Source of the DNA: Magnetococcales bacterium
GTDB taxonomy: Bacteria; Pseudomonadota; Magnetococcia; Magnetococcales; UBA8363
Assembly: GCA_002753515.1 (NCBI GenBank)
Contig: PEAK01000002.1
Location: forward strand, 65,696 to 129,695
Length of the DNA: 64,000 bases
Direction of reading: 5' to 3'
Both the position numbers and the translations under genes were made by a program. Of the stretch, positions 1-64,000 are shown piece after piece (within the stretch, counting starts at the first letter, position 1; the number at the start of each line of letters is the position of its first letter). A model generated the notes under the pieces. The model saw only the letters and a list, made by a program, of their open reading frames with translations, searched no databases and was not told where the DNA came from.

Positions 1-4
1 TTCG

Positions 5-3000
5 GTGGATGTTTCCGGGCAGAAGGGACAAAAAGGGGGCCGTGTCCGACTGCAAGCCGGAGATGCCAAGGCAAGCGAAAGAGGTGTTGCCAATCTGACG
101 GGATCCATCGATGCCTCCTCGGTGGACGATGCGGGTGGCATGGTCGATGTGTCATCCCGATACGCCTATGTTGGCGGAACCGTCACGACCAGCGGGAAAA
201 GTGGTGGCTCGGTCAAGGTCAAGGCGAAAGCCGTATTGCAAACCGCAGCGGTGCGTGCCGATGCGACCAAGGGACCGGGTGGCTCCGTGGAGGTTTCCGG
301 TTCCGAGGGTATCATCCAGACATCCGGTGCCAATACCACCGCGACCAGCGTTGACGGGGCTGGCGGCAGCGTCAGCCTGACAACCGGAGCCAACGGCAGG
401 ATATTCAGTTCGGGATACCTGGGTGCAACCGGTACGACGGGTGGTGACATCACTCTCCTGGGCAGCAGCATTGCTTTGGCTGCGGCAACCTTGGACGCCA
501 GCGGTGCCACCCGGGGGGGGAACATTGTGGTTGGGGGTGGTCTGCATGGCCAGGGTGATCTCAGGGCCTCCGATACGTTGATCAACCCCGCCACGGTTCT
601 CAATGCCGATGCCACCGGCAGTGGCAACGGTGGTACCATCGTCGTCTGGTCCGACACCACCACCACCTTTCAGGGCAGTGCCCGTGCCCGTGGCGGTTTG
701 AACGGCGGCAATGGTGGCCTGATCGAGATCTCCAGCGCCCAGCAATTGAACATGTTCGGAACCGGTGACGCCAGTGCTATCAAAGGCGATGCGGGCACGT
801 TGCTGCTCGACCCGAAAAATATCATCATCGATAGCACCGCCGGGGGCGTGGCACAATTTGACCTCATTGATCCCACGGAGGGTAACGGCACCACGCTTTT
901 CGGTAATGTCACGGTACAGTTATCCGACGGCACCATCGTGGTTACCAAACCGGGTGCCACCATCGGTGGGGCGGCGAACGCCGGGGCGGTCTATTTCTAC
1001 AATCCCACCACGGGTGCATTAACCGCTTCGTTTACCGGGTCCACTGCTGGGGATCAAGTCGGCTCCGGCGGTTCTTCCTACGGGGGTGGGAAGAATGGCG
1101 ATGGCATCACTTTCCTTAACTATACCAATTGGTATAATTTTTGGTATGGTCCCAATGCCTATACCTCTGATTTGGTTCGTGATGGAACCAAAGCCTATCT
1201 GATTGCCAGCCCATTTTGGAACAACGGTGCCGGAGCCGTTACCTGGGTGGCGGCTAATTCGACGATAAGCGGTGTTCTTTCTTCTGCCAATAGTTTCGTC
1301 GGTGCCGCTGCGGGAGACTCTATCGGTTTGGGAGCCAGTGGTCTGACTGCGAATACCGGCAATATCAACATATGGCTTTTGCCCAATAACAATTTCGTCA
1401 TTCCAAGCCCCATTTTCGGTAGCGGCAAGGGGGCGGTCACCTTTGGAACCGCAGCGGGAAAATTTGCCGATAACAGCAGCTTCCTCGGAACCGTCAGCAG
1501 TTCCAACAGCTTGATTGGCAGTACGGGCAACTATGCTGCCAACAACCTTGCGGGTGACCAAGTCGGAAGCGGCGGTTTGGTGATGTTAAAGAACAACAAT
1601 TTTGTCGTTCTCAGTCCCACCTGGAACAAATCGGCGGGTGCCGTGACCTTTGGAAATCAGGCGAGCGGCTTCACGAATGGTATCGGAACCTTGAGCGCCA
1701 CCAACAGCCTGATCGGGGCCACCGCCGGGACGATCTACCAAAATACGGTTTCCACCAATTATGCCGTCTTCGATGGCGATGGTGTGGGCAGTTCGACAAG
1801 TTACATCACGACCCTGTCGAGTGGGGACTATGTCGTTGCCAGTCCCGCCTGGAATCATGGCAAAGGGGCGGTGACCTTCGGGAGTGGTACGACGGGAAAA
1901 GTGGGCACGGTGGGTAGCGCGATCAGCCTGGTGGGAACGACCGGGGGCAGTGGCGATACCGGTGGTGGATTGTATTATACGAACAATAATGGCAACCGCA
2001 ATTATTACGGCAGCGATTTGTTGGGTTCAAGCGGTATCGCCGAACTGGGTAATGGTGCTTTCGTCATAAAGAGTCCCAGTTGGAACAGCAACAGGGGTGC
2101 CGTCACCTATGTCGCCAGCGGTACCACCGACCTGCACACCTTGACCGTCTCCGGTTCCAGCCTTGTCGGTTCGACGGCTGCTACCGGCGCGGGAACCTAT
2201 AACAGCAACCATGATTCCAATTTTGGTGGCGGTGACCAGGTCGGTGGGGTCACGGTACTGCCGAATTCCAATTATGTTGTCACGAGTAGCGTCTGGAATT
2301 CCTCGAAGGGGTCGGTGACCGTGGTCAGCGGCAGCAATGGTCATACCCTTCTGGGTTCCAACAACAGCGCCGGAGATACCGTATCGGCAACCAACTCGTT
2401 GGTGGGTGGCAGTGCAGGGGACGCCGTGGGAACGACGATCACCACGCTTTTCAACACCGACGCTACCAACAGCAACAAGTTTGTCGCCAGTTCATCGGGC
2501 TGGGGCAGTGGCAAGGGTGAAGTGACGCTGATCGACGGTGCCACTGGTCTGGTGGGTACCGTGTCATCGACCAATTCGCTGGTGGGTACCACCGCCTATG
2601 TGACCGGCTCCCTGGGTGGTGACAATGTTGGCAACAGTATCACCGCCCTGACCAATGGCAACTGGGTGATCACCAGTCCCAATTGGGCGAATTACAAGGG
2701 GGCGGTAACCTTTGTCGCCTCGGGCACAACGCCTACCGGGAATATCAGTTCCACGAACAGCTTGGTGGGTGCCACCGCCGCCAGCTACGGGACGGCCCCC
2801 TACACCAACGGCATCTGTACAACGTGCAGCAACGGCAGTCCCGCCTATTACGGCGGGGACCAGGTTGGCAGCGGTGGTATCTTTAAATTGACCAACAATA
2901 ATTTCCTGGTTTTCAGTCCAAACTGGTCTTCAAAGAAAGGTGCCGTCACCTTCGCTAATGGCAGCAGTGGAGCCATGTTGGATGGTACCACGTCACTCAA

Positions 3001-6000
3001 GGGTACCATTTCCGCCAGCAATTCGTTGGTGGGATCCAATGCCAGTACCGACTTCACCAGCAGCCAAACCGATAGCAACGGTACCGCGGTCACTTATACG
3101 GGATGGCGCTACACGGTGGGAGGCGATCAGGTCGGCTCTTCAGTTATCGGAACTCCGGTCGTAAGCCTGTCGAATGGCAATTTCGTCCTCTCCAGTTCCC
3201 ATTGGACCAAAGATACCGGAGCTTTAACTTTTGGTCGATCTGACGGAACGTTCGACGGAACCAATCCATTCATTGGAACCATCAGCAGTACCAACAGCCT
3301 GGTTGGCAGCACGGCCTCGGTGCAAACCAGTCCGGCTGACCTGACCAAGGCCAATCGCGCCCTTGACGATACCGGCGACAGGATTGGCAACGAAGGCATT
3401 GTCAGCTTGACGGGGGGGAATGGCAATTATCTGATTGGTAGCGGCTATTGGCAGGGGAGCAAAGGGGCTGTAACCTGGGGCAGCGGGACATCAGGCGTCA
3501 CGGGCGTTCTGAGTAGCAGCAACTCCCTGGTTGGCAGCACTTCCGGAACTTATAGCGGGACGGGTGACTCGGTTGGTTACGGCTTACCATGGTATATCTA
3601 TTATCTTCCAACTAATAATAACTATGTTATCCAAAGCCCCTACTGGAACAGTGCATTTGGTGCCTCTACCTATGGTACACCCAGCTCGTTAACACCGGGT
3701 GTCATTTCATCCAGCAACAGCCTGGTTGGCAGCCATGCGAACGATTATGCAGGTATTTCGGCCACCTATTTACCTTCGATCACCTCGCTGGGTGCTGGTG
3801 ATTATACGATCACCAGTTCAAACTGGAACAGTAATGCCGGGGCGGTCACCTGGAGCAACGGCACGGGGGCGGTTACAGGGGTCATCTCCACGAGCAACAG
3901 CATCACAGGTGCAACAACCCAATCTCCGGCGAATACGTATGCGCAATCCTTGATCGACTCCAAACAGTTCTTACTCAGTCTGGCAGGGGACGGCAGCGGG
4001 CGCGTCGTCCTTGCGCATACCGATCCGACAATCTGGACCTATTCCCGTGCCCAAGGGAACACGGTCAAGATCGGTCCGTCATTGCTGACAACCGCACTCA
4101 ATTCCGGTACCAACCTGGTCCTTCAGGCCAACAATGATATCACCGTCAACAGTTCGATCGTCACCAATGCCGCCTCAACGGCATCACTGTCACTGAGCGC
4201 CGGTCGCAGTGTCGTTATCGGCGCGGGTGTGAGCATCAATACTGGCAATGGCAATCTGACGGTATTGGCCAATGATTCGGTGGCCAACGGCGTTGTTGAT
4301 GCCAATCGCGACGCCGGCAATGCGGCCATCACCATGGATTCCACCGCCACACTATCGGCGGGAACCGGGACGATCACCCTGACCCTTGCCAGCAGTACCG
4401 ACAAGACTAATAACGCTGCCGGCGATATCAGCCTCGGAACGATCAACGCCTCCTCCGTTACAGTAAAGAATTTGGGATCGGCTGGCGGTGCCTTGACCCT
4501 CGGCGGTAAAATCACTGCTACCGCCACCGGTACCTCGATTCTTCTCGCGACCGGCGGTGTGTATACCAACGATTATGGTTCCAGCGCCGTCCTGGCTCCC
4601 GGGGCGGGACGTTATTTGCTGTATTCCGGCGATCCCCGCAACAACAAATTGAATGGCTCCGGCGGTGCTGCGGGAGCCGCTGACGGCACCAACCATCTTT
4701 TTGGTCAGACATTCACCGCCAATCCGCCCGCGTCCCAGGCGGCGAGCGGCAACTATTATCTCTACAGCGCCACGCCAACGCTTACGGTGACATCGAGCGG
4801 CTCGGTCGGTTACGGTGACACTTTGGGAAGTCTCACACCGCAGATCACCGGTTACATTGATGGCGATACGGTGACCACGGCGGTGTCGGGCTCCGCCTCC
4901 TATAGTTCAGCCTATGTCGCCGGGGATGCCGTTGGCAGCAACAAGGCGGTAACCGTTTCCCAGGGGACGCTGACCTCGCCTTTGGGATATATCTTCAGCT
5001 TTTCCAACGGCACGGTTAGCGTCACGGCCAAAACACTTACGGTCGCCCTGACAGGGACGGCGAGCAAAACCTACGATGCCACCAACACGGCGACATTGTC
5101 CGCTTCCAACTACCAATTGACCGGTCTTTACAACACGGACACGATTTCAATCAGCAAGACGGCGGCAACCTATGGCCAGACCGATGCCGGTACCGGGCTT
5201 GCGGTTTCGGTGACGGGGGGCCTGGTCAATGGTGATTTCTCCGCTGGAGCCGGTACAACGCTTGCCAACTATGTGTTACCCACTGGTGCCTTGTCGGGTA
5301 CCATCGGGACCATCAGCGCCAAAACGTTAACCGCCTCCTTGACGGGTGGTCCGATCAGCAAAGGATATGACGGCACCAATACCGCGACACTGACGGCGGC
5401 CAATTATTCCTTGAGCGGCCTGATCGGTGCGCAATCGATGACCGTCAACCAAACATCGGGAACGTATGCCCAGAGCGGCATTGGGACTAACCTTTCCGTT
5501 ACCAGCGCCACTCTGGCGAGCGGCAACTTCACCGCCGGTGCCGGTACCACATTGGCCAACTATGTCCTGCCCACCAGTGCGACCGGCAATATCGGTACCA
5601 TCACCACCAAAACCTTGACCGCTTCGCTGACGGGTACGGTGAGCAAAACCTACGACGGCGCCAATACGGCTACCCTCGCCGCAAACAATTATCAATTGAC
5701 CGGTCTGGCCAGTGGGGAATCCATCACCGTGAGCCAGACATCGGGAACTTATGGCCAAACCGGGGTTGGTACGAACATCAGCGTCAGCAGTGCCTCTCTC
5801 GTCAACGGTGACTTCACGGCGGGTGCTGGCACCTCGTTGGCCAACTATGTCCTTCCCAGTGGCGTCATTTCAGGAAATGTCGGTACCATCACCGCAAAAA
5901 CGTTGACGGCGACTCTGACGGGTACGGTCAGCAAAACCTACGACGGCAGCAATACCGCGACATTGGCTTCCAACAATTATTCGTTGAGCGGTTTGGTCGG

Positions 6001-9000
6001 CGCACAATCCATGACTGTGGGTCAAACCTCGGGAACCTACGCGCAAAGCAATGCCGGGACTAATCTGACCGTCACCAGCGCCACGTTGGCGGGCGGTGAC
6101 TTTACTGCTGGCGCCGGTACCTCGTTGACCAATTATGTTCTGCCGACGACTGCTTCCGGGGCTATCGGTACCATCAATGCGAAAACGTTAACGGCCTCCC
6201 TGACGGGCGGTCCCATAAGCAAAGGTTATGACGCGACCAATTCCGCGACGTTGGCTGCCAGCAACTATCAGTTGAATGGCTTGGTTGGCGCACAATCGAT
6301 CACCGTATCCCAAACATCAGGAACGTATGCTCAAAGCGCCGTTGGGACGAACATCAGCATTACCAGCGCCACGTTGGCGAGCAGCGACTTCACTGCCGGT
6401 GCTGGTACGACGTTGGGCAACTATGTGTTGCCCACGAGCGCCAGCGGGACTATCGGGACCATTACCACCAAGACGTTGACAGCGTCTTTGACGGGTACGG
6501 TGAGTAAAACCTACGATGGCACGAATACGGCGACACTGGCATCCAACAATTACCAGTTGACCGGTCTGGCCAATGGGGAATCCATCACCGTGAGCCAGGC
6601 ATCGGGAACTTTTGCTCAAAGCGATGCTGGAACAGGCATCAGTATCAGCAGTGCCAGTCTGGGTAACAGCAATTTTACCGCTGGCGCGGGCACGTCTCTC
6701 GCCAACTATGTATTACCCAGTGGTGTCATTTCAGGAAATATTGGCAGCATCACCGCCAAGACGTTAACGGCATCTTTGACGGGCGGGCCGGTCAGCAAAA
6801 CTTATGATGGCAGCACCAGCGCCACCCTCACCTCCAGCAACTATCAACTGAGCGGGTTGGTGGGAACACAATCCATCACGGTGGCGCAACCTGCGGCAAC
6901 CTACGCCCAGAGTGATGTTGGCAGCAACCTGACCACCAGTGCCACCCTGTCAAGTTCCAACTTTACCGCCGGTGCGGGTACGGTGTTGAGCAACTATGTG
7001 TTGCCGACGAGTGCCTCCGGTGCCATTGGCAGCGTCACCGCCAAGACGTTAACGGCGTCTTTGACGGGTACGGTGAGTAAAACCTACGATGGCGCGAATA
7101 CGGCAACGCTGGCAACCAGCAACTATCAACTCAGCGGTCTGGTTGGCAGCCAATCCATCACGGTGACGCAACCAGCGGCAACTTATGCCCAGAGTGATGT
7201 TGGCAGCAACCTGGCCACCAGTGCCACGCTGTCCAGTTCCAACTTTAGCGCCGGTGCCGGTACGGTGTTGAGCAACTATGTGTTGCCAACGAGTGCCTCC
7301 GGAGCCATTGGCAGCATTACGGCGAAGACGTTAACGGCGTCTTTGACGGGTACGGCGAGTAAAACCTACGATGGCGCAAATACCGCCACACTCACCTCCA
7401 GCAATTATCAACTGAACGGGTTGGTGGGAACACAATCCATCTCGGTGGCGCAGACGGCAGGAACCTACGCCCAGAGTGATGTCGGCAGCAACCTGACCAC
7501 CAGTGCCACGCTGACAAGCAGCAACTTTACCGGCGGTGCGGGTACGGTGTTGAGCAACTATGTGTTGCCGACGAGCGCCTCCGGAGCCATTGGCAGCATC
7601 ACCGCCAAGACGTTAACGGCGTCTTTGATCGGCGGGCCGGTTAGCAAAATTTACGATGGCACGAACACCGCTACACTTACCTCCAGCAATTATCAACTTA
7701 GCGGTCTGGTTGGCAACCAATCCATCACGGTGGCGCAATCGTTAGGAACCTACGCCCAGAGTGATGTCGGCAGCAACCTGGCCACCAGTGCCACGCTGTC
7801 CAGTTCCAACTTTAGCGCCGGTGCCGGTACGGTGTTGAGCAACTATGTGTTGCCAACGAGTGCCTCCGGAGCCATTGGCAGCATTACCGCCAAGACGTTA
7901 ACGGCGTCTTTGACGGGTACGGTGAGTAAAACCTACGATGGCGCGAATACGGCGACGCTGGCATCCAGTAACTATCAACTCAGCGGTCTGGTTGGCAACC
8001 AATCCATCACGGTGGCGCAATCGTTGGGAACTTATGCCCAGAGTGATGTCGGCAGCAACCTGACCACCAGTGCCACGCTGACAAGCAGCAACTTTACTGC
8101 CGGTTCGGGTACGGTGTTGAGCAACTATGTGTTGCCGACGAGCGCTTCCGGAGCCATTGGCAGCATCACCGCCAAGACGTTAACGGCGTCGTTGATTGGC
8201 GGGCCGGTCAGCAAAATTTACGATGGCACGAACACCGCCACGCTCACCTCCAGCAACTATCAACTCAGCGGTCTGGTTGGCAGCCAATCCATCACGGTGG
8301 CGCAACCATTGGGTATCTATGCCCAGAGTGATGTTGGCAGCAACCTGACCACCAGTGTCACTCTGACAAGTTCCAACTTTACCGGCGGTGCGGGTACGGT
8401 GTTGAGCAACTATGTGTTGCCGACGAGCGCCTCCGGAGCCATTGGCAGCATCACCGCCAAGACGTTAACGGCGTCTTTGACGGGTACGGTGAGTAAAACC
8501 TACGATGGCGCGAATACGGCGACGCTGGCATCCAACAACTATCAACTCAGCGGTCTGGTTGGCAACCAATCCATCACAGTGGCGCAATCGTTGGGAACCT
8601 ATGCCCAGGGTGATGTCGGCAGCAACCTGACCACCAGTGCCACCCTGTCAAGTTCCAACTTTACCGCCGGTACCGGTACGGTATTGAGTAACTATGTGTT
8701 GCCAACAAGCGCCTCCGGAGCCATTGGCAGCATTACGGCGAAGACGTTAACGGCGTCGTTGATCGGTGGGCCGGTCAGCAAAACCTACGATGGCACGAAT
8801 ACCGCCACACTCACCTCCAGCAACTATCAACTCAGCGGTCTGGTTGGCAACCAATCCATCACGGTGGCGCAACCAGCGGCAAGCTATGCTCAGAGTGATG
8901 TTGGCAGCAACCTGACCACCAGTGCCACGCTGACAAGTTCCAACTTTAGCGCCGGTACCGGTACGGTGTTGAGCAACTATGTGTTGCCGACGAGCGCCTC

Positions 9001-10618
9001 CGGAGCCATTGGCAGCATCACCGCCAAGACGTTAACGGCGTCGTTGATCGGTGGGCCGGTCAGCAAAATTTACGATGGCACGAACACCGCCACACTCACC
9101 TCCAGCAACTATCAACTCAGCGGTTTGGTTGGCGACCAATCCATCACAGTGGCGCAATCGTTGGGAACCTATGCCCAGGGTGATGTCGGCAGCAACCTGA
9201 CCACCAGTGCCACCCTGTCAAGTTCCAACTTTACCGCCGGTACCGGTACGGTATTGAGTAACTATGTGTTGCCGACAAGCGCCTCCGGAGCCATTGGCAG
9301 CATCACCGCCAAGACGTTAACGGCATCTTTGACGGGCGGGCCGGTCAGCAAAATTTACGATGGCACGAACACCGCCACACTCACCTCCAACAACTATCAA
9401 CTCAGCGGTTTGGTTGGCGACCAATCCATCACGGTGGCGCAACCGTTGGGAGTCTATGCCCAGAGTGATGTCGGTAGCAACCTGACCACCAGTGCCACTC
9501 TGACAAGTTCCAACTTTTCCACCGGTACCGGTACGGTATTGAGCAACTATGTGTTGCCGACAAGCGCCTCCGGAGCCATAGGCAGCATTACGGCGAAGAC
9601 GTTAACGGCGTCGTTGATCGGTGGGCCGGTCAGCAAAATCTACGATGGCACGAACACCGCTACACTCACCTCCAGCAACTATCAACTCAGTGGTTTGGTT
9701 GGCGACCAATCCATCACGGTGGCGCAACCGTTGGCAACCTACGCCCAGAGTGATGTTGGCAGCAACTTGACCACCAGTGCTACGCTGACAAGCAGCAACT
9801 TTACCGCCGGTACCGGTACGGTATTGAGCAACTATGTGTTGCCGACAAGCGCCTCCGGAGCCATTGGCAGCATCACCGCCAAGACGTTAACGGCATCTTT
9901 GACGGGCGGGCCGGTCAGCAAAAACTTTGACGGTACCAATGCAGCACTACTCACTCCGAGCAATTATGTGGTCAGTGGCTTGATTGAAGGTCAATCCCTG
10001 ACAGTGACCCAAACCGCCGCAACCTACGCCCGGAGTGATGCCGGGACAGAGATTCCCATTACTGCCGAACTATCCAGCAATCATTTTTCCGGCAATTCCG
10101 GAACCCGGTTGGCCAACTATCAGCTTCCCGTCAGCGCCTCTGGTCGCATCGGTTCCATTGTCGCGCTACCGCAAGTGGCTGTCGGTCCCCTGATCACAAC
10201 CAAGATCTTTTCCCCTCCACCACCGCCCGTGGTGCTGCCATCCGGAAGTGCAATTTTTGGTTTGGGCCAAAGTGTCGCTTTTATTCCCGCGCCGTTGAAT
10301 ACGGCATCTTCCGTGGCTGCAGGCACGGCGGCACCCGGCAGTCCCAATCAGCCGTCATCTAACAATGCGACGACTACTGCCAGTACCGGCGATTCCACGA
10401 CGAATAATGCCCCTGGCAGCACCGAGACCACAGCGAGCAGTGGTACCACAGCGACAGAGAACAGGGCCTCGGGTGGTACCGTTGCATCCAACTCCCAAGG
10501 TGGGACACCAGGTGACACTTCTGCCGGGGCGCAACTGGTTACCAAGGGGGATGAAAAGAATGTGCATGGCTACGCGAATGATTTTCTGTCGGCACTCTCG
10601 TTGGGAGGTGGCAAGTGA
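5..10618 (+). CDS. Giant filamentous-haemagglutinin-like secreted exoprotein (TpsA-type passenger); 5' end lies outside the window
   Basis: Reading frame is open to the window edge (3537 codons). It contains FHA-type beta-helix motifs (GNGGTIVVWSD, GGNGGLIEISS, GTLLLDPKNIIID; later LVLQANNDITVNSSIV). These are followed by 13 NSLVG/GAVTF repeats, 18 MBG/YDG-type repeats, a poly-Pro stretch (SPPPPPVV) and an S/T/G/N-rich tail. An overlapping TpsB gene follows directly. Confidence 0.8.
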   Translation: MDVSGQKGQKGGRVRLQAGDAKASERGVANLTGSIDASSVDDAGGMVDVSSRYAYVGGTVTTSGKSGGSVKVKAKAVLQTAAVRADATKGPGGSVEVSGSEGIIQTSGANTTATSVDGAGGSVSLTTGANGRIFSSGYLGATGTTGGDITLLGSSIALAAATLDASGATRGGNIVVGGGLHGQGDLRASDTLINPATVLNADATGSGNGGTIVVWSDTTTTFQGSARARGGLNGGNGGLIEISSAQQLNMFGTGDASAIKGDAGTLLLDPKNIIIDSTAGGVAQFDLIDPTEGNGTTLFGNVTVQLSDGTIVVTKPGATIGGAANAGAVYFYNPTTGALTASFTGSTAGDQVGSGGSSYGGGKNGDGITFLNYTNWYNFWYGPNAYTSDLVRDGTKAYLIASPFWNNGAGAVTWVAANSTISGVLSSANSFVGAAAGDSIGLGASGLTANTGNINIWLLPNNNFVIPSPIFGSGKGAVTFGTAAGKFADNSSFLGTVSSSNSLIGSTGNYAANNLAGDQVGSGGLVMLKNNNFVVLSPTWNKSAGAVTFGNQASGFTNGIGTLSATNSLIGATAGTIYQNTVSTNYAVFDGDGVGSSTSYITTLSSGDYVVASPAWNHGKGAVTFGSGTTGKVGTVGSAISLVGTTGGSGDTGGGLYYTNNNGNRNYYGSDLLGSSGIAELGNGAFVIKSPSWNSNRGAVTYVASGTTDLHTLTVSGSSLVGSTAATGAGTYNSNHDSNFGGGDQVGGVTVLPNSNYVVTSSVWNSSKGSVTVVSGSNGHTLLGSNNSAGDTVSATNSLVGGSAGDAVGTTITTLFNTDATNSNKFVASSSGWGSGKGEVTLIDGATGLVGTVSSTNSLVGTTAYVTGSLGGDNVGNSITALTNGNWVITSPNWANYKGAVTFVASGTTPTGNISSTNSLVGATAASYGTAPYTNGICTTCSNGSPAYYGGDQVGSGGIFKLTNNNFLVFSPNWSSKKGAVTFANGSSGAMLDGTTSLKGTISASNSLVGSNASTDFTSSQTDSNGTAVTYTGWRYTVGGDQVGSSVIGTPVVSLSNGNFVLSSSHWTKDTGALTFGRSDGTFDGTNPFIGTISSTNSLVGSTASVQTSPADLTKANRALDDTGDRIGNEGIVSLTGGNGNYLIGSGYWQGSKGAVTWGSGTSGVTGVLSSSNSLVGSTSGTYSGTGDSVGYGLPWYIYYLPTNNNYVIQSPYWNSAFGASTYGTPSSLTPGVISSSNSLVGSHANDYAGISATYLPSITSLGAGDYTITSSNWNSNAGAVTWSNGTGAVTGVISTSNSITGATTQSPANTYAQSLIDSKQFLLSLAGDGSGRVVLAHTDPTIWTYSRAQGNTVKIGPSLLTTALNSGTNLVLQANNDITVNSSIVTNAASTASLSLSAGRSVVIGAGVSINTGNGNLTVLANDSVANGVVDANRDAGNAAITMDSTATLSAGTGTITLTLASSTDKTNNAAGDISLGTINASSVTVKNLGSAGGALTLGGKITATATGTSILLATGGVYTNDYGSSAVLAPGAGRYLLYSGDPRNNKLNGSGGAAGAADGTNHLFGQTFTANPPASQAASGNYYLYSATPTLTVTSSGSVGYGDTLGSLTPQITGYIDGDTVTTAVSGSASYSSAYVAGDAVGSNKAVTVSQGTLTSPLGYIFSFSNGTVSVTAKTLTVALTGTASKTYDATNTATLSASNYQLTGLYNTDTISISKTAATYGQTDAGTGLAVSVTGGLVNGDFSAGAGTTLANYVLPTGALSGTIGTISAKTLTASLTGGPISKGYDGTNTATLTAANYSLSGLIGAQSMTVNQTSGTYAQSGIGTNLSVTSATLASGNFTAGAGTTLANYVLPTSATGNIGTITTKTLTASLTGTVSKTYDGANTATLAANNYQLTGLASGESITVSQTSGTYGQTGVGTNISVSSASLVNGDFTAGAGTSLANYVLPSGVISGNVGTITAKTLTATLTGTVSKTYDGSNTATLASNNYSLSGLVGAQSMTVGQTSGTYAQSNAGTNLTVTSATLAGGDFTAGAGTSLTNYVLPTTASGAIGTINAKTLTASLTGGPISKGYDATNSATLAASNYQLNGLVGAQSITVSQTSGTYAQSAVGTNISITSATLASSDFTAGAGTTLGNYVLPTSASGTIGTITTKTLTASLTGTVSKTYDGTNTATLASNNYQLTGLANGESITVSQASGTFAQSDAGTGISISSASLGNSNFTAGAGTSLANYVLPSGVISGNIGSITAKTLTASLTGGPVSKTYDGSTSATLTSSNYQLSGLVGTQSITVAQPAATYAQSDVGSNLTTSATLSSSNFTAGAGTVLSNYVLPTSASGAIGSVTAKTLTASLTGTVSKTYDGANTATLATSNYQLSGLVGSQSITVTQPAATYAQSDVGSNLATSATLSSSNFSAGAGTVLSNYVLPTSASGAIGSITAKTLTASLTGTASKTYDGANTATLTSSNYQLNGLVGTQSISVAQTAGTYAQSDVGSNLTTSATLTSSNFTGGAGTVLSNYVLPTSASGAIGSITAKTLTASLIGGPVSKIYDGTNTATLTSSNYQLSGLVGNQSITVAQSLGTYAQSDVGSNLATSATLSSSNFSAGAGTVLSNYVLPTSASGAIGSITAKTLTASLTGTVSKTYDGANTATLASSNYQLSGLVGNQSITVAQSLGTYAQSDVGSNLTTSATLTSSNFTAGSGTVLSNYVLPTSASGAIGSITAKTLTASLIGGPVSKIYDGTNTATLTSSNYQLSGLVGSQSITVAQPLGIYAQSDVGSNLTTSVTLTSSNFTGGAGTVLSNYVLPTSASGAIGSITAKTLTASLTGTVSKTYDGANTATLASNNYQLSGLVGNQSITVAQSLGTYAQGDVGSNLTTSATLSSSNFTAGTGTVLSNYVLPTSASGAIGSITAKTLTASLIGGPVSKTYDGTNTATLTSSNYQLSGLVGNQSITVAQPAASYAQSDVGSNLTTSATLTSSNFSAGTGTVLSNYVLPTSASGAIGSITAKTLTASLIGGPVSKIYDGTNTATLTSSNYQLSGLVGDQSITVAQSLGTYAQGDVGSNLTTSATLSSSNFTAGTGTVLSNYVLPTSASGAIGSITAKTLTASLTGGPVSKIYDGTNTATLTSNNYQLSGLVGDQSITVAQPLGVYAQSDVGSNLTTSATLTSSNFSTGTGTVLSNYVLPTSASGAIGSITAKTLTASLIGGPVSKIYDGTNTATLTSSNYQLSGLVGDQSITVAQPLATYAQSDVGSNLTTSATLTSSNFTAGTGTVLSNYVLPTSASGAIGSITAKTLTASLTGGPVSKNFDGTNAALLTPSNYVVSGLIEGQSLTVTQTAATYARSDAGTEIPITAELSSNHFSGNSGTRLANYQLPVSASGRIGSIVALPQVAVGPLITTKIFSPPPPPVVLPSGSAIFGLGQSVAFIPAPLNTASSVAAGTAAPGSPNQPSSNNATTTASTGDSTTNNAPGSTETTASSGTTATENRASGGTVASNSQGGTPGDTSAGAQLVTKGDEKNVHGYANDFLSALSLGGGK
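985..3860 (+). repeat. 13 divergent in-frame protein repeats (~60-95 aa), consensus S-x-NSLVG...GD-x-VGSGG...L-x-N-x-N(F/Y)V(V/I)-x-SP-x-W-x(2,3)-KGAVT(F/W)
   Basis: I counted 13 'GAVT'-type repeat ends in the translation (GAGAVTW, GKGAVTF, SAGAVTF, ... NAGAVTW). Each is preceded by an NSLVG/NSLIG/NSFVG motif. Confidence 0.7.
5027..10165 (+). repeat. 18 tandem in-frame repeats of ~282-297 bp (94-99 aa), MBG/YDG-type (AKTLTASLTG-x-SK-x-YDGTNTATL...NYQLSGLVG...NYVLPTSASGAIGSIT)
   Basis: 18 occurrences of the (A/T)KTLT(A/V)(S/A/T)L unit start. Units 7-17 (about 6760-9900) are near-identical at the DNA level. For example, 8565-8703 is base-for-base identical to 9135-9273, an offset of 570 bp (two units). 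Confidence 0.9.
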
Positions 10619-12312
10619 GGGCTGATGCGTTTGTCTTTTTGCTAGGCTGCCTGGTCTTGTTGTTCGCCAATGATGTGTTGGCACAAGCCGCCATCGATCC
10701 GGGTCGGGTACAGAAGCAATTTGAAGTACCCGTCGTTCCCCATGCGGCCCCTGAAATTGTCATTCCGGAAATCCCGAAAACCATCGCCCCTGCGGAAGCC
10801 GCCAACGTCAAAGTGACGCTGACACAAATTATTATTGATGGTGCAACCGTTTATCCAGAGGATTCGTTGCAAGGAATGACCAACTCGTTGATTGGTCATG
10901 AAATCACCCTGACTGAAATTTTTACCTTGGCCGATGCGATCACCAGCCGTTACCGCAATGATGATTACATCCTCTCGCGTGCCGTGGTCCCGGCACAAAA
11001 GTTGGAAAACGGTGTCTTGCACATTCAGGTGATCGAAGGTTTCATAGACAAGGTGATCTTCGATGGCCAATCCACGGTTCTATTGGAACAGTATGGGAAC
11101 CATATCTCCAAGGATCGCCCCCTGCGTGGTTCTGTATTGGAGCGGTATCTGCTTTTGATGAATGATCTGCCGGGTAGGACGGTTCGGGCTGTCATGGAAC
11201 CATCCAAAGACTCTGTTGGCGGATCCGATCTGACCCTGGTCGTTAAACAGAAAAGTATTGACGCCTATGCCGGGATTGACAATCGGGGTACCCGGTACAT
11301 CGGACCCGTACAGGCTTCAGCCGGAGTGAGCGTCAACAACATGCTCCGGCATGACGATAAGACATCCATCAATTATGCAACCGTCTCCCATACCCGCGAG
11401 TTGCGCTATGTCAACGTCAAGGAGGAGATACCCCTTGGGAATGACGGATTCCTCCTGGCGGTCAACGCGGGTCAAAGTTTCTCCCGACCAGGTTTCCTGT
11501 TGGAACAACTCAATGCCAAAACTGCCGGTGCCATGTTTGGTGCCAAGTTAAGCTATCCGGTCAATCGCAGTCGTGCCGACACCCTGAAGGTATCGGCGGC
11601 TTTTGATTATTTAAATTCGGAAACAACACTCAACAACGAACCCGACATTCCACCTTCATCCACGGATCGCATTCGGGCGCTTCGTGTTGGCTTGATCTAC
11701 GACTGGGCCGATTCGTTCTATGGCCATAACATATTGGAGAGCTACGTCAGTCAGGGGCTTGGTATTTTGAACGCCTCCGACAATCTCAGTGCCACTTTGT
11801 CGCGCCCCGGTGGCAGAGTGGACTTTAAAAAATGGACAATGGATGTATCGCGTCGCCAGGAATTGGATCGTTGGATTTCAAATCTTGGCCTGTATCTGGC
11901 GGCCTCGGCACAGAGTTCCCTGGGCAATACCCTGTTGTCTTCCGAACAGTTCGGTGCGGGTGGTGCAACCTATGGTCGCGGCTATGATCCTTCTGAAATT
12001 ACCGGCGATTCGGGTATCTCATCCAAAGCGGAGGTGCAATACTCCTCCAATTCAAACGGATTTGTCCGCGCATGGCAGATCTATGGCTTTTATGATTTTG
12101 CCCATGTCCGTAACCGGCAGCCTGACAATTTGGAAAAATATTCGTATTCCTTGGCTTCTCTTGGTGGAGGAGCCCGTTTTGACATGCTGGATGCCCTATC
12201 GGGTGATTTCACGGTGGCACAACCTTTAACCCGGGACATCACAGCCGAAAAACTGGATGGCAATGACGGCAAACCCCTCAGACTACAACTTTCGTTAACC
12301 GCCAGATATTGA
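10615..12312 (+). CDS. TpsB outer-membrane transporter (ShlB/FhaC/HecB family hemolysin secretion/activation protein)
   Basis: GTG start overlaps the tpsA stop (GTGA), with GGAGG 7 nt upstream. Signal peptide FVFLLGCLVLLFANDVLAQA. POTRA-like N-terminal region and a beta-barrel ending in ...LQLSLTARY. 565 aa, directly downstream of the exoprotein gene. Confidence 0.85.
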   Translation: MRADAFVFLLGCLVLLFANDVLAQAAIDPGRVQKQFEVPVVPHAAPEIVIPEIPKTIAPAEAANVKVTLTQIIIDGATVYPEDSLQGMTNSLIGHEITLTEIFTLADAITSRYRNDDYILSRAVVPAQKLENGVLHIQVIEGFIDKVIFDGQSTVLLEQYGNHISKDRPLRGSVLERYLLLMNDLPGRTVRAVMEPSKDSVGGSDLTLVVKQKSIDAYAGIDNRGTRYIGPVQASAGVSVNNMLRHDDKTSINYATVSHTRELRYVNVKEEIPLGNDGFLLAVNAGQSFSRPGFLLEQLNAKTAGAMFGAKLSYPVNRSRADTLKVSAAFDYLNSETTLNNEPDIPPSSTDRIRALRVGLIYDWADSFYGHNILESYVSQGLGILNASDNLSATLSRPGGRVDFKKWTMDVSRRQELDRWISNLGLYLAASAQSSLGNTLLSSEQFGAGGATYGRGYDPSEITGDSGISSKAEVQYSSNSNGFVRAWQIYGFYDFAHVRNRQPDNLEKYSYSLASLGGGARFDMLDALSGDFTVAQPLTRDITAEKLDGNDGKPLRLQLSLTARY

Positions 12313-12377
12313 TCATCCCGGACCATTCTTCACAATTTGTCTGGAACCTTAAATCAACGGCATTAGGGAGGATTCGG

Positions 12378-12884
12378 GTGTTGCAAAAAAACGTTCTCTT
12401 TTTGGTTCTTGCAATCTTCGTATTTGGCCTCGGTTGGACGACGGCCGTTCAGGCCAAACCGGAGAACGGCAAAGTTTTTGGCAATTGGACGGTGCAATGT
12501 TCCGTTCCCCCGGGGACGGCGGAGGCGCAATGTGGTGTTTCCCAAACACTGGTGATCAACGAAACCAAAGCACGTCTGATTACCGTCGAAGCCAACCAAC
12601 CCGCCAAGGGGGATCTCAATTTGGCTGTACTATTACCGTTGGGTATCTCGCTCCAGGCGGGAGTCACTTTGGCGTTCGAGGATGCTTCCAAATTGCCCAT
12701 GAATTTGCAACGCTGTGTGGCGGAGGGGTGTCTGGCCACGGTTGCCATAAAGGCCGAACAATTGAAAAAAATGCAGTCACAAAAAGAATTCAAGGTGCAT
12801 GCAGAACTGCCGGGTATTCAGGAAACGGCAAAAATCACTGTTTCCCTGAAAGGATTTGGCGACGCCATCGACAGCCTGAAGTAG
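12378..12884 (+). CDS. Secreted IalB-like (invasion-associated locus B family) protein, tentative
   Basis: GTG at 12378 is preceded by GGGAGG. Signal peptide ends ...WTTAVQA. Size (~170 aa) and spaced Cys pattern (WTVQC...AQCGVSQ...QRCVAEGC) recall IalB-family proteins. The family call is from memory only. Confidence 0.45.
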   Translation: MLQKNVLFLVLAIFVFGLGWTTAVQAKPENGKVFGNWTVQCSVPPGTAEAQCGVSQTLVINETKARLITVEANQPAKGDLNLAVLLPLGISLQAGVTLAFEDASKLPMNLQRCVAEGCLATVAIKAEQLKKMQSQKEFKVHAELPGIQETAKITVSLKGFGDAIDSLK

Positions 12885-12974
12885 GCCGGCATGCGCACGG
12901 ACCCCGTCTCGCTTTACAGACGAGCGCGAGAAAGTTTGATTGGTATGCTCTATGCTAGGGACTTGTCAAGCATA

Positions 12975-13150
12975 GCCTTGATCATCGTTTCGGCCAATGC
13001 TCACGGAAGATGCTTCGACACCGTCTGGATTCCCGCTTTCGCGGGAATGACGAACATCTGCTGCTATCTTGGACGATTTTCTCGTCATTCCCGCGAAAGC
13101 GGGAATCCAGAATGAGTTGGCACGGTCGAAACGATGATCAAGACCTCAAG
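12975..13150. repeat. MITE/REP-like nested palindromic element (variant copy)
   Basis: The perfect inverted repeat ctggattcccgctttcgcgggaatgacg (13026-13052) pairs with cgtcattcccgcgaaagcgggaatccag (13083-13110). It is nested inside an outer inverted repeat (cttgatcatcgtttcg near 12978 / cgaaacgatgatcaag near 13129). The core is related to the copies at 25228, 25842 and 47178. Confidence 0.75.
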
Positions 13151-13194
13151 CATCGACCTGGCAACCGTGAGCGACTTGCAGGAACTCTTGTACA

Positions 13195-13809
13195 ATGACC
13201 CGAAGAACGAGCAAATCTCGCAAGAATGATAGAGACACAGTGCAGGATCGAAATACCGTTTTCCGTGTGGGGACATCCGTTCTTCTTGCCAGCGCCTCCC
13301 TCTTCTTGTTTGTTGCGCTACAGTCTTACAACTCGCATGATCCCTCTTTTAACGGTACTGGAAACGGTCATGTTGTCAATCAGGGCGGACTTGTTGGCGC
13401 TTATCTATCCGATATCCTGATTCAACTCTTCGGTTTTTCATCCGTATGGATACCCTTTTTCATCGCTTTGGCGGCATTTCTCAATATATGGCGCTCACCA
13501 ACAGGTCTTCTTTGGGAACAAGTCGCAACCCTGCCCATGCTTGCAGCCGTTACTTGCATCGCATCCGCCATGTTGGATAAGGCGAAAATATTTCCGTTAC
13601 CAGCAGGGCCGGGTGGTCTGGTTGGCTCCATGGCGATCAATGCCCTGAATCAGACCCTCGGACGTTTCGGGACATCGATTCTATTGGTAACGCTTGGAAT
13701 TTTTTCCATTCTTGTCATAACAAGAATTTCCCTGACCAACATGATCAGTTGGTTTCGAGGCGGTATCCAGGGTTCAAAATCTTGGTATTCCGCGGAAAAA
13801 CCTGTTTAA
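13195..13809 (+). CDS. Stand-alone FtsK N-terminal 4-TM membrane domain protein (no linker or motor domain)
   Basis: 204 aa with four hydrophobic segments and the FtsK_4TM-like motif NQGGLVGAYLSDILIQLFGFSSVWIPFF. The ORF stops at 13809, and no FtsK alpha/beta/gamma ATPase sequence follows in any frame. Confidence 0.6.
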   Translation: MTRRTSKSRKNDRDTVQDRNTVFRVGTSVLLASASLFLFVALQSYNSHDPSFNGTGNGHVVNQGGLVGAYLSDILIQLFGFSSVWIPFFIALAAFLNIWRSPTGLLWEQVATLPMLAAVTCIASAMLDKAKIFPLPAGPGGLVGSMAINALNQTLGRFGTSILLVTLGIFSILVITRISLTNMISWFRGGIQGSKSWYSAEKPV

Positions 13810-13952
13810 AGAATGGTGTTCCCCCGTGCATTGCACGAGAACGCCATCGTTTCATACCTACATTGAAATCGGTTGACATCGTTCTCGGTACAAACTGCCA
13901 AGGACAGCGCGGAAAATCATTGCATTGCACAGGGGGTACATCCGTTACAATA

Positions 13953-13984
13953 GGGGGGGGATCCCGTCCGGCCCCCCCCCCGGG
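13953..13984. terminator. G8...C10 homopolymer hairpin between convergent genes (possible bidirectional terminator)
   Basis: gggggggg (13953-13960), an atcccgtccgg loop, then cccccccccc (13972-13981). It sits between the ftsK-N stop and the yfdX-like stop. There is no clear U-tract. Confidence 0.3.
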
Positions 13985-13985
13985 T

Positions 13986-14924
13986 TTACGTCGTCTTGTC
14001 TCCCACGGTTTTTTCAGACTCGGTGGATTTCCAATCAAACAGCTTGCGGAACGTGGCGGAAAGCTCATCAAAGATGTTTTTACCACCTTTCCTTCCCGAT
14101 ATTTTCTTTTCCACCTCCTTGAGTTGCTCGAACAACTCCTTGTAATCGCTACGGGTTCGTCCATAGCCCAGCAGTTCGGCCATTTCCAAACTATGTTGGG
14201 CACCTTCGAGCAATTCCTTGAGACGCTTTTCCTCAATATCGTTTCTCGATGCATTTTCAGCCAGGGTCTCGGCTTCATGAAGCATGGCCCGGCAGCGCAC
14301 AACCGGTAACGGAATCACCCTTTCCTCGGTGATCACCAGGGTTCCGAGTACTGTCTGAAGTGCCATCTTCGCTTCGGCGATATGACCGGAATCGATCAAA
14401 GGAACCGCCATCTTGATCGCAAGGGGATAGGTGGCCAGGGGTAGGCTCAATGTTTGTATGGAAACCTCGCTGGCCAATTCTGCGAGCAGTCGGCGCGCCT
14501 TCTGCACCTCGCCATTTTTAAGCGCCTTTACGGCATAGTCAATACTGGGTTTGATCGCATGTGTCCCGGTAAAGGTGTCCCGAACAACGGCCTTGACTTC
14601 CACCGGTGCCAGGGACAACGATGGGTTGCGGGCCAGGATCATTTCCAACTTGCCGATGGCGTGTGTCAACGCCTCCATGGTTTTATCCCGATCGTTGGCA
14701 TCCAGGGCGGCCAGTGCGTTTCTGGTTTCCTCCACAGCAATCTTTGCCTCTTCGACAATCTGTTGGCGCCGACTTGCGATTTCGGAAGCGGTTTCCTGGT
14801 TGACGCGCTCCTGCACCGACCGGGTCACCTGACTTTGGGGTTCCTCCGGGGAAGGGACGAAGTCTTTTTCCGATTCCTCTTTCAGAACCTCCCTGACGTC
14901 ATCTTTCAGTTTTGCATCGCTCAT
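13986..14924 (-). CDS. YfdX-family-like protein, cytoplasmic paralog (no signal peptide), tentative family call
   Basis: ATG at 14924 is preceded by GGAGGA (gcggaggaaaaaccATG). It is paralogous to the upstream gene (shared ILAR(N/D)P-L-LAPV, (L/I)PLATYP-AIK, ELLGYG motifs). The (L/I)PLATYP...AIK...L(I/V)D helical repeat layout resembles YfdX. Confidence 0.45.
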   Translation of the reverse strand: MSDAKLKDDVREVLKEESEKDFVPSPEEPQSQVTRSVQERVNQETASEIASRRQQIVEEAKIAVEETRNALAALDANDRDKTMEALTHAIGKLEMILARNPSLSLAPVEVKAVVRDTFTGTHAIKPSIDYAVKALKNGEVQKARRLLAELASEVSIQTLSLPLATYPLAIKMAVPLIDSGHIAEAKMALQTVLGTLVITEERVIPLPVVRCRAMLHEAETLAENASRNDIEEKRLKELLEGAQHSLEMAELLGYGRTRSDYKELFEQLKEVEKKISGRKGGKNIFDELSATFRKLFDWKSTESEKTVGDKTT

Positions 14925-14978
14925 GGTTTTTCCTCCGCAATAGGGAAAAGATCGAGGTTCTCTGGAACGCCGTCCCAA

Positions 14979-15890
14979 TCACAGTACGCTCGAAACCTTT
15001 TTCTTGATGAGGTCATACCATTTCTCACCCGACTTACCACCAGATGTCTTTTCTTTGATATCATTGAGTTGCACATAAAGCGACTTGAAGGAATCCTTGT
15101 CGCCGTAACCGAGGAGTTCGGCAATTTCCAGTTGGTTGCGTATTTCGGTCAGGATCATTTCAAGGCGCTCATTTTCCTCCTTGGAGCGTTTTTCCTTTTT
15201 GGTCAACTCTTCAGCTTTGACAAGCAGGTGTTCGGCGCGCATCTTCGGCAAGGGGACGATTTTGTCGGTCGTGACCACCAAGGTATTCAGAGCGCTTTGC
15301 AAATCGGCCCTGGCCCGGTCGAGTTCCCCTTTGTCGATCAGGCGAACAACTTCCTTGATTGCAAAGGGATAGGTGGCCAAGGGAATGCTCCGAGTCTGAT
15401 AAACGATTTCGCTGGCCAAATTACCGACGATGGGTCTGGCCTTTTGGATCTCTCCTGACTTCAAATAGTGTTCCGCGTCATGAATCATGGCTTTGACCGT
15501 GTCCAGGCTTGCCAGCAGGTCATAGGTCATAACGTTGGTATCCACCGGAGCCAGGGCCAATCCTGGATCCCGCGCCAAAATCAGCTCCAGCTTTCCCGTG
15601 ACCTTTTCCAGGGCGGCGATGGCTTCCTCTTTATTTTTTTCACCGATGGCTTTGAGGGCATGTTCTGTTTCTTGTAAAGCTGCGGAGGCCTCTTCAAGAA
15701 TTTTTTTTCTCTTTTCGATAGCCTCCTTCGAGGCATCGCTATTCACTTCGGATTTGACGGATTCGCTGGCGACCGATTGTTTTTGCGGTTGTGTCGGCAA
15801 CGACGATGTTTCCGCAAGGGTGGTATTCCATGCCATCAAGGAGAGGGTGGTCACGATCATCAGAAGTGATTTGCAAGGTTTCTTATGCAT
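14979..15890 (-). CDS. YfdX-family-like protein, secreted paralog (signal peptide), tentative family call
   Basis: ATG at 15890 is preceded by AGGAGG. Signal peptide KSLLMIVTTLSLMAWNTTLA. Clearly paralogous over its length to 13986-14924, and the stop abuts the next gene. Confidence 0.45.
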   Translation of the reverse strand: MHKKPCKSLLMIVTTLSLMAWNTTLAETSSLPTQPQKQSVASESVKSEVNSDASKEAIEKRKKILEEASAALQETEHALKAIGEKNKEEAIAALEKVTGKLELILARDPGLALAPVDTNVMTYDLLASLDTVKAMIHDAEHYLKSGEIQKARPIVGNLASEIVYQTRSIPLATYPFAIKEVVRLIDKGELDRARADLQSALNTLVVTTDKIVPLPKMRAEHLLVKAEELTKKEKRSKEENERLEMILTEIRNQLEIAELLGYGDKDSFKSLYVQLNDIKEKTSGGKSGEKWYDLIKKKVSSVL

Positions 15891-16328
15891 GGTATTCCTC
15901 CTGTTATCGTTCTTCATGTTGACAATATTGTTTATCTTCGTGTGCGGCGGATGCCGACACGAGAGTATGTTATATCGTCCCGAAGAGGGATCGGAGAACG
16001 CCGGAATATGAACTATTTCTATTGAAATATTGGCAAGATATATTACTGAAAAGAGAATGATGGACGATCTGCCACCATCGCCATTGCAAGAAAAATAGGC
16101 AGAGAATTGATCATGGCAAGGGGGGGATGGAGACTTTTTTTGGCTGCGGGCGTTCTGGAAATGCCGTCGTCACCTATCTATTTGTTGTTCAAAGATAAAA
16201 TCAATAAGAATGGCTGCAAAAAAATCATACAATCGAGGCAAAGATCATTTCCCAGAGTATCATGATGAACCGCTCATACGGTTTGTCTTGTTTGTGTTTT
16301 TTTTTCGGAGAATCGTTGCCCGATAGCA

Positions 16329-16357
16329 CTTGAAAATATTTCTGACGATTCTTATCT
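16329..16357 (+). promoter_or_regulatory. Putative RpoH (sigma-32)-type promoter of hsp20
   Basis: CTTG (16329-16332), an 18-nt spacer, then CTTATCT (16351-16357), about 70 nt upstream of the hsp20 ATG. This matches the remembered CTTG-N17/18-CYTATNT heat-shock consensus. Confidence 0.4.
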
Positions 16358-16426
16358 GAGGCGCAACAGGATTGCGGATTTCTCGCCATTTGCAAAGGAA
16401 ACATTATTCGGATAAAGGAGGGTCCC

Positions 16427-17014
16427 ATGTTCAACGTATCTCTCATTTCCCTCGCCAGTCGCCGCACCGATGTTGCATATCCGGCACGTGACTGTTTCAT
16501 CCGTATGTCGGATTGGGTTCGGCCATGGATCAATCGGGAAATCCTCACCGGTTACCGGGAAGAAGGGCATCAACTGGTCTTTTCGCAAGAGGTACCAGGC
16601 GTTGATCCCAAAAATTTGCAGGTTACCGTTGAACCGGGACGGCTGACCATCCGGGGTATCCGCTACGAGCAGGTCACCCCATCCGGGAAAGAACGGATGA
16701 CCAGGATCTTTGAACGAAGCTTTTCCCTGCCTTCCGGGGCGGATTGTGATCGGGCCGAAGCCACCGCCCGCCATGGTATTCTGACCGTTACCATCCCCAA
16801 AAAGGGGGATGCCCGCTCTCGTCGCATCGAAATTGGTGGCAAGAACCATGATGTCGATACCGCAGCGACTGCCCGGGAAACTGCGTACTTGCCACGAATG
16901 AAAAAATGGCAGGAGCAGTGGAACGGCTGGATGAAACAAACCCGAGCGTGGCTGACCGAACGCTTCGGAATGAGAATCCCGGTGGCCAAAACGACGCCTT
17001 GCGTTGGCCAATGA
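16427..17014 (+). CDS. Small heat-shock protein, Hsp20/alpha-crystallin family, with a ~60-aa C-terminal extension
   Basis: RBS AAAGGAGGG precedes the ATG. Alpha-crystallin core motifs: VPGVDPKNLQVTVEPGRLTIRGIR, FERSFSLPSGADCDRAEATARHGILTVTIPKK. Confidence 0.75.
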   Translation: MFNVSLISLASRRTDVAYPARDCFIRMSDWVRPWINREILTGYREEGHQLVFSQEVPGVDPKNLQVTVEPGRLTIRGIRYEQVTPSGKERMTRIFERSFSLPSGADCDRAEATARHGILTVTIPKKGDARSRRIEIGGKNHDVDTAATARETAYLPRMKKWQEQWNGWMKQTRAWLTERFGMRIPVAKTTPCVGQ

Positions 17015-17056
17015 TAAAGATGCGTCTTATTGTTTCAGGGTCGCTGTTCGTCCGGG

Positions 17057-18247
17057 TTACCGCGCATCGTTGAGCAGTTTGATGATAGTGGCTTCGTCCA
17101 TGGCGGGACGCCCGGGCAACCGGCCCTGATTGTCATGGATGGCTTGCAGGGTTGCACGGGCATAGCGCTCGATCAGGGTGCCGTCGAGATGCAGTTCGGA
17201 CAGGCGAGTCGGACAGTGGATGGCACGCAGAAAGTCCTCGAACCGTTGCACCCCGGACAGGGCACGTTCCAATTCGTTCCCCGCCGCATGTCCCACGCCG
17301 AAAACCCGCTCGGCGAACTGTGCGAAACGGGCCGGTCGGACCGTTGCGGCGGCTCGCATCCATGCCGGGTTGACCACAGACAGTCCCGCCCCGTGGGCAA
17401 CGTCATGAATGGCGGAAATGGTGTGTTCGATCATATGCACCGGAAAACCAACCGCATCGGCTCCGGCCTGCACCCATCCATTGAGTGCCACCACCGAGGC
17501 CCATTGCACCTGGGAGCGCGCTTCCAGATCCTGGCCGTTGGCAACGGCCCTGGGTCCCCATTCCAAGGCTGTGAGGAGGACGCCCTCGGCAAATCGATCC
17601 TGCAAGGGGGCACCATCAATACCGTTGAAATACCCTTCGGTGACGTGGGTCATCAGGTCGCAGACGCCATAGGCGGTTTGGTCCGGAGGTACGCTCAGGG
17701 TCAAGGTTGGATCGACCAGGGCCACCCGGGGATAGAGACAGTCGGCGATGACGAAGGACTTTTCAACGGTTTGTTCATTGGTGATGACGGCCCCTTTGTT
17801 CATCTCCGAGCCTGTGGCTGCCAGAGTCGGAATGGTGATGATGGGCAGGGCCCGGGTGGGCAGACGCGTTCCGGTTGGGCTGTGGACCATCATTTCCCAA
17901 GGATCCCCTTCATGGAAAACGGTGGCGGCCATGACCTTGGCCGCGTCCATGACGCTGCCGCCCCCCAGGGCGATGACCAGGTCACACTGTTTGGATTGGG
18001 CCAAGCGAGCGCCACGGATCACCGTTGACAGACGGGGATTGGGTTCGACCCCGGAACACTCCTCGAAGGCAATGCCAGCCCCCTTGAGGCTGGTCACGGC
18101 TCGATCAAAGGCGCCACTGCGTTTGACACTGCCACCTCCGGTCACCAGCAAGGCCCGTTGCCCTTCCCCCCGGGCCACCTCGCCCAGGCGGGACAGTACA
18201 CCGGCTCCGAAAAGGATCCGTGTCGGGTTTTGGAATTCAAAATTCAT
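17057..18247 (-). CDS. Iron-containing (group III) alcohol dehydrogenase
   Basis: ATG at 18247 is preceded by AGGAGG. N-terminus is MNFEFQNPTRILFGAG, with the GGGSVMDAAK motif and conserved His-rich metal-site region (HMIEH...HG). Confidence 0.85.
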   Translation of the reverse strand: MNFEFQNPTRILFGAGVLSRLGEVARGEGQRALLVTGGGSVKRSGAFDRAVTSLKGAGIAFEECSGVEPNPRLSTVIRGARLAQSKQCDLVIALGGGSVMDAAKVMAATVFHEGDPWEMMVHSPTGTRLPTRALPIITIPTLAATGSEMNKGAVITNEQTVEKSFVIADCLYPRVALVDPTLTLSVPPDQTAYGVCDLMTHVTEGYFNGIDGAPLQDRFAEGVLLTALEWGPRAVANGQDLEARSQVQWASVVALNGWVQAGADAVGFPVHMIEHTISAIHDVAHGAGLSVVNPAWMRAAATVRPARFAQFAERVFGVGHAAGNELERALSGVQRFEDFLRAIHCPTRLSELHLDGTLIERYARATLQAIHDNQGRLPGRPAMDEATIIKLLNDAR

Positions 18248-18302
18248 GGTGGCCTCCTGATAGCGTATATGGGTGAAGGTTTGCGGTTGGCGAGCGAATG
18301 GG

Positions 18303-19112
18303 TCACCTGTTCGTAGCATGGAAGCGATAGGCGGACAAGTTCAGGGATCCATAGTCATGGCTATTGTGGATTCTTTCGACCACGGGACAGGAGCCGGCGG
18401 CTCCCAGGGCGACAAACAGTGGCATGAGGTGTTCCAGGGTGGGGTGGGCTGAGGTCAGGTGGGGGGCCTGTTTAAGTTCCGTGGCCAGGGTGGTGGGATG
18501 ATCTCCCGTCAACCCCTGATGCAACCACGCGCTGAAAGCAACCGACCAGGATTCGGGGGGGGTACCGGGACGGTGCAATCGCTCCAGGTTATGGGTTATG
18601 GATCCGGAACCCAGGATCAACACCCCTTCTCCACATAAGGGATGCAGGGCCTGTCCCAGTTCCAGGTGCGCCACGGGGTCGGATCGCGCCAACAAGGAGA
18701 GTTGCACCACCGGAATGTCGGCTTCGGGAAACATGAGCCGCAACGGTACCCAGGCCCCATGATCCAGACCACGTTCTGCGGCCTGATTGTATGCGACCTT
18801 GCCGATGGCCAGGGTGGACTGCAGCGATTCCACCAGCCAATCTGCCCCAAAGGCGGGATACTTCCTTTGGTACAACTCCCGGGGAAACCCGGAAAAGTCA
18901 TACAGGGTCTCCAGACGACCCGTGCCGGTCAAGGTGGCGGTTGCGCGTTCCCAGTGGCCGGAGATCACCACGATCCCCCGGGGGCGGGGCAGGGCGCGCC
19001 CAAGGTTTTCCAGGAAATGCCGGCAGGGGTGGTCCCGCAGCATGAGATCTGGCGCTCCATGGGATACAAAGAGGGGATCCATGACCAGATCTGTTTTTCC
19101 TTCATGCATCAT
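18303..19112 (-). CDS. Class III extradiol dioxygenase (LigB/YgiD, 4,5-DOPA-dioxygenase-like)
   Basis: Motifs FVSHGAP, DHGAWVPL and GSGSITHNL, 269 aa. GGGAG RBS lies 8 nt upstream of the ATG at 19112. Confidence 0.75.
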   Translation of the reverse strand: MMHEGKTDLVMDPLFVSHGAPDLMLRDHPCRHFLENLGRALPRPRGIVVISGHWERATATLTGTGRLETLYDFSGFPRELYQRKYPAFGADWLVESLQSTLAIGKVAYNQAAERGLDHGAWVPLRLMFPEADIPVVQLSLLARSDPVAHLELGQALHPLCGEGVLILGSGSITHNLERLHRPGTPPESWSVAFSAWLHQGLTGDHPTTLATELKQAPHLTSAHPTLEHLMPLFVALGAAGSCPVVERIHNSHDYGSLNLSAYRFHATNR

Positions 19113-19445
19113 GTTGCTGTCTCCCGAAGAGTATCAGTGCCGGTTATACCCGACAGGAAGGAACCCTCGAAGAGCGCGAGATGTACAACGCGAATGGGTT
19201 TCGAAGGGGTGGTTGGCATCCTGTTTTATTTTTTCATTATAACATGTTTGAGGGGGCATCGTGTTTATTGTGTATGATCGCCATGGTCAGGGATTTCATT
19301 TGAGTGATTACCTCATCGATCCTGGTGTGTAAAACTGGTTTGACGTCTTCGTGTTCATGCAAAAGCCCGATTTTGAGTAACGAAACGGTTTCATGCCTTG
19401 CCGGCGTGAATGCTACCATGGCTTGCAACAATAATAGGAGTATTG

Positions 19446-20063
19446 ATGGTGAGCGCAATGGATACATCTGAACCTGTCCGGGTGCGTCTTTTGAAGGCTG
19501 CACTGGACTGTTTCATCACCGAAGATTACCACCAAGTCGGCATACGGATGATTGCAGAGAAGGCCCGTGCCAATCCATCGATGATTCGCTACTACTTTGG
19601 CAATAAAATGGGCCTCTACGAGGAGATGATACGAGAAACACTGAATCCGCTACTGGCCGTTCTTGATGGACCGCTATTGGCATCCGTCGATGGTTTTACC
19701 GACTTTTTGCGTCTTTATTATGAAACCATGGTATCGCGACCCGAATTTCCCAAATTGATCCTCAAGGTACTCGCCCTCAACCATGGGCCGGGGCGGCGAT
19801 TCATCCGGCAATTGTTGGAACGTGGGCGTACACGGGGCGCACTCAAAGTGGACCAATTAAAAGCCGCTGGGCAGATCCATTCCGGCATGGATCCCGATAT
19901 TCTCAGACTGGTTTTCGTCAGTTTGGCGATGACACCGATGTTGCTGAAGGACATTTTCGAGGAGCAGACAGGGCATCCGATGGATGGCATCTTCCTGGAT
20001 GAACTGGCGGCATTCAACGGTCATCTCATTACAGCGGGATTGACACCCAACACGACAAAATGA
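19446..20063 (+). CDS. TetR/AcrR family transcriptional regulator
   Basis: AGGAG RBS before the ATG at 19446. HTH region RLLKAALDCFITEDYHQVGIRMIAEKARANPSMIRYYFGNKMGLY. The stop overlaps the start of the next gene (ATGA). Confidence 0.8.
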   Translation: MVSAMDTSEPVRVRLLKAALDCFITEDYHQVGIRMIAEKARANPSMIRYYFGNKMGLYEEMIRETLNPLLAVLDGPLLASVDGFTDFLRLYYETMVSRPEFPKLILKVLALNHGPGRRFIRQLLERGRTRGALKVDQLKAAGQIHSGMDPDILRLVFVSLAMTPMLLKDIFEEQTGHPMDGIFLDELAAFNGHLITAGLTPNTTK

Positions 20064-21211
20064 AGAAAGGAAATACCGTGTCGTATCAAAAAAATTCCGG
20101 GGACGTAAACCGCTTTGCCAAGATAATGAAATTTTCTGCCTGGCTGCAGTCCATCCCCAACAGACTGACCCCGGCACCATTTCGCCTGATGCAGATCGGA
20201 TCGGCCTTCTGGCAATCACGCGCCCTTTACGTTGCGACACGTTTGGACATTGCCAGCGTGTTGGCGGAGAATAGCCTTGAAACCAACTGCTTGGCCGCCC
20301 GGGTTGCCGCCAACCCGGACGCTTTAGGGCGATTGCTGCGTTTGTTGACGGCCATGGGAATCTTTGAGGAGACTGCACCTGGCACCTACCGCAACAACAA
20401 GCTTTCCGCCTATCTGCGCCAAGATCATCCTGAAAATGTACGGTCCATGATTCTCCTGCACAATTCGCAAGCCATGAGCCTCCCATGGTATGGGCAACTT
20501 GAACGTGGTGTACGGGAGGGCGTACCGCCCTTCTTTTTGGCGCACGGTGAGGATTTGTATTCCTACCTGGATCACCATGCCGACTTCGACACCCTGTTTT
20601 CCGAGGCCATGGAAAACGTCGAAGCACTGACAGGCGACAGCTACGCCACCGACTTTGACTGGAGCCGGTTTGATCGGATTATCGACGTTGGCGGTTCACG
20701 TGGAAACAAGTCCTTGGCCATTCTGAAACGTCATTCCCATCTGACGGCCCTGGTGGTGGATCGCCCCCGGGTGATCGACGAGGCCAAGCGTTACTGGAGT
20801 GCCCACCAGACACCGGGCGTGGAGCGCCTGAATTTTGAAGCGGGAGATTTTTTGGAATCGGTCCCTTTGGCACAGAGCGAAAGGGATGTTTATCTGCTTT
20901 CCGCCGTACTGCATGGTTTTGACAACGATACCTGCGTGACGATTCTGGGCATTCTCGCCAGTGCCAGCCGAAAAAATAACGCACGCATTGCTTTGCTGGA
21001 AATGGTACTCCCGGAAACCCATGCCGATATAACAGGGGCCTCATTCGATATGCAGATGTTTCTCGGGTCGCGAGGCCGCGAGCGCACCTTGACGGAATGG
21101 AAGTCTTTGCTTGATCGTAGCGGATGGATACTGGAAGAAATCGTAGGCCTTCAGTCGTTTGGCAATATCCTTGTCGCGCTTCCTGCAAAAGCTGAACAAT
21201 GGATGCCTTAA
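20060..21211 (+). CDS. SAM-dependent O-methyltransferase (family 2, with N-terminal dimerisation domain)
   Basis: The SAM-binding motif IIDVGGSRGN is followed by LVVDRPRVI. The N-terminal winged-helix/dimerisation-like region (AFWQSRALYVATRLDIASVL) is typical of CrtF/COMT-like OMTs. Confidence 0.75.
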   Translation: MKKGNTVSYQKNSGDVNRFAKIMKFSAWLQSIPNRLTPAPFRLMQIGSAFWQSRALYVATRLDIASVLAENSLETNCLAARVAANPDALGRLLRLLTAMGIFEETAPGTYRNNKLSAYLRQDHPENVRSMILLHNSQAMSLPWYGQLERGVREGVPPFFLAHGEDLYSYLDHHADFDTLFSEAMENVEALTGDSYATDFDWSRFDRIIDVGGSRGNKSLAILKRHSHLTALVVDRPRVIDEAKRYWSAHQTPGVERLNFEAGDFLESVPLAQSERDVYLLSAVLHGFDNDTCVTILGILASASRKNNARIALLEMVLPETHADITGASFDMQMFLGSRGRERTLTEWKSLLDRSGWILEEIVGLQSFGNILVALPAKAEQWMP

Positions 21212-21343
21212 GGAACGCCAACATTTTGGTTGCGGCTCTTGCAAGCTATGATACTATCCCACTGTGGGACGAGGTGGCGGAATGGGGGTAGGAATCCCCC
21301 GATTGAACAATAATGAATGGATGAGTAAGGGAGTGCCAAACCA

Positions 21344-22300
21344 TTGAGAAGCTGGACACGTAAACGGGTCATGGTAACCGGGGGTGCCGGTTTCCTGGGA
21401 TCGCACCTGTGCGAGCGCTTGCTGACCGAAGGGCACGATGTCATCTGCGTCGATAATTTTTTTTCCGGCAATCGGGACAACATCATTCCCATGTTGTCCC
21501 ATCCCCATTTTGAATTGATTCGTCACGACATCACCTTTCCCCTCTACCTGGAGGTGGACGAAATTTATAACCTGGCCTGCCCCGCATCACCCATCCACTA
21601 TCAACATGATCCGGTGCAAACCACCAAAACCAATGTCCATGGTTCCATCAACATGCTTGGTCTGGCCAAGCGGTTGAAAGGGCGCATCTTGCAGGCATCG
21701 ACCAGCGAGGTTTACGGGGATCCCGAACAACACCCACAACGGGAAGATTATTGGGGTCACGTCAATCCCAATGGTATCCGCTCCTGTTACGACGAAGGGA
21801 AACGCTGCGCCGAAACGCTGTTCTTTGATTACCATCGGCAACACGGGCTGGCGATCAAGGTGGTGCGTATCTTCAATACATACGGTCCGCGGATGCATCC
21901 GAACGATGGCCGGGTGGTGTCCAATTTTATAGTCCAGGCGTTACGCAACGAGCCGATTACGATTTACGGCGATGGGACGCAAAGCCGTTCTTTTTGTTAT
22001 GTGGACGATCTCATTGGCGGACTGATCACCTGCATGCAGACGCCGCCCGAGTTCACCGGTCCCGTCAATTTGGGCAACGACCATGAGTTCACCATCGCTG
22101 AGTTGGCCAACAGGGTGGTCGCCTTGACCGGATCGAGCGCCCCGGTGGTGTACAAACCTTTGCCTTCCGATGATCCCAAACAGCGCCGGCCCGATCTGAC
22201 TCTGGCGCGCAGTCGCCTGGGTTGGCAACCAAAAGTGGCCCTGGAGGAAGGTTTGCTGGCCACCATTGATTATTTCAAACATGTGTTTCGCTCGGGTTGA
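21344..22300 (+). CDS. UDP-glucuronate decarboxylase (UDP-xylose synthase), SDR family
   Basis: [68 protein letters not shown] and YDEGKR. TTG start assumed; the ATG at 21370 is an alternative. Confidence 0.9.
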
Positions 22301-24135
22301 TACGGGTGAACGCGTTGGGAGGCGGGGAAAAACGGGTTTCTGGACGGTGTTGTCAAGCCGGTGCCCTCTGTTTGCTGTTAGCCGGAATTTTCAGTGCTTC
22401 CATGGCATGGGCAGCGGATGAAAAAGTGACCTATGGGGTTTTTTTCCACGGTCTGGATGGTCATCCAGAACTCCTCACCCGATTGCAATCCCTTTCCATG
22501 GCCCTCAAACGCCAGGATCGCCCCCCGGACGCCCTTTCTGGATTGCAGGCAAGGGCGCGGGAGGATGCGGAAACATTCGTGCAAGCCCTAAAGGCGGACG
22601 GGTGGTTCGATGCCCGTGTTGATGCGACCATCACCGGGGAAGAGGCTCCCAGAGTTGTCACCTTTGTCGTCCAAAGTGGTGTGCGTTATCGCTATGGTCG
22701 CTTGGTTCTGAAGCTGCCGCCGACACCGACCCAGTTCGTTCCACCGAGCATGGACGAGTTGGGACTGCACGAGGATGACTTTGCGCAATCGGCCCCGGTT
22801 TTCGCTGCCGGGGAGAAACTGTTGCTGTTGGCGCGGCAACAGGGATTTCCCCGGGCGCGTCTGTTGGATCACCCCTTGGAGTTGGATCGGCAAGGGCATC
22901 GTCTCCAGGTGGGGTTCGTACTGGAATTAGGGGAATTCGTCCGTCTGGGTCGGGTGACCTTCCAAGGTGCCGAGGGCATCAAACCCAGTTTCCTGGAAGA
23001 GCATCTCTCCTGGCGTCCCGGGGCTGTTTACCATCCCAAACGTTTTGATGGCATCTATCGTTCCCTGATGGGAACCGGTCTTTTTTCCAGCGTTAAGGTG
23101 GCGTTGGGGACGCCCCCCGGAAAGGGGGATCTGTGGCCGGTGACGGTACGACTGATCCAGCGCAAGCACCGATCGGTAGCCCTCGGGGGCGGATTCAGCA
23201 CCGATAAGGGGCTCAATCTGAAAGGGAGTTGGGAACATCGCAATGTTCTGGAGGTCGGTCAACGTTTCAAAATCAAGACCGAGTTGGGCACCGAGGCGCA
23301 GATGGTTTCCCTGGCCCATGAGACACCCGACTTTTTGGTTCCTGAGCAAAAATTGACATTGTCTTTGCAGTTGGACCGCAGCCAGGCCAGTGCCTTCGAC
23401 AGCCAATCGGTACAAGTTGGAGGGACGCTTTTGCGCCCGGTATGGGCTCCCGGGGGTGAGGCGGGTCTGGGGGTGGAATGGCGTATCGCCGACGTGGTGG
23501 ACAACAGCAGCGCGCTACGTTCGTCCTTTGCTTCCACAGCCATTCCCATGACTTTGAAGCTGGATCGCAGTGATGATCTGTTGGATCCCGGCCAAGGATG
23601 GCGTTCGCACAATGAAGTCAAGCCGGTCCTGGCCCTGTCCAAGTCGGGGCAGTCCCATGTCATGGTGTCCAACCGTGGCAGTTTGTACCATAAGCTGTCG
23701 CAGGATCCGCGAGTGGTGGTCGCGTTTCGCGGCGAGGCCGATACCGTGGCGGGGGCGGGTCATGACAATTTGGCCGCCGATCAAAGGTTGTATGCCGGTG
23801 GGAGTGCGACGTTGCGTGGTGTGGGCAACCAATTGGCCGGACAGTTGGATCAGGCGAACAAACCCATGGGGGGGCGTTCCCTGTTGGCCTTGGGGAGCGA
23901 GGTGCGTTGGCTGGTCAAGGAAGATTGGGGATTGGTGGCGTTTTTGGATGGTGCCCGTAGCTACCGGGATTCCTGGCCCGACCTGTCGGAGGGGATGTTG
24001 TTCGGGGCGGGGGTTGGGGGGCGCTACACGACCCCTTTTGGCCCGTTGCGTCTGGATGTCGGTCTGCCCTTGCATCGCAGGACGGGGGTGGACGACCCTT
24101 TTCAAATTTACATCAGTATTGGCCAAGCTTTTTGA
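22297..24135 (+). CDS. Omp85-family outer-membrane protein (BamA/TamA-like, surface antigen D15)
   Basis: Signal peptide ...[13 protein letters not shown]-like repeats, and a C-terminal barrel with [14 protein letters not shown] and [23 protein letters not shown]...IYISIGQAF. The start (TTG 22297 or GTG 22306) overlaps the previous stop. Confidence 0.8.
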
Positions 24136-24275
24136 GAGGGAGGGGCGTTGGCGCGGGGCGGGGATGACCACTCTCCCGCCTCGCGCCAGCAACGCAACCA
24201 CCTGTGTGACCTGTTGCGGACCGGTCCGGGTGATCCTCGTTCGAGGGTGCGCGTGATGGTTCCCCCCAGCCCGAT

Positions 24276-24560
24276 TCAGCAGACCCAGCCGACACATCCG
24301 AGTGTTACGCCGGGCCAAGTGTAATAAGCGGGCGCGGCGTAGTAGGGGTAGGCATAGCTGTAGCCGTAGGAATAGGTCGTATAGGCCACCGGGGCGGAAT
24401 ACACCACGGGTGAATAGGCATAGCTGACCGGGTAGGCATAGGCGGGGTAGTAGCCGGCAAGCAAATAGGCGTGTGCATCTGAAGTGGGGGCGAGAACGGC
24501 CACGGAAAGGGCGGCAATGGCACTCAAGGCCATGACCCGGGGCAGGCGAATGATCGACAT
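24276..24560 (-). CDS. Small secreted Tyr/Ala/Pro-rich low-complexity protein
   Basis: AAGGAG RBS 6 nt upstream of the ATG at 24560. Signal peptide MALSAIAALSVAVLAPTSDAHA. The mature ~60 aa are dominated by Y, A, P and S (YYPAYAYPVSYAYSPVVYSAPVAYTTYSYGYSYAYPYYAAPAYY) and end GCVGWVC. Confidence 0.55.
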   Translation of the reverse strand: MSIIRLPRVMALSAIAALSVAVLAPTSDAHAYLLAGYYPAYAYPVSYAYSPVVYSAPVAYTTYSYGYSYAYPYYAAPAYYTWPGVTLGCVGWVC

Positions 24561-24743
24561 GGATAGCTCCTTGTTATTGAAAGTTTTATTGTAGTAGTTA
24601 AACCAGACTTACTCTACCACCCACTGAGGGACGATGCCAAGGTGTCATCGCACAGGTCGAACGATAAAAAACAGCCTTGTCCAATAACGGCAATCCGCCG
24701 ATCGGTTCGTCTGAATGATGACAACAAGGGATCGCAGGGCTTG

Positions 24744-25190
24744 TTATTCCACTTCGCTCTCAAAGTTCAAACCAATCCCTCGTGGGGTCACCCGGGCGAT
24801 CGTGCAATGGAAAGAGACCTCAAATGTGTTGCCTTCCTTGGACATTTCCAGGAAAACGACACCCTCCATCCCTTCCTTGAGGCTGGGGGGCAGTGTTTCG
24901 GAATTGAGAAAGGCACCGCTCATGCTGACGTCTGATGTCGCCCCTTCAATGGTATACACCCCATCATCCGACTCAAAGCGCAGTTTGGTATTGAACGGGA
25001 TGCGGTCATCCCTTTGCACGGCAATCTTCTTTCCGGCCTGGGTCGATGCAGCGGGTGCGGGTTGATTGATCGGGGGGGCGGTGCGTTTGGAATTGTTTTC
25101 CTGTTGGGGGACAGAGTCCGAACGGGCCTTACCCGCCTGGGGCGTTGGTCCCGGGGAGGGCAGCGGTTTTTTCGGGGGTGGGGCTTGCAT
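24744..25190 (-). CDS. PilZ-domain protein with Pro/Ala-rich N-terminal extension
   Basis: DVSMSG (D-x-S-x-x-G) lies ~28 aa after QRDDR. That motif is R-x-x-R, one residue shorter than canonical RxxxR. The beta-barrel-sized C-terminal half is consistent with PilZ. Confidence 0.6.
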   Translation of the reverse strand: MQAPPPKKPLPSPGPTPQAGKARSDSVPQQENNSKRTAPPINQPAPAASTQAGKKIAVQRDDRIPFNTKLRFESDDGVYTIEGATSDVSMSGAFLNSETLPPSLKEGMEGVVFLEMSKEGNTFEVSFHCTIARVTPRGIGLNFESEVE

Positions 25191-25227
25191 GGACCATTAC
25201 CTTGTAGGCGATACTTTACGATTGAGT

Positions 25228-25379
25228 TAAACCGCAGCTATCTTGGGATGCGCAGTTCTTGTCATCCCCGCGAAAGCGGGGATCCAGAAAGTCAGGGAAA
25301 GGTGTGTAGACTCCCTGGATCCCCGTTTTCGCGGGGATGACGCTAGAAAACTACGTATCTCGCGCTGGTTGCGGTTTAG
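25228..25379. repeat. MITE/REP-like nested palindromic element
   Basis: Core inverted repeat gtcatccccgcgaaagcggggatccag (25261-25287) / ctggatccccgttttcgcggggatgac (25315-25341). Outer inverted repeat taaaccgcagc / gttgcggtttag. Confidence 0.8.
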
Positions 25380-25618
25380 TGTGGGGGGCGGCCCTCAGCA
25401 CGTCCCCCAAGCATAACCATGTTTGCCAGTGAAGGCAAATATCTTGACTTAAAGGCTGGTGGCCCTACCCATGCAATGTCTGGTTCCTGTCCGATGCATG
25501 GGTAGGTACGCCGGGGTATCTGGTGCATATAATCATAAAGAACCGCCGGTGTAAGAGATATATGGAATGAATGAAATAATTTTATACGTAGCTCAGTTTT
25601 GTATTGAAAGGAATACGA

Positions 25619-25804
25619 TCATCCCGTTGCACGGCAATCTTTTTTCCGGCCTGGGCCGATGCAGCGGGCGCGGATTGGTTGGTCGGGGGGGGCGGTGCGT
25701 TTGGGATTGTTTTCCTGTTGGGGGACAGAGTCCGAGCGTGCCTTACCCGCCTGGGGCGATTGTCCCGGGGAGGGCAGCGGTTTTTTCGGGGGTGGGGCTT
25801 GCAT
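25619..25804 (-). pseudogene. Truncated duplicate of the pilZ 5' end (N-terminal Pro-rich region only)
   Basis: MQAPPPKKPLPSPGQSPQAGKARSDSVPQQENNPKRTAPP matches the N-terminus of the 24744-25190 product and then diverges and terminates. It lies in copy B of the tandem duplication. Confidence 0.65.
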
Positions 25805-25841
25805 GGACCAGTTACCTTGTGGGCGATACTTTACGATTGAG

Positions 25842-25994
25842 TTAAACCGCAGCTATCTTGGGATGCGCAGTTCTTGTCATCCCCGCGAAAGCGGGGATCC
25901 AGAAAGTCAGGGAAAGGTGTGTAGACTCCCTGGATCCCCGCTTTCGCGGGGATGACGCTAGAAAACTACGTATCTCGCGCTGGTTGCGGTTTAG
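25842..25994. repeat. MITE/REP-like nested palindromic element
   Basis: Nearly identical to 25228-25379. The core inverted-repeat arms are gtcatccccgcgaaagcggggatccag / ctggatccccgctttcgcggggatgac. Confidence 0.8.
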
Positions 25995-26260
25995 TGTGGG
26001 GGGCGGCCCTCAGCACGTCCCCCAAGCATAACCATGTTTGCCAGTGAAGGCAAATATCTTGACTTAAAGGCTGGTAACTCGGTCTATGCGATACCCAGTT
26101 CCTGTCCGATATGTGCGTAAGTACGCCGGGGTGTCGGGTGCATATAATCATAAAATGCCGTCGGTTTAGGAGATATATAGAATGAAGGAAATAATCTTAT
26201 ATGTATTCTGACTTTCGATAATATGGTGAATCGGGGGGCGGGTTGGGGGAAAATGGTTGG

Positions 26261-26473
26261 TCAGGGAAGGTCGTTGACCGAGACGATTTTGAGGAGGCGG
26301 TTGATATCGCGCACCGACAATTCGGTGGTGAAGGAGAGCGAGGTCAGTTGATTGTTTGCCGAGGTTTCGTGGGTCGACAAGCCCGGATTTTCGGACGATT
26401 GTGGCCGACCGGAATGGCTGCAAAGACTTTCGGGCTTTGCATCCAACATATTGTTATGATTCATTGTTTCCAT
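26261..26473 (-). CDS. Small hypothetical protein (70 aa, polar/disordered)
   Basis: Strong RBS context (ggaaAGGAGGtgaattgacATG). No recognisable domain. Divergent from yejE. Confidence 0.3.
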   Translation of the reverse strand: METMNHNNMLDAKPESLCSHSGRPQSSENPGLSTHETSANNQLTSLSFTTELSVRDINRLLKIVSVNDLP

Positions 26474-26863
26474 GTCAATTCACCTCCTTTCCATCGTTCA
26501 TCACCGCTTTAGTGCAAGGGTTCATCCTAGCAGAGGAGGCGGACGAATGCCCGGAAATTTCCATGGCGAAATGTGCTATTTCAGGCTGGAAAAGGGTAAC
26601 CTATTGAGGACAGTAGCAAAAAAAAATGCCTAACGGAACCTGGAACTCGGCACCCAAAATGCAGAGTCCGTTGCCGGTTTCGCAGTTGGAAAGCGGTATA
26701 TTAGCGATGATTTTTATAATTATCCTTTATTATTAAGGCATGGCCCGTTGTCGGCACAATTCGCGTTTGCAGTTGGCACTGGATGCCGGATAGGTGTCGC
26801 AAATGCTCAGACTTTCGATCATACCTTTTCCGGGGCCGGCATTGGCCTTATACTGTTTAGATC

Positions 26864-27892
26864 ATGTGGCCCACTTTTTCACCAATGACCCGCAGGCGTT
26901 GGCAACGCTTTCAATCCCATCGCCGGGGGTATGTCTCCCTTTGGGTGTTTTCGCTCTTGTTCGTGCTGTCCCTGGGGGCGGAACTGATCTCCAACGACAA
27001 ACCATTGCTCGTATCCTACCAGGGCCATTTCTACTTTCCGTTAATCCATTCCTATCCCGAAACCGAATTTGGCGGGTTTTTCCAAACGGAGGCGGATTAC
27101 AAGGATCCGTTCCTGAAGAACATCCTGACCAGTCATGGTAACTGGATGGTGTTCCCCCCCAATCCCCACAGCTATGCCTCGATCAACACGCAACTGACCG
27201 GCCCCGCTCCCTCCCACCCCGATGCGGTCAATCTGCTGGGGACCGATGATCGGGCACGGGACGTCCTGGCACGCCTGATCTATGGTTTTCGTTTGTCGGT
27301 GTTGTTCGCCCTGGGGCTGACAGCTATTGGTGTCGTGGTGGGTATTGTCGCAGGGGCCATTCAGGGCTATTTCGGTGGTCGTACCGATCTTTTCCTGCAA
27401 CGCTTCATGGAAATATGGGGCAGTATGCCCGAATTGTACCTCCTGATCATTTTCGCCAGTCTGTTTCAACCCAGCATCTGGCTGTTGATGGCGTTGCTCT
27501 CCCTGTTCGGTTGGTTGAGCCTGGCCGATTATGTCCGTGCTGAATTCCTGCGGGCGCGCAATATGGTCTACGTCAAATCGGCCAGGGCATTGGGGGCCAC
27601 GGATGTGAGCATCATGTTTCGTCATGTGTTGCCCAACACCATGACCCCGGTGATCACCTTTTTACCATTCCGTATTTCCGGTTCCATTTTGGCGTTGACC
27701 AGCCTCGATTTTTTAGGTTTGGGCGTTCCGCCATCCACGCCGAGCCTCGGGGAATTGCTCAGTCAGGGCAAGGCCAATATTGAAGCCTGGTGGCTCTCGC
27801 TTTCCGCCTTTGTGGTTCTGGTGGCCATGATGTTGTTGTTGAACTTCATCGGCGAGGCCCTGCGCGACGCCATGGACCCCGGCAAGGAGTGA
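26864..27892 (+). CDS. yejE: ABC transporter permease, YejE-like (peptide/microcin C-type importer)
   Basis: N-terminus RRRWQRFQSHRRGYVSLWVF..ELISNDKPLLV..GHFYFP is typical of YejE. Also LGTDDRARDVLARLIYGFR and a BPD-transporter permease core. The start could be the ATG at 26885. Confidence 0.8.
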   Translation: MWPTFSPMTRRRWQRFQSHRRGYVSLWVFSLLFVLSLGAELISNDKPLLVSYQGHFYFPLIHSYPETEFGGFFQTEADYKDPFLKNILTSHGNWMVFPPNPHSYASINTQLTGPAPSHPDAVNLLGTDDRARDVLARLIYGFRLSVLFALGLTAIGVVVGIVAGAIQGYFGGRTDLFLQRFMEIWGSMPELYLLIIFASLFQPSIWLLMALLSLFGWLSLADYVRAEFLRARNMVYVKSARALGATDVSIMFRHVLPNTMTPVITFLPFRISGSILALTSLDFLGLGVPPSTPSLGELLSQGKANIEAWWLSLSAFVVLVAMMLLLNFIGEALRDAMDPGKE

Positions 27893-27900
27893 CGCTCGCC

Positions 27901-29496
27901 ATGGACTCTTTGTTGTTGGAAGTGGGCAATCTATCGATCAGTTTTGGTACCGGGGAAGATCGGGTCCAGGCGGTGGATGGGATCTCCTTTACCTTGTCCC
28001 CGGGGGAAACGTTGGGATTGGTGGGTGAGTCGGGTAGTGGCAAAACCATGGCGGCCATGTCGTTATTGCGTCTCCTGCCCCCTACCGCCCGTTTTCAAGC
28101 CGATGTGCTGCGTTTTCGTGGTCAATCCATGATCACCCTTGATGACAAGGCTTTGTTGCACGTGCGTGGTCGCGGCATAGGCATGATCTTCCAGGAACCC
28201 ATGACCGCCTTGAATCCGGTGTATCCCATATTTCGCCAATTGGCGGAAAACATGGATCACACCCTGGATCGGAAACAATTGCGCACTGAGGCGATACACC
28301 TGCTGGATGTGACGGGCATTTCCAGACCCGAAGATTATCTGGATGCCTATCCCCATCAATTGTCGGGAGGGCAGCGGCAGCGGGTGATGATTGCCATGGC
28401 GTTGGCGAGAAAACCCGATTTGTTGATCGCCGACGAACCGACAACCGCTTTGGATGTGACCATTCAGGCGCAGATTTTACAGTTGCTGACCGCGATCCAG
28501 AAACGCCTTGGCATGGCAATGCTCTTGATTTCTCATGATTTACATATGGTGCGTAAGGTGGCGTCACGGGTGGCGGTCATGCAAAATGGGCGGATCGTCG
28601 AGCAGGGGACGACCGCAGCAATTTTTAACGCCCCAACCCATCCCTATACCAAACGCCTGATTGCCAGTCTTCCCAATGCCAGCGGTCCCGAGCCGATTTC
28701 GCAACCGGTTCCATTGCTCCAGGGCGAAAATTTGGCGTGCCATTTTCCGGTGAAGAAAGGGTTTTTCCGGCGAACGGTGGGTTCCATCAAAGCGGTGGAT
28801 GGGGTATCGCTCACCATTCATCGTGGTGAAACCGTGGGGGTGGTGGGGGAATCGGGTAGTGGCAAAACGACCCTGGGAGAACTCATCTTACGATTGAACG
28901 AGGGGACGGGGCGTTTGTTGTGGGAGGGTGTTGATCTGTTTTCCCTCAATCGTGTGGCGTTACGGCAGATGCGGCGACAGATCCAGGTTGTGTTCCAGGA
29001 TCCCTTCTCTTCGTTGTCCCCCAGATGGAGTATTGGGCAAATCCTGGAGGAGGGATTGATCCTGCACGGGATGAAAGGGGAACCGGAGCGGCGCCGGCAC
29101 GTGGTGTTGTCCATGTTGGAGGAGGTCGGTTTGGAGGCTTCGGCTTTGCACCGTTATCCGCACCAATTTTCCGGTGGTCAGCGCCAGCGGATCGCCATCG
29201 CCCGCGCCATGGTACTCAATCCCCGCCTGTTGGTTTTGGACGAACCCACCAGTGCGTTGGATCTCACGGTTCAGGCGCAAATATTAGCGCTTTTACGCAA
29301 ATTGCAGGAACGGCATCAACTTTCGTTTCTCTTCATATCCCATGATCTCAGGGTGATTCGTGCCATGTCGCATCAGGTGATGGTAATGTGGCAGGGCAGG
29401 GTGGTGGAGACAGGGGTGTCAGAGGATGTGTTTCGTAACCCCAAACACCCCTATACCCAACAATTGTTGCGGGCGGCCTTGGACCTTTCCGCCTAA
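27901..29496 (+). CDS. yejF: ABC transporter ATP-binding protein with duplicated ATPase domains, YejF-like
   Basis: Two Walker A motifs (GESGSGKT twice), two signature motifs ([18 protein letters not shown]) and two Walker B motifs ([24 protein letters not shown]). ATG at 27901. Confidence 0.85.
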
Positions 29497-30509
29497 CCTT
29501 TGTCAGAAAATACCCCTTCCAGCGACTGGGCATCAAAAATACGGAGACTCCAATTTTCCAGGTCAGGCAAATCGGCTTTGTCAATTTTTTCCTCGACCCA
29601 AGTGGGTAATGTGCCGAAGCGGTTTTGCAACTGACGTATCAACGATTTTGCCGCCCCTTTTATTTCGCCACGCTGTTCACCAATGGTCTCGCCCTCCAGC
29701 CTGCCCTCCAGCCTGCCCTCCAGCCTACCCTCCAGCTTGCCAATACCGTAGGTCGATAGAACCATGCTGGCCTGATCATGAAGGTCATCTTTGTAGCGTT
29801 CGTAGGATTCTCGTTCTGCTCCAGAAAGTTTCAATATATCAAGCTGCTCTTTGGCTTTATCAAGACCACGTGCGGTGAATCCCTCACGAATTTCCTCATT
29901 TTTCAAAAAGTAAATCCACTCATCCAAAGTATCACGCGCCATATCATCGAAGCGATTTATCTTGATCAGATAATATTCTGGGTAAAGTTCTGGAATGGAA
30001 TTTCGGTGAAAGAGAGCCTTTTGACCATCGCTAAGATGTAATTCGTCATTGGTATGCATTCCTTTAAAAATAGTCGTCCCCTTATAAATGTAATCGTCTC
30101 CCTCTCCCAAGTCGAAATACATGATACTCACTGAAATAACTTTAGGTGAATTTGCGTACGGTTCTCCTTCATCGATATGTTCTGTAACGGCCTTGGCTGT
30201 GCCATACAATAGGCGTTGCAGATAATCCAACTGCCGTTGGAATTGTATCTCGATAAGGATCAAGTCACCGCGCTTATTTTTGACTTTGATATCCACGCGA
30301 TTGTATTTATCACGCCGATCCTCTTTGTTGCTTTCACTTTCCAATATTTCCTGGATATGAATATCATCCTTGAGGAGTTCGCTCAAGAACCCCTCAAGGA
30401 TTTCAAAATTGGCCTTGCTGCGTAAAAGGCGTTTCAAGGCCCAATCGAAGCTGATCAATCGACGTTGTTTCACGTTCCGCTGTCCTTCACCATACTGCAA
30501 ACAACACAA
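29493..30509 (-). CDS. Rpn-family / PD-(D/E)XK nuclease-family putative transposase with DUF4351-like C-terminus
   Basis: ISFDWALKRLLRSKANFEILEGFLSELL, the nuclease core RVDIKVKNKRGDLILIEIQ, and the C-terminal tail GEIKGAAKSLIRQLQNRFGTLP. The region is AT-rich relative to its flanks. The convergent 4-nt overlap is with the yejF stop. Confidence 0.7.
   Translation of the reverse strand: MCCLQYGEGQRNVKQRRLISFDWALKRLLRSKANFEILEGFLSELLKDDIHIQEILESESNKEDRRDKYNRVDIKVKNKRGDLILIEIQFQRQLDYLQRLLYGTAKAVTEHIDEGEPYANSPKVISVSIMYFDLGEGDDYIYKGTTIFKGMHTNDELHLSDGQKALFHRNSIPELYPEYYLIKINRFDDMARDTLDEWIYFLKNEEIREGFTARGLDKAKEQLDILKLSGAERESYERYKDDLHDQASMVLSTYGIGKLEGRLEGRLEGRLEGETIGEQRGEIKGAAKSLIRQLQNRFGTLPTWVEEKIDKADLPDLENWSLRIFDAQSLEGVFSDKG
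29689..29736 (-). repeat. 4 x 12-bp in-frame tandem repeat encoding (GRLE)n
   Basis: tcgccctccagc ctgccctccagc ctgccctccagc ctaccctccagc, translated on the minus strand as LEGRLEGRLEGRLEGE. Confidence 0.9.
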
Positions 30510-30631
30510 TTTCGATTGCGCAGTCTACCCGATTTCATTGGTAACTTACCAGCGTTGATTAACCAATCCGATATATAGCCACCCCTGTCTATTTCCTTCT
30601 AAATATTAAATCCTAATGGCTGAATTGGCTG

Positions 30632-31450
30632 TCATTGGATTACTTTAGTATTGTTATAGACATGATCCTGTATGAGTTTCATATAATACTTCATGTGATG
30701 GTCTTCGGCTTCATCCAGACCACGTAATGAGAGGGCGGACTCGATCCTTCCATTCAATTTGTCGAGAAAGCTTTCCCATATGGAAAGGTTTCCGTGGAGT
30801 TGTCCAATGGCGTCAAAATAACGCAATGTTCCAACGTCCTTGTAGCCCATGAAACGCGGTGGCACACGGGTAACCAAATCGTTATTGTTGACAAAACGGA
30901 ATGTTGAATCAAGAAATTTTTTATTATAGGCATTTGCGAAATCCTCATCTCCACACCTTGGTGAACCATATGTGTATATCCCACGAGGTTTGTTTTTCAC
31001 TCTCGGGAAGAATCGGTCTGCGGCTAAGGTTGCCAAGGCGCCACCAAGGCTGTGGCCGGTGAACCAGATGGGGCGTCCTTTGCTGCAACACTTTTGCATG
31101 GTTTCGTCAAGTTCTGTCCAGATGCTATCGAGCGAATCCCAAAAACCTTTATGCACTTTTCCACCGAGGCCGGGGACGGTGGGTATGTTCAGATCGGTCC
31201 ACACATCTGTGATTTCCTGGGTACCGCGAAAGGCGACAACTGCGTATTCGTCATTACAAGCGACGAAAGCCTGGGTACTTGTCCCCACGTTGTCCACGAA
31301 ATAGACGTTGGTAAACCCCCACGATTGCGCTTTGGATGTAACTTTAGCTTTGTTCTCGTAAGCAAGTTTGGCGGCATGTACCAGTGCCAGGGCATTGACG
31401 CTCCTGTAACTATCGGCATTGTGCTCGAATTGATCGAATGGAAAATTCAT
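30632..31450 (-). CDS. Class 3 (fungal-type) lipase family alpha/beta hydrolase
   Basis: AAGGAG RBS before the ATG at 31450. Nucleophile elbow GHSLGGALA, with upstream VVAFRGT and downstream YTYGSPRCGD motifs. AT-rich. Confidence 0.75.
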   Translation of the reverse strand: MNFPFDQFEHNADSYRSVNALALVHAAKLAYENKAKVTSKAQSWGFTNVYFVDNVGTSTQAFVACNDEYAVVAFRGTQEITDVWTDLNIPTVPGLGGKVHKGFWDSLDSIWTELDETMQKCCSKGRPIWFTGHSLGGALATLAADRFFPRVKNKPRGIYTYGSPRCGDEDFANAYNKKFLDSTFRFVNNNDLVTRVPPRFMGYKDVGTLRYFDAIGQLHGNLSIWESFLDKLNGRIESALSLRGLDEAEDHHMKYYMKLIQDHVYNNTKVIQ

Positions 31451-31738
31451 TATACGTCTCCTTAAAAATTCAAGGCAAATGGGTTTGGTCTGAACCTCAA
31501 TCCAGCTTGAAAGGATTGATAGCATAACAATAAATTATTTGCAAACTATAAATCAGATACTGCATGCATAATCTAATGACGTAATCGACCAGTCCCTGTT
31601 GCCTTGCCAAGGATTGGCATGCATGAAAGAATGGGTAATCATGGGGCTAAGGAGGGTCCATCAGGGATTCGTCCCTCATTTTCCTGGTTTTTTTTCCGTA
31701 GCATGGATATTTGTTCATGGGGCTTCAGGGGTGACGAC

Positions 31739-32830
31739 ATGACCATTGGTTGCGAGGGTGATCGGGATAAACTGGAGCAATTGCTCAAGTTGTTGGAAGG
31801 GCGCAAGGGGGAGATGCATGCCGTTGTCATGCAGGATTTTCCCGATCCGGATGCCTTGTCTTGCGCCTGGGCCTACCGGCTGATTGCGGCGGGCCTGGGG
31901 ATTGAAACGGAACTGTTGTACGGAGGGAAAATCAGTCACCAGGAAAACAAGGCGTTGATCAACTTGCTGAAGATTGAGTGTATCGCCGTTCCTCCCGATC
32001 AACCGTTGGAAAAAGATCGTTATCAGGGATCGGTGTTTGTTGATAACCAGGGGACGACATCCAATTTAGTGAGTCGTTTGGAAAAACTCGGGGTGCCGGT
32101 ATTGGTGGTTGTCGATCATCATGCGTTGCAGGATCGGTTGCATCCCTTGTTTACCGATATTCGACCGGTTGGTGCCTGTGCCTCCATTTTTGCCGATTAT
32201 ATTCAGTTGGGTGCCTTGAATTTGCAGGCCTCCAACCTGGAACACAAACATTTGGCCACGGCTCTCATGCATGGCATCATCAGCGAGACCGGCTCCATGA
32301 TACGGGCCAAGCCGATTGATTTTCTCGCGGCGGCTCGTCTGCAACCTTTTTATGACCACGATTTATTGATGGAAATATTGCACCAACAGCGGAGTCATCG
32401 CGGTATGGAGATCATTCGCCTGGCGTTGGAAAATCGTGAAATTCGTGAGGGGTTTTGTTTGTCTGGAGTGGGATATCTGCGCGCCGGTGATCGGGATGCC
32501 ATTCCTCAGGCGGCCGATTTTTTGTTGACCGAAGAAACCGTTCACACGGCGGTGGTATTTGGCATTGTCACGCATGCCGGTGGCGAGGAGGTGATCAGTG
32601 GATCGTTACGGACCGCCAAATTGGCTTTAAGTCCAGACACGTTCTTGAAGGAGGGTTTGGGGCGCAATGCGACCGGGGCGTTTTATGGGGGGGGCAAGGC
32701 AACGGCGGGAGGATTTGAGATTCCGTTGGGATTTTTGTCGGGGTCGGAGGACGAGGAGTTGGCCCGGATGAAGTGGGAAACCTTCAATGCCAAAATAAAG
32801 AAGAAATTTTTCGGGAGTATCGGGGCTTAG
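31739..32830 (+). CDS. DHH/DHHA1-family phosphoesterase (NrnA-like)
   Basis: DFPDPDALSCA (DxD), VVVDHH (DHH motif) and the C-terminal GGGKATAGGF (GGGH-like DHHA1 motif). ATG at 31739. Confidence 0.75.
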   Translation: MTIGCEGDRDKLEQLLKLLEGRKGEMHAVVMQDFPDPDALSCAWAYRLIAAGLGIETELLYGGKISHQENKALINLLKIECIAVPPDQPLEKDRYQGSVFVDNQGTTSNLVSRLEKLGVPVLVVVDHHALQDRLHPLFTDIRPVGACASIFADYIQLGALNLQASNLEHKHLATALMHGIISETGSMIRAKPIDFLAAARLQPFYDHDLLMEILHQQRSHRGMEIIRLALENREIREGFCLSGVGYLRAGDRDAIPQAADFLLTEETVHTAVVFGIVTHAGGEEVISGSLRTAKLALSPDTFLKEGLGRNATGAFYGGGKATAGGFEIPLGFLSGSEDEELARMKWETFNAKIKKKFFGSIGA

Positions 32831-32928
32831 CCAGTCCACTTGAATTTGTCACAATGAGTTCTGATCGTTGTCAAAATTGGGCTGGATGGATACGTACAAT
32901 AAAAACTTGAGAGGGGTGGTGACGTGGC

Positions 32929-33801
32929 ATGACAGGAGTGGATCCCAAGGAACCCAAGCCGCGCTGGCTCAAGGTCAGGGCACCGTTGTCAGCGGCATGC
33001 CTGGAGGTGGAGCGGTTGCTCAAGGGGATGCAGCTGCACACGGTGTGTCAATCGGCCAGTTGCCCCAATCGGGGTCAATGTTGGGGAGAAGGGGAGGCGG
33101 CGTTCCTGATTTTAGGCAATATATGTACGCGACGCTGTGGGTTTTGCGACGTGACGACGGGTCGTCCGGGGGCGGTCGATGTTGAGGAACCACGGCGTTT
33201 GGCCGTAGCGGCAAAGGTCATGCGCTTGAAGCACGTCGTGATCACCTCAGTCAATCGCGACGATTTGGCAGATGGTGGCGCTTTCCAGTTCGCCGCATGC
33301 ATTCAAGCGTTGCGTGCGGCGCGGGACGTACCCGTCATCGAGGTGCTGACCCCGGATTTCCAGGGGGATTTGCCCAGTTTGGATCGGGTGTTGCAAGCTG
33401 GACCCGATGTGTTCAACCTGAATGTGGAGACGGTATCCCGTCTTTATCGGGAGGTTCGTCCCGCTTCCAACTATGAACGGGTACTGGGTATGCTGGCCCA
33501 TGCCAGCCGGATCGGACCGGCGGTTGTCAAGTCGGGCATCATGCTGGGTTTGGGGGAAACAGATGAGGAAGTGATGGATACCCTTAAAGACTTGCGTGCG
33601 AGTGGCGTGACCATGCTGACGATTGGACAATATTTGCGACCGAGTCTGTCGCACAGGCCGGTGGCGCGTTATGTGCCTCCAGAGGCGTTTCAAGCGCTGG
33701 GTGAAGAGGCGTATCGGTTGGGATTCACCCGGGTGGCGAGCCATCCTTTGGCACGATCCTCTTTTCATGCGAAAACGTTGTATGATGGTTCGGTGCTTTA
33801 A
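32929..33801 (+). CDS. lipA: Lipoyl synthase
   Basis: CQSASCPNRGQCW plus the radical-SAM motif CTRRCGFCDV. Typical length of 290 aa. Confidence 0.95.
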   Translation: MTGVDPKEPKPRWLKVRAPLSAACLEVERLLKGMQLHTVCQSASCPNRGQCWGEGEAAFLILGNICTRRCGFCDVTTGRPGAVDVEEPRRLAVAAKVMRLKHVVITSVNRDDLADGGAFQFAACIQALRAARDVPVIEVLTPDFQGDLPSLDRVLQAGPDVFNLNVETVSRLYREVRPASNYERVLGMLAHASRIGPAVVKSGIMLGLGETDEEVMDTLKDLRASGVTMLTIGQYLRPSLSHRPVARYVPPEAFQALGEEAYRLGFTRVASHPLARSSFHAKTLYDGSVL

Positions 33802-33832
33802 TTCCTGGCAAAAGATGTGGGATTTTTGAGAC

Positions 33833-34537
33833 ATGAAGTCGGAGGTTGCCAAACCGAATACCTGCCCTTACGATTTGTGGCGCCCCGGTCGGGTGGACTA
33901 TACCTTGGCATTGTCCATGCAGCAACAACGGGTGGAAACCTTGTTGACCCGGGGTGGACCCAATCTGCTCTTGTTGTTGGAGCATCCCCCGGTCTATACC
34001 ATGGGGCGTTCGGGGAAGCGGGATGAAGTATTGGCGATGCCACCCGGCCACGCCCCGGTTCCACTCATCCTGACCGACAGGGGGGGGCGGGTGACGTATC
34101 ATGGTCCGGGGCAGTTGGTGGCCTATGTGATTCGTGACCTGCGTCCCGATACCGGGCGGGTATTGGACCATGTGCGGCGTTTGGAAGCGGTGGTATTGGC
34201 AACCTTGGCCGCTTTCGGGATACAGGGGATGCGGGAATCCGGCAACCCGGGGGTATGGGTGGCGGGGGAAAAAATAGCGGCATTGGGGGTGCGAATCCGC
34301 CGGGGTATCACCTACCATGGTATCGCCATCAATCGGGATGTGGACCTGACACCCTATTCCGGGATCATTCCGTGCGGTCTCCAGGGTCGTGGGGTGACCT
34401 CACTGGAACGCCTGGGGTGTCGGGTGAGTGAGACGGTGTTGCAAGAAGAAGTGTTGCGTGCGTTTTGCGAAGTTTTTGCGGCGCACCTGACGGAAATTTT
34501 CCCGAAAATCGATAACGTGAACTGGACGTTGCCATGA
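33833..34537 (+). CDS. lipB: Octanoyltransferase (lipoyl(octanoyl) transferase)
   Basis: LLLLEHPPVYTMGRSG, RGGRVTYHGPGQLVAY, KIAALGVRI and IIPCGL. Confidence 0.9.
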   Translation: MKSEVAKPNTCPYDLWRPGRVDYTLALSMQQQRVETLLTRGGPNLLLLLEHPPVYTMGRSGKRDEVLAMPPGHAPVPLILTDRGGRVTYHGPGQLVAYVIRDLRPDTGRVLDHVRRLEAVVLATLAAFGIQGMRESGNPGVWVAGEKIAALGVRIRRGITYHGIAINRDVDLTPYSGIIPCGLQGRGVTSLERLGCRVSETVLQEEVLRAFCEVFAAHLTEIFPKIDNVNWTLP

Positions 34538-34974
34538 ACACGATCGAAACGCCCTTGCTGACAGCCGACATTGTGATAGAGCTGGTGGATTATGATCATC
34601 GTCCCGTGGTTTTGATCGAGCGGAAAAATCCCCCCCATGGTTGGGCCATTCCGGGGGGATTTGTTGATCGCGGGGAACGGGTGGAGCGGGCTGCGGTGCG
34701 CGAGGCTTTGGAGGAAACCGGCTTGCAGGTGACCTTGATCGCCCTGCTCGGGCTCTATTCGGCACCGGATCGGGATCCGCGCTTTCATACGGCGACGGCC
34801 CTGTATGTTGCCCGGGCTTCCGGGCAGCCCGTGGCCCGGGATGATGCCAAACAGGTGGCCATTTTTGCGGTGGACCAGTTGCCGACCGGCTTGGCTTTTG
34901 ACCATGACTTGATGATACAGGATTATTTGGCATGGCGCCGGGAAGGGTGTGTGGCACCACTCAGGGGGGAATGA
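34534..34974 (+). CDS. NUDIX hydrolase
   Basis: Nudix box GGFVDRGERVERAAVREALEETGLQV. The start overlaps the lipB stop (ATGA). Confidence 0.8.
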   Translation: MNTIETPLLTADIVIELVDYDHRPVVLIERKNPPHGWAIPGGFVDRGERVERAAVREALEETGLQVTLIALLGLYSAPDRDPRFHTATALYVARASGQPVARDDAKQVAIFAVDQLPTGLAFDHDLMIQDYLAWRREGCVAPLRGE

Positions 34975-34977
34975 TCC

Positions 34978-36339
34978 ATGCGTAAACAAATCGGTGTGAT
35001 CGTTCTGGGGCTGTTGCTGGCTGCGGTGATGGTTGCCCAATCGTCCCGGGCAACGCTTCCGACCCAGGTGAATGGCCAGCCGTTGCCATCCCTGGCGGAC
35101 ATGTTGGAAGCTGTGGTTCCCGCCGTGGTCAATATTACCACGGCGACCCGTATCCGCACCGTGGAGAATCCCCTGCTCCGTGACCCGTTTTTCAGTCGTT
35201 TTTTCAATCTGCCGCAGATGGAACGGGAAAAAACGCAGCAAAGTTTGGGTTCCGGGGTGATCATCGATGCGCAAAAGGGGTTGGTTGTAACCAACAACCA
35301 TGTCATTCAAAAGGCGGATACCATTTCGGTGACCTTGCGTGATGGGCGTACCTTGCAGGGCAAGCGGGTGGGTTTGGACGGCGATACCGATCTGGCCGTG
35401 ATTCAAATCCCTGCTGATGGACTCAAGGCGGTGGCCCCAGGTAATTCGGACTCGTTACGGGTTGGTGATTTTGTCGTGGCCATCGGCAATCCGTTCGGTT
35501 TGGGGCAAACGGTGACGTCAGGTATCGTCAGTGCCCTGGGTCGCAAAGGATTGGGGATCGATGGGTACGAAGATTTCATTCAGACCGATGCCTCCATCAA
35601 TCCGGGCAATTCGGGGGGGGCACTGGTCAATTTGCGCGGTGAACTTATCGGCATCAACACGGCTATACTTGCCCAGGGTGGTGGCAATGTGGGGATCGGG
35701 TTCGCCATTCCCATTGCCATGGTGCAACAAGTGGTGAAACAGCTCGTCCGCTTTGGCGAGGTACGGCGTGGTTTGATGGGGATCAGTTCCCAGGATTTGA
35801 CCCGGGAATTGGCCAAAGCCCTGGGGGGTAATCCGCGTCAGGGGGCGGTAATCACCCGGGTTGTCCCGAAATCGCCAGCGGACAAGGCGGGCTTGCGACC
35901 CGGGGATGTGGTGGTTGAGGTGAATGGCCGTCCTGTGCGGGATTCGGGGAGTTTGCGCAATGTATTGGGCCTTTCGATGATTGGCGAACAGGTTACCCTG
36001 GAGTTTTTGCGCGATGGCAAACCCAATCGGGTGACCGCCGAGATTACGGAACCGCGTGCCCGACGCGTGGAAGGCAAACGGATCGATGCGCGTTTTGTGG
36101 GGGCGCTACTGGAAATGGTGGAGGAGGGGGAGCAGGCACAGCCCATCGCTGTGGTCAGTGTCCAGCCTAAAAGTCCCGCCTGGCAGGCCGGGTTGCGGGA
36201 AGGGGATCGCATCCTGGCGGTTAACCGGCAGGTCGTCAACTCCTTTGAAGGGCTGGCGGCAATCGTCAAGCAGAATGATAGTGAGATGCTCCTTAACTTA
36301 CAACGTGGCCAGGAGGGGATTTATATCCTCGTGCATTGA
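34978..36339 (+). CDS. Periplasmic serine endoprotease, DegP/DegQ (HtrA) family, two PDZ domains
   Basis: Signal peptide. Catalytic triad contexts TNNHV, DLAVIQ and GNSGGALVN. Two PDZ-like segments (GAVITRVVPKSPADKAGLRPGDVV; VVSVQPKSPAWQAGLREGDRILAVN). Confidence 0.9.
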   Translation: MRKQIGVIVLGLLLAAVMVAQSSRATLPTQVNGQPLPSLADMLEAVVPAVVNITTATRIRTVENPLLRDPFFSRFFNLPQMEREKTQQSLGSGVIIDAQKGLVVTNNHVIQKADTISVTLRDGRTLQGKRVGLDGDTDLAVIQIPADGLKAVAPGNSDSLRVGDFVVAIGNPFGLGQTVTSGIVSALGRKGLGIDGYEDFIQTDASINPGNSGGALVNLRGELIGINTAILAQGGGNVGIGFAIPIAMVQQVVKQLVRFGEVRRGLMGISSQDLTRELAKALGGNPRQGAVITRVVPKSPADKAGLRPGDVVVEVNGRPVRDSGSLRNVLGLSMIGEQVTLEFLRDGKPNRVTAEITEPRARRVEGKRIDARFVGALLEMVEEGEQAQPIAVVSVQPKSPAWQAGLREGDRILAVNRQVVNSFEGLAAIVKQNDSEMLLNLQRGQEGIYILVH

Positions 36340-36420
36340 CAAGGGGGTGGGGATCCCCTTAACCAGGAGGGGGAGACCGTGTTGTTAAATCAAGGGGTTC
36401 ATGGGCGTAATAAAAGGTGA

Positions 36421-37503
36421 TTGATCGTGTTGGGTAGTCAAAAAGACAGGCATTCATCCCCTGGATTGAAGCGGAAATCGCGAGGTATCGGCGCGTTGTA
36501 TTCTTGTGCGACCGTGTTTTTTTGCTATTTCAGTCTGTCCATGGCATGCTCGTTGGCGGCTTTGGCCCCGGAGGATCCCCGTCCCCCCTTGGAACCCGAA
36601 CGCTCCTGGGACGCCATTGTGACCAAAAAAGAGAGTTTAATGGTCAAATATATGGATCTGGATCCGTTGGGACTGCACGGCCAGGGGCGCATGGTGCTAC
36701 ACTCGTTGCATCCCCTGGTGAACACCATTTCCTTTGACAAGGTGACGGGCAATCCTGAGTTGTGGCTGAAACGTATGGCGGGATTTTCGGCCTTGGCCCA
36801 TTGGTTGGTTACGCGGCAGCAGTTGGGGGAGATCAAACTGGCTGGCCTGGAGGTGTTAATGACCGCCGAAGGGATTGATTTCAAGTTTGATCGGGCCGAT
36901 ATCAAGGATGGGTATTTGCTTCAAGGACGTGGGCGCTTTGCGTTTGATGGACGATGGGCTGTACGCTCGGGGGCGTTATGGCTCAGCAGACCGCCGTTTA
37001 AGGATTTGGACAAACCTTTTGCCCGCCCCATGGGTTATGGCACTTTGGATGCTTATGGTGCCAAGGGGCGCTTCAAGGCGGTGATGGATGAGGCGTTTGC
37101 CTTGGATGCCAGTACCGGCCATGTGGAAGCCAATGCGGTTTGGAACGATGCGGTAACTCGCGGCGACATCGACAAGGTGGAGGCGGAATGGGGTGTGGAA
37201 ATGACCACATTTCGCGTCAGCGATGCCTTTTTTGAACAAGGTCCCCGGGATTTGTCGCATGAGTTATTGACTTATGCCGGTTTGACGCCAGCCTGGGGTA
37301 TGGCTTTTCCACGCATAACCTTGTCGGGCAGCGTCACCGGACCGAGCTATAAGGCCCATGCCTTGCGGTTGTCGTCACCTAGCTTGCAGGTGTGGGGCAC
37401 GGCCCATGGCATCTGGTATCCTTTGCCCGGTTCCATGAACGTGGAGGTGACTGCCAAAAGCCCCGGTCGGGATATGCGCCAGTTCGTCTGGCCGGGAAAA
37501 TAA
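36421..37503 (+). CDS. Hypothetical protein (start uncertain)
   Basis: Long ORF with coding-like composition and no recognisable motif. TTG 36421 would give a hydrophobic N-terminus (FFCYFSLSMACSLAALA). The ATG at 36640 has a better RBS (AAGAGAG). Confidence 0.4.
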   Translation: MIVLGSQKDRHSSPGLKRKSRGIGALYSCATVFFCYFSLSMACSLAALAPEDPRPPLEPERSWDAIVTKKESLMVKYMDLDPLGLHGQGRMVLHSLHPLVNTISFDKVTGNPELWLKRMAGFSALAHWLVTRQQLGEIKLAGLEVLMTAEGIDFKFDRADIKDGYLLQGRGRFAFDGRWAVRSGALWLSRPPFKDLDKPFARPMGYGTLDAYGAKGRFKAVMDEAFALDASTGHVEANAVWNDAVTRGDIDKVEAEWGVEMTTFRVSDAFFEQGPRDLSHELLTYAGLTPAWGMAFPRITLSGSVTGPSYKAHALRLSSPSLQVWGTAHGIWYPLPGSMNVEVTAKSPGRDMRQFVWPGK

Positions 37504-37556
37504 AGAAGAGAAAAGGAACGGGTCATGAGGATGATTCGTGTGCCGGGAAAAGTATT

Positions 37557-37583
37557 AAAGATTTTCCAGTATTTGCCCGACTT
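37557..37583 (+). promoter_or_regulatory. Putative sigma-28 (FliA)-type promoter upstream of motA
   Basis: TAAAGATT (37557-37564), an 11-nt spacer, then GCCCGACT (37576-37583). Compare the remembered consensus TAAAGTTT-N11-GCCGATAA. About 87 nt upstream of the motA ATG. Confidence 0.3.
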
Positions 37584-37669
37584 GATACCCATATCGGGGA
37601 ATGCTTGCTGTATGCGGTGCAGGACGTTTTCCAAGGGGCCTTTTTGTAACAACATGGGAAAATAATGGC

Positions 37670-38425
37670 ATGGATCTCGCAACAGTCATCGGAATGATTC
37701 TTGCGTTTGCTGCGGTTGTCGGTGGCATTCTGTTGAATAGTGGCCTGAAAGTGTTTTTCAACCTTCCAGGGCTTCTGATCGTGGTTGGGGGGACGGTGGG
37801 GGCGATGCTGATTCGCCACAAAATGGCCGATGTATTGGCTTCGTTCACCTTTTTGATGCGGGCGGTGATCGTCAAGACCCAGGACCCCGCCAAGGTGATC
37901 GGACAATTGATTGAAATGGCGACCATTGCCCGCAAAGATGGCATATTGGGATTGGAAAAGTTCAGGTCGGACAATCCTTTTTTGCAGGTGGCCATCAACC
38001 ATTGCGTCGATGGTGCCGATCCGGAATTTTTGGAAAGCGTTTTGACCAAGGAACTGAGTTACATGGCCCAACGCCATGCCCGGGGTATCAGTGTGTGGGA
38101 GGGTGTTGCGGAGATCGCCCCGGCTTTTGGCCTGATGGGAACCTTGGTCGGCCTGGTGCAAATGCTGGCCAACGCGTCGGATCCGTCGGCAGTGGGGCCA
38201 GGTATGGCCGTGGCGGTTTTGACCATTTTTTACGGCATGTTGATTGCTCATGGGATCGCCATTCCCATCTGTACGAAATTGGCGACCTACAGCAAAGAGG
38301 AACAAATGGTGCGTCAGGTCATCATCGATGGCATGATCGGCATCCAAAAAGGGGTGAGTCCCCGATTGTTGCATGAGGCGTTGCAAGCCGCCCTGCCGCC
38401 GGCGGAGCGCGGAGCCATGCCGTAA
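37670..38425 (+). CDS. motA: Flagellar stator A subunit (MotA/PomA family proton/ion channel)
   Basis: 251 aa. MDLATVIGMILAFAAVVGGILL, IAPAFGLMGTLVGLVQML and GPGMAVAVLTIFYGMLIAHGIAIPICTKL, with both conserved Pro contexts present. Confidence 0.85.
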   Translation: MDLATVIGMILAFAAVVGGILLNSGLKVFFNLPGLLIVVGGTVGAMLIRHKMADVLASFTFLMRAVIVKTQDPAKVIGQLIEMATIARKDGILGLEKFRSDNPFLQVAINHCVDGADPEFLESVLTKELSYMAQRHARGISVWEGVAEIAPAFGLMGTLVGLVQMLANASDPSAVGPGMAVAVLTIFYGMLIAHGIAIPICTKLATYSKEEQMVRQVIIDGMIGIQKGVSPRLLHEALQAALPPAERGAMP

Positions 38426-38476
38426 CGAACCGTGGCGCATTATCGGACGGGAAGATCTTACATGGACAGGTTTTAG

Positions 38477-39274
38477 TTGATGGCCCAGTGCCCCGCATGC
38501 AAAAAGCCAGTTGTGACGGGATTGAACTCGTTTTCCGGTTTGATGGTCCTGCTGTTGGCTGTCTCTCTTTGGATGCTCTCCTTTGCCCGGTTTGACGGGC
38601 CAAAGTTTGATGAAGCAGCGGGTTCCATTCGCCGCGCTTTGCATGCCCCGGCGCTTTCGGGCAGTTCCGCACCCCTGTCATCCTGTGGCCAGGAGCCAAG
38701 CCTTGCGGAATTCAATCAGGAAATCGTCCTGGTTCATCTCCTGGACCAGTTGAACGTGACGCTTGCCAAACAATTGACCAGTTCGGAAGCGGAGATTGTG
38801 GCGACGGATCGTGGCATCGTCGTTCGTTTGGCGGGTGATTTCCTGTTTCAGCCCGCCAATCTGCAATTTCGCAAGGAATCCCTGCCCGTGCTGCAGGGAT
38901 TGGCAACACTTTTGGCCGGGGTGGAGAATGCCGTGTTCGTCAGCGGTTATACCGATAATGCCCCCCCTCCGGCCGGTTTACCATTCCCATCCAATTGGGG
39001 GTATTCCGCCGGCATGGCGGCGAGTGTGGTACAATTCTTGAGTGAAACCTCCGGGATGGATCCGTCGCGTCTCCAGGCGCTGGGTCTGGGGGAGTTTTCG
39101 CCTCGCCAACCCAACGCTACCGATGCGGGCCGGGCCGCCAATCGCCGGATTGAACTGTTTATTTCGCGCATCAGACAGGCACCGGTCGTGGAAAAAGTCG
39201 TGCAACCGCCAAAACCAACCCAGGATGGGGAGCCGAAGGCCCCGACCTTGGAACCTGCGGCGGTGGTTCCCTGA
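38477..39274 (+). CDS. MotB-like stator B subunit with OmpA-like peptidoglycan-binding domain; conserved channel Asp absent
   Basis: C-terminal VFVSGYTDNAPP...FPSNWGYSAGMAASVV...GRAANRRIELFI. The single N-terminal TM, NSFSGLMVLLLAVSLWML, aligns with the canonical (Y/F)AD(L/F)MT(L/A)L motif but has SG in place of AD. In-frame stop (TAG) 6 nt upstream of the ATG rules out a longer N-terminus. Confidence 0.7.
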   Translation: MMAQCPACKKPVVTGLNSFSGLMVLLLAVSLWMLSFARFDGPKFDEAAGSIRRALHAPALSGSSAPLSSCGQEPSLAEFNQEIVLVHLLDQLNVTLAKQLTSSEAEIVATDRGIVVRLAGDFLFQPANLQFRKESLPVLQGLATLLAGVENAVFVSGYTDNAPPPAGLPFPSNWGYSAGMAASVVQFLSETSGMDPSRLQALGLGEFSPRQPNATDAGRAANRRIELFISRIRQAPVVEKVVQPPKPTQDGEPKAPTLEPAAVVP

Positions 39275-39292
39275 CAACCATGGAGAAGGGTC

Positions 39293-39889
39293 ATGGCAGC
39301 CGTTACACAAAAACCCGGGGATAATCAACAACGCGCCTTTGTACGCGTCGACGACTATTTGCCGTTGTCCTGGCGTCGGGTTGGGGCCGAAGAGTTTGCC
39401 GAGGTCATGGCAACCTACAAAAAGTCGCAAACCTTTCCCGTTGTGCCCGACGACATCCAGACGATTCTGACCAACCTGGAGGTCACCGATAAAATTGTGT
39501 TATTGGAGCGTTCCGATCCGGTATTGGCGCGTATTTTGGCGCGCATGGATATGAAGCTCAATATGTTGCTGAAGGTGTTTTATCCCGGTACCGAAGCCAG
39601 ACCCATGGTGCCCACCTGGGTGAACTTGAGTGGTGGTGGTGTGGCCTTCAAGGAGGCGGGCCTGGACGCCAAGGTGGATGACATTCTTGAACTCAGGTTG
39701 GCGTTGTCTCAAGATTCCTTGGCTTCCATCCAATGTTTTGCCCGGGTGGTGAAAATCTTCCCTCCCGACCAGGGCGGCTTGATCAAGGCGGCTTGCCAGT
39801 TTGAACCAATCCTCGATGGGGATCGGGAAAAGTTGATCCAGCATATTTTCAAGCGCCAGTCGGAATTGTTGCGGGCCAAACGGAGTTAA
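39293..39889 (+). CDS. PilZ-like c-di-GMP receptor candidate with a long helical insertion
   Basis: QQRAFVR (RxxxR, R14-R18) and NLSGGG (N-x-S-x-x-G, from N111) are both present but ~93 aa apart. The start lies 18 nt after the motB-like stop. Confidence 0.55.
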   Translation: MAAVTQKPGDNQQRAFVRVDDYLPLSWRRVGAEEFAEVMATYKKSQTFPVVPDDIQTILTNLEVTDKIVLLERSDPVLARILARMDMKLNMLLKVFYPGTEARPMVPTWVNLSGGGVAFKEAGLDAKVDDILELRLALSQDSLASIQCFARVVKIFPPDQGGLIKAACQFEPILDGDREKLIQHIFKRQSELLRAKRS

Positions 39890-41706
39890 TGGTCACGGTA
39901 ACAACTGGAAGATCTTTCATGGCAGAACATTTCGCAGACAGTGCGCAACCGGAAAATCTTTTATTTTGGTACCGCCGCGTTTCACCAGCGCAATTGGCGG
40001 TGATCCGGGAGTGTCGCACCAAGGGGGCACAGATGCCCGAGGCGCGACCGGGTATGGGGGAAGCGGTCGCGAGCCTTTTGGCCAAGGAGGCGGGGATCGT
40101 GCCATCGACGGCACCCCGGGGCCAACAGGGATTGGCCCGTGCCTCTGTTTTGGAGGCGATGAACCGTAAATTCAATTTATTGTTGGGATTGGTTTATCCG
40201 CCGGAGTCGGTGGTTCAGAGTGCCCCGGTGATGTTGGATCCGGATGGCGACGGGGTGGTGGCTTGGCTGAAGGATCCCAGCTTTGCTGAAAATGATTGTG
40301 TCGAATTACGGTTTCTTGCGAGTGCGAAACTGCCCTGGCCGTTTCACAGTTATTGCCGGGTGGCGCGGATGGTGCAGGAGAATTCGCGTCCTGGTGTTCG
40401 GGTGGAATTTCGCTTTGAAACGGTTCACCCGAATGTTCCCGGTACGGAATCGCCACCTGCCAGAAAGTTGCCACCTCCCAAGCGGGACAGTGTTCCAGCC
40501 AAACCTGTTGTTGCGCCCCCAAAACCTGTTGTTGTTCCCCCCAAGCCTGTTGCTCCTCCCCGGGTTGTGTCGGCTCCTCCTATCGCCAAACCGGTTAATC
40601 CCGTCACATCCGTTCGGACTCCCAAGCCGGATTTGCCCGAGCCGGTCAAGGTTGTCGCGGAGAAGGACGAGGATAAATACGAACGCATGTTGCAGGAAGG
40701 GATGAAACTGTCGCAAGCGAAGATTGGTGAGGCGGTTGCCAAAAAGGGGGGAGACCCTTTCCTGGCATCGCAACCCCAGGTGGACAAACGGCGGGATTTT
40801 CGCATCAATGATCGCATCCCCTTTATCTGGAGTCATGTCAGCGAAGAATCCTTCAAAGAGGCCATGGTGACATTTCACAAGGATAAAGCGTTCACACTGC
40901 GATCCATTATCCGCAATCAGCAAAAAATATTGACCGACCTGGCCAATGTTCAGGAGTTGCTGAAGCGCAAGCGCTCCAAGGCCAGAAAACATGTGGATTG
41001 GCATCGTGATCGACTCTCCTGGTTGTTTTTGCGGGCCGCTTCGGAAAACGAGGAGACCTATTATCAACACATGACCGAATTGTTTGTGGTCATTGCGAGT
41101 GATATGGCCAAGCAGGGGGGTGGGGCGATCAGTCAGTGGAGTATGCAGGCGTTATCGCTGCTGCGTAATATGATGGAACTCAAACAGACACGCGATCAGT
41201 CCAATCCCATCACCGAGGCCAACGCGGTCAAAAAGGCGGAGTCGGGATTGGCGGATGTGGAACGGCAGTTGCCCAAGGTGTTGGCCAAGGTGGAGGAGGG
41301 GGATCCGGCGTTGGCTGCCAAAATGACCATGTACAAAGAGGCGATTGGTGCCATCGATTTAACCCTCCATGATCGACCGGTTGGCAAGACGGCTGATGGC
41401 AAGGATCTTTATACCGTGAATATCAGTGCTACGGGACTGGCCTTTCGTACGCGCAGATTGTGGGTGAAAAAGGGTGACTTGTTGGAAATGCGGGTGTTTT
41501 TGAGCAGCGATGGCAAAAAATTTGAACCGGTCAATACCTATGGCCGGGTAGTGTTCGTCCATGGGCCGGTGGACAATAAACTCAAGGTGGCCACCTTTAT
41601 CGATCCCAAGCCCGCTTTGTACGAACAAAAAATTTACCTGCACATTGCCCGTCGGCAACGGGAAATGCTTTCGGAGCGGGCCTCCGTTCGGGATGACGAT
41701 TTTTAA
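39889..41706 (+). CDS. Two-module PilZ-like protein (degenerate N-terminal module, Pro-rich linker, C-terminal module with intact motifs)
   Basis: TAATG overlap with the previous gene. The C-terminal module has KRRDFR (301-305) and NISATG (from 511). The N-terminal module is paralogous (FWYRRVSPAQ, MNRKFNLLLGLVYPPE) but lacks both motifs. Linker KPVVAPPKPVVVPPKPVAPP. Confidence 0.55.
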   Translation: MVTVTTGRSFMAEHFADSAQPENLLFWYRRVSPAQLAVIRECRTKGAQMPEARPGMGEAVASLLAKEAGIVPSTAPRGQQGLARASVLEAMNRKFNLLLGLVYPPESVVQSAPVMLDPDGDGVVAWLKDPSFAENDCVELRFLASAKLPWPFHSYCRVARMVQENSRPGVRVEFRFETVHPNVPGTESPPARKLPPPKRDSVPAKPVVAPPKPVVVPPKPVAPPRVVSAPPIAKPVNPVTSVRTPKPDLPEPVKVVAEKDEDKYERMLQEGMKLSQAKIGEAVAKKGGDPFLASQPQVDKRRDFRINDRIPFIWSHVSEESFKEAMVTFHKDKAFTLRSIIRNQQKILTDLANVQELLKRKRSKARKHVDWHRDRLSWLFLRAASENEETYYQHMTELFVVIASDMAKQGGGAISQWSMQALSLLRNMMELKQTRDQSNPITEANAVKKAESGLADVERQLPKVLAKVEEGDPALAAKMTMYKEAIGAIDLTLHDRPVGKTADGKDLYTVNISATGLAFRTRRLWVKKGDLLEMRVFLSSDGKKFEPVNTYGRVVFVHGPVDNKLKVATFIDPKPALYEQKIYLHIARRQREMLSERASVRDDDF

Positions 41707-41724
41707 AAGCTCGGAAACCTACTC

Positions 41725-42768
41725 ATGAACGTAAGCATCGGCATGAACCTGCAGTCGGGTGCCTGGGGGGGGGGCAACCAGTTCGGGCGGGCCTTGAGTC
41801 AGTATTTACTGGATCATGGTCATCGGGTGAGTCACGATTTGTCGGAACGGGATCTGGATATCATCCTCTTGGCGGAACCGGATGCCCGATTAAAAATTTC
41901 CGCTTATGACCACCGGGCCATTCTTCGCTATCTGCTGCAAAAGAACAAGAACGCCATTGTCGTCCATCGCATCAACAATACCAGCGAGGCCAGGGACGAT
42001 GAAAAGAAAAAATTCAATAAATTCAGGATATATGCCAATCAGATCGCTGATCATACCGTTTTTGTCAGCCAATGGGTGAAGGAACGCTATGAAGAGGCGG
42101 GTTTTGCTGCGAAACGTCCCGTGAGCGTCATTTTGAATGGCAGCGACAATCGGTTATGGTCTCCCGGCCCGGCCAAGAAAACGCCGGGAAAGCGTTTCAA
42201 ACTGGTGACGCACCATTGGAGCAACCATTGGAACAAGGGGTTTGACGTCTATCATGAGCTGGATCAATTGCTGGCCCATCCCGGGTGGGCTTCCCGTTTG
42301 ACGATGACTTACATCGGCAGGGTGCCCAGCGATTTCCATTTTGTAGAGGTCCGACATGTGCAACCGTTATCGGGGGTGGCATTGGCGGAAGAGTTGCGGC
42401 AACACGATGCCTATATCACCGCATCCCGTTTTGAATCGGGGGGGCATCACAATTTGGAAGCGGGGCTGTGCGGCTTGCCATTGCTCTACTTGAACAGCGG
42501 TGCCATGGCGGAGTATTGTCAAGGTTTCGGGATTGAATACACCTTGGAAACCTTGGAGGAAAAGTTGGAGGAGATGCTGGCCACCTGGCCCCATTGGGTC
42601 GGACGTATGGCCGACTTTCCCCATACGGCGGATGCCATGTGTCAACGGTACCTGGACTTGTTCTCCGAGTTGCTTGCCAACCGCGATGACGTTTTGGCCC
42701 GGCGCCGCTGGTTCAAACGTATCCCCTGGATGGTGTCCGCCATGATGAAATCCAGCAGGCCAGCCTGA
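41725..42768 (+). CDS. GT-B fold glycosyltransferase (GT4/GT1-like)
   Basis: VFVSQWVKERYEEAGF...VILNGSDNRLWSP and the ITASRFESGGHHNLEAGLCGLPLLYLNSGAMAEY (E-x7-E-like) region. Confidence 0.55.
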   Translation: MNVSIGMNLQSGAWGGGNQFGRALSQYLLDHGHRVSHDLSERDLDIILLAEPDARLKISAYDHRAILRYLLQKNKNAIVVHRINNTSEARDDEKKKFNKFRIYANQIADHTVFVSQWVKERYEEAGFAAKRPVSVILNGSDNRLWSPGPAKKTPGKRFKLVTHHWSNHWNKGFDVYHELDQLLAHPGWASRLTMTYIGRVPSDFHFVEVRHVQPLSGVALAEELRQHDAYITASRFESGGHHNLEAGLCGLPLLYLNSGAMAEYCQGFGIEYTLETLEEKLEEMLATWPHWVGRMADFPHTADAMCQRYLDLFSELLANRDDVLARRRWFKRIPWMVSAMMKSSRPA

Positions 42769-43895
42769 TGGCGACTCTGCCGCCGGCAAGCGACTGGCCG
42801 GTTTTACAACGGGCTGTCGAAAACGCCTTTGCGCCACCGGCACCAGCAAGAAGCAAGAGTTCCCGTATCATTGATTCCATCATCCCCGCTTCCTGGAACC
42901 TATTCAGGAAAAAACGCTTTCCCAACGCTATTTACGTCTTGACCTACCACAGCGTTGTTGATCCCGGGCATCGGGAGATGTGGGAGCAGTGCTACCGCAA
43001 AGGGGAGACGACGGTTGTTCAATTGCACCGGCAATTGGAATTCATGATGCGCCACATGACCCCCGTGGCCTTGAGTTCTGTGCCGCAATTATGGGCTGAG
43101 GGGGGGCTGGATCGTCCCTGTTTCGTGGTGACCTTTGATGATGGTATGACCAACAATCGCACCCATGCGCATGCTATCGTCCGCTCTTTGGGTATCACCC
43201 CTACTGTTTTTGTCTGTTCCGAGTTCGCCAGGCAGCGACAAACATTCTTCCGGGTATTGGCAGCGGTCCTGGTGCAGCAAGGGTATGCCTCTCGGTTGGC
43301 GGCCAATTTGCGCGCCAGTTTTCCGCAATGGGTGTGGCCGGATGACGGGGAGGCGTTGTTCAACGCGACGAAGGGTCACTATTGCGGTGGCGCGATGGTG
43401 GACGTGATCGATGCCACGTATCGTGCATGCCTGGGGGATCCCCGGGGGCTTGCCGTCCATTTGGATCGGGATGGGGTGGCGTACCTGGCAAAAAACGGTT
43501 GGGAGATCGGAAACCATACCCGATCCCACCACCTTCTGGCTTGGCAAACCCGGGAAGAGGTGGTCCAGGCCATTCAGGGGAATGCCGATGATTGGCGGGA
43601 GGAGGGGATTCCACTGATTGACTTCATCGCCTATCCCATTGGTCGTGCCCGGGATGTCGGGCCTGATGTTTGGCAGGCGATGCAACGGTTTCCCCATTTG
43701 CATGGCCTGTTTTGCAATGGTGGCGTCAATTTTTCGTTAAACCGCTGCGAATGGATGCGTTTCAGTTTCGGGCGGCATACCGACCCGGACGTACTGGAAA
43801 AGATTATCAATCAGGAGGTCCAGAGAACGCGGATTGCCCGGGCTACTCTACCATCGTCCCAGGAAGGCCCCTTCCAAAACCCAGCGGCGCCGTAG
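42768..43895 (+). CDS. Polysaccharide deacetylase (NodB homology domain)
   Basis: FVVTFDDGMTNN and GNHTRSHHLL motifs. The start overlaps the GT stop (TGATG). Confidence 0.75.
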   Translation: MATLPPASDWPVLQRAVENAFAPPAPARSKSSRIIDSIIPASWNLFRKKRFPNAIYVLTYHSVVDPGHREMWEQCYRKGETTVVQLHRQLEFMMRHMTPVALSSVPQLWAEGGLDRPCFVVTFDDGMTNNRTHAHAIVRSLGITPTVFVCSEFARQRQTFFRVLAAVLVQQGYASRLAANLRASFPQWVWPDDGEALFNATKGHYCGGAMVDVIDATYRACLGDPRGLAVHLDRDGVAYLAKNGWEIGNHTRSHHLLAWQTREEVVQAIQGNADDWREEGIPLIDFIAYPIGRARDVGPDVWQAMQRFPHLHGLFCNGGVNFSLNRCEWMRFSFGRHTDPDVLEKIINQEVQRTRIARATLPSSQEGPFQNPAAP

Positions 43896-44996
43896 CCAGG
43901 GATTGCCGCACAAGTGGTTGAGCGCGGTTTGCCGGATGAACAAGGGGAGAGCTTGCAACAAACCGCCGATCCGGGTGGAAAAGCCGTTGCCTTGGAGTGA
44001 GACCAATTCTTTGGCGTATCCTGTGAAATCATGTCCCTTGGGATTTTTCAGGATGGCTGCGGCGGCGAGGGTACCGCTGATGCCGGCGGGGCCGATACCC
44101 TCCCCACTCCAATCGTGGGCGAGACCGGCGGCGTCCCCCACCAACAGGTGGCGTGGTCCCCCCAGATCGGGTCGTGTTCCGCGCCAGATGGCGTAGGAAT
44201 GACCGACAAATGGGGACAATGACCAGGAATCGGGGAGTATGGATTCCCGTTGCAGGCGCTGTAAAAAGCGCTGCCGGCGTTGAGGGATGGCTGGTCCAGA
44301 GCGGGTCAGGGCACCGACGCCAATGTTCAAGAAATCCCCCTTGGCGAAATACCAGGCATAGCCATCACACTCCGGTTCCGGGTACAGCACCGGCATCCCT
44401 GTTCCCAGTCTTGATTGTTGCAGCTTGGCGGCACCGATTGGGACTTCGCTCATTTGTGCGGCAACCGTGGTCCGGTGTTGCCAGGGGGAGCGCCCCGCCA
44501 CAGCCCTGGCTACGGGACAGTTGGAACCGCCCGCACCCACGACATGCACCGAAGAGATGCGCTGGCCTTTGATCAGGCAATGGACGCAATCGTGATCAAA
44601 GATGACGCGTTCGACCCGGTGATCTTCGAGGATTTCCGCTCCGGCGGTGCGGGCGCGTTCGAGCAAAAAGGCATCGAATTCGTGGCGCAGGATGCCATAA
44701 CTGACCGGCTCTGGCCATTGGGTGATCTGGAGACCCTCGGTGAGGCCAATGGCGACCCGGGTGATGGGGACGAGGAGATGGGGATAGGTAGCGGGGTCAA
44801 CCTCCAGGGCACACAGGGCATCCAGGGTGACCCAGCCGGCGCATGGCTTGAATCGCGGAAATGTTTTGGCATCCACGAGCAGGACATCGCGCCCTGCCCG
44901 GGCCAGTTTCCACGCAACCATGGCCCCCGCCGGTCCCCCGCCGATGATGACGGTTTGCCGTAGGGTTATTTTTTCAGAGTTGTCGTTCGAGGGCAT
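43848..44996 (-). CDS. FAD-dependent oxidoreductase, geranylgeranyl-reductase-like family
   Basis: VIIGGGPAGAMVAWKLARAGRDVLLVD dinucleotide-binding motif, LVGDAAGLAHDWSGEGI, 382 aa. Confidence 0.75.
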   Translation of the reverse strand: MPSNDNSEKITLRQTVIIGGGPAGAMVAWKLARAGRDVLLVDAKTFPRFKPCAGWVTLDALCALEVDPATYPHLLVPITRVAIGLTEGLQITQWPEPVSYGILRHEFDAFLLERARTAGAEILEDHRVERVIFDHDCVHCLIKGQRISSVHVVGAGGSNCPVARAVAGRSPWQHRTTVAAQMSEVPIGAAKLQQSRLGTGMPVLYPEPECDGYAWYFAKGDFLNIGVGALTRSGPAIPQRRQRFLQRLQRESILPDSWSLSPFVGHSYAIWRGTRPDLGGPRHLLVGDAAGLAHDWSGEGIGPAGISGTLAAAAILKNPKGHDFTGYAKELVSLQGNGFSTRIGGLLQALPLFIRQTALNHLCGNPWLRRRWVLEGAFLGRW

Positions 44997-45068
44997 TGGG
45001 TGTCTAACGTTCTATAATTCATTGTTATAGGTGGATATCTGAGTTTCAATAACGACCATGGACACTCA
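44992..45068. repeat. Direct repeat DR1 (77 bp) bounding the AT-rich insertion
   Basis: ggcattgggtgtctaacgttctataattcattgttataggtggatatctgagtttcaataacgaccatggacactca. It covers the start codon plus ~72 nt upstream of the oxidoreductase gene. Near-identical copy at 47357-47434. Confidence 0.85.
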
Positions 45069-45428
45069 CAGGTGAACATGGGGTGGTACATTAAGGGTGG
45101 CTACTGACAACGCTGGATGTCCATCTGATCATCCACAATTATGTTAGACCTCATTGGACCACCGGAGAGTGGTTCCTGCGGTTAAATTGGGCATCAATAA
45201 AGCACCTTTGCGCCTTGAGGACATCCTGACCATGAAAAAGGCTGCATAAAGGTAAGAATTTCGTTGGATAGGCTTGCCTCGTGACTGGGTTTGGAATGGT
45301 AGGCACCCAGTGCCGCAAACCTCACCTTGGCAGATCTCATGGAACCGTTTCCTATGGTGTGGAGAGAGCAGAGGGAGAAGTAGGGGGTTGCAGAAATTGA
45401 GAGTCGGAATTCCTCGCCAAAATTTGCT

Positions 45429-47177
45429 TCACCCAATTATACCGGGGATACGAGGCATAAGTATTCCAGAACTGAGTTTGACTATCGATGCCCTTACATC
45501 TAATAGCTCACGCCTTAAATGCCGAGTAGTACTCAAAGACGGATTCAACTGTAAGGCGCATGTAAAATCATCAATTGCCTTATCAAATTCATATATTTTT
45601 CTATATGCAACACCCCTTGAATGATATATTTGCGCATCGTTCTTGTTAATTTTCAGAGCTTTTGAATAAGAATCAATTGCAGTATTATAGTCACCACTCA
45701 TAAATAATACTGAACCTCTATTAAACCAGGCAACATTCTCATTTGGGTGCAAGACGACGGCACGATCAAGATACTCACGAGCTATAGTGTAATCTCCACG
45801 TATTGCCAATATTACACCAATATTAACAATTGCGCCAAGATGACATGGCTCCTTTTCTAGAATTTTATTGAACAAATCCATGGCTTTATCATTATTGCCA
45901 TAATCACAGTATAGTACGGCTAGATCGAAAAGTGTATTGATTCCTATCTGGTCATTGCCTCGTATTTCAATTGTTCGTATTTGATCAGCAATATTTAGCA
46001 GTTGCAACGAATGTTCTGCTGGGCTGTACTCAGGGTCAAAGTAAAGTGACTTTTTATAAGCAGCAACCGCTTCATCGATTAGATTGCAATATTCATATGA
46101 AATGCCTAGTTTATGGTGAGCATATGCACTCATTGGACGCAGCTCTACTAATTTGCTGAAGGCTTCTAAGGCCTCCTGAAAACGTCCCAATCCAAGCAAA
46201 ATTTGCCCTCGATGGTCATGAGCATCGTAATACCATGCATTTAATTTGATAGAAGAATCACATTCTTTAAGCGCATTATCAAGATTACCTTTGGCGGCAA
46301 GGCAAAGTGCTAGTGCAAGGTGCCCGCTAGGATCTGTTGGATCAATCTCAATCCCTTTATTTGCCCAAAATAAAGCATTGTCGATATCTTGAAGACGTCT
46401 ATAAGTATGTGCAATTCCCCAATGCGCAGTAGGAATCGACGGGTTGAGTTGAAGTGACGCATTATATGTATCTAAGGCAGCTTGGAAATCGCCACGCATA
46501 TGTTCAATATTGCCTTTTATACAGAGAACATGTGAATCATTTGGAGTGGCAAGCAAATAACGGTTAACAATAGAATATCTTTCTGAGAGATTAAAAGAGT
46601 CAGATTTCGCAAACAGTTTAAAAAAAAGTTCAATTTTTTCAGAGTCGTTTCGATTTATAATAAACTTACATGCTTCTAGAATAGCACTCTTGGCTGTGTC
46701 AGTATTGGTAATTTTTGTTAAAACGTGGCTTTTTGGAATCTTCAATCTATTATCTTTAATATTATTACTGTTTACAATTTCCCAGTATGCTTCGCATGTA
46801 TCAGGATTGTATAGTACTATCATTATAGGTATCGGAAAAGTCAGCCAGTAATCAAAATGCACTTTATTATTCTTAAATGTTATACTACTATCGTTCTGAA
46901 TTCTAAAATAATATTGTCCGCACTTTATTTGTATGCCAATAACGATAGATCGTCCACCTACTGACACCTTGCTCTCAATAATGGCGTCAATTCCAACATC
47001 CCTTGACGTAATAGGATGGTATAGCCAATTTAGCCTAGTGAAAATGCCCGCAACCTCATGCTCTCCAACTTCACCCGTTTGGTTCGACTTTTTATTATTA
47101 TCATAATTCGTCATTAAATTTTTTTCCAATGTGTTATACTGAGTTGCAATCATAGAAATATTAACGTAAGCTATCAC
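45429..47177 (-). CDS. DUF4365-like (PD-(D/E)XK-fold) N-terminal domain fused to a long TPR array
   Basis: N-terminus GEVGEHEVAGIFTRLNWLYHPITSRDVGIDAIIESKV...GIQIKCG resembles DUF4365. The remaining ~400 aa hold at least 8 TPR-like units (e.g. AHWGIAHTYRRLQDIDNALFWANKGIEIDP, AWFNRGSVLFMSGDYNTAIDSYSKALKINK). Strongly AT-rich. Start uncertain (GTG 47177, ATG 47153 or 47114). Confidence 0.6.
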   Translation of the reverse strand: MIAYVNISMIATQYNTLEKNLMTNYDNNKKSNQTGEVGEHEVAGIFTRLNWLYHPITSRDVGIDAIIESKVSVGGRSIVIGIQIKCGQYYFRIQNDSSITFKNNKVHFDYWLTFPIPIMIVLYNPDTCEAYWEIVNSNNIKDNRLKIPKSHVLTKITNTDTAKSAILEACKFIINRNDSEKIELFFKLFAKSDSFNLSERYSIVNRYLLATPNDSHVLCIKGNIEHMRGDFQAALDTYNASLQLNPSIPTAHWGIAHTYRRLQDIDNALFWANKGIEIDPTDPSGHLALALCLAAKGNLDNALKECDSSIKLNAWYYDAHDHRGQILLGLGRFQEALEAFSKLVELRPMSAYAHHKLGISYEYCNLIDEAVAAYKKSLYFDPEYSPAEHSLQLLNIADQIRTIEIRGNDQIGINTLFDLAVLYCDYGNNDKAMDLFNKILEKEPCHLGAIVNIGVILAIRGDYTIAREYLDRAVVLHPNENVAWFNRGSVLFMSGDYNTAIDSYSKALKINKNDAQIYHSRGVAYRKIYEFDKAIDDFTCALQLNPSLSTTRHLRRELLDVRASIVKLSSGILMPRIPGIIG

Positions 47178-47312
47178 GAAACTCGTAGTTTCTCATCGTC
47201 ATCCCCGCGAAAGCGGGGATCCAGAAAGTCAGGAAATAGTGGGAAGCTCCTCTGGATCCCCGCTTTCGCGGGGATGACAAAATCTACGAATCCCAAGATA
47301 GCTGTGGTTTAG
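47178..47312. repeat. MITE/REP-like nested palindromic element (inverted relative to the 25228 copy, one end truncated)
   Basis: Core inverted repeat gtcatccccgcgaaagcggggatccag (47198-47224) / ctggatccccgctttcgcggggatgac (47252-47278). The outer arm cccaagatagctgtggtttag matches the other copies. Confidence 0.8.
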
Positions 47313-47356
47313 TATCTTTTTGATTGCAACTTAGTATTAATCGTCTTCTATTTGGC

Positions 47357-47434
47357 TGGCATTGGGTGTCTAACATTCTATAATTCATTGCTATAGGTGG
47401 CCATATGAGTTTCAATAACGACTATGGACACTCA
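47357..47434. repeat. Direct repeat DR2 (78 bp) bounding the AT-rich insertion
   Basis: ggcattgggtgtctaacattctataattcattgctataggtggccatatgagtttcaataacgactatggacactca, with a few substitutions relative to DR1. Confidence 0.85.
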
Positions 47435-47615
47435 AAATTGCCAAATTTGTCCCACATGTTGATCTTCGGATGTGGTTGTTTTCAAACTCTATGTCACGGT
47501 ACACAATGGTGACCGAAGACTGCACCATGGCCTTTGCCAGTTCAATTCGTTCCTGTCTCTGGCCAAGAAATACACCAAACAGTTCCGGTGATTCTGCCAA
47601 AGAAATAACTAATGT

Positions 47616-48512
47616 TTAAAGCCTGATCGTGCATTCCACCTCATTGCCGGAACCCAAGAACCGAACCTGGTCAAAACTGGCTTTGACGGCAATGGCGATG
47701 CCCCTGCCGTGCGTATCCAGCATCCGTTCGGGGTTGAAATCCAGGTACGGTTCGCTATCAAACCCAGTGCCGTCATCGCGAATACGGAAGTTTATTTCAT
47801 CTTCTTTGCGCGTGAAAAGAACCACCACATGCTTCTCCTGGTTCTCCGGCAATGCCATGCGCCGCTTAATTTCATTTTCAAGTTCATTTTTTCTATTGAA
47901 AATACCTTTTTCCTCATAGGTGATACCGAGATTGCCATGCTCCACGGCATTGATCAATATTTCTCGCAAACCGACCGCTGCTTTTTCTGGATTGGGACAG
48001 GTCAAGGATAACAATACCGACAATTGAAAGGCTTCGGACATGGTTTGGATGCGAAACCGAGCCTCTTCCATATGCATGGAGAGTGGACAACGGGTGACCT
48101 GGATTTGTCCATATAAGCATTGGTGGGCTGTTTTCCGGTTGATGGCGGCCTGGACAATGGCTAATAAAATATTGATATCCAAAGGTTTTGTAAGATAATA
48201 GAAAGCGCCGAGTGACAATCCCCTGGCAATGTCTTCGCTATTTTTGCGACTGGTGGTGAAAATGATGGGTATCCTTCGGGTAGTTTTTATGGCATGCAAT
48301 TGTTCGCATACTTCAAAACCGTTCATTCCCGGCATTTCCACATCCAGCAGGATGGTATCGACATCTTCGGTTTGCGCCGTTTGCAGGGCATCTTCACCGT
48401 TGGTAGCGACGAGGACCCGATAATCCTGGCTCAAGGCTTTTGCCAATACTTTGATATTGCCAGGGATATCATCAACGACCAATACCTTGTGTCGCTTTTC
48501 GTTTTCGGTCAT
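47616..48512 (-). CDS. Response-regulator receiver fused to an RsbW/SpoIIAB-type HATPase domain (no DHp/HisKA)
   Basis: REC: [14 protein letters not shown]...[15 protein letters not shown]...YLTKP. C-terminus: [13 protein letters not shown]...[11 protein letters not shown]...[12 protein letters not shown] overlap with the upstream kinase gene. Confidence 0.75.
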
Positions 48513-51361
48513 TTCTTGCCACTTTCCTTATGCAATTTGAGCTGTTTTGTGATGGTTTCGAGGAAAACGAGCGCACCATTGAAATCGACTCTTTCTAGTT
48601 TTTCCGCCAAGGCATCTGTATTTTTCAACAATTCGTCATCGCCGCAAGCCACGAGGTGTGGTCGGAGTTCTTCAAACACTTCCAATGATTCAAAATAATG
48701 CCCTTCGATCAACCGCCCCAGTTCGCGCACCAAGGGCAGAACCTCAGATAAATTCAAAGGGGCTTTTTCAGGGGGCGGTAGGGTTGCGGCAAATTGTTCA
48801 TCCGCTTGTTTCAAAGCTCCGATGGCGTGTATCACTTCGTTCAAGGCTTCTTCAAAATGGATCAATAATTCTCCGTTAAAGTGGATATTTTCCCGTAGTC
48901 CCTGCTCCAAAAGGGAGGAGGCTTCAAACAGGCGTGTTGCTGACATATTGCCCGCTATCCCGCGCACACTATGGGCCAGTTGTGCGGAAGTCTTGATATC
49001 GTCTTTTCTTTTTCCCGCCAAGGTCATACGAATTTCCCGGGCGACATGGGCGTAATCACGGTGGAATTCGTAGAGCAGGGAGCGCAGTAACCGGCGGTCA
49101 CCGTTCAGACGTTCCAGGCAATTGGCCAGATCGATGCCAGCGAGAAGTGTCGGCAAAGGTGGTCCCTCATCCTGAGCTTTCTTTCCCGCAGGCACTTGTA
49201 ACGTGATTCCCAGTCCCTCCCGCTTGCGGATCCACTGGCATAGTTTGTCGTAAAAGATTGTTTTTTCCACGGGCTTGGCAACATGGTCATTCATCCCGGC
49301 ATTCAGGCATTTTTCCCGGTCACCCGCCATGGAGTGGGCTGTCATGGCGATGATTGGTAATTCCAATAATCCCAGTTTGTTGCGAATCTGTTGCGCCGCT
49401 TCAAAACCGTCCATTCTGGGCATTTGGACATCCATGAGTACCAGATCCAATTCAACGCCCAACTCCTGGACCCTTTGCACAGCCTCCATGCCATCCCACG
49501 CTGTTTCTACGAGTATTCCGACGGATTCCAGAAATCCTTCCGCCACTTGCCGATTGATGGCATTGTCCTCCACGAGAAGTATCCTGGCCCCGCCGATGCG
49601 CTTGGCGATTGCCGCCAGATCGGAAAAATCGTCCGATTGTCGGCAGGCTTTGGCAACCGATCGGCCAAATACATTCATGATGGCGTCGAACAACAAGGAG
49701 CAATTGACCGGTTTGGATATCACTCCATCGACTTCGAACACATCCAACTGATCCTTGATCTCCTCCTCACGACCATAAGGGACCATGAGCAAGAATTTGG
49801 GAGGCGCTTTATTTGTTTCCGTGGCCTTGATGTGCATGGCGGCATCCAGACCATTCATCCCGGGCATCACCCAATCCACCAGGATTAACTGGTAGGGATT
49901 TCCCTGTTCTTTGGCTTGAGCCACCATGGTTTGGGCGACCTCTCCCGAGATGGCACCACTGGCTGTGAAGCCGAACATGGTCAAGGTATTGATGAAAGCC
50001 CGGCGTGCCGTATCGTTATCATCCACGACCAACACCCGCAGGAGCTGCATGTCATCGGGTGTGATCATATCGACCATTTCAGTGCCAAGGCGGCGTTGCA
50101 AAAGGGCGGTGAAATGGAACACGCTGCCCTGTCCCGGTTTGGACGCCACCCAGATCTTGCCCCCCATCATTTCGACCAATTTGAGGCAGATTGACAAACC
50201 CAATCCGGTACCGCCAAATTTGCGCGTGGTGGAGCTGTCGGCTTGGGAGAAAGGTTGGAACAACCTGGCGATTTGCTCGTCGTCCATGCCGATTCCGGTA
50301 TCGCGAATGATGAATTCCAACTCGCAATCGTTCGCCGATTCCCTGAGGGTTTTGACCTGGATTTCAATTTCCCCCTTTCGGGTAAATTTCAAGGCATTGC
50401 TGACAAAGTTCATCAATACCTGTTCCAGGCGCAGGGGATCGCCGAACAATTCATAACGGCATTCATCCGACATGCACATCACCAATTCCAGTTGTTTTTC
50501 GGTGACTTGTGCCTGAAACATGTCGGATAGGTGATCGAAGATATCCCTGACCAGGAAGTGCGACATCTCCAGTTCCAATTTGCCCGCCTCAATCTTGGAA
50601 AAGTCGAGGATATCATTGATAATACGCAAGAGTGATCGGGAGGAATTGGTAATTTTGGTTAAATAGTCGCGCAGGCGCGGCGACATGTCGGTCTGCATCG
50701 CCAGGTTGGAAAAACCGATGATGGCATTCATGGGGGTGCGGATTTCATGGCTCATGTTGGCCAAGAACTGCCCTTTGGCCCGGTTGGCCACTTCTTCATC
50801 CGCTTTGGCTTTTTCCAGTTCGATGAGGTATTGGCGTGTGGTCTCCTCGGCCCGGATCCGCTTGGTGATTTCAATTTCCAGATCCCGGTTGATACTCCTG
50901 AGTTCCAATTCCATTTTTTTGCGTCGGGCCGTTTCCTCTTCCAGGACTTGGACGTAGCGTTCCTGTTCCAGGTGCTTTTGATGCAATTTTAAAAATATTT
51001 TAACCTTTGAAAGCAAAACGGCATTGTTGACGGGCTTTTGGATGAAATCTACCGCTCCCAGTTGATATCCCATGATCCGCTTGTCTTCATCGGAGTGGGC
51101 CGCCGTTACGAAAATGATGGGTAAATCTTTCGTCCGTTCCGCACCATACAAGGCTTCCGCCACTTCAAAACCGTTCATCTCCGGCATGTTGACATCGAGC
51201 AGAATCATGGCGAACTCATGATCCATGCACAACGTCAACACTTCAATTCCCGAAGTCGCTTCGATGATGTCGGTATCCAGGCGTTCCAGGATTCTCCGCA
51301 TGGCAACCAAGTTGGCGGGGAGGTCATCGACGATCAGTATCTTTGGCCGCATATCACTCAT
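48509..51361 (-). CDS. Hybrid histidine kinase: REC - coiled coil - HisKA - HATPase - REC-like - REC - Hpt - C-terminal helical tail
   Basis: [12 protein letters not shown]...[13 protein letters not shown]; [18 protein letters not shown]; DTGIGM...GGTGLGLSI; [12 protein letters not shown]...[11 protein letters not shown]; [12 protein letters not shown]...[10 protein letters not shown]; Hpt [11 protein letters not shown]. Confidence 0.85.
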
Positions 51362-51941
51362 GCTGGAAATTTCCCAATTGCTTCAAGGTGCGTGCAATGG
51401 CATTCAAAGGAAGTACTTGATCTGCCGCTCCATGGGCGATGGCACATCGGGGCATGAACGGGGCTTCGGCGTCTTGGGGGTCTTGAACCAGTGTCTTTCC
51501 GCCGCGTTGCCGAATTTTTTGCAATCCTGCCGTCCCATCCCGACTGGCACCGGTCAATAATACCCCTATAAGACCCGTCTGGTAAACATCGGACGCCGTT
51601 TCAAACAAAACATCGATTGCCGGACGGGAATGGTGTACGGCGGCATCGATGGAGAGAGCGAGGGTGAAATCGGGTTCCACCAGGAGGTGATAGCCCGGGG
51701 GGGCGAAGAGGATGTGACCCGATTGGACGGGTTCCTTGTCCATGGCTTCACGTACCGGCAGACGGCAATGCAGGGCCAATAAAGAGCAACCTCGGGGGCC
51801 TGAACCTTGGGCTGGCTGGTGCTGGACCACCAGTATGGGAACCGGGAATCCTTCGGGAAATACCGGGAAAAGGGTACGCAATGCCAGGAATCCCCCTGCC
51901 GATGCGCCGATGACAATAGCCCGGGGTCGGGGGATGGTCAT
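51354..51941 (-). CDS. cheB: CheB-type protein-glutamate methylesterase, catalytic domain only (no receiver domain)
   Basis: 195 aa. [10 protein letters not shown] (Ser nucleophile context), ILVVQHQ (His) and LLTGASRDG (Asp). No N-terminal REC. ATGA overlap with cheR and an 8-nt overlap with the downstream kinase. Confidence 0.8.
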
Positions 51942-52771
51942 GCCCCCACCTTTTTTTGGTAAATGCGCTGTTCCCTGGAAATCGGGGTGAAACGGTGTTC
52001 CACAGCGGTGAAAGACAAGGATTCATGGCTCCCCAGGCACAAAACACCCCCGGAAACCAAACTTTTCTCAAAAAGGTGCAGGACTCGATTGGTTAATTCC
52101 TTGTTGAAATAGATCATGACATTCCGGCAAAAAATCAAATGGGTCTCGGAAAAAACATGATCAGTGGCCAAATTGTGTGCGGCAAAGACGATATTTTCCT
52201 TCAACCCGGAGGGTATGCGTGCCAAATCGTATTTGGAATGATAATAATCAGCCAAAGAGTGTTGACCTCCGCCATTCAGGTAGCTTTGTGATGATTCCAG
52301 CATGCTGCTCAGGTTATAAATACCTTCCTTGGCGTGCTGCAAAGATTGACCGTTGATATCGGTGGCAAAAATGCGAACCCGCTCGTACAATCCCTCTTCG
52401 CTGAGCAGAATGGCCAGGGAATAGACCTCTTCTCCCGTTGCACAACCGGCATGCCAGATGGTGATGAAGGGATAGGTTGCCAGCAAGGGTATCACCTGTT
52501 TGCGCAATGCCAGATAAAACAGGGGATCGCGAAAAAATTCGGTTACGGTCACCGATAAGGCTGTGACGAGGCGGTCCAAAAATTGGCGATCATGAATGAC
52601 TTTGGGGATGGCTGCGGAAAGAGGGGAGATACCGCATTCCGCCAAACATTGAAGCATGCGACGCTTCAAGGAGGAGTGGGCATATTGACGAAAATCATAA
52701 CCATAGCGTAGATATATGGTTTCCAACAGGAGACGCATCTCTAAATTTTCAATCTCAGCTTCCGAATCCAT
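51938..52771 (-). CDS. cheR: CheR-type protein-glutamate O-methyltransferase
   Basis: N-terminal helical domain (LLLETIYLRYGYDFRQYA...SLKRR), TEFFRDPLFY, and the SAM-binding IWHAGCATGEEVYSLAILL...RIFATDIN. ATG at 52771 overlaps the upstream gene by 17 nt. Confidence 0.85.
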   Translation of the reverse strand: MDSEAEIENLEMRLLLETIYLRYGYDFRQYAHSSLKRRMLQCLAECGISPLSAAIPKVIHDRQFLDRLVTALSVTVTEFFRDPLFYLALRKQVIPLLATYPFITIWHAGCATGEEVYSLAILLSEEGLYERVRIFATDINGQSLQHAKEGIYNLSSMLESSQSYLNGGGQHSLADYYHSKYDLARIPSGLKENIVFAAHNLATDHVFSETHLIFCRNVMIYFNKELTNRVLHLFEKSLVSGGVLCLGSHESLSFTAVEHRFTPISREQRIYQKKVGA

Positions 52772-55064
52772 GGACCTGAACCAACAAAGTAGCAAGTTTA
52801 TCGAGCAGCAAAGCCATATCCACAGGCTTTGTCAAATAATCATTCGCCCCCGCCGCCATGGCTTGGCGCCGATCGTCTTCCATGGCCTTGGCGGTCAGGG
52901 CTATGACCGGTAATAAAGCCCATTGCGGATTTTTCCGCAGGCGCCGTATCGTCTCGTAGCCATCCATTACCGGCATCATCACATCCATGATGACGCAGTT
53001 GATAGATGGGAATTTCTCCAGAGACTCCAAAGCTTTGACCCCATTGGCGGCCATCAGGGTCTTAAGGTGATGCCCTTCCAGTTCCCGGGTCATGGCGTAC
53101 AGGTTGCGCACATCATCGTCCACCAACAACACGGTTTTATCGTGCAGGTTGGGGTAGCTTTCCCGGGTTGCCGCCACCATGGTTTTTGCCGATGATGCCT
53201 GCTCCGGCGGTACTACGGAAGCCTCTCTCAGTAATAAGGCCATCTCTTTGAGTAGTCGCGCTGGGGAATGTTCCCCCTTGACGACAATGGCATCGGTAAA
53301 TTTTTTCAATCGGTCGTATTCGTCCCGTGACAACTCCTGACCGGAGTAAATGATCGTGGGCGGTTTTACAAAGGTGGATCCCTGTGCCATCTGTTCCAGC
53401 CAGACCAGTCCATGGATATCAGGAAGGTTTAAATCGAGGATCATACAATCGAATGGCTGCTCCTGGAGCAAAGCCAATGCTTGGATACCTGTGGCAGCCC
53501 GGGTCACCTGCACCGGGTAGGGTTGCAATAAATGTGTCATGGCTGCACATGCTTTGGCATCGTCCTCAATCAGCAGTATCGTGCAAGGGGTGGTTGCGCT
53601 GTATCTCGATGGTAATGTCATGATCAAGGTTTTTGAAGCGTCTTCGATCTTGGGACTGGAGGTCGCCACTGGTGTTGTCGAAGTGATCGTCAATGCTGTA
53701 GATGTGTTTGTCAGGGAGGGGTTTTTCCCTTCCGACCCTTTGACGTGGGTCAACAACGCATGAATCATCCTGGAAAGATCGGTGCCCGATTCATAAATCA
53801 TGGCTGCATCGGTCAGTTGGCGCTCATTCAGGTTGTGGTATGCGTTGTCAGCAAAACTTTTGGCCAGGATCAACAGGGTGTTCAAGGGGGTTCGCAAATT
53901 ATGGGACAGTTCGGCCAAAACTTCGGACTTTGTATCGATGGCCCATTGCAACTCTTTGGCACGAATCTGTAACGCCTCCTGAGTATTGATGAGTTCCCGA
54001 TTTGTTCTCTCCACCTCGTGCTTTTGCTCCGCAACCAAACAGGCATGACTCTCCATGGCTTCGTTGGCGACACGCAACTCTTCCTTTTGCTCCTTGAGTT
54101 GTGCCTGCGCCATTTCCAAATCAATTTTTTGCTCCTGCAACCTGGCGTTGGATAGACGCAAGGCGCGACTTGTGGTGCGCAGGGATTGGCTTTGTTCGCG
54201 CAATTTGCTCAGGGTTTTTTCAGTATGGTCATGGGCCTGGGCCGCACTGATGGCCATGGCGACACTTTCGCTGACGCTGGTTAGAAAAGAGAGATGTGTC
54301 TCGGTTATGCCGGTCAACGTACCGAGTTCCAGGACCGCCTTGACCTTGTCATGCAGCATAAATGGAAAAATCAGCAACATCTCGGGTACGGCCCCCCCCA
54401 AGCCCGATTGGACTTCAATATGTCCAGAAGGTACCCGGGTGATGAGGAGATACCGTTTTTCCAGAAGCACTTGCCCCACCAAGCCTTCACCGGGGACGAA
54501 CATATGGCCGGGTGATTTGCGAACCTGATAGGCATAACTACCCAACATGCGGGCACTCCCCTCATCTCCCAGCACATAAAAAGCTCCCATGGCCGCTTCC
54601 AGGTGTTGGGAAAAAAAGGCAACCATGGCGCTGCTGAGGGCGGGTAAATCGCTTTTTATCCCGAAAAGTTTATGGAGTTTGGCCGTACCTTCCTGGTGCC
54701 ACAAGGTTTGCGATTGAATCGTTTGCTGTAGCTGTAAATGTTGGGCCAGGGTATTCACCTCCTGGCCCAGGCGACCGATCACTCCCCGATTCTGGTAGGC
54801 CATACGAACCGTCATGTCCCCTGCAGCCATTTGGGTGATCACCCGTTCCAGTTGTTGCAGAGACGCATTTTGGCGACGCTCGTACAGCCAAACCAGAGCT
54901 CCTCCCAAGGCCATCAGCGACAACGCGATCATCACCCGGGCAAGCGTTTCCTTTGTAAGCGGCAAGAATACCCGGGACAGGTGAACCAGCAACAAAATGG
55001 CTGCTGCCCCGAGAAGTACGGAAACATGGGTGCCTCTTTTATGGGGTTGGGTGCCGATGGTCAT
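52755..55064 (-). CDS. TM - HAMP - GAF - coiled coil - HisKA(DHp) - REC - REC protein lacking a catalytic ATPase (HATPase_c) domain
   Basis: Two N-terminal hydrophobic segments. HAMP (ITQMAAGDMTVRM...IGRLGQEVNTLAQHL), then a GAF-like region. Glu/Gln-rich coiled coil (LKEQKEELRVANEAMES). H-box LAELSHNLRTPLNTL. After ~60 aa a Ser/Thr-rich linker leads straight into REC1 (ILLIEDDAKA...LDLNLPDIHG) and REC2 (VLLVDDDVRN...MDVMMPVMDG). No N, G1 or G2 boxes seen. Confidence 0.75.
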   Translation of the reverse strand: MTIGTQPHKRGTHVSVLLGAAAILLLVHLSRVFLPLTKETLARVMIALSLMALGGALVWLYERRQNASLQQLERVITQMAAGDMTVRMAYQNRGVIGRLGQEVNTLAQHLQLQQTIQSQTLWHQEGTAKLHKLFGIKSDLPALSSAMVAFFSQHLEAAMGAFYVLGDEGSARMLGSYAYQVRKSPGHMFVPGEGLVGQVLLEKRYLLITRVPSGHIEVQSGLGGAVPEMLLIFPFMLHDKVKAVLELGTLTGITETHLSFLTSVSESVAMAISAAQAHDHTEKTLSKLREQSQSLRTTSRALRLSNARLQEQKIDLEMAQAQLKEQKEELRVANEAMESHACLVAEQKHEVERTNRELINTQEALQIRAKELQWAIDTKSEVLAELSHNLRTPLNTLLILAKSFADNAYHNLNERQLTDAAMIYESGTDLSRMIHALLTHVKGSEGKNPSLTNTSTALTITSTTPVATSSPKIEDASKTLIMTLPSRYSATTPCTILLIEDDAKACAAMTHLLQPYPVQVTRAATGIQALALLQEQPFDCMILDLNLPDIHGLVWLEQMAQGSTFVKPPTIIYSGQELSRDEYDRLKKFTDAIVVKGEHSPARLLKEMALLLREASVVPPEQASSAKTMVAATRESYPNLHDKTVLLVDDDVRNLYAMTRELEGHHLKTLMAANGVKALESLEKFPSINCVIMDVMMPVMDGYETIRRLRKNPQWALLPVIALTAKAMEDDRRQAMAAGANDYLTKPVDMALLLDKLATLLVQVHGFGS

Positions 55065-55067
55065 GGT

Positions 55068-58000
55068 TTACTGGTACAACCAGATTTGCAGCATCGCCAA
55101 GAGCTGGTTCATATCCACTGGTTTGGCCAAGAAATCGTTGGCACCGGCGCTGAGGCATTGTTTGCGATCTTCTTCCATCGCCTTGGCCGTGAGGGCGATG
55201 ATGGGTAGGTTTTGGTATCCGGGGTTTTGCCGAATGCGTCGCATGGCCTCAAAACCGTCCATCACCGGCATCATGATATCCATCAGTACGACATCGATTT
55301 CAGGGTGTCCAACCAGGACATCCAGGGCCTCTTTGCCGGTGCCGGCGGTGAACACCCGCAACTCCTTTCGCTCCAACATGCGTACCAAAACCCGTGTGTT
55401 ACGTACGTCATCATCAACGACCAGAATGGTTTTATCCTTGAAGACCTCCTTGGGATCGTGGAGTGCTGCGACCTTGTTGTCCGCCTCTGGGGAGAGATCC
55501 CGATTCACCCGGTGTAGGAACAACGTCACATCATCCGTTCGTTGAGGCGTTGATGCCAGTACTTTCTGGATATCCGCCTTGGAAACGGGTTTGCTCAATT
55601 GGCTTGTCGCCCCCTTGGCAATACCATCCATGCCGTGATCCGCCCCCGACAGGATGTGGACCGGAATAGCACTGGTTGCGGGATTGCTTTTCAGTCGCTC
55701 CAACACCGCCCAACCATCCATGACGGGCAAGCCGATGTCCAGAATGATGCCGCTGGGAATGTGATTCAGAGCAAGCTCCAATCCGCTCTGGCCATCGGTG
55801 GCCATAAGGGACTTGAAACCTTTTTCCCGGGCGATCTGCGCGACGAGGTTGGCAAACTGTGGATCATCCTCGATGATCAACATGACGCGCTCACCCGCCG
55901 TGATGTTTTGATGGGTGCCGGCCATTCCCTGTGGTATTGGCCGGGCAATGTTCGGCGTCGTTAGCGTCCGATGAGAAGGCGGTGCCGATGTTGCGATGGC
56001 AGGGGTATTGGCCTCAAGCCAGGGGAGCAGCAGGGTGAATACGCTGCCGACACCTTCACGACTGACCAGGTTGATTGTTCCACCTAAAAGCTGTGCCAGT
56101 TGCGTCGAGATCGTCAAACCCAAACCGGTACCACCAAACTTGCGACTGGTGGAACCATCCGCTTGCTGAAAGGCTTCAAAAATGGTGGCATGTTTTTCCG
56201 GAGGAATGCCGATTCCCGTATCGCTGACGCTGATGGCGACACCGGCAACCGGGATATTGTTTTGCGCATTCCCCGGTCGAAAGGTGTGGGGCAGGGGAGC
56301 GAATCCCAGGGTGACCCCTCCCTGCTGGGTGAATTTAAAGGCATTGGACAAAAGATTTTTGACAATGCGGGATACCTTTTCCCAATCGGTACACAAGGTT
56401 TTCGGACAATCGGCGGCGGGGGCGGCAATCTGAAAGGTCAACCCCTTTTTGCTGGCTACATGACGAAAATTTTGCTCCATGGCCAGGGCGAATTCGTCAA
56501 TGCTCATGGTTTCGACCAGGCAATCCATCCGTCCCGCTTCGATTTTGGCCAGGTCGAGGATTTCATTGATCAATCCCAATAATTCCTGGCCTGAATTGTG
56601 GATAATGGTGGCATCCTCCACCTGTTGCGGGGTCAGATTGCCATCGCCATTTTCGCAAAAATTGTTGGCGAGTATGAGCAAACTGTTGAGCGGTGTCCTG
56701 AGTTCGTGGGACATGTTGGAAAGAAATTGCGATTTGTAGCGGTTGGCTTGTTCCAGGTCGAAGGCCTTTTGTTCTAATTCTTTGCGAATGGTTTGGAGTG
56801 CCAAATTTTTCTTTTGGTCCGCCACATTTTGTTCCTCCAACTGTTGGGCATTGATGGCCAATGATTCGTTGGAGACCCGCAGTTCTTCCTGTTGTTGCAG
56901 CAACGTGGCTTCGGATGCTTGCAACTCCCGGGTTTTTTCTTGCAATTCCTGATTGGAACGTTTCATCTCGGAGCCAATTTTTTCCAATTCCTCGGCCTGC
57001 CTTTGCGAATGGGCCAACGCCTGTTGCAACAAGGTGCGCGAGTTGGCAGCCGCCACCGCCATGGCGATGCTGATGGCCTCTTGCGCCAGGAATTCCAAAT
57101 GGCGGTCCTGAAACGCGGCAAACGCCCCCAGCTCGACGATCGCTTCCACCTTGTCGTGGACCATGAAGGGAAAAAGCAGCAGATACCTTGGTTGACTCTC
57201 TCCCAATCCCGACTGGATGCGAAAATATTCCACGGGCAGGGGGTGAATGCGCATGGGGGCTTTGTTAACCAGACATTGTCCCACCAAACCTTCCCCGGGT
57301 TTGAAGGTCATGTTTTGCAGTCGTGTATCCAAGGACAAGGCGAAATGGCCAAAGAGCATGACCCCGCCATCGGATTGGATCACATAAAAGGCCCCTATCT
57401 GACAGTCGAGCCAGGAGGCCAGAAATGAGACGGTTTGTGCCGCCAACTCGCCCAACTCTTTCTCTCCGCGCAAACATCGATTCAATTCCGCCGCCCCTTG
57501 CTCCATCCATGACGTGCGCAGTTTCTGTTCGTGAACCGCGATGAGTGTTGCGGCCATTTTTTCGAAGGAGTGAACCAGGAGACCCACTTCATTACCGGGA
57601 GCGGCAATGGATTCCATACTCCAATCGCCTTCCTGAATTTTTTTCGACCATTGGGTCAGTCGTTGCACAGGGGTGACGATATGTCCGGTAACACGTCCCG
57701 CTACCAACAAAACCAAAACCGAGACCAGTATCAAAACGATAACCAATTGATTGCGTAACCGCAATGATGGGGCGAAAAACTCCTCGGCTTGCATCTCCGC
57801 GAACAAACCCCAGTGAACCCCGAGGTCTGCCAAGAAAGGCAAATCTTTATAGATTCCAAGAACCTCGTGGCCGTCGTAATCGATATAGGTTCCGTGGGTT
57901 AACGACATGGGATGGTTATCTGTCCGGGTTTTCTGCGAGGCATCCCGAATTTTGATCCGACTATCGGTTGCATCGCTGGGAGTAGTCGCTTGCAACCATT

Positions 58001-58925
58001 GGCGCGAAATCCAGGTGTCCACCTTGACTTCCGTGGCGACGGCCTGTTTCAAGACACGCGAAGGGGAACGCATGTTCAGGTCGGATCCCACCAGATAGGT
58101 TTCACCGGTTTCTCCCAATCCAACGTTGATTTCCATGAGTTGAAACAGGGGTGCCAATGATATTTCCAGGATTATGACTCCGGTTACCTGACCGTTTTCC
58201 CCCGACATGGGTCGGATGAGATAACCGGACAGGGTTGAAACACGACTGGGTAGCAAGTCGGAGAATACCGCCTTCTTTTTTTCCAGGGCTTGTTGGACCG
58301 CTTTTCCCAAGGGCGTTATTTTTTCGGCCCCCGCCAAAAGATCACTCCCCAAAAGTGGGTCGGGATGGCGTGAAAACAGCACTGTCCCACCCGGTTCCAT
58401 CAGGTAATAGTTTTTGTAGCCATGGGTTTCGACAAACTCGGCGATGTCATTGCCTTCCTTTTCCACCCGTTCGGCCCAGGAGAAACCTTTAACATACTCC
58501 TCAGATTTGAGGGTGCTGGCGCGCCATTCGTTACTGAGGTCATTGATGAAGCGTAAACGCGCCAGTGACATGGATTCCCGTTGTAAATGACGGAGTTGCT
58601 CGGTGAACAGCATTTCCAGTGCCGTGTATTTCAGTTCCACGGCGTTGGATAATTTTTGGCTGGCCTCGGTGCGAAACGCTTCGACGGATTTGGAATATCC
58701 TTGCCAACTGATAAAACCCAGCGGCAACAGGGACAATCCTAACAGCCATAGGAACACTGTCCGTCCCAAACCGGAACGAAAGGGAATGAGAGCTGAGGGG
58801 AATGGTGAATTGCGCTTAGACAAGGAGGGTCTCTTCCCGCTCAAAGGGATGATCGGATGGTACACCGTGCAACGATTGCCAGTGGGGATGTTCAGCAAGC
58901 GCTTTCTGGACGAATTCGTACTCAA
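55068..58925 (-). CDS. Transmembrane sensor hybrid histidine kinase: ~330-aa periplasmic (Cache-like?) domain - HAMP - GAF - coiled coil - HisKA - HATPase - REC - REC
   Basis: TM1 VFLWLLGLSLLPLGFI and TM2 LVIVLILVSVLVLLVAG. Coiled coil LLQQQEELRVSNESL. FLSNMSHELRTPLNSL; DTGIGI...GGTGLGLTIS; REC1 VMLIIEDDPQF...LDIGLPVMDG; REC2 ILVVDDDVRN...MDIMMPVMDG. The annotated ATG (58925) overlaps the upstream gene by 110 nt, so the true start may be further downstream (TTG or GTG candidates). Confidence 0.8.
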   Translation of the reverse strand: MSTNSSRKRLLNIPTGNRCTVYHPIIPLSGKRPSLSKRNSPFPSALIPFRSGLGRTVFLWLLGLSLLPLGFISWQGYSKSVEAFRTEASQKLSNAVELKYTALEMLFTEQLRHLQRESMSLARLRFINDLSNEWRASTLKSEEYVKGFSWAERVEKEGNDIAEFVETHGYKNYYLMEPGGTVLFSRHPDPLLGSDLLAGAEKITPLGKAVQQALEKKKAVFSDLLPSRVSTLSGYLIRPMSGENGQVTGVIILEISLAPLFQLMEINVGLGETGETYLVGSDLNMRSPSRVLKQAVATEVKVDTWISRQWLQATTPSDATDSRIKIRDASQKTRTDNHPMSLTHGTYIDYDGHEVLGIYKDLPFLADLGVHWGLFAEMQAEEFFAPSLRLRNQLVIVLILVSVLVLLVAGRVTGHIVTPVQRLTQWSKKIQEGDWSMESIAAPGNEVGLLVHSFEKMAATLIAVHEQKLRTSWMEQGAAELNRCLRGEKELGELAAQTVSFLASWLDCQIGAFYVIQSDGGVMLFGHFALSLDTRLQNMTFKPGEGLVGQCLVNKAPMRIHPLPVEYFRIQSGLGESQPRYLLLFPFMVHDKVEAIVELGAFAAFQDRHLEFLAQEAISIAMAVAAANSRTLLQQALAHSQRQAEELEKIGSEMKRSNQELQEKTRELQASEATLLQQQEELRVSNESLAINAQQLEEQNVADQKKNLALQTIRKELEQKAFDLEQANRYKSQFLSNMSHELRTPLNSLLILANNFCENGDGNLTPQQVEDATIIHNSGQELLGLINEILDLAKIEAGRMDCLVETMSIDEFALAMEQNFRHVASKKGLTFQIAAPAADCPKTLCTDWEKVSRIVKNLLSNAFKFTQQGGVTLGFAPLPHTFRPGNAQNNIPVAGVAISVSDTGIGIPPEKHATIFEAFQQADGSTSRKFGGTGLGLTISTQLAQLLGGTINLVSREGVGSVFTLLLPWLEANTPAIATSAPPSHRTLTTPNIARPIPQGMAGTHQNITAGERVMLIIEDDPQFANLVAQIAREKGFKSLMATDGQSGLELALNHIPSGIILDIGLPVMDGWAVLERLKSNPATSAIPVHILSGADHGMDGIAKGATSQLSKPVSKADIQKVLASTPQRTDDVTLFLHRVNRDLSPEADNKVAALHDPKEVFKDKTILVVDDDVRNTRVLVRMLERKELRVFTAGTGKEALDVLVGHPEIDVVLMDIMMPVMDGFEAMRRIRQNPGYQNLPIIALTAKAMEEDRKQCLSAGANDFLAKPVDMNQLLAMLQIWLYQ

Positions 58926-60048
58926 CGAGATCCTTCGCTACAAAATCGGCAGTAATCTTGGTCAGAAAAGTGTGATCGTCCGAAACCAGGGTCTGATTCA
59001 TCATCTCGACAATCATGCGTGTTGCTGAAGGATAGGGATAGGGATTGAAGTCGATGCGCTGATTGTGCCAAGCCTCCTGGTGGCGGATAGCGACCGGATC
59101 GGAATAATCCTTGGGATTGTAGTGGCTGATCGCCCTTTGAACCGTGTCGGCGGAGACGGGGAGGTAGCCCTTGCCTTCTTTGGCGAGCAACCGCGCTGTC
59201 TCTTCCCTGTGGTCTGAGGCATGGAGGGCGCCCTTGACCACGGCATTCATGATTTTTTGCGTCCATTGTGGTTTTTGCCGGGTTGCAGATTCGTGCATGC
59301 AAACCACACAGCATGGGTGATCCCGCCAGATATCCCCGGTAAAACGAAAAACTTTCCCTGCCCCCCCCATTTCCCCCATGGCGGCGAAAGGTTCGGCAAC
59401 GACATAGCCATCTGTGGTTCCATTGGCCAATGCCTTGACCATCAACGGGGGGGGGATGACCTTTAAGGCGCAGACCCCTGCGGCCACTTTTTCCCCCTGG
59501 TCCACCATGGGTTGGATGCCCACCTTGCGCAACCCGGCCTGCAACACGATATTGTGCATGGAATACCAGTATGGAATGGCCATGCGTTTTCCGGAAAAAT
59601 CGCCGAATTCCCTGATAGTACTCTCATTGCCGACGACGATGGCCGATCCGTTTGTATGAGCCCAGGAGACGATTTTGACCGGAAAGGCATTGTTGTAGCG
59701 CATCCACACCGGGATGGGTTTCAGGAGATGCACCAGATTGAAATGACCTTCGGCAAAGCCGCGTACCAAGGTATCCCAGCCTTTGAATGAGACAGGCGGT
59801 GCCACTTCAAGACCTTGTTCCGCGAAAAATCCCAGGGCGTGTGCCACCAACAGGGGTGTTGCATCGGTAATGGGAAGGTAGGCGATGCGGACAACCTCAT
59901 CGTCCGTTGCCCTGGTCAGTCGGGGTAGCCCGGCAAGCATCGTGGCCAATCCCCCTCTGGCCATCCAGTCCAAAACTCGGCGTCGCGTGATTCCGGGAGA
60001 GTTTTCCAGTAGCGATTTTGATTCCCATGGTATCATCGCCGTCTCCAA
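58816..60048 (-). CDS. Tat-signal periplasmic solute-binding protein, NMT1/NrtA-like (nitrate/sulfonate/bicarbonate ABC-type SBP fold), no cognate permease or ATPase
   Basis: Twin-arginine motif TRRRVLDWMARGGLATMLAG. RIAYLPITDATPLLVAHALGFFAEQGLEV...WDTLVRGFAEGHFNLVHLL resembles NrtA/NasS-type binding proteins. Confidence 0.65.
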   Translation of the reverse strand: METAMIPWESKSLLENSPGITRRRVLDWMARGGLATMLAGLPRLTRATDDEVVRIAYLPITDATPLLVAHALGFFAEQGLEVAPPVSFKGWDTLVRGFAEGHFNLVHLLKPIPVWMRYNNAFPVKIVSWAHTNGSAIVVGNESTIREFGDFSGKRMAIPYWYSMHNIVLQAGLRKVGIQPMVDQGEKVAAGVCALKVIPPPLMVKALANGTTDGYVVAEPFAAMGEMGGAGKVFRFTGDIWRDHPCCVVCMHESATRQKPQWTQKIMNAVVKGALHASDHREETARLLAKEGKGYLPVSADTVQRAISHYNPKDYSDPVAIRHQEAWHNQRIDFNPYPYPSATRMIVEMMNQTLVSDDHTFLTKITADFVAKDLVEYEFVQKALAEHPHWQSLHGVPSDHPFEREETLLV

Positions 60049-60062
60049 ATCTTTACAAAATC

Positions 60063-60977
60063 TTAGTGAAAAATCGACATGACCCGATTGCGACCGCCCT
60101 CTTTGGCGGCGTAAAGCATTTTGTCCGCTGATTCCAATAACAATTGTGGCGAAGCGCTACGAATCGGGAGCATGGAGGCACACCCGAGGCTGAGGGTGAC
60201 GTGGTCGGCTATCTGGGAGAGGGGATGGGGAATGTGCAACGATACGACTGTTTGGCGAAATTTTTCTGCCATGGCTGTCGCACCGACATGTTCCACGTGT
60301 GGAAGAACTGCGACAAACTCTTCACCACCGTATCTGGCCAACAAATCGGTGGAACGATGCATGGTGTCTTGCAAAGAGTGCGCAACACGGCGCAAACAGT
60401 CATCCCCAGCCGCATGTCCCAAACTGTCATTGTAAGTTTTAAAATAGTCGATATCCATGAGAATCAGCGATAGGGGAGATCCTCCCCGAACCGAGCGGTT
60501 CCATTCCCGCTGGAGAAACTGATCAAAATAGCGGCGATTGGCGATATTAGTCAGGGTATCATTCAAAGAGAGCTGCTCCAACTGATCGCGCTGCCGCTTG
60601 GCTGCGACATGATTGCGAACACGTGCCAATAGAATGGGGGGACTCAACGGTTTGGTAATATAATCGGAGGCTCCCAACGCCAATCCTTTGGTTTGATCCG
60701 CCTCTTCGTTCAGACCCGTGACAAACAGGACACAAATACCGGCAGTTTCATGTTGCGCTTTTAGTGTGGCACACACCTCGAATCCATCCATTTCCGGCAT
60801 GGTGACATCCAACAGGACGAGGTCAATTTTCTCCTGGGAGATGAGCCTCAGGGCATCTTTGCCGTTGGTGGCCATGCGTACCTGAAATTCCTCCCGCAAA
60901 ATGACTGCCAGGGCCTTAATGTTCCCGGGAACGTCATCAACAATCAATATTCTAGCCCTTTCATCCGCAGCATTCAT
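60063..60977 (-). CDS. Response-regulator diguanylate cyclase (REC-GGDEF, WspR/PleD-like)
   Basis: REC: ILIVDDVPGNIKA...LLDVTMPEMDGFEV...YITKP. GGDEF domain with active site RYGGEEF and RSTD (RxxD I-site) five residues upstream. Confidence 0.9.
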   Translation of the reverse strand: MNAADERARILIVDDVPGNIKALAVILREEFQVRMATNGKDALRLISQEKIDLVLLDVTMPEMDGFEVCATLKAQHETAGICVLFVTGLNEEADQTKGLALGASDYITKPLSPPILLARVRNHVAAKRQRDQLEQLSLNDTLTNIANRRYFDQFLQREWNRSVRGGSPLSLILMDIDYFKTYNDSLGHAAGDDCLRRVAHSLQDTMHRSTDLLARYGGEEFVAVLPHVEHVGATAMAEKFRQTVVSLHIPHPLSQIADHVTLSLGCASMLPIRSASPQLLLESADKMLYAAKEGGRNRVMSIFH

Positions 60978-63676
60978 GACTTATCGTTCTCCAAATCCAT
61001 GTTCAATGCCTTGGCTAAGTCAGAGAGAGTAGCCGAAGCCGCAGAAAAATCGATCCGATCAATCTGCTCTTCCAACTGTTCCATCGCTTCCTGGACACCC
61101 TTCTTCCCAATCATCATATGGGGTTTGAGGGCATCAAAAGTATCCTGAGTTTCCACGGCCCCCAAGCCTATTTGTGCATACAGTGTTTGCAGCAGGGGGG
61201 ATACAACGGCTTTGTTGAACGTTTTTGCCACCTCTGGTACGCCAAGTGAATTTCCTTTTGTCTTCTCCCACTCACGTTGCAGTCGCGAGATGGTTTCCAA
61301 AACCTCGGACATGGCTTCCTCGAAAGAATCCATGCCGCTTGGCATGTGATCCTGCGATCCGGCGATTGCTTTTTCCAAGGTCAGTGCGGCGTTGTAGAGG
61401 CGCTGGGCGGCAATGTTACCCGCAATTCCCTTGATGGTGTGAAGCAGACGGGCTGCTGCCAGGATCCTGTCCTCCTGCTCGCTCTGCAATCCATCACGAA
61501 TTTGTCCGGCTGACTGGGCATAATTTTTATGAAACTCAGTGAGCAGGGAGCGATAAAGCCGGTGGTTACCGGAAAGGCGTTCCATGGCGTCCTGCCAATC
61601 GAGGCCAGGCAAGCTTTGCGGAAAATCCAACCCATCGTTCCTTGGCGTCTCTGTTTTCCCGGGAGGGATCACCATCCCCAATCCCTCACGGGGGATGATT
61701 CTTTTGACCAGGGTACTGTAAAGTTGCCTCCTGTCAATGGGCTTGGTGATATGATCATCCATTCCAGCCTGCAAACTTTTTTGCCGGTCACCCGCCATGG
61801 CATGCGCTGTCATGGCGACAATGGGGAGGGTCTCTTTTCCTGGCAATTCACGGATACAACGCGTTGCCCGGTAGCCATCCATGACCGGCATCTGGATGTC
61901 CATCAGGACGATATCATACATGTTGTCGGTCACTTTGCTGACCGCCTCCATCCCGTCCTGGGCCGTATCCGTCACACAGCCCACTTCCTGTAACAATTCC
62001 AGGGCCACTTGGCGGTTGATGGCATTGTCTTCGACCAGCAATACCCGCGCACCGCCAATTTTTGCCATGACGTCGGCAGTATGGATGGTTTTCTTGCTGC
62101 GGCGAATTGTTTTGGTGGCTTGCCGTCCGAAGGTGTTCATGATTTTATCGAACAGGATCGAACAATTGACCGGCTTGGGGAGATAGTCATTCACGCCAAC
62201 CGCTCTTCCCTGGCTCCGCAACTGTTCTTCACGGTCGTAGGGGCCCAGGAGCAGCGTTTGATAAGGTGCCCTGGGTGGAATGTGTTCTTTGAGGTGCTGC
62301 GCCGTTTGAATGCCGTCCATCTCTGGCATGAGCCAATCCAGCAATACCAATTGGAACGGGGCGTTTTCGGCAATGGCTTGTTGAAAAGCGGCGACAGCCT
62401 CTTTTCCGGAACCGACGACCGTCGGGGCGAAACCAAACATGGCGAGAACTTTTTCCATGGCCCGGCGTGCCGTTGCATTGTCATCAACCACCAGGACTTT
62501 GAGTCGTTCCATTTCATCGGGAATGCTCAAATCCTTGTCCATGTCGCCAATAATGCGATCAAAGCCAATGGTGAAACGGAACAGGCTACCGCGACCCGGG
62601 GTGGAGGTGACGCCGATGGTCCCGCCCATCAACGCCACCAATTTTTTGCTGATGGAAAGACCCAGACCGGTACCTCCATAGCGGCGGGTGACCGAGGAGT
62701 CCGCCTGGGAAAATGCTTGAAAAAGCATTTCCAACTCGCTTTCCGACATGCCGATGCCGGTATCACGAACGCTGAATTGCAGATGAACCCGGGTTGGCGA
62801 TTCCTGGAGGGTGGTGACCTGGACCTCGATTTCACCCTCTTCGGTAAACTTTAAGGCATTGCCAACCAAGTTCATGAGAATTTGTTCCAAGCGCAGCAAG
62901 TCGCCGATCAGTTCGTAGCGGCACTCTTCCGAATAACACAGGATCAGCTCAATATGTTTCTCGGTGGTTTGGATGCGAAACATGTCGGCCAGATGATCAA
63001 AGGCGTCACGTAACAGGAATGGTGCCTGTTCCAACTCCAGTTTTCCCGCGTCTATCTTGGAAAAATCAAGAACATCATTGATAATACGTAATAATGATTG
63101 TGATGAATGGGAAATTTTGCCCAAATAATCGCGTACCTTGGGCGGCAGTTCCATCCGCAGGGCCAAATCGGACAAACCGATGATGGCATTCATCGGCGTG
63201 CGAATTTCATGACTCATGTTGGCGATGAATTCACTCTTATATTGATTGATCTCCTGCAATTGAGCGGTTATGCGTTGCAATTCCTCCCGTTGCCGTTTGA
63301 TCAATACTTGATTGTTGACCCGGGTCATGACCGCAAACGGATTGAAAGGCTTGGTGATATAATCGATGGCCCCGTGCGCCAATCCCAAGGCTTCATCATG
63401 GGCGCTGTCGCGGGCGGTCAGGAAAATGATGGCAATGTCCCGGGTTTCCTCCTTGGCTTTGAGCCGCATGCAGACGTCGAATCCGTTCAAATGCGGCATC
63501 TCAATGTCCAGGAGGAGTACATCGGGTTGGAATTGCGTGACCACCTCCAAAGCTTCCAACCCATCGGTAGCAATGGCAATTTCATACTCCACTGCCAACA
63601 TTTCCACCAACATTTTAATATTGCCGGGAGAATCTTCCGCGATGACGATTTTGGCTTTGGATGTCGTGGTCGACAT
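60974..63676 (-). CDS. Hybrid histidine kinase, paralog of 48509-51361: REC - coiled coil - HisKA - HATPase - REC-like - REC - Hpt - C-terminal helical tail
   Basis: KIVIAEDSPGNIKM...LLDIEMPHLNGFDV; [18 protein letters not shown]; DTGIGM...[10 protein letters not shown]; [12 protein letters not shown]...MDIQMPVMDG; Hpt LLHTIKGIAGN. Confidence 0.85.
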   Translation of the reverse strand: MSTTTSKAKIVIAEDSPGNIKMLVEMLAVEYEIAIATDGLEALEVVTQFQPDVLLLDIEMPHLNGFDVCMRLKAKEETRDIAIIFLTARDSAHDEALGLAHGAIDYITKPFNPFAVMTRVNNQVLIKRQREELQRITAQLQEINQYKSEFIANMSHEIRTPMNAIIGLSDLALRMELPPKVRDYLGKISHSSQSLLRIINDVLDFSKIDAGKLELEQAPFLLRDAFDHLADMFRIQTTEKHIELILCYSEECRYELIGDLLRLEQILMNLVGNALKFTEEGEIEVQVTTLQESPTRVHLQFSVRDTGIGMSESELEMLFQAFSQADSSVTRRYGGTGLGLSISKKLVALMGGTIGVTSTPGRGSLFRFTIGFDRIIGDMDKDLSIPDEMERLKVLVVDDNATARRAMEKVLAMFGFAPTVVGSGKEAVAAFQQAIAENAPFQLVLLDWLMPEMDGIQTAQHLKEHIPPRAPYQTLLLGPYDREEQLRSQGRAVGVNDYLPKPVNCSILFDKIMNTFGRQATKTIRRSKKTIHTADVMAKIGGARVLLVEDNAINRQVALELLQEVGCVTDTAQDGMEAVSKVTDNMYDIVLMDIQMPVMDGYRATRCIRELPGKETLPIVAMTAHAMAGDRQKSLQAGMDDHITKPIDRRQLYSTLVKRIIPREGLGMVIPPGKTETPRNDGLDFPQSLPGLDWQDAMERLSGNHRLYRSLLTEFHKNYAQSAGQIRDGLQSEQEDRILAAARLLHTIKGIAGNIAAQRLYNAALTLEKAIAGSQDHMPSGMDSFEEAMSEVLETISRLQREWEKTKGNSLGVPEVAKTFNKAVVSPLLQTLYAQIGLGAVETQDTFDALKPHMMIGKKGVQEAMEQLEEQIDRIDFSAASATLSDLAKALNMDLENDKS

Positions 63677-63685
63677 AAATTCACC

Positions 63686-64000
63686 CTACAGGTTCATGTG
63701 TAATTTTCCAGCCAGACCCCTCAAGGTAACCCGGGCAGCCTTGAAACCATAACGGTCCATTTCCTCCTGCAGTTGCTTGCATTCTTGTGTGAATCCCCCA
63801 CGCAGCAACAAAGGTTTGATCGCGTCAAAACTTACCACGGCATCCACCTTGGCCTGCTTCAGAAGGTCATCCAAATCCACCAGGGCGGTCCGTACCATTT
63901 CCAATTCCCCGATGGTCAAAGGAGCGACCACAGCCGTTTCCTCAACGCTGACCAATGGTTCCAGGGCAGAAACCGCAGCGACAACCTCCTGCATGTGTAA
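63686..64000 (-). CDS. 3' end of a gene continuing beyond the window; it encodes the same C-terminal helical tail found on the two hybrid kinases
   Basis: The frame stays open to position 64000. SFDAIKPLLLRGGFTQECKQLQEEMDRYGFKAARVTLRGLAGKLHMNL aligns with TFDALKPHMM...IDRIDFSAASATLSDLAKALNMDL and [10 protein letters not shown]...[22 protein letters not shown]. Confidence 0.6.
   Translation of the reverse strand, partial: LHMQEVVAAVSALEPLVSVEETAVVAPLTIGELEMVRTALVDLDDLLKQAKVDAVVSFDAIKPLLLRGGFTQECKQLQEEMDRYGFKAARVTLRGLAGKLHMNL

Follow-up and report, generated by a model that had tools for sequence, protein, structure and literature searches.

Recurrent loss of the ion-binding aspartate in a PomAB-like stator operon of Magnetococcales that encodes PilZ proteins with c-di-GMP motifs

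Substitutions of D32 in E. coli MotB abolish function and are dominant-negative, and laboratory loss of this residue or of the corresponding PomB D24 leads to stator units that assemble but do not rotate. A stretch of 64,000 nucleotides of the Magnetococcales contig PEAK01000002.1, which will be referred to as the window, encodes a MotAB/PomAB-like pair in which this aspartate is missing, followed by two genes for PilZ proteins. This raises the question of whether such a complex can still drive a flagellar motor or serves a different function. The genes and the codon concerned are the following:

37670-38425, plus strand, motA/pomA-like A subunit (251 aa)
38480-39274, plus strand, motB/pomB-like B subunit (264 aa)
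38537-38539, plus strand, GGT codon of Gly20 in the B subunit, where stators have their essential Asp (PomB D24, E. coli MotB D32)
39293-39889, plus strand, small stand-alone PilZ protein (198 aa)
39919-41706, plus strand, large PilZ protein (595 aa from ATG 39919; the frame is open from ATG 39889)
41725-42768, plus strand, GT-B-like open reading frame (347 aa)
42768-43895, plus strand, polysaccharide deacetylase family protein (375 aa)

As described in the first-pass annotation, all six open reading frames were found on the plus strand with tight spacing; the gaps of 51 nt (to a TTG; 54 nt to the ATG), 18 nt and 18 nt were recovered, as were the overlap motifs TAATG (39887-39891) and TGATG (42766-42770), and no terminator-like sites were detected between the six genes. 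The TAATG is present but probably does not contain a true start, because the orthologues of the large PilZ protein begin with MAE..., corresponding to ATG 39919. The in-frame TAG reported upstream of the B-subunit gene lies at 38474-38476 and is followed by the TTG and then the ATG. A sigma-28-like promoter proposed at 37557-37583 had to be given up, its score being no better than that of shuffled sequence and the site not being conserved. A sigma-54-type -24/-12 element occurs at many orthologous loci; the window is without one. The four-gene unit of the window (37670-41706) consists of the genes for the PomA-like, the PomB-like and the two PilZ proteins.

The closest stator likeness of both subunits is the Na+-driven PomAB of V. 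alginolyticus (PDB 8BRD, 8BRI, 8ZYV). The A subunit aligned to PomA without gaps over residues 1-243 (E 1e-52), matched Pfam MotA_ExbB above the cut-off (90.5 bits) and found its best NCBIfam match in PomA with 249 bits, below the 341-bit cut-off. P151, G154, T158, M165, M179, T185 and P199 are kept, as are the rotor-facing R88, K89 and E96, and the rotor-face segment ARKDGILALE is nearly invariant across all orthologues. The description of this subunit as canonical is correct for both proline motifs, T158 and R88/K89/E96, but not for T186, which is Ile (codon 38225-38227), and N194, which is His (codon 38249-38251); further changes are M155L and L187F. One of the three ion-site threonines (T186) is lost, and the T158/T185/T186 triad is no strict Na+ marker. 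MotA columns 147, 155, 181, 185 and 187, which show systematic differences, surround the Na+ site described for PomA (PMC10374538). Roles have been reported for PomB S27, PomB C31 and PomA N194; the latter adjoins D24, and PomA N194D suppresses PomB D24N (PMC11725901).

When aligned by HMMER to PomB of Vibrio and MotB of Clostridium, Gly20 of the B subunit fell on PomB D24, which bears out the earlier claim of a MotB-like protein without the ion-binding Asp. Asp-keeping orthologues have the codon GAC where the window has GGT, and PomB S27, C31 and L35 are replaced by Val23, Ala27 and Trp31. Shared with PomB are the N-terminal Cys motif, the single TM segment, a plug-like segment (MotB_plug 17.4 bits, below the cut-off) and, again as claimed, the OmpA-type C-terminal domain (Pfam OmpA 38.8 bits, above the cut-off; GYTDN ... 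NRRIE present). The lone CPAC motif does exist but is not peculiar to this protein; it is left over from the CxxC/CxC N-terminus that PomB-type proteins generally have, with the counterparts KCPPCKK in Asp-keeping orthologues and CDCPPPG in Vibrio PomB. Alignments clearly demonstrated that orthologues share the Asp loss; a conserved acidic residue that could replace it was absent from their B-subunit TM segment, and no new acidic residue was found in any A-subunit or B-subunit TM segment of the Asp-less orthologues. Among the ~230 best retrieved MotB homologues the absence of the Asp was confined to members of the window's module, which is far beyond chance. The ion-coupling site is dismantled in both stator subunits of the window lineage. 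A sequencing or assembly error at Gly20 was rejected, as the same residue is present in three independent assemblies of close relatives, L008, L009 and L011 (the protein encoded by L009, P0001, is identical, and the GGT codon itself recurs in L008). A longer MotB N-terminus was rejected because of the TAG immediately upstream.

All 18 Magnetococcales species representatives with a complete locus have the gene order motA-motB-PilZ198-PilZ~600, as do other assemblies. The upstream neighbour is prmA in 15 loci; no downstream gene conserved across the order was found among the loci compared, and no flagellar genes lie next to the module in any locus examined. The window differs from PomAB in having genes for two PilZ proteins alongside its stator genes and in lacking MotX, MotY and other flagellar genes nearby. 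Outside the order, in other phyla, motA-motB-PilZ occurs in the Thermodesulfobacteriota locus L028 and in 4/4 sampled distant relatives, and these five loci without exception keep the MotB Asp, MotA T158/T185/T186/N194 and R88/K89/E96. The module is orthologous to a widespread operon in which a PomAB-type flagellar stator is followed by a helical-insert PilZ protein with c-di-GMP motifs, and its Magnetococcales extension is a second protein built of two insert-PilZ domains.

Within the order, 13 of the 18 species representatives, and further proteins as well, have G, S, N, A or T in the Asp column. T185 and T186 are present together in all 11 Asp-keeping A subunits and in none of the Asp-less ones. 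Position 194 is unchanged in the same 11 and altered solely in Asp-less lineages (His three times, Tyr twice); N194 is retained in 9 of the 13 Asp-less species representatives. The Asp-keeping locus L010 nests among Asp-less members of clade I (bootstrap 88% for MotB 61-232, 100% for MotA without TM3-4, 100% for PilZ), and clade II, which is entirely Asp-less, is separately monophyletic (94-100%). The Asp was therefore lost independently at least twice in the order, each time with changes in both subunits. Clade II MotB proteins have degenerate OmpA-type motifs as well and are often annotated as hypothetical, with no Pfam match. As a separate observation, the Ser variant of the Asp column is found in strain FCR-1 (L019), a cultured coccus that swims (PMC11950176), so that other stators must exist there.

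In Asp-less pairs, dN/dS was 0.03-0.09 for MotA, 0.07-0.29 for MotB and 0.00-0.20 for the small PilZ protein; the window A subunit gave 0.035-0.040 against close relatives and the B subunit 0.07-0.15. The motB frame is intact in every Asp-less locus examined, and all four module genes are under purifying selection with no decay. The MotB TM segment plus plug reached 0.17-0.46 in Asp-less pairs versus 0.04 in one Asp-keeping pair. In this region Asp-keepers are 64% identical to the outgroup and Asp-less members 33%, whereas MotA (51 vs 47%) and PilZ (28 vs 27%) hardly differ. This region is strongly constrained in Asp-keepers, and ion conduction is therefore the ancestral function. The laboratory MotB D32 and PomB D24 mutants have lost the same residue, but here the loss is natural, recurrent, combined with A-subunit changes and kept by purifying selection over a long span of evolution.

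Both PilZ proteins matched Pfam PilZ above the cut-off (32.7 bits for the 198-aa protein, 23.4 bits for the other). The small protein contains RxxxR (R14-R18), a helical insert of ~75 residues with the interlocking-type motif D86-M-K88-L-N90, and N111-L-S-G-G-G116, followed by the beta-barrel and a basic C-terminal helix (AF2 model, mean pLDDT 78); across 44 homologues its motif columns vary little or not at all. In the large protein (mean pLDDT 79), an N-terminal insert-PilZ-like domain that has lost both c-di-GMP motifs is joined by a disordered Pro-rich linker to a C-terminal one with RRDFR, NISATG and a helical insert of ~170 aa. Compared with the small-PilZ profile by hhalign, the two domains gave probabilities of 97.8% and 97.0%, and R295, N501, S503 and G506 do not vary among 23 homologues. 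The proposed pairing of two PilZ proteins with the stator is supported, as both are invariant neighbours of the stator genes and each has intact c-di-GMP motifs. The stator-linked c-di-GMP theme also stands, but the proteins are of the insert-bearing tetrameric-PilZ type with FlgX architecture and not of the YcgR type.

The nearest fold is the tetrameric PilZ family PF16823 (XCC6012, PA2989, PlzB; Galperin and Chou, 10.1101/814665), XCC6012 being the best PDB fold match of the small protein (E 4e-7), followed by MotI. Shared features are the beta1-beta2 insert, the invariant DMKLN, which fits [DENH]x[KR]h[DEN], and a positively charged C-terminal helix. The PF16823 model, however, matches 1 of the 44 small-PilZ family members (E 0.048), and the window inserts are longer, with four predicted helices in the small protein. 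Some tetrameric PilZ members, e.g. PA2989, bind c-di-GMP, and the family is single-copy and almost never fused (10.1101/814665), whereas in the window two neighbouring genes encode three such domains, of which two are fused in a single protein. FlgX of Campylobacter jejuni is a tetrameric PilZ protein that places a tetramer beneath each MotA pentamer (PMC11725899). The modelled small PilZ resembles FlgX in fold, in the helices between beta1 and beta2, in the basic C-terminal helix and in being stator-dedicated, with no detectable sequence similarity between the window PilZ proteins and FlgX; it combines this architecture with the XCC6012-type interlocking motif, and tetramer formation and MotA binding are predictions. 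In contrast to FlgX, the window proteins keep both c-di-GMP motifs, their gene type is always immediately downstream of the stator genes while flgX is not adjacent to motAB, and FlgX works with a functioning stator. MotI (YpfA/DgrA, B. subtilis), YcgR (E. coli) and FlgZ (Pseudomonas) are c-di-GMP brakes or clutches on MotA or MotC, and the MotI PilZ domain is the closest solved sequence relative of the small protein (E 9e-7, 28% identity over the barrel). They share with the window proteins the intact RxxxR and NxSxxG motifs and the theme of c-di-GMP acting on the stator A subunit; the window differs in having a helical insert instead of the YcgR-type N-terminal domain, a gene fixed in the stator operon and a partner stator that in most Magnetococcales is presumably ion-dead.

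We tentatively favour, at slightly less than even confidence, a pseudo-stator that is ion-dead but continues to dock at the motor under the control of c-di-GMP. The Asp-less complex would no longer turn ion flow into torque but would persist as a regulatory or structural unit with the shape of a stator, still assembling as A5B2, with peptidoglycan anchoring persisting in the window's clade. It would dock at stator positions on the flagellar rotor, where the insert-PilZ proteins may bind under the MotA ring by analogy with FlgX in Campylobacter and make engagement c-di-GMP-dependent; a docked, non-turning unit could then compete with working stators as a brake or placeholder. The earlier proposal of a c-di-GMP-linked, non-torque-generating stator derivative fits the Asp loss in orthologues and the intact PilZ motifs, and we infer the same. 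Several observations speak against parts of this reading. His194 sits at the sole PomA position where an acidic change (N194D) rescues PomB D24N, S185 of clade II is a conservative change with which cation binding might persist, and the module is not beside flagellar genes in the loci examined. Since the OmpA-type motifs of clade II are degenerate, a peptidoglycan-anchored brake cannot be the order-wide function.

Two other readings are unlikely. MotB could be a decaying passenger of a rotor-independent MotA-PilZ function, for example a membrane platform localising or sequestering c-di-GMP receptors, with the Asp loss being neutral. Neutrality predicts repeated loss, the evolutionary rate of MotB far exceeds that of MotA and PilZ, flagellar genes are absent nearby, and clade II MotB has degenerated beyond the Asp; this is hard to reconcile with dN/dS well below 1 and intact frames, with nearly invariant FliG-contacting MotA charges, which are difficult to explain without a rotor partner, with MotA changes (M155L, G147A, L187F) recurring in independent clades, which suggests remodelling and not drift, and with the very strong TM and plug constraint in Asp-keeping relatives. 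A little less probable still is an ion-driven motor whose protonatable group has moved from the B to the A subunit, in the window as His194. In GldLM it is the pentameric subunit that carries the essential carboxylate, which sets a precedent for such a move. The N194D suppression, the restriction of changes at position 194 to Asp-less lineages and the purifying selection on MotA TM3-TM4, the plug and the clade I peptidoglycan-binding motifs also favour relocation. Retention of N194 in most Asp-less representatives, however, means that His/Tyr is no general solution, the additional loss of T186, S27 and C31 in the window makes the path more hydrophobic, no new acidic residue has appeared, and constraint on the MotB TM segment and plug is relaxed.

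The first-pass alternative of a PilZ-gated MotAB-derived device coupled to exopolysaccharide synthesis or modification is very improbable. The close spacing without terminators would suit it, and PilZ domains gate synthases such as BcsA and Alg44, both weak fold matches here. The deacetylase assignment was confirmed (Pfam Polysacc_deac_1 46.9 bits, above the cut-off), but the glycosyltransferase label is tentative, none of the Pfam matches reaching its cut-off (22.9 vs 26.4 bits) and no support coming from PDB relatives. The polysaccharide link itself was not supported: outside the window's species group (L008, L009, L011) neither gene follows the module, other lineages having a type I secretion pair, rhodanese or unrelated genes, some equally tightly abutted, and we infer that they are chance neighbours. 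Moreover, synthase, polymerase and export genes are absent, and the PilZ proteins resemble MotI/FlgX and not synthase-fused PilZ domains. A sequencing error, wrong start codon or pseudogene, for which no evidence was found, is practically inconceivable given the independent assemblies, the upstream TAG, the loss common to 13 species representatives and dN/dS well below 1.

The order-wide, recurrent Asp loss coupled to MotA changes was absent from the first-pass annotation. As magnetotactic cocci have repeatedly lost the ion residues of this spare unit while selection has preserved it, its probable role is to regulate or scaffold the motor and not to drive it.

Six open reading frames, all on the plus strand, occupy 37670-43895, and rechecking of their coordinates confirmed the spacing given in the first-pass annotation:

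37670-38425, plus strand: motA-like gene (A subunit)
38480-39274, plus strand: motB-like gene (B subunit)
39293-39889, plus strand: small PilZ gene
ending at 41706, plus strand: large PilZ gene
41725-42768, plus strand: glycosyltransferase (GT)-like ORF
42768-43895, plus strand: polysaccharide deacetylase gene

The A subunit matched MotA_ExbB (PF01618) in Pfam with 90.5 bits and was aligned without gaps to residues 1-243 of Vibrio alginolyticus PomA (E 1e-52), so that PomA numbering is directly applicable; the closest database match was a Magnetococcales MAG protein with 98% identity. In the B subunit, OmpA was matched above the cut-off (38.8 bits) and the motifs GYTDN and NRRIE are kept, in agreement with the earlier claim that the OmpA-type peptidoglycan-binding domain is retained. 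The MotB_plug match (17.4 bits) fell below the cut-off, yet the segment still aligns with PomB and MotB. PilZ was matched by the small PilZ protein (32.7 bits) and by the C domain of the large one (23.4 bits), and Polysacc_deac_1 by the deacetylase (46.9 bits). The ORF at 41725-42768 gave only sub-threshold glycosyltransferase matches in Pfam, and a PDB sequence search with its product yielded no useful match.

The Asp of the B subunit is regarded as the sole indispensable residue in flagellar stators, ExbD, TolR and ZorB. Alignment to PomB and Clostridium MotB placed Gly20 of the window's B subunit in the column of this essential residue (PomB D24, E. coli MotB D32), bearing out the proposal of a B subunit without the ion-binding Asp; Val23, Ala27 and Trp31 stand at PomB S27, C31 and L35. 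No replacement acidic residue was found in its TM segment in the orthologue alignments. An artefact is excluded because an in-frame TAG lies directly upstream of the motB-like start and the same Gly occurs in independent assemblies of close relatives. The A subunit, aligned to PomA, keeps both TM prolines (P151 and P199) as well as T158 and T185 of the ion path, with T186 changed to Ile. The Na+ site in the PomAB structure comprises G154, T158, A182, T185 and T186 (PMC10374538), and PomB S27 and C31 have been proposed to dehydrate the ion (PMC11725901); the polar ion-pathway set (PomA T158/T185/T186, PomB S27/C31) is incomplete in the window through T186I, S27V and C31A. The FliG-contacting charges R88, K89 and E96 (E. 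coli R90, E98) are present in the window's A subunit, and the segment ARKDGILALE around them is nearly invariant across all orthologues. The Arg of the SxxRA motif is Met in the window's B subunit and likewise in several Asp-keeping orthologues.

The loss is shared by orthologues, as the first-pass annotation had asked: 13 of the 18 Magnetococcales species representatives with a readable MotB carry G, S, N, A or T in the Asp column. In the five that keep the Asp, the TM and plug are canonical and almost the same in sequence, TF[AG]D[ML]M..LLLTFF.LLLSFAQLD..KFE. Seven further Asp-less clusters, many labelled 'hypothetical' and devoid of an OmpA match, came from a search with a profile of the most divergent clade, and all other MotB homologues among the best ~230 matches (~225) keep the Asp. 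The A subunit follows this pattern. T185 and T186 are both present in 11 of 11 Asp-keeping partners (five Magnetococcales, five operons from other bacteria and Vibrio PomA) and are never both kept in Asp-less partners, which show the pairs TI, TV, AT, AF, ST and GV. The MotA columns 147, 155, 181, 185 and 187, fixed in Asp-keepers and altered in Asp-less proteins, surround the PomAB Na+ site (PMC10374538). The comparison reveals A-subunit positions that co-vary with the Asp, namely 147, 155, 185-187 and 194. The threonine triad is present in an H+-type Rhodobacter stator too, so the ion type of the ancestral module cannot be assigned with confidence. A compensating acidic residue was considered and rejected: the MotB TM of every Asp-less orthologue lacks one, and MotA TM3-TM4 carries no new Asp or Glu. 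Position 31 of MotA is Asp in clade II, the all-Asp-less clade, and in the functional Vibrio PomA, and Asn in the window.

Trees were calculated from three partitions that leave out the affected segments (MotB 61-232, MotA minus TM3-4, and PilZ). The Asp-keeping locus L010 nests in clade I among Asp-less members including the window, with support of 88% for MotB and 100% each for MotA and PilZ, and clade II is separately monophyletic (94-100%). This topology requires at least two independent losses of the Asp. More than two are likely in view of locus L022 and of the fact that clade I contains two distinct MotA solutions.

Comparing closely related Asp-less pairs, dN/dS was 0.03-0.09 for MotA, 0.07-0.29 for MotB and 0.00-0.20 for the small PilZ protein, values of purifying selection which indicate that the genes of the module are not decaying. 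For the MotB TM and plug, dN/dS reached 0.17-0.46 as against 0.04 in an Asp-keeping pair, which is relaxed, yet below 1; identity of this segment to the outgroup was 33% for Asp-less proteins compared to 64% for Asp-keepers. No such acceleration was seen in MotA (47 versus 51%) or PilZ (27 versus 28%). The window's clade has kept the OmpA-type motifs, which are degenerate in clade II. In the MotB proteins of this second clade (L018-L029), GHTD and NRRxE have degenerated besides the Asp, and several are called hypothetical and have no Pfam match; their partner MotA shows dN/dS of 0.03-0.05 despite the degenerate MotB.

The extent of the conserved unit was determined by examining orthologues on their contigs and by running a profile of the 198-aa PilZ protein against one genome per species, which returned 20 loci, 19 of them in Magnetococcales. 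A metagenome scan with the same profile gave one additional locus, identical to a species already sampled. Every complete Magnetococcales locus contains motA, motB, a PilZ gene of ~198 aa and a PilZ gene of ~600 aa in the same order. Upstream, prmA was found in 15 loci, and an IF-2B-family gene is also conserved. Downstream, all-against-all comparison of flanking ORFs detected no gene conserved across the order. Behind the module, the GT-like and deacetylase genes occur solely in the species group of the window (L008, L009 and L011); elsewhere the next genes encode an ABC-C39 exporter with an HlyD-type partner, a rhodanese or unrelated products. In four loci (L003, L004, L005 and L013) the C39-peptidase ABC exporter gene abuts the large PilZ gene, overlapping its stop codon in L003-L005, and is followed in these clade I genomes by genes for an HlyD-type adaptor, an LPG_synthase_TM protein and DapF. 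Since this linkage is as tight as that of the GT-like and deacetylase genes, tight spacing is not proof of shared function here. Given this distribution of downstream genes, the link to polysaccharide production suggested in the first-pass annotation finds no comparative support. Polysaccharide synthase or export genes were not present with the module. A PilZ-gated exopolysaccharide synthase system of the BcsA or Alg44 type was also rejected, as PilZ is neither fused to nor consistently encoded with a synthase.

A sigma-28-like promoter had been suspected upstream of motA. In the window and 22 orthologous loci, the best TAAA-N15-GCCGATAA match was no better than in shuffled sequences and the exact core was absent 5′ of every motA, and the suggestion was dropped. 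Nine orthologous loci (L010, L013, L015, L016, L017, L022, L024, L005 and L007), among them all five Asp-keeping Magnetococcales, carry a sigma-54-type -24/-12 element, TGGC-N7-TTGC, at a distance of 93-205 nt 5′ of motA, against a background density of ~0.2 per kb; a tenth, weaker element ends in TCGC. No such element precedes motA in the window, L008 or L011, where the upstream gene differs and prmA is missing.

Several neighbouring features of the window were recorded:

5-12312, plus strand: giant ORF (>3537 aa) entering from the window edge, with 18 YDG and 10 DUF5650 repeats
29493-30509, minus strand: PD-(D/E)XK family transposase-like gene (PDDEXK_2 and DUF4351) in a stretch of lower GC (0.46)
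36421-37503, plus strand: 360-aa ORF directly 5′ of motA
45429-47177, minus strand: gene for a 582-aa protein with N-terminal DUF4365 and many TPR repeats
47616-63676, minus strand: large signalling cluster
60063-60977, minus strand: response regulator-GGDEF diguanylate cyclase gene within this cluster

The 360-aa ORF occupies the place that prmA holds in other Magnetococcales; a gene is called at the same position in L008 and L009, and its product had no Pfam, NCBIfam or PDB sequence match. The giant ORF is followed by a ShlB/FhaC-type transporter gene, and the two look like a two-partner secretion pair. GC content around 45429-47177 is low (0.41 versus ~0.55 elsewhere) and L008 and L009 have different genes there; the DUF4365-TPR gene is possibly a recent insertion. 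Besides the diguanylate cyclase, which places a c-di-GMP source ~16 kb from the PilZ genes, the signalling cluster encodes a response regulator with HATPase_c_2, three hybrid histidine kinases (one dCache-HAMP-GAF), a GAF-HisKA protein with two receiver domains, stand-alone CheB and CheR, and an NMT1-like binding protein. Its first two genes, for the response regulator and the adjacent hybrid kinase, also lie 3′ of the module in L008 and L009.

The architecture of the small PilZ protein is as follows:

Motif order: RxxxR (R14-R18), helical insert of ~75 residues, N111-L-S-G-G-G116, barrel, basic C-terminal helix
AF2 model (mean pLDDT 78): beta1 19-30, helices 32-96, five strands 106-173, helix 175-197

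Among solved folds this protein came closest to XCC6012, the prototype of the tetrameric PilZ type, and next to B. subtilis MotI, which is also its only significant PDB sequence relative (E 9e-7). Within the insert, D86, K88 and N90 of the motif D86-M-K88-L-N90 are invariant in 44 homologues, and the motif conforms to the interlocking signature of tetrameric PilZ proteins (10.1101/814665). As in XCC6012, FlgX and PA2989, the model predicts that beta1 and beta2 are separated by a helical insert and that the chain ends in a basic helix. However, the tetrameric PilZ family model PF16823 matched only one of 44 members (E 0.048) and not the window protein, and instead of one stand-alone, single-copy domain, as is the rule for tetrameric PilZ, three such domains are encoded by two neighbouring genes, one of which specifies a fused pair. 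The large PilZ protein consists of two insert-PilZ domains joined by a disordered Pro-rich linker, and a fold search with its model retrieved PilZ domains only. Its C domain carries RRDFR and NISATG with an insert of ~170 aa, while the N domain lacks both c-di-GMP motifs. The c-di-GMP motif columns are conserved in both PilZ families, which would place them among the PF07238-type c-di-GMP-binding PilZ proteins. Unlike the two-domain brakes YcgR and MotI, the proteins have no detectable YcgR/PilZN-type domain, and only the PilZ barrel resembles MotI. For an insert-PilZ dedicated to a stator, FlgX is functionally the nearest precedent.

Beyond the order, an exhaustive search with the profile of the small PilZ protein yielded 520 cluster representatives with E <= 1e-10, most of them full-length proteins of ~200 aa. 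In 4/4 representatives placeable on contigs, as well as in L028 from Thermodesulfobacteriota, PilZ lies directly downstream of motA-motB, so that a pomA-pomB-PilZ operon is widespread. These five non-Magnetococcales operons keep the canonical Asp together with T158, T185, T186 and N194. What makes the Magnetococcales version special is the second PilZ protein and the loss of the ion site. The PilZ review in which the tetrameric type is defined makes no mention of a linkage to stators (10.1101/814665), and our literature searches retrieved no paper on the module and none matching the phrase for a MotB without the conserved aspartate. The widespread operon, with an insert-bearing PilZ carrying the c-di-GMP motifs right after pomAB-type genes, is unmentioned in the literature found, and would extend the FlgX finding, that a tetrameric PilZ is a stator partner, to c-di-GMP-responsive forms. 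The module would belong to a known kind, the flagellar stator with a c-di-GMP PilZ partner; new would be a stator that is naturally ion-dead.

A unit that keeps the rotor face, the plug and, in the window's clade, the cell-wall anchor, but has no ion site, should dock without turning. We infer that such a docked unit may serve as a brake or as a placeholder, controlled by c-di-GMP through the PilZ proteins, and tentatively favour this ion-dead pseudo-stator, at somewhat less than an even chance. Strain FCR-1, a cultured swimming coccus (PMC11950176), has a Ser variant at the Asp position, so its flagella must be driven by other stators. The main rival holds that proton coupling has moved to His194 of the A subunit (N194H; window codon 38249-38251), the position at which N194D rescues PomB D24N in Vibrio (PMC11725901). 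Asn194 was changed five times, in Asp-less lineages only (His in the window group, L013 and L020; Tyr in L005 and L022), and never in the 11 Asp-keeping proteins. However, most Asp-less lineages keep the Asn and the window's pore is more hydrophobic, for which reasons we rate relocated coupling below the pseudo-stator and consider it rather improbable. That MotB is a passenger and MotA works with the PilZ proteins independently of the rotor seems unlikely as well, and would suit clade II more than the window.

Magnetotactic cocci possess flagellar bundles of 7-15 motors, and 24 interleaved fibrils have been described for MO-1. On a bolder version of the pseudo-stator, which we regard as quite doubtful, it would have arisen convergently several times as a permanent unpowered part of this multi-motor apparatus, its engagement set by c-di-GMP through a lattice of tetrameric-PilZ type under the MotA rings; candidate roles would be those of a passive idler cog, a lock or a spacer between motors. 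If this were so, it would be the first member of the 5:2 rotary-motor family selected for a role that needs no ion flow. This order has discarded the Asp repeatedly, with changes in the ion-site residues of the partner subunit each time, while the genes, the rotor-facing surface and the c-di-GMP-sensor partners were kept under selection. In effect, nature has run an experiment on the roles left to a stator deprived of ion flow, be it as brake, placeholder or scaffold, and the question is testable, as the Asp-less version occurs in the cultured freshwater coccus FCR-1.

Follow-up and report, generated by a model that had tools for sequence, protein, structure and literature searches.

The array of signalling genes at the end of the 64-kb window, the whole stretch of DNA analysed, is, judging by its sequence, an expanded Magnetococcales version of a module of four genes found in at least 12 phyla. 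The order of this module is a sensor hybrid kinase with a conserved, Glu-rich signalling helix of leucine-zipper type, here called the zipper, followed by CheR, a receiver-less CheB, and a REC-kinase or REC-GGDEF protein. CheR and CheB are encoded here with no MCP or CheW, and CheA is absent from the ten array proteins. Since the methylation enzymes lie beside a zipper kinase and not beside chemoreceptors, the kinases are candidates for tuning by reversible methylation, and we consider it on balance probable that the explanation holds as a whole, namely an expanded module copy whose CheR and CheB would methylate and demethylate the zipper. The original prediction had treated the arrangement as exceptional; it is instead a widespread conserved module that has already been named cfcABCDE in Pseudomonas putida (PMC4951495), and the locus is a real, ordinary member of it and a good test case.

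All ten genes are oriented on the minus strand, and both the dense array and its junctions were reproduced from the ORF coordinates. The array enters the window with the 3′ end of an upstream hybrid kinase gene (63686 to 64000) that runs past the window edge and encodes the C-terminal tail after the Hpt domain. This product, first called a partial Hpt-tail protein, is the end of a large hybrid kinase; across 104 aa it shares 84.6% identity with the C-terminal part of a 1262-aa dCache/HAMP/PAS-HisKA-HATPase-REC-Hpt kinase in the closest relative, L003. Downstream are genes for a 900-aa cytoplasmic hybrid kinase (60974 to 63676), a REC-GGDEF response regulator (60063 to 60977), an NMT1_2/SsuA-type periplasmic binding protein (58816 to 60048), a sensor hybrid kinase with a 1285-aa ORF (55068 to 58925), its 769-aa ATPase-less paralogue (52755 to 55064), CheR (51938 to 52771; 277 aa from ATG), CheB (51354 to 51941), a 950-aa hybrid kinase (48509 to 51361) and, as the final gene, a REC-HATPase_c_2 (RsbW-like kinase) response regulator (47616 to 48512). 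Four-nucleotide overlaps occur at 60974–60977, 51938–51941 and 48509–48512, and CheB and the 950-aa kinase share an 8-nt overlap at 51354–51361. The CheR ORF extends to 52795, and a 17-nt overlap at 52755–52771 holds if CheR begins at the ATG at 52771, the start annotated in relatives. The remaining intergenic gaps measure 9, 14 and 3 nt. The 1285-aa ORF has a TTG start that produces a 110-nt overlap with the binding-protein gene; its true start is probably near 58823, 2 nt past the upstream stop, because of homology with a 1248-aa orthologue. The binding protein itself likely starts at the ATG at 60036 and carries RRR in its signal region. A weak terminator-like hairpin at 47573 to 47590, 26 nt past the last stop codon on the same strand, is weak evidence for an end to the array since such hairpins are not more numerous in the region than expected from shuffled sequence. 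The reading as a dense operon held, but the count of ten genes is an artefact of the window, as the same-strand array continues farther upstream in the closest relatives, with another hybrid kinase and a binding protein.

Pfam searches upheld every earlier domain call with four corrections, one of which is the upstream kinase tail described above. The 900- and 950-aa proteins are hybrid kinases as proposed, each with an additional N-terminal REC, giving REC-HisKA-HATPase-REC-REC-Hpt for the former and REC-HisKA-HATPase-REC-REC with a weak Hpt for the latter. No TM segment was predicted in the 900-aa kinase, which is 100% identical to a protein of a Magnetococcales MAG. To the TM/HAMP/GAF hybrid kinase of 1285 aa, Pfam and TM prediction add a dCache-like domain that lies in the periplasm, flanked by two TM segments (TM-dCache-TM-HAMP-GAF-zipper-HisKA-HATPase-REC-REC). 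The 769-aa protein lacks an ATPase domain, as originally read, and gains two TM segments and a phospho-acceptor, His388 (codon 53901–53903), in its DHp domain (2 TM-HAMP-GAF-zipper-DHp-REC-REC). About 55 residues separate the DHp from the first REC in this protein, and an ATPase domain therefore cannot fit; among the best 150 cluster representatives listed in a search against a 1.84-billion library, only two have this short form. The ten genes thus include four hybrid kinases.

The REC-GGDEF protein carries the predicted GGEEF, at residue 217, and the RxxD I-site, as RSTD at 208, five residues upstream, by Pfam and motif inspection. As the output of the system, this cyclase is present here and REC-GGDEF proteins are frequent neighbours across the family, but it is not a fixed component; the closest relative has a 137-aa REC only at this position and is also missing the binding-protein gene. 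The REC-HATPase_c_2 protein has the same architecture and position in L001 and L044, and the REC-kinase head of the 950-aa protein matches the CfcD-like REC-HK encoded after CheB in most loci of the family.

The predicted absence of chemoreceptor machinery was confirmed. No MCPsignal or CheW match was found in the ten proteins (Pfam, E ≤ 0.01), validated probes for MCP and CheW had no match among the ORFs of the whole window, and no CheA layout was present among the ten proteins by Pfam. CheR consists of CheR_N and a SAM-binding domain, is 47–51% identical to the module CheRs of other phyla, and conserves the SAM motifs. CheB is, as predicted, a receiver-less methylesterase/deamidase, 195 aa in length, with CheB_methylest as its only domain and an invariant S14/H41/D135 triad; none of the approximately 125 CheBs found across 160 scanned loci had an N-terminal receiver. 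With these residues intact, both enzymes look active.

The 1285-aa and 769-aa proteins share the proposed Glu/Gln motif shortly before the phospho-accepting His, as QQEELRVSNESL (aa 678, 56859–56894) and QKEELRVANEAM (aa 326, 54054–54089), respectively, each starting 62 residues ahead of the phospho-His, which is His740 (codon 56706–56708) in the 1285-aa kinase. Both lie within 115-aa zippers, located between the GAF domain and phospho-His of the 1285-aa kinase (56709 to 57053) and at 53904 to 54248 in the 769-aa protein; the upstream motif copy is degenerate in each. Across the family the zipper is a continuous helix of about 105–115 aa with a near-invariant QQEEL(R)x(S/T)NEELEE, in which the Q, Q, E, E, L, N, E, E and L columns are 88–100% conserved in 137 sequences, solvent-exposed heptad positions included. 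Motif and His are separated by 61 residues, or by a number that differs from 61 by whole heptads, in all 129 measured representatives, and the [EQ][EQAS]E[LM] core of both window motifs stands in this register at 61 residues. An AF2 model of the 1285-aa kinase, built on a two-sequence alignment and unreliable in its GAF part, predicts residues 607–758 as a single helix that leads from the end of the GAF domain into the first DHp helix (pLDDT 80–92). The single helix and the whole-heptad repeat spacing therefore imply a parallel two-stranded coiled coil, and the antiparallel four-helix bundle that is the usual form of CheR/CheB substrates is predicted to be absent from the zipper. The zipper persists without GAF (L172) and beneath CHASE3, 4HB_MCP or dCache sensor domains.

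Linkage of the CheR/CheB pair to zipper kinases was observed in both scan directions; conservation of the synteny in other genomes had been set beforehand as a test. Among 80 loci anchored on CheB, with one genome per species, CheR adjoins CheB in 76, and in 48 of the 51 loci whose flanks reach 5 kb or more on each side, a GAF or zipper hybrid kinase is adjacent. Two of these 80 loci contain an MCP, each approximately 8–9 kb distant, and none contains CheW. The converse scan, anchored on the motif L[QLK][QEA]QQEELR alone, also gave 80 loci, in which the motif lies in an ORF with a kinase domain (79 loci) and a GAF (78 loci). Where 3 kb or more of downstream sequence was available, 44 of 52 loci carry CheR; an MCP is present in one of the 80. 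For about 15% of the kinases that bear the motif, the contig contains no CheR. As a control, the motif was found in none of 240 other proteins, of which 120 were hybrid kinases of Magnetococcales type, GAF-bearing ones among them. Within the same loci it is absent from 124 of 130 non-GAF kinases and occurs at least once in 129 of 141 family kinases. In three Pfam-annotated genome contexts the module is a compact four-gene unit between unrelated genes, and the gene after CheB nearly always starts with a REC in family loci.

The 1285-aa kinase, which shares 34–37% identity over approximately 800 aa with CheR/CheB-linked kinases of Pseudomonas, Xanthomonas, Flavobacterium and a cyanobacterium, is by homology the CfcA-like core component of the array. 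Clusters of the Pseudomonas type among the loci agree with cfcABCDE/bmsA as published, and the same module has been noted in P. brassicacearum (genes 3082-3079) and P. alkylphenolica (BmsA cluster) (PMC8175716). In P. putida KT2440, CfcA is a CHASE3/GAF hybrid kinase, CfcB is CheR3 and CfcC is CheB3, followed by CfcD and CfcE, and CfcR is a REC-GGDEF-EAL protein. Both systems have, in order, a GAF/multi-REC hybrid kinase, CheR, a receiver-less CheB and a REC-headed kinase, both are tied to a REC-GGDEF diguanylate cyclase, and neither has an MCP, CheW or CheA. KT2440 itself was compared by published description; with Pseudomonas sp. L061, whose kinase is CHASE3-GAF-HisKA-HATPase-RECx3 with a zipper, the window shares 49% (CheR), 52% (CheB) and 34% (kinase) identity. 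In contrast to cfc, the window pairs a dCache sensor with an adjacent binding protein in place of CHASE3, its kinase has two C-terminal RECs instead of three, and its REC-GGDEF lacks EAL and lies inside the operon, where P. putida cfcR is located elsewhere. The window alone has the ATPase-less 769-aa paralogue, rare elsewhere, two or three extra Hpt-bearing hybrid kinases, and REC-HATPase_c_2 as its last gene. CfcA is required for CfcR diguanylate cyclase activity (PMC4951495); P. putida cfc mutants other than cfcA stay crinkly, by the authors' unpublished remark (PMC4951495), and CheR and CheB are therefore at most modulators.

In the proposed mechanism, a periplasmic signal would be sensed by the dCache domain of the 1285-aa kinase, probably with the adjacent binding protein, leading to autophosphorylation on His740. 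Phosphoryl groups could then pass through a branched relay comprising the kinase's own RECs, the ATPase-less paralogue and the Hpts that the neighbouring hybrid kinases carry, with the REC-GGDEF (c-di-GMP), REC-HATPase_c_2 and REC-headed 950-aa proteins as putative endpoints. CheR would use SAM to methylate the exposed Glu pairs of QQEEL...NEEL, at b/c heptad positions on a helix unbroken into the DHp helix with the phospho-His, and CheB would demethylate or deamidate the same pairs. Neutralised charges may shift the stability or register of the coiled coil and with it the balance of kinase and phosphatase activities, resulting in chemoreceptor-like gain-setting or adaptation. CheB lacks a receiver, and its feedback would therefore have to depend on how far conformation makes the substrate available, in place of CheA-type phosphorylation. 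No biochemical evidence for kinase methylation was found in the literature searched.

The Wsp pathway of Pseudomonas (WspA-F, WspR) is similar in joining a CheR/CheB pair to a phosphorelay with a REC-GGDEF cyclase as its last step. WspA is an MCP, WspB and WspD are CheW-like, WspE is a CheA-like kinase and WspF is a CheB with a receiver, and all of these are missing from the window array. Canonical chemosensory arrays have homologous CheR and CheB with intact active sites, and the candidate Glu-Glu pairs of the window zipper, recurring at seven-residue intervals along the exposed side of a long helix, are arranged like the methylation sites of Tar and Tsr. Unlike these arrays, the window has no MCP signalling domain, its CheB lacks a receiver, and its kinase is HisKA-type and fused to the sensor. 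The zipper is a continuous helix, with a parallel coil implied, in place of the antiparallel MCP bundle; Pfam finds no MCPsignal-like signal in the linker, and by our own reading of the columns the motif lacks the small-residue context of MCP sites and does not fit the consensus small-small-x-x-[EQ]-[EQ]-x-x-small-small. The two HAMP-GAF proteins stand as the best candidate partners of CheR and CheB, a proposal that gains considerable strength from two-way synteny, near-invariant exposed Glu pairs in a heptad register fixed to the phospho-His, and the fusions described next, but their coil is unlike the MCP consensus and bundle.

CheB-CheR fusions (KEGG K13924) also tie both enzymes to a non-MCP protein with consecutive xxNEELx(S/T) heptads. 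In L055, L127 and plasmids of Deinococcus, Nitrobacter, Nostoc and Azospirillum, two to four strict NEEL heptads occur within about six related heptads directly after CheR. In the fusions a single polypeptide contains the enzymes and the repeat, with PAS and kinase modules after them, whereas the window has separate genes and places the repeat between its GAF and DHp domains. The literature searched yielded no functional study of the fusions.

CheR and CheB could instead act on receiver domains, with the C-terminal RECs of the kinase (two or three) and the REC in the REC-kinase or REC-GGDEF encoded downstream as candidate targets. Salmonella CheR methylates the REC of PhoP, a non-MCP two-component protein, at the Glu/Asp pairs E8/D9 and E107/E108 (PMC8546571), although there the CheR is a chemotaxis enzyme without dedicated genetic linkage; the multi-REC tail is as constant across the family as the zipper, and a REC heads nearly every gene after CheB. 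We think this unlikely, since RECs are ubiquitous and the enzyme linkage is limited to zipper kinases, the fusions have the NEEL repeat without a REC tail, and the exposed zipper residues are conserved far beyond the needs of a structural coiled coil. It is similarly improbable that the zipper is a docking or dimerisation element or a pure signal-transmitting helix, with the enzymes acting on a third substrate or as non-catalytic scaffolds. A heptad-locked distance to the phospho-His is also expected of a purely mechanical transmission helix, and the motif is off the MCP consensus; however, invariant exposed Glu-Glu pairs are the exact chemistry of CheR and CheB, the module has no further conserved partner gene, and the conserved CheB triad and CheR SAM motifs argue against a scaffold-only role. 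More doubtful still is a pair of ordinary adaptation enzymes for chemoreceptors encoded elsewhere, placed among kinases by co-regulation only, for which the lone same-strand MCP approximately 7 kb upstream in the closest relatives L003 and L004 (519 aa, 4HB_MCP-HAMP-MCPsignal) is a candidate; Magnetococcales also encode many MCPs. Such a pair is very unlikely given an MCP in three of 160 family loci, no CheW, and no CheA among candidate long ORFs in the fetched flanks (up to 8–10 kb each side), zipper-kinase linkage kept in both directions across at least 12 phyla, a CheB without the domain through which CheA controls it, and the exclusion of a chemotaxis role for the P. putida orthologues CfcB and CfcC (PMC4951495). 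If methylation of the zipper is true, sensor kinases would be adjustable by chemotaxis-type enzymes without chemoreceptors.

The minus-strand array comprises ten consecutive genes running from the window edge down to position 47616, and the ORF table reproduces the tight junctions on which the original prediction of a single coupled operon was built. Neighbouring genes overlap by 4 nt at 60974-60977, 51938-51941 and 48509-48512, the CheB and 950-aa kinase genes overlap by 8 nt (51354-51361), and a 17-nt overlap lies at the start of the CheR gene (52755-52771) if CheR begins at its own ATG; the remaining junctions are gaps of 3 to 14 nt. Promoter and terminator scans of the region gave counts near shuffle expectation. 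By Pfam assignment, the genes encode, in order, the 3′ fragment of a gene at the window edge; a 900-aa REC-HisKA-HATPase-REC-REC-Hpt protein; a 304-aa REC-GGDEF protein with GGEEF at residue 217 and an RSTD I-site at 208; an NMT1_2 binding protein; a 1285-aa dCache-HAMP-GAF-HisKA-HATPase-REC-REC kinase with TM segments at 53-75 and 387-420; a 769-aa HAMP-GAF-HisKA-REC-REC protein with two N-terminal TM segments and no ATPase domain; CheR (51938-52771, CheR_N and CheR domains); a 195-aa CheB with no domain other than the methylesterase (CheB_methylest); a 950-aa REC-HisKA-HATPase-REC-REC protein with a weak Hpt match; and a 298-aa REC-HATPase_c_2 protein. The 1285-aa kinase, its 769-aa paralogue, CheR and CheB follow one another in that order. 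None of the ten proteins contains an MCPsignal, CheW, H-kinase_dim or CheA-type domain by Pfam, confirming the predicted array lacking MCP, CheW and CheA, and no ORF in the whole 64-kb window matches the Pfam-validated MCP and CheW probes.

Downstream of the operon, a 582-aa protein with DUF4365 and TPR domains is encoded on the minus strand (45429-47177) in a low-GC patch (0.41 at 46-48 kb, against ~0.53 around it) that may be a foreign insertion. On the positive strand, the window also contains a giant exoprotein ORF (5-12312) that spans at least 3537 aa, contains 18 YDG and 10 DUF5650 repeat stretches, probably begins upstream of the window and forms a two-partner secretion pair with the ShlB/FhaC-type POTRA transporter gene that follows it, as well as a 605-aa ORF (39889-41706) with no Pfam match at E ≤ 1e-5.

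Sequence past position 64000 was read from relatives only, whose proteins are 75-94% identical over the shared genes. The 900-aa protein matches a database entry of a Magnetococcales MAG at 100% identity, and the same array occurs in three assemblies belonging to one close relative. The 104-aa end fragment gave no match in a word-indexed search; by tblastn against the relative's locus, it shares 84.6% identity with the C-terminus of a 1262-aa kinase with dCache/HAMP/PAS-HisKA-HATPase-REC-Hpt architecture. Another NMT1_2 binding protein gene is located upstream of this kinase in the relatives, and the array therefore extends to at least 12 genes. In the relatives L003 (1515-5057) and L004, genes for Transposase_31/DUF4351, TP_methylase and a 519-aa MCP precede the array on the same strand with short gaps, and the operon may have a mobile-element boundary there. 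This lone MCP is ~7 kb upstream, and neither CheW nor CheA is encoded within 10 kb in the close relatives. The GGDEF output ascribed to the operon is present in the window but is not a fixed component: in the closest relative the GGDEF domain and the entire binding-protein gene are missing (window 58816-60480 versus L003 12700-13191), and a 137-aa REC gene abuts a 1248-aa kinase gene. A more distant Magnetococcales locus (L002) keeps the order of kinase, GAF-REC-REC protein, CheR, CheB and multi-REC kinase, and the 10 kb on each side of it are free of MCP, CheW and CheA.

The short architecture of the 769-aa protein (52755-55064) is shared by only two others (764 and 779 aa) among its best 150 representatives from a library of 1.84 billion clusters, the other representatives matched being full kinases of 1030-1880 aa. 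Judged from these best 150 representatives, the ATPase-less paralogue appears almost confined to this lineage.

Both modification enzymes carry the features expected of active proteins. The CheB triad (S14, H41 and D135) is invariant in 31 homologues and the protein aligns with the solved catalytic domains 3sft/1chd, while CheR aligns with 5ftw and 1af7 in its SAM-binding motifs. Neither protein has a dedicated NCBIfam model, and both score below cut-off against the existing ones (CheR 87 bits versus 435, CheB 157 versus 342). The best CheB homologues are all ~190-210 aa in length and consist of the methylesterase domain alone, and an N-terminal receiver was found in none of the ~125 CheBs of the 160 surveyed loci, half of them anchored on CheB and half on a kinase motif.

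The CheB-anchored scan, an alignment of CheB homologues against one genome per species, returned 80 loci from Chloroflexota, Bacteroidota, Verrucomicrobiota, Cyanobacteria/Sericytochromatia, Nitrospirota, Acidobacteriota, Armatimonadota, Bdellovibrionota, Desulfobacterota, Myxococcota, and Alpha-, Beta- and Gammaproteobacteria, including Stutzerimonas stutzeri, Pseudomonas sp., Xanthomonas and Stenotrophomonas. Domain calls in all surveyed loci rely on probes taken from the window proteins, with Pfam spot checks in addition. CheR is adjacent to CheB in 76 of these 80 loci, and where at least 5 kb is available on both sides, a 1000-1450-aa GAF-HisKA-HATPase-REC(2-3) kinase adjoins the pair in 43 of 51 loci and is split or slightly farther away in 5 more. 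CheR and a receiver-less CheB beside such a kinase, the arrangement whose recurrence was originally put as a question, are observed in 48 of the 51 assessable loci. The gene after CheB most commonly encodes a REC-HisKA-HATPase protein, in 29 loci and, with one REC more, in another 7; it encodes REC-GGDEF in 6 loci and, in Bacteroidota, the large kinase itself (12 loci). In a Sericytochromatia MAG (L031, 8985-11429), a receiver-less CheB is fused C-terminally to a REC-PAS-kinase, merging two neighbouring module genes. Even when run unfiltered at E ≤ 10, the MCP probe detected only two MCPs in the CheB-anchored loci, each ~8-9 kb away. The validated CheW probe found nothing in the 160 loci, and an HATPase profile screen of 239 unassigned long ORFs, at least 480 aa in length and uninterrupted by contig ends, gave seven hits, none of which is a CheA by domain scan (Pfam for six of them). 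A few kb downstream of one module ending in REC-HATPase_c_2, as in the window, an 881-aa protein with cNMP_binding, Hpt and HATPase_c domains is encoded (L044, 13975-16620), with no CheW-like or dimerisation domain. In Caldimonas, an Anaerolineae MAG and Novosphingobium, Pfam annotation of the contexts places a compact four-gene unit amid unrelated metabolic genes. Identity of the window proteins to counterparts in Pseudomonas, Xanthomonas, Flavobacterium and a cyanobacterium is 47-51% for CheR, 45-52% for CheB and 34-37% over ~800 residues for the kinase.

This type of gene set agrees with what is published on the cluster named cfcABCDE in P. putida KT2440, where the REC-GGDEF-EAL regulator CfcR depends for its diguanylate cyclase activity on CfcA, a CHASE3/GAF hybrid kinase (PMC4951495). 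The crinkly phenotype is kept in mutants of the other cfc genes, according to an unpublished remark of the same authors (PMC4951495; see also PMC6849547). The same neighbourhood is found in P. brassicacearum as kinase 3082, CheR 3081, CheB 3080 and hybrid kinase 3079, and BmsA is the orthologue in P. alkylphenolica (PMC8175716). With a Pseudomonas sp. locus of CfcA architecture as proxy for KT2440, the comparison shows CHASE3-GAF-HisKA-HATPase-RECx3, CheR, CheB and REC-kinase in exactly that order. The window shares with this type a GAF hybrid kinase with a multi-REC tail beside CheR and a receiver-less CheB, a REC-headed kinase directly after CheB (the 950-aa protein, CfcD-like in its REC-HisKA-HATPase domains), and a coiled-coil helix with the conserved motif QQEEL..NEEL in heptad register 61 (±7n) residues before the phospho-His. 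The locus very probably belongs to the Cfc-type module. The arrangement is not a one-off; it is a further case of a widespread module that was already known, and its GGDEF component is variable.

A canonical chemosensory pathway has CheR and CheB with the same catalytic residues; however, it also has an MCPsignal protein, CheW and CheA, none of which occurs in the array, and its CheB has an N-terminal receiver phosphorylated by CheA, unlike the CheB of the window. From the Wsp system, only CheR, the CheB catalytic domain and REC-GGDEF have equivalents in the window, whereas WspA (MCP), WspB/D (CheW-like), WspE (CheA-REC) and WspF as a REC-CheB have no counterpart. Papers on HmrABCX of Caulobacter, WelA of Sphingomonas, CheR-TPR, MiST 4.0 and the P. 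syringae TCS census concern other systems.

The coiled-coil helix between GAF and the phospho-His, termed the zipper here, is a feature defined in the present analysis and not in the literature. The motif predicted to be shared by the two HAMP-GAF proteins is real, occurring as QQEELRVSNESL at residue 678 of the 1285-aa kinase and as QKEELRVANEAM at residue 326 of the 769-aa protein. The distance from the GAF end to the phospho-His is mostly ~100-115 residues in family kinases and exactly 115 in both window proteins. Gapless alignment of family kinases on the H-box shows [Q]QEEL[RKQ]x[STA]NEELEE[QK] in one or two copies, and across 137 sequences conservation is 88-100% for its Q, Q, E, E, L, N, E, E and L. 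Leu recurs every seven residues with Asn four residues after it; placing Leu at heptad position d puts Asn at a, with b/c and e/f taken by the Glu pairs, so that conservation extends beyond the core to the exposed face. The motif is present in 133 of the best 150 cluster representatives found with the 769-aa protein, and among the 129 in which both motif and H-box could be located, the copy nearest to the His is 61 residues away in 78 and 61 plus or minus a multiple of seven in the rest. The distance is 61 in both window proteins (motif core 679 to His740 in the 1285-aa kinase, 327 to His388 in the 769-aa protein), each of which has one good copy and a degenerate upstream copy. An AlphaFold2 model of the 1285-aa kinase, built from a two-sequence alignment and unreliable in its GAF part, predicts residues 607-758 as one unbroken helix from the linker into DHp helix 1 (pLDDT 80-92). 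The sensor domain upstream of the zipper varies between CHASE3, 4HB_MCP_1, dCache or none, and a Novosphingobium kinase (L172, 6092-9091) passes from CHASE3 and a TM segment directly into the zipper with no GAF; GAF can therefore be dispensed with, and the zipper cannot. Isolated zipper segments compared with Pfam at E ≤ 10 gave no MCPsignal match and generic coiled-coil noise only, and the motif does not fit the canonical MCP methylation consensus. Folding of the ~110-aa linker into a hairpin that mimics the MCP four-helix bundle was rejected on three grounds: successive repeats lie whole heptads apart (21 or 28 residues), the distance to the His is quantised in sevens and the model gives a single continuous helix.

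Linkage of the zipper to the enzymes was also approached from the kinase side. Metagenome contigs were scanned with the pattern L[QLK][QEA]QQEELR, derived from a 5-sequence alignment, and the ORF hosting the motif has a kinase domain in 79 of the 80 resulting loci and a GAF domain in 78. With at least 3 kb of downstream sequence (52 loci), CheR follows in 44 and CheB in 37; with 0.9-3 kb (10 loci, scored for CheR), CheR follows in 9. The commonest gene after CheB in this set is REC-GGDEF (17 loci), and the 80 loci contain one MCP and no CheW. In the eight CheR-less loci, unrelated genes follow the kinase: another kinase and a radical SAM enzyme, an integrase, or CobT/CinA. The motif is absent from all 240 control proteins, among them 120 relatives of the 900-aa hybrid kinase, several with GAF; within the same loci, no copy occurs in 124 of 130 non-GAF kinases, against one or more in 129 of 141 family kinases. 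Since the motif-anchored set was selected on one copy, the conservation of that copy is partly circular, leaving the other copy and the CheB-anchored set unaffected.

CheB-CheR fusions are encoded in two of the loci and contain runs such as EELKSTNEEVQSTNEELQSTNEELTTSKEEMQSMNEELQTVNSEL after the CheR/PAS part. A plasmid tblastn search with one such fusion gave 375 records (253 with query coverage of at least 80%), and in all four fusions fetched (from Deinococcus, Nitrobacter, Nostoc and Azospirillum plasmids) the repeat directly follows CheR, as two to four strict NEEL heptads inside approximately six related heptads. These fusion sensors hold the enzymes and the repeat in one polypeptide, whereas in the window CheR and CheB are separate genes overlapping by 4 nt and the repeat is in the kinases. 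CheB and CheR are thus tied to NEEL-type heptads in two unrelated architectures. On the Deinococcus plasmid (L166, 1309-7922), the fusion gene is flanked by two ~340-aa CheB genes and an "ATP-binding protein" gene, with no MCP annotated nearby.

From this composition and linkage, a signal flow and chemistry can be inferred for the array. A periplasmic ligand would be sensed by the 1285-aa kinase, probably together with the binding protein encoded next to it, and the kinase would autophosphorylate on His740. Phosphoryl groups would then spread via the kinase RECs, the Hpts of the 900-aa, 950-aa and upstream kinases, and the 769-aa paralogue, which would be phosphorylated only in trans or may be a heterodimer partner. 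The presumed end points are the REC-GGDEF protein, the REC-HATPase_c_2 protein and the REC head of the 950-aa kinase. CheR and a constitutively active CheB would set the methylation level of the exposed zipper Glu pairs, and charge neutralisation on a helix heptad-locked to the phospho-His could bias the kinase/phosphatase equilibrium. In chemoreceptors, feedback arises partly from conformation-dependent access, and such access may provide feedback here.

The kinase is probably the partner of CheR and CheB. That the zipper glutamates are the methylation sites is more tentative, at somewhat under an even chance. A less likely alternative is a zipper serving as a docking-only or purely mechanical element; a purely mechanical helix would show the same heptad-locked distance to the His. 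Methylation of receiver domains is a second such alternative, with a precedent for a non-MCP substrate in the PhoP receiver domain methylated by Salmonella CheR (PMC8546571). Service of chemoreceptors in trans would suit the MCP gene upstream of the array in the relatives, but an MCP is present in only 3 of the 160 surveyed loci. The original proposal of direct kinase methylation is reasonable and now better supported. Its extension, that a large class of HisKA-type sensor kinases across phyla are themselves methyl-accepting, with a dedicated CheR and receiver-less CheB acting reversibly on heptad-spaced Glu pairs of a zipper mechanically continuous with the phospho-accepting helix, is offered as a possibility held slightly more loosely than the site assignment. 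In the literature searched, no paper proposes or tests histidine kinase methylation by CheR, and neither the zipper nor what CheB-CheR fusions do is described.

The finding is of value for an unexplained, testable question with defined residues, the candidates being E680/E681 and E686 of the 1285-aa kinase and E328/E329 and E334 of the 769-aa protein, and P. putida CfcA/CfcR offers a tractable model for it. Should the zipper glutamates prove not to be substrates, the locus would still exemplify cleanly a conserved module with enzymes that lack a known substrate. If the kinases are methyl-accepting, two-component and c-di-GMP pathways would possess chemoreceptor-style adaptation or memory without MCP, CheW or CheA, and the CheB-CheR fusions would be a single-chain version of the same principle. 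With the zipper glutamates as substrates, sensory adaptation by reversible carboxyl methylation would no longer be confined to chemoreceptors and would reach ordinary histidine kinases governing biofilm and c-di-GMP decisions in many phyla. The purpose of the "orphan" CheR3/CheB3 of Pseudomonas and of the abundant CheB-CheR fusions would then be explained as well.
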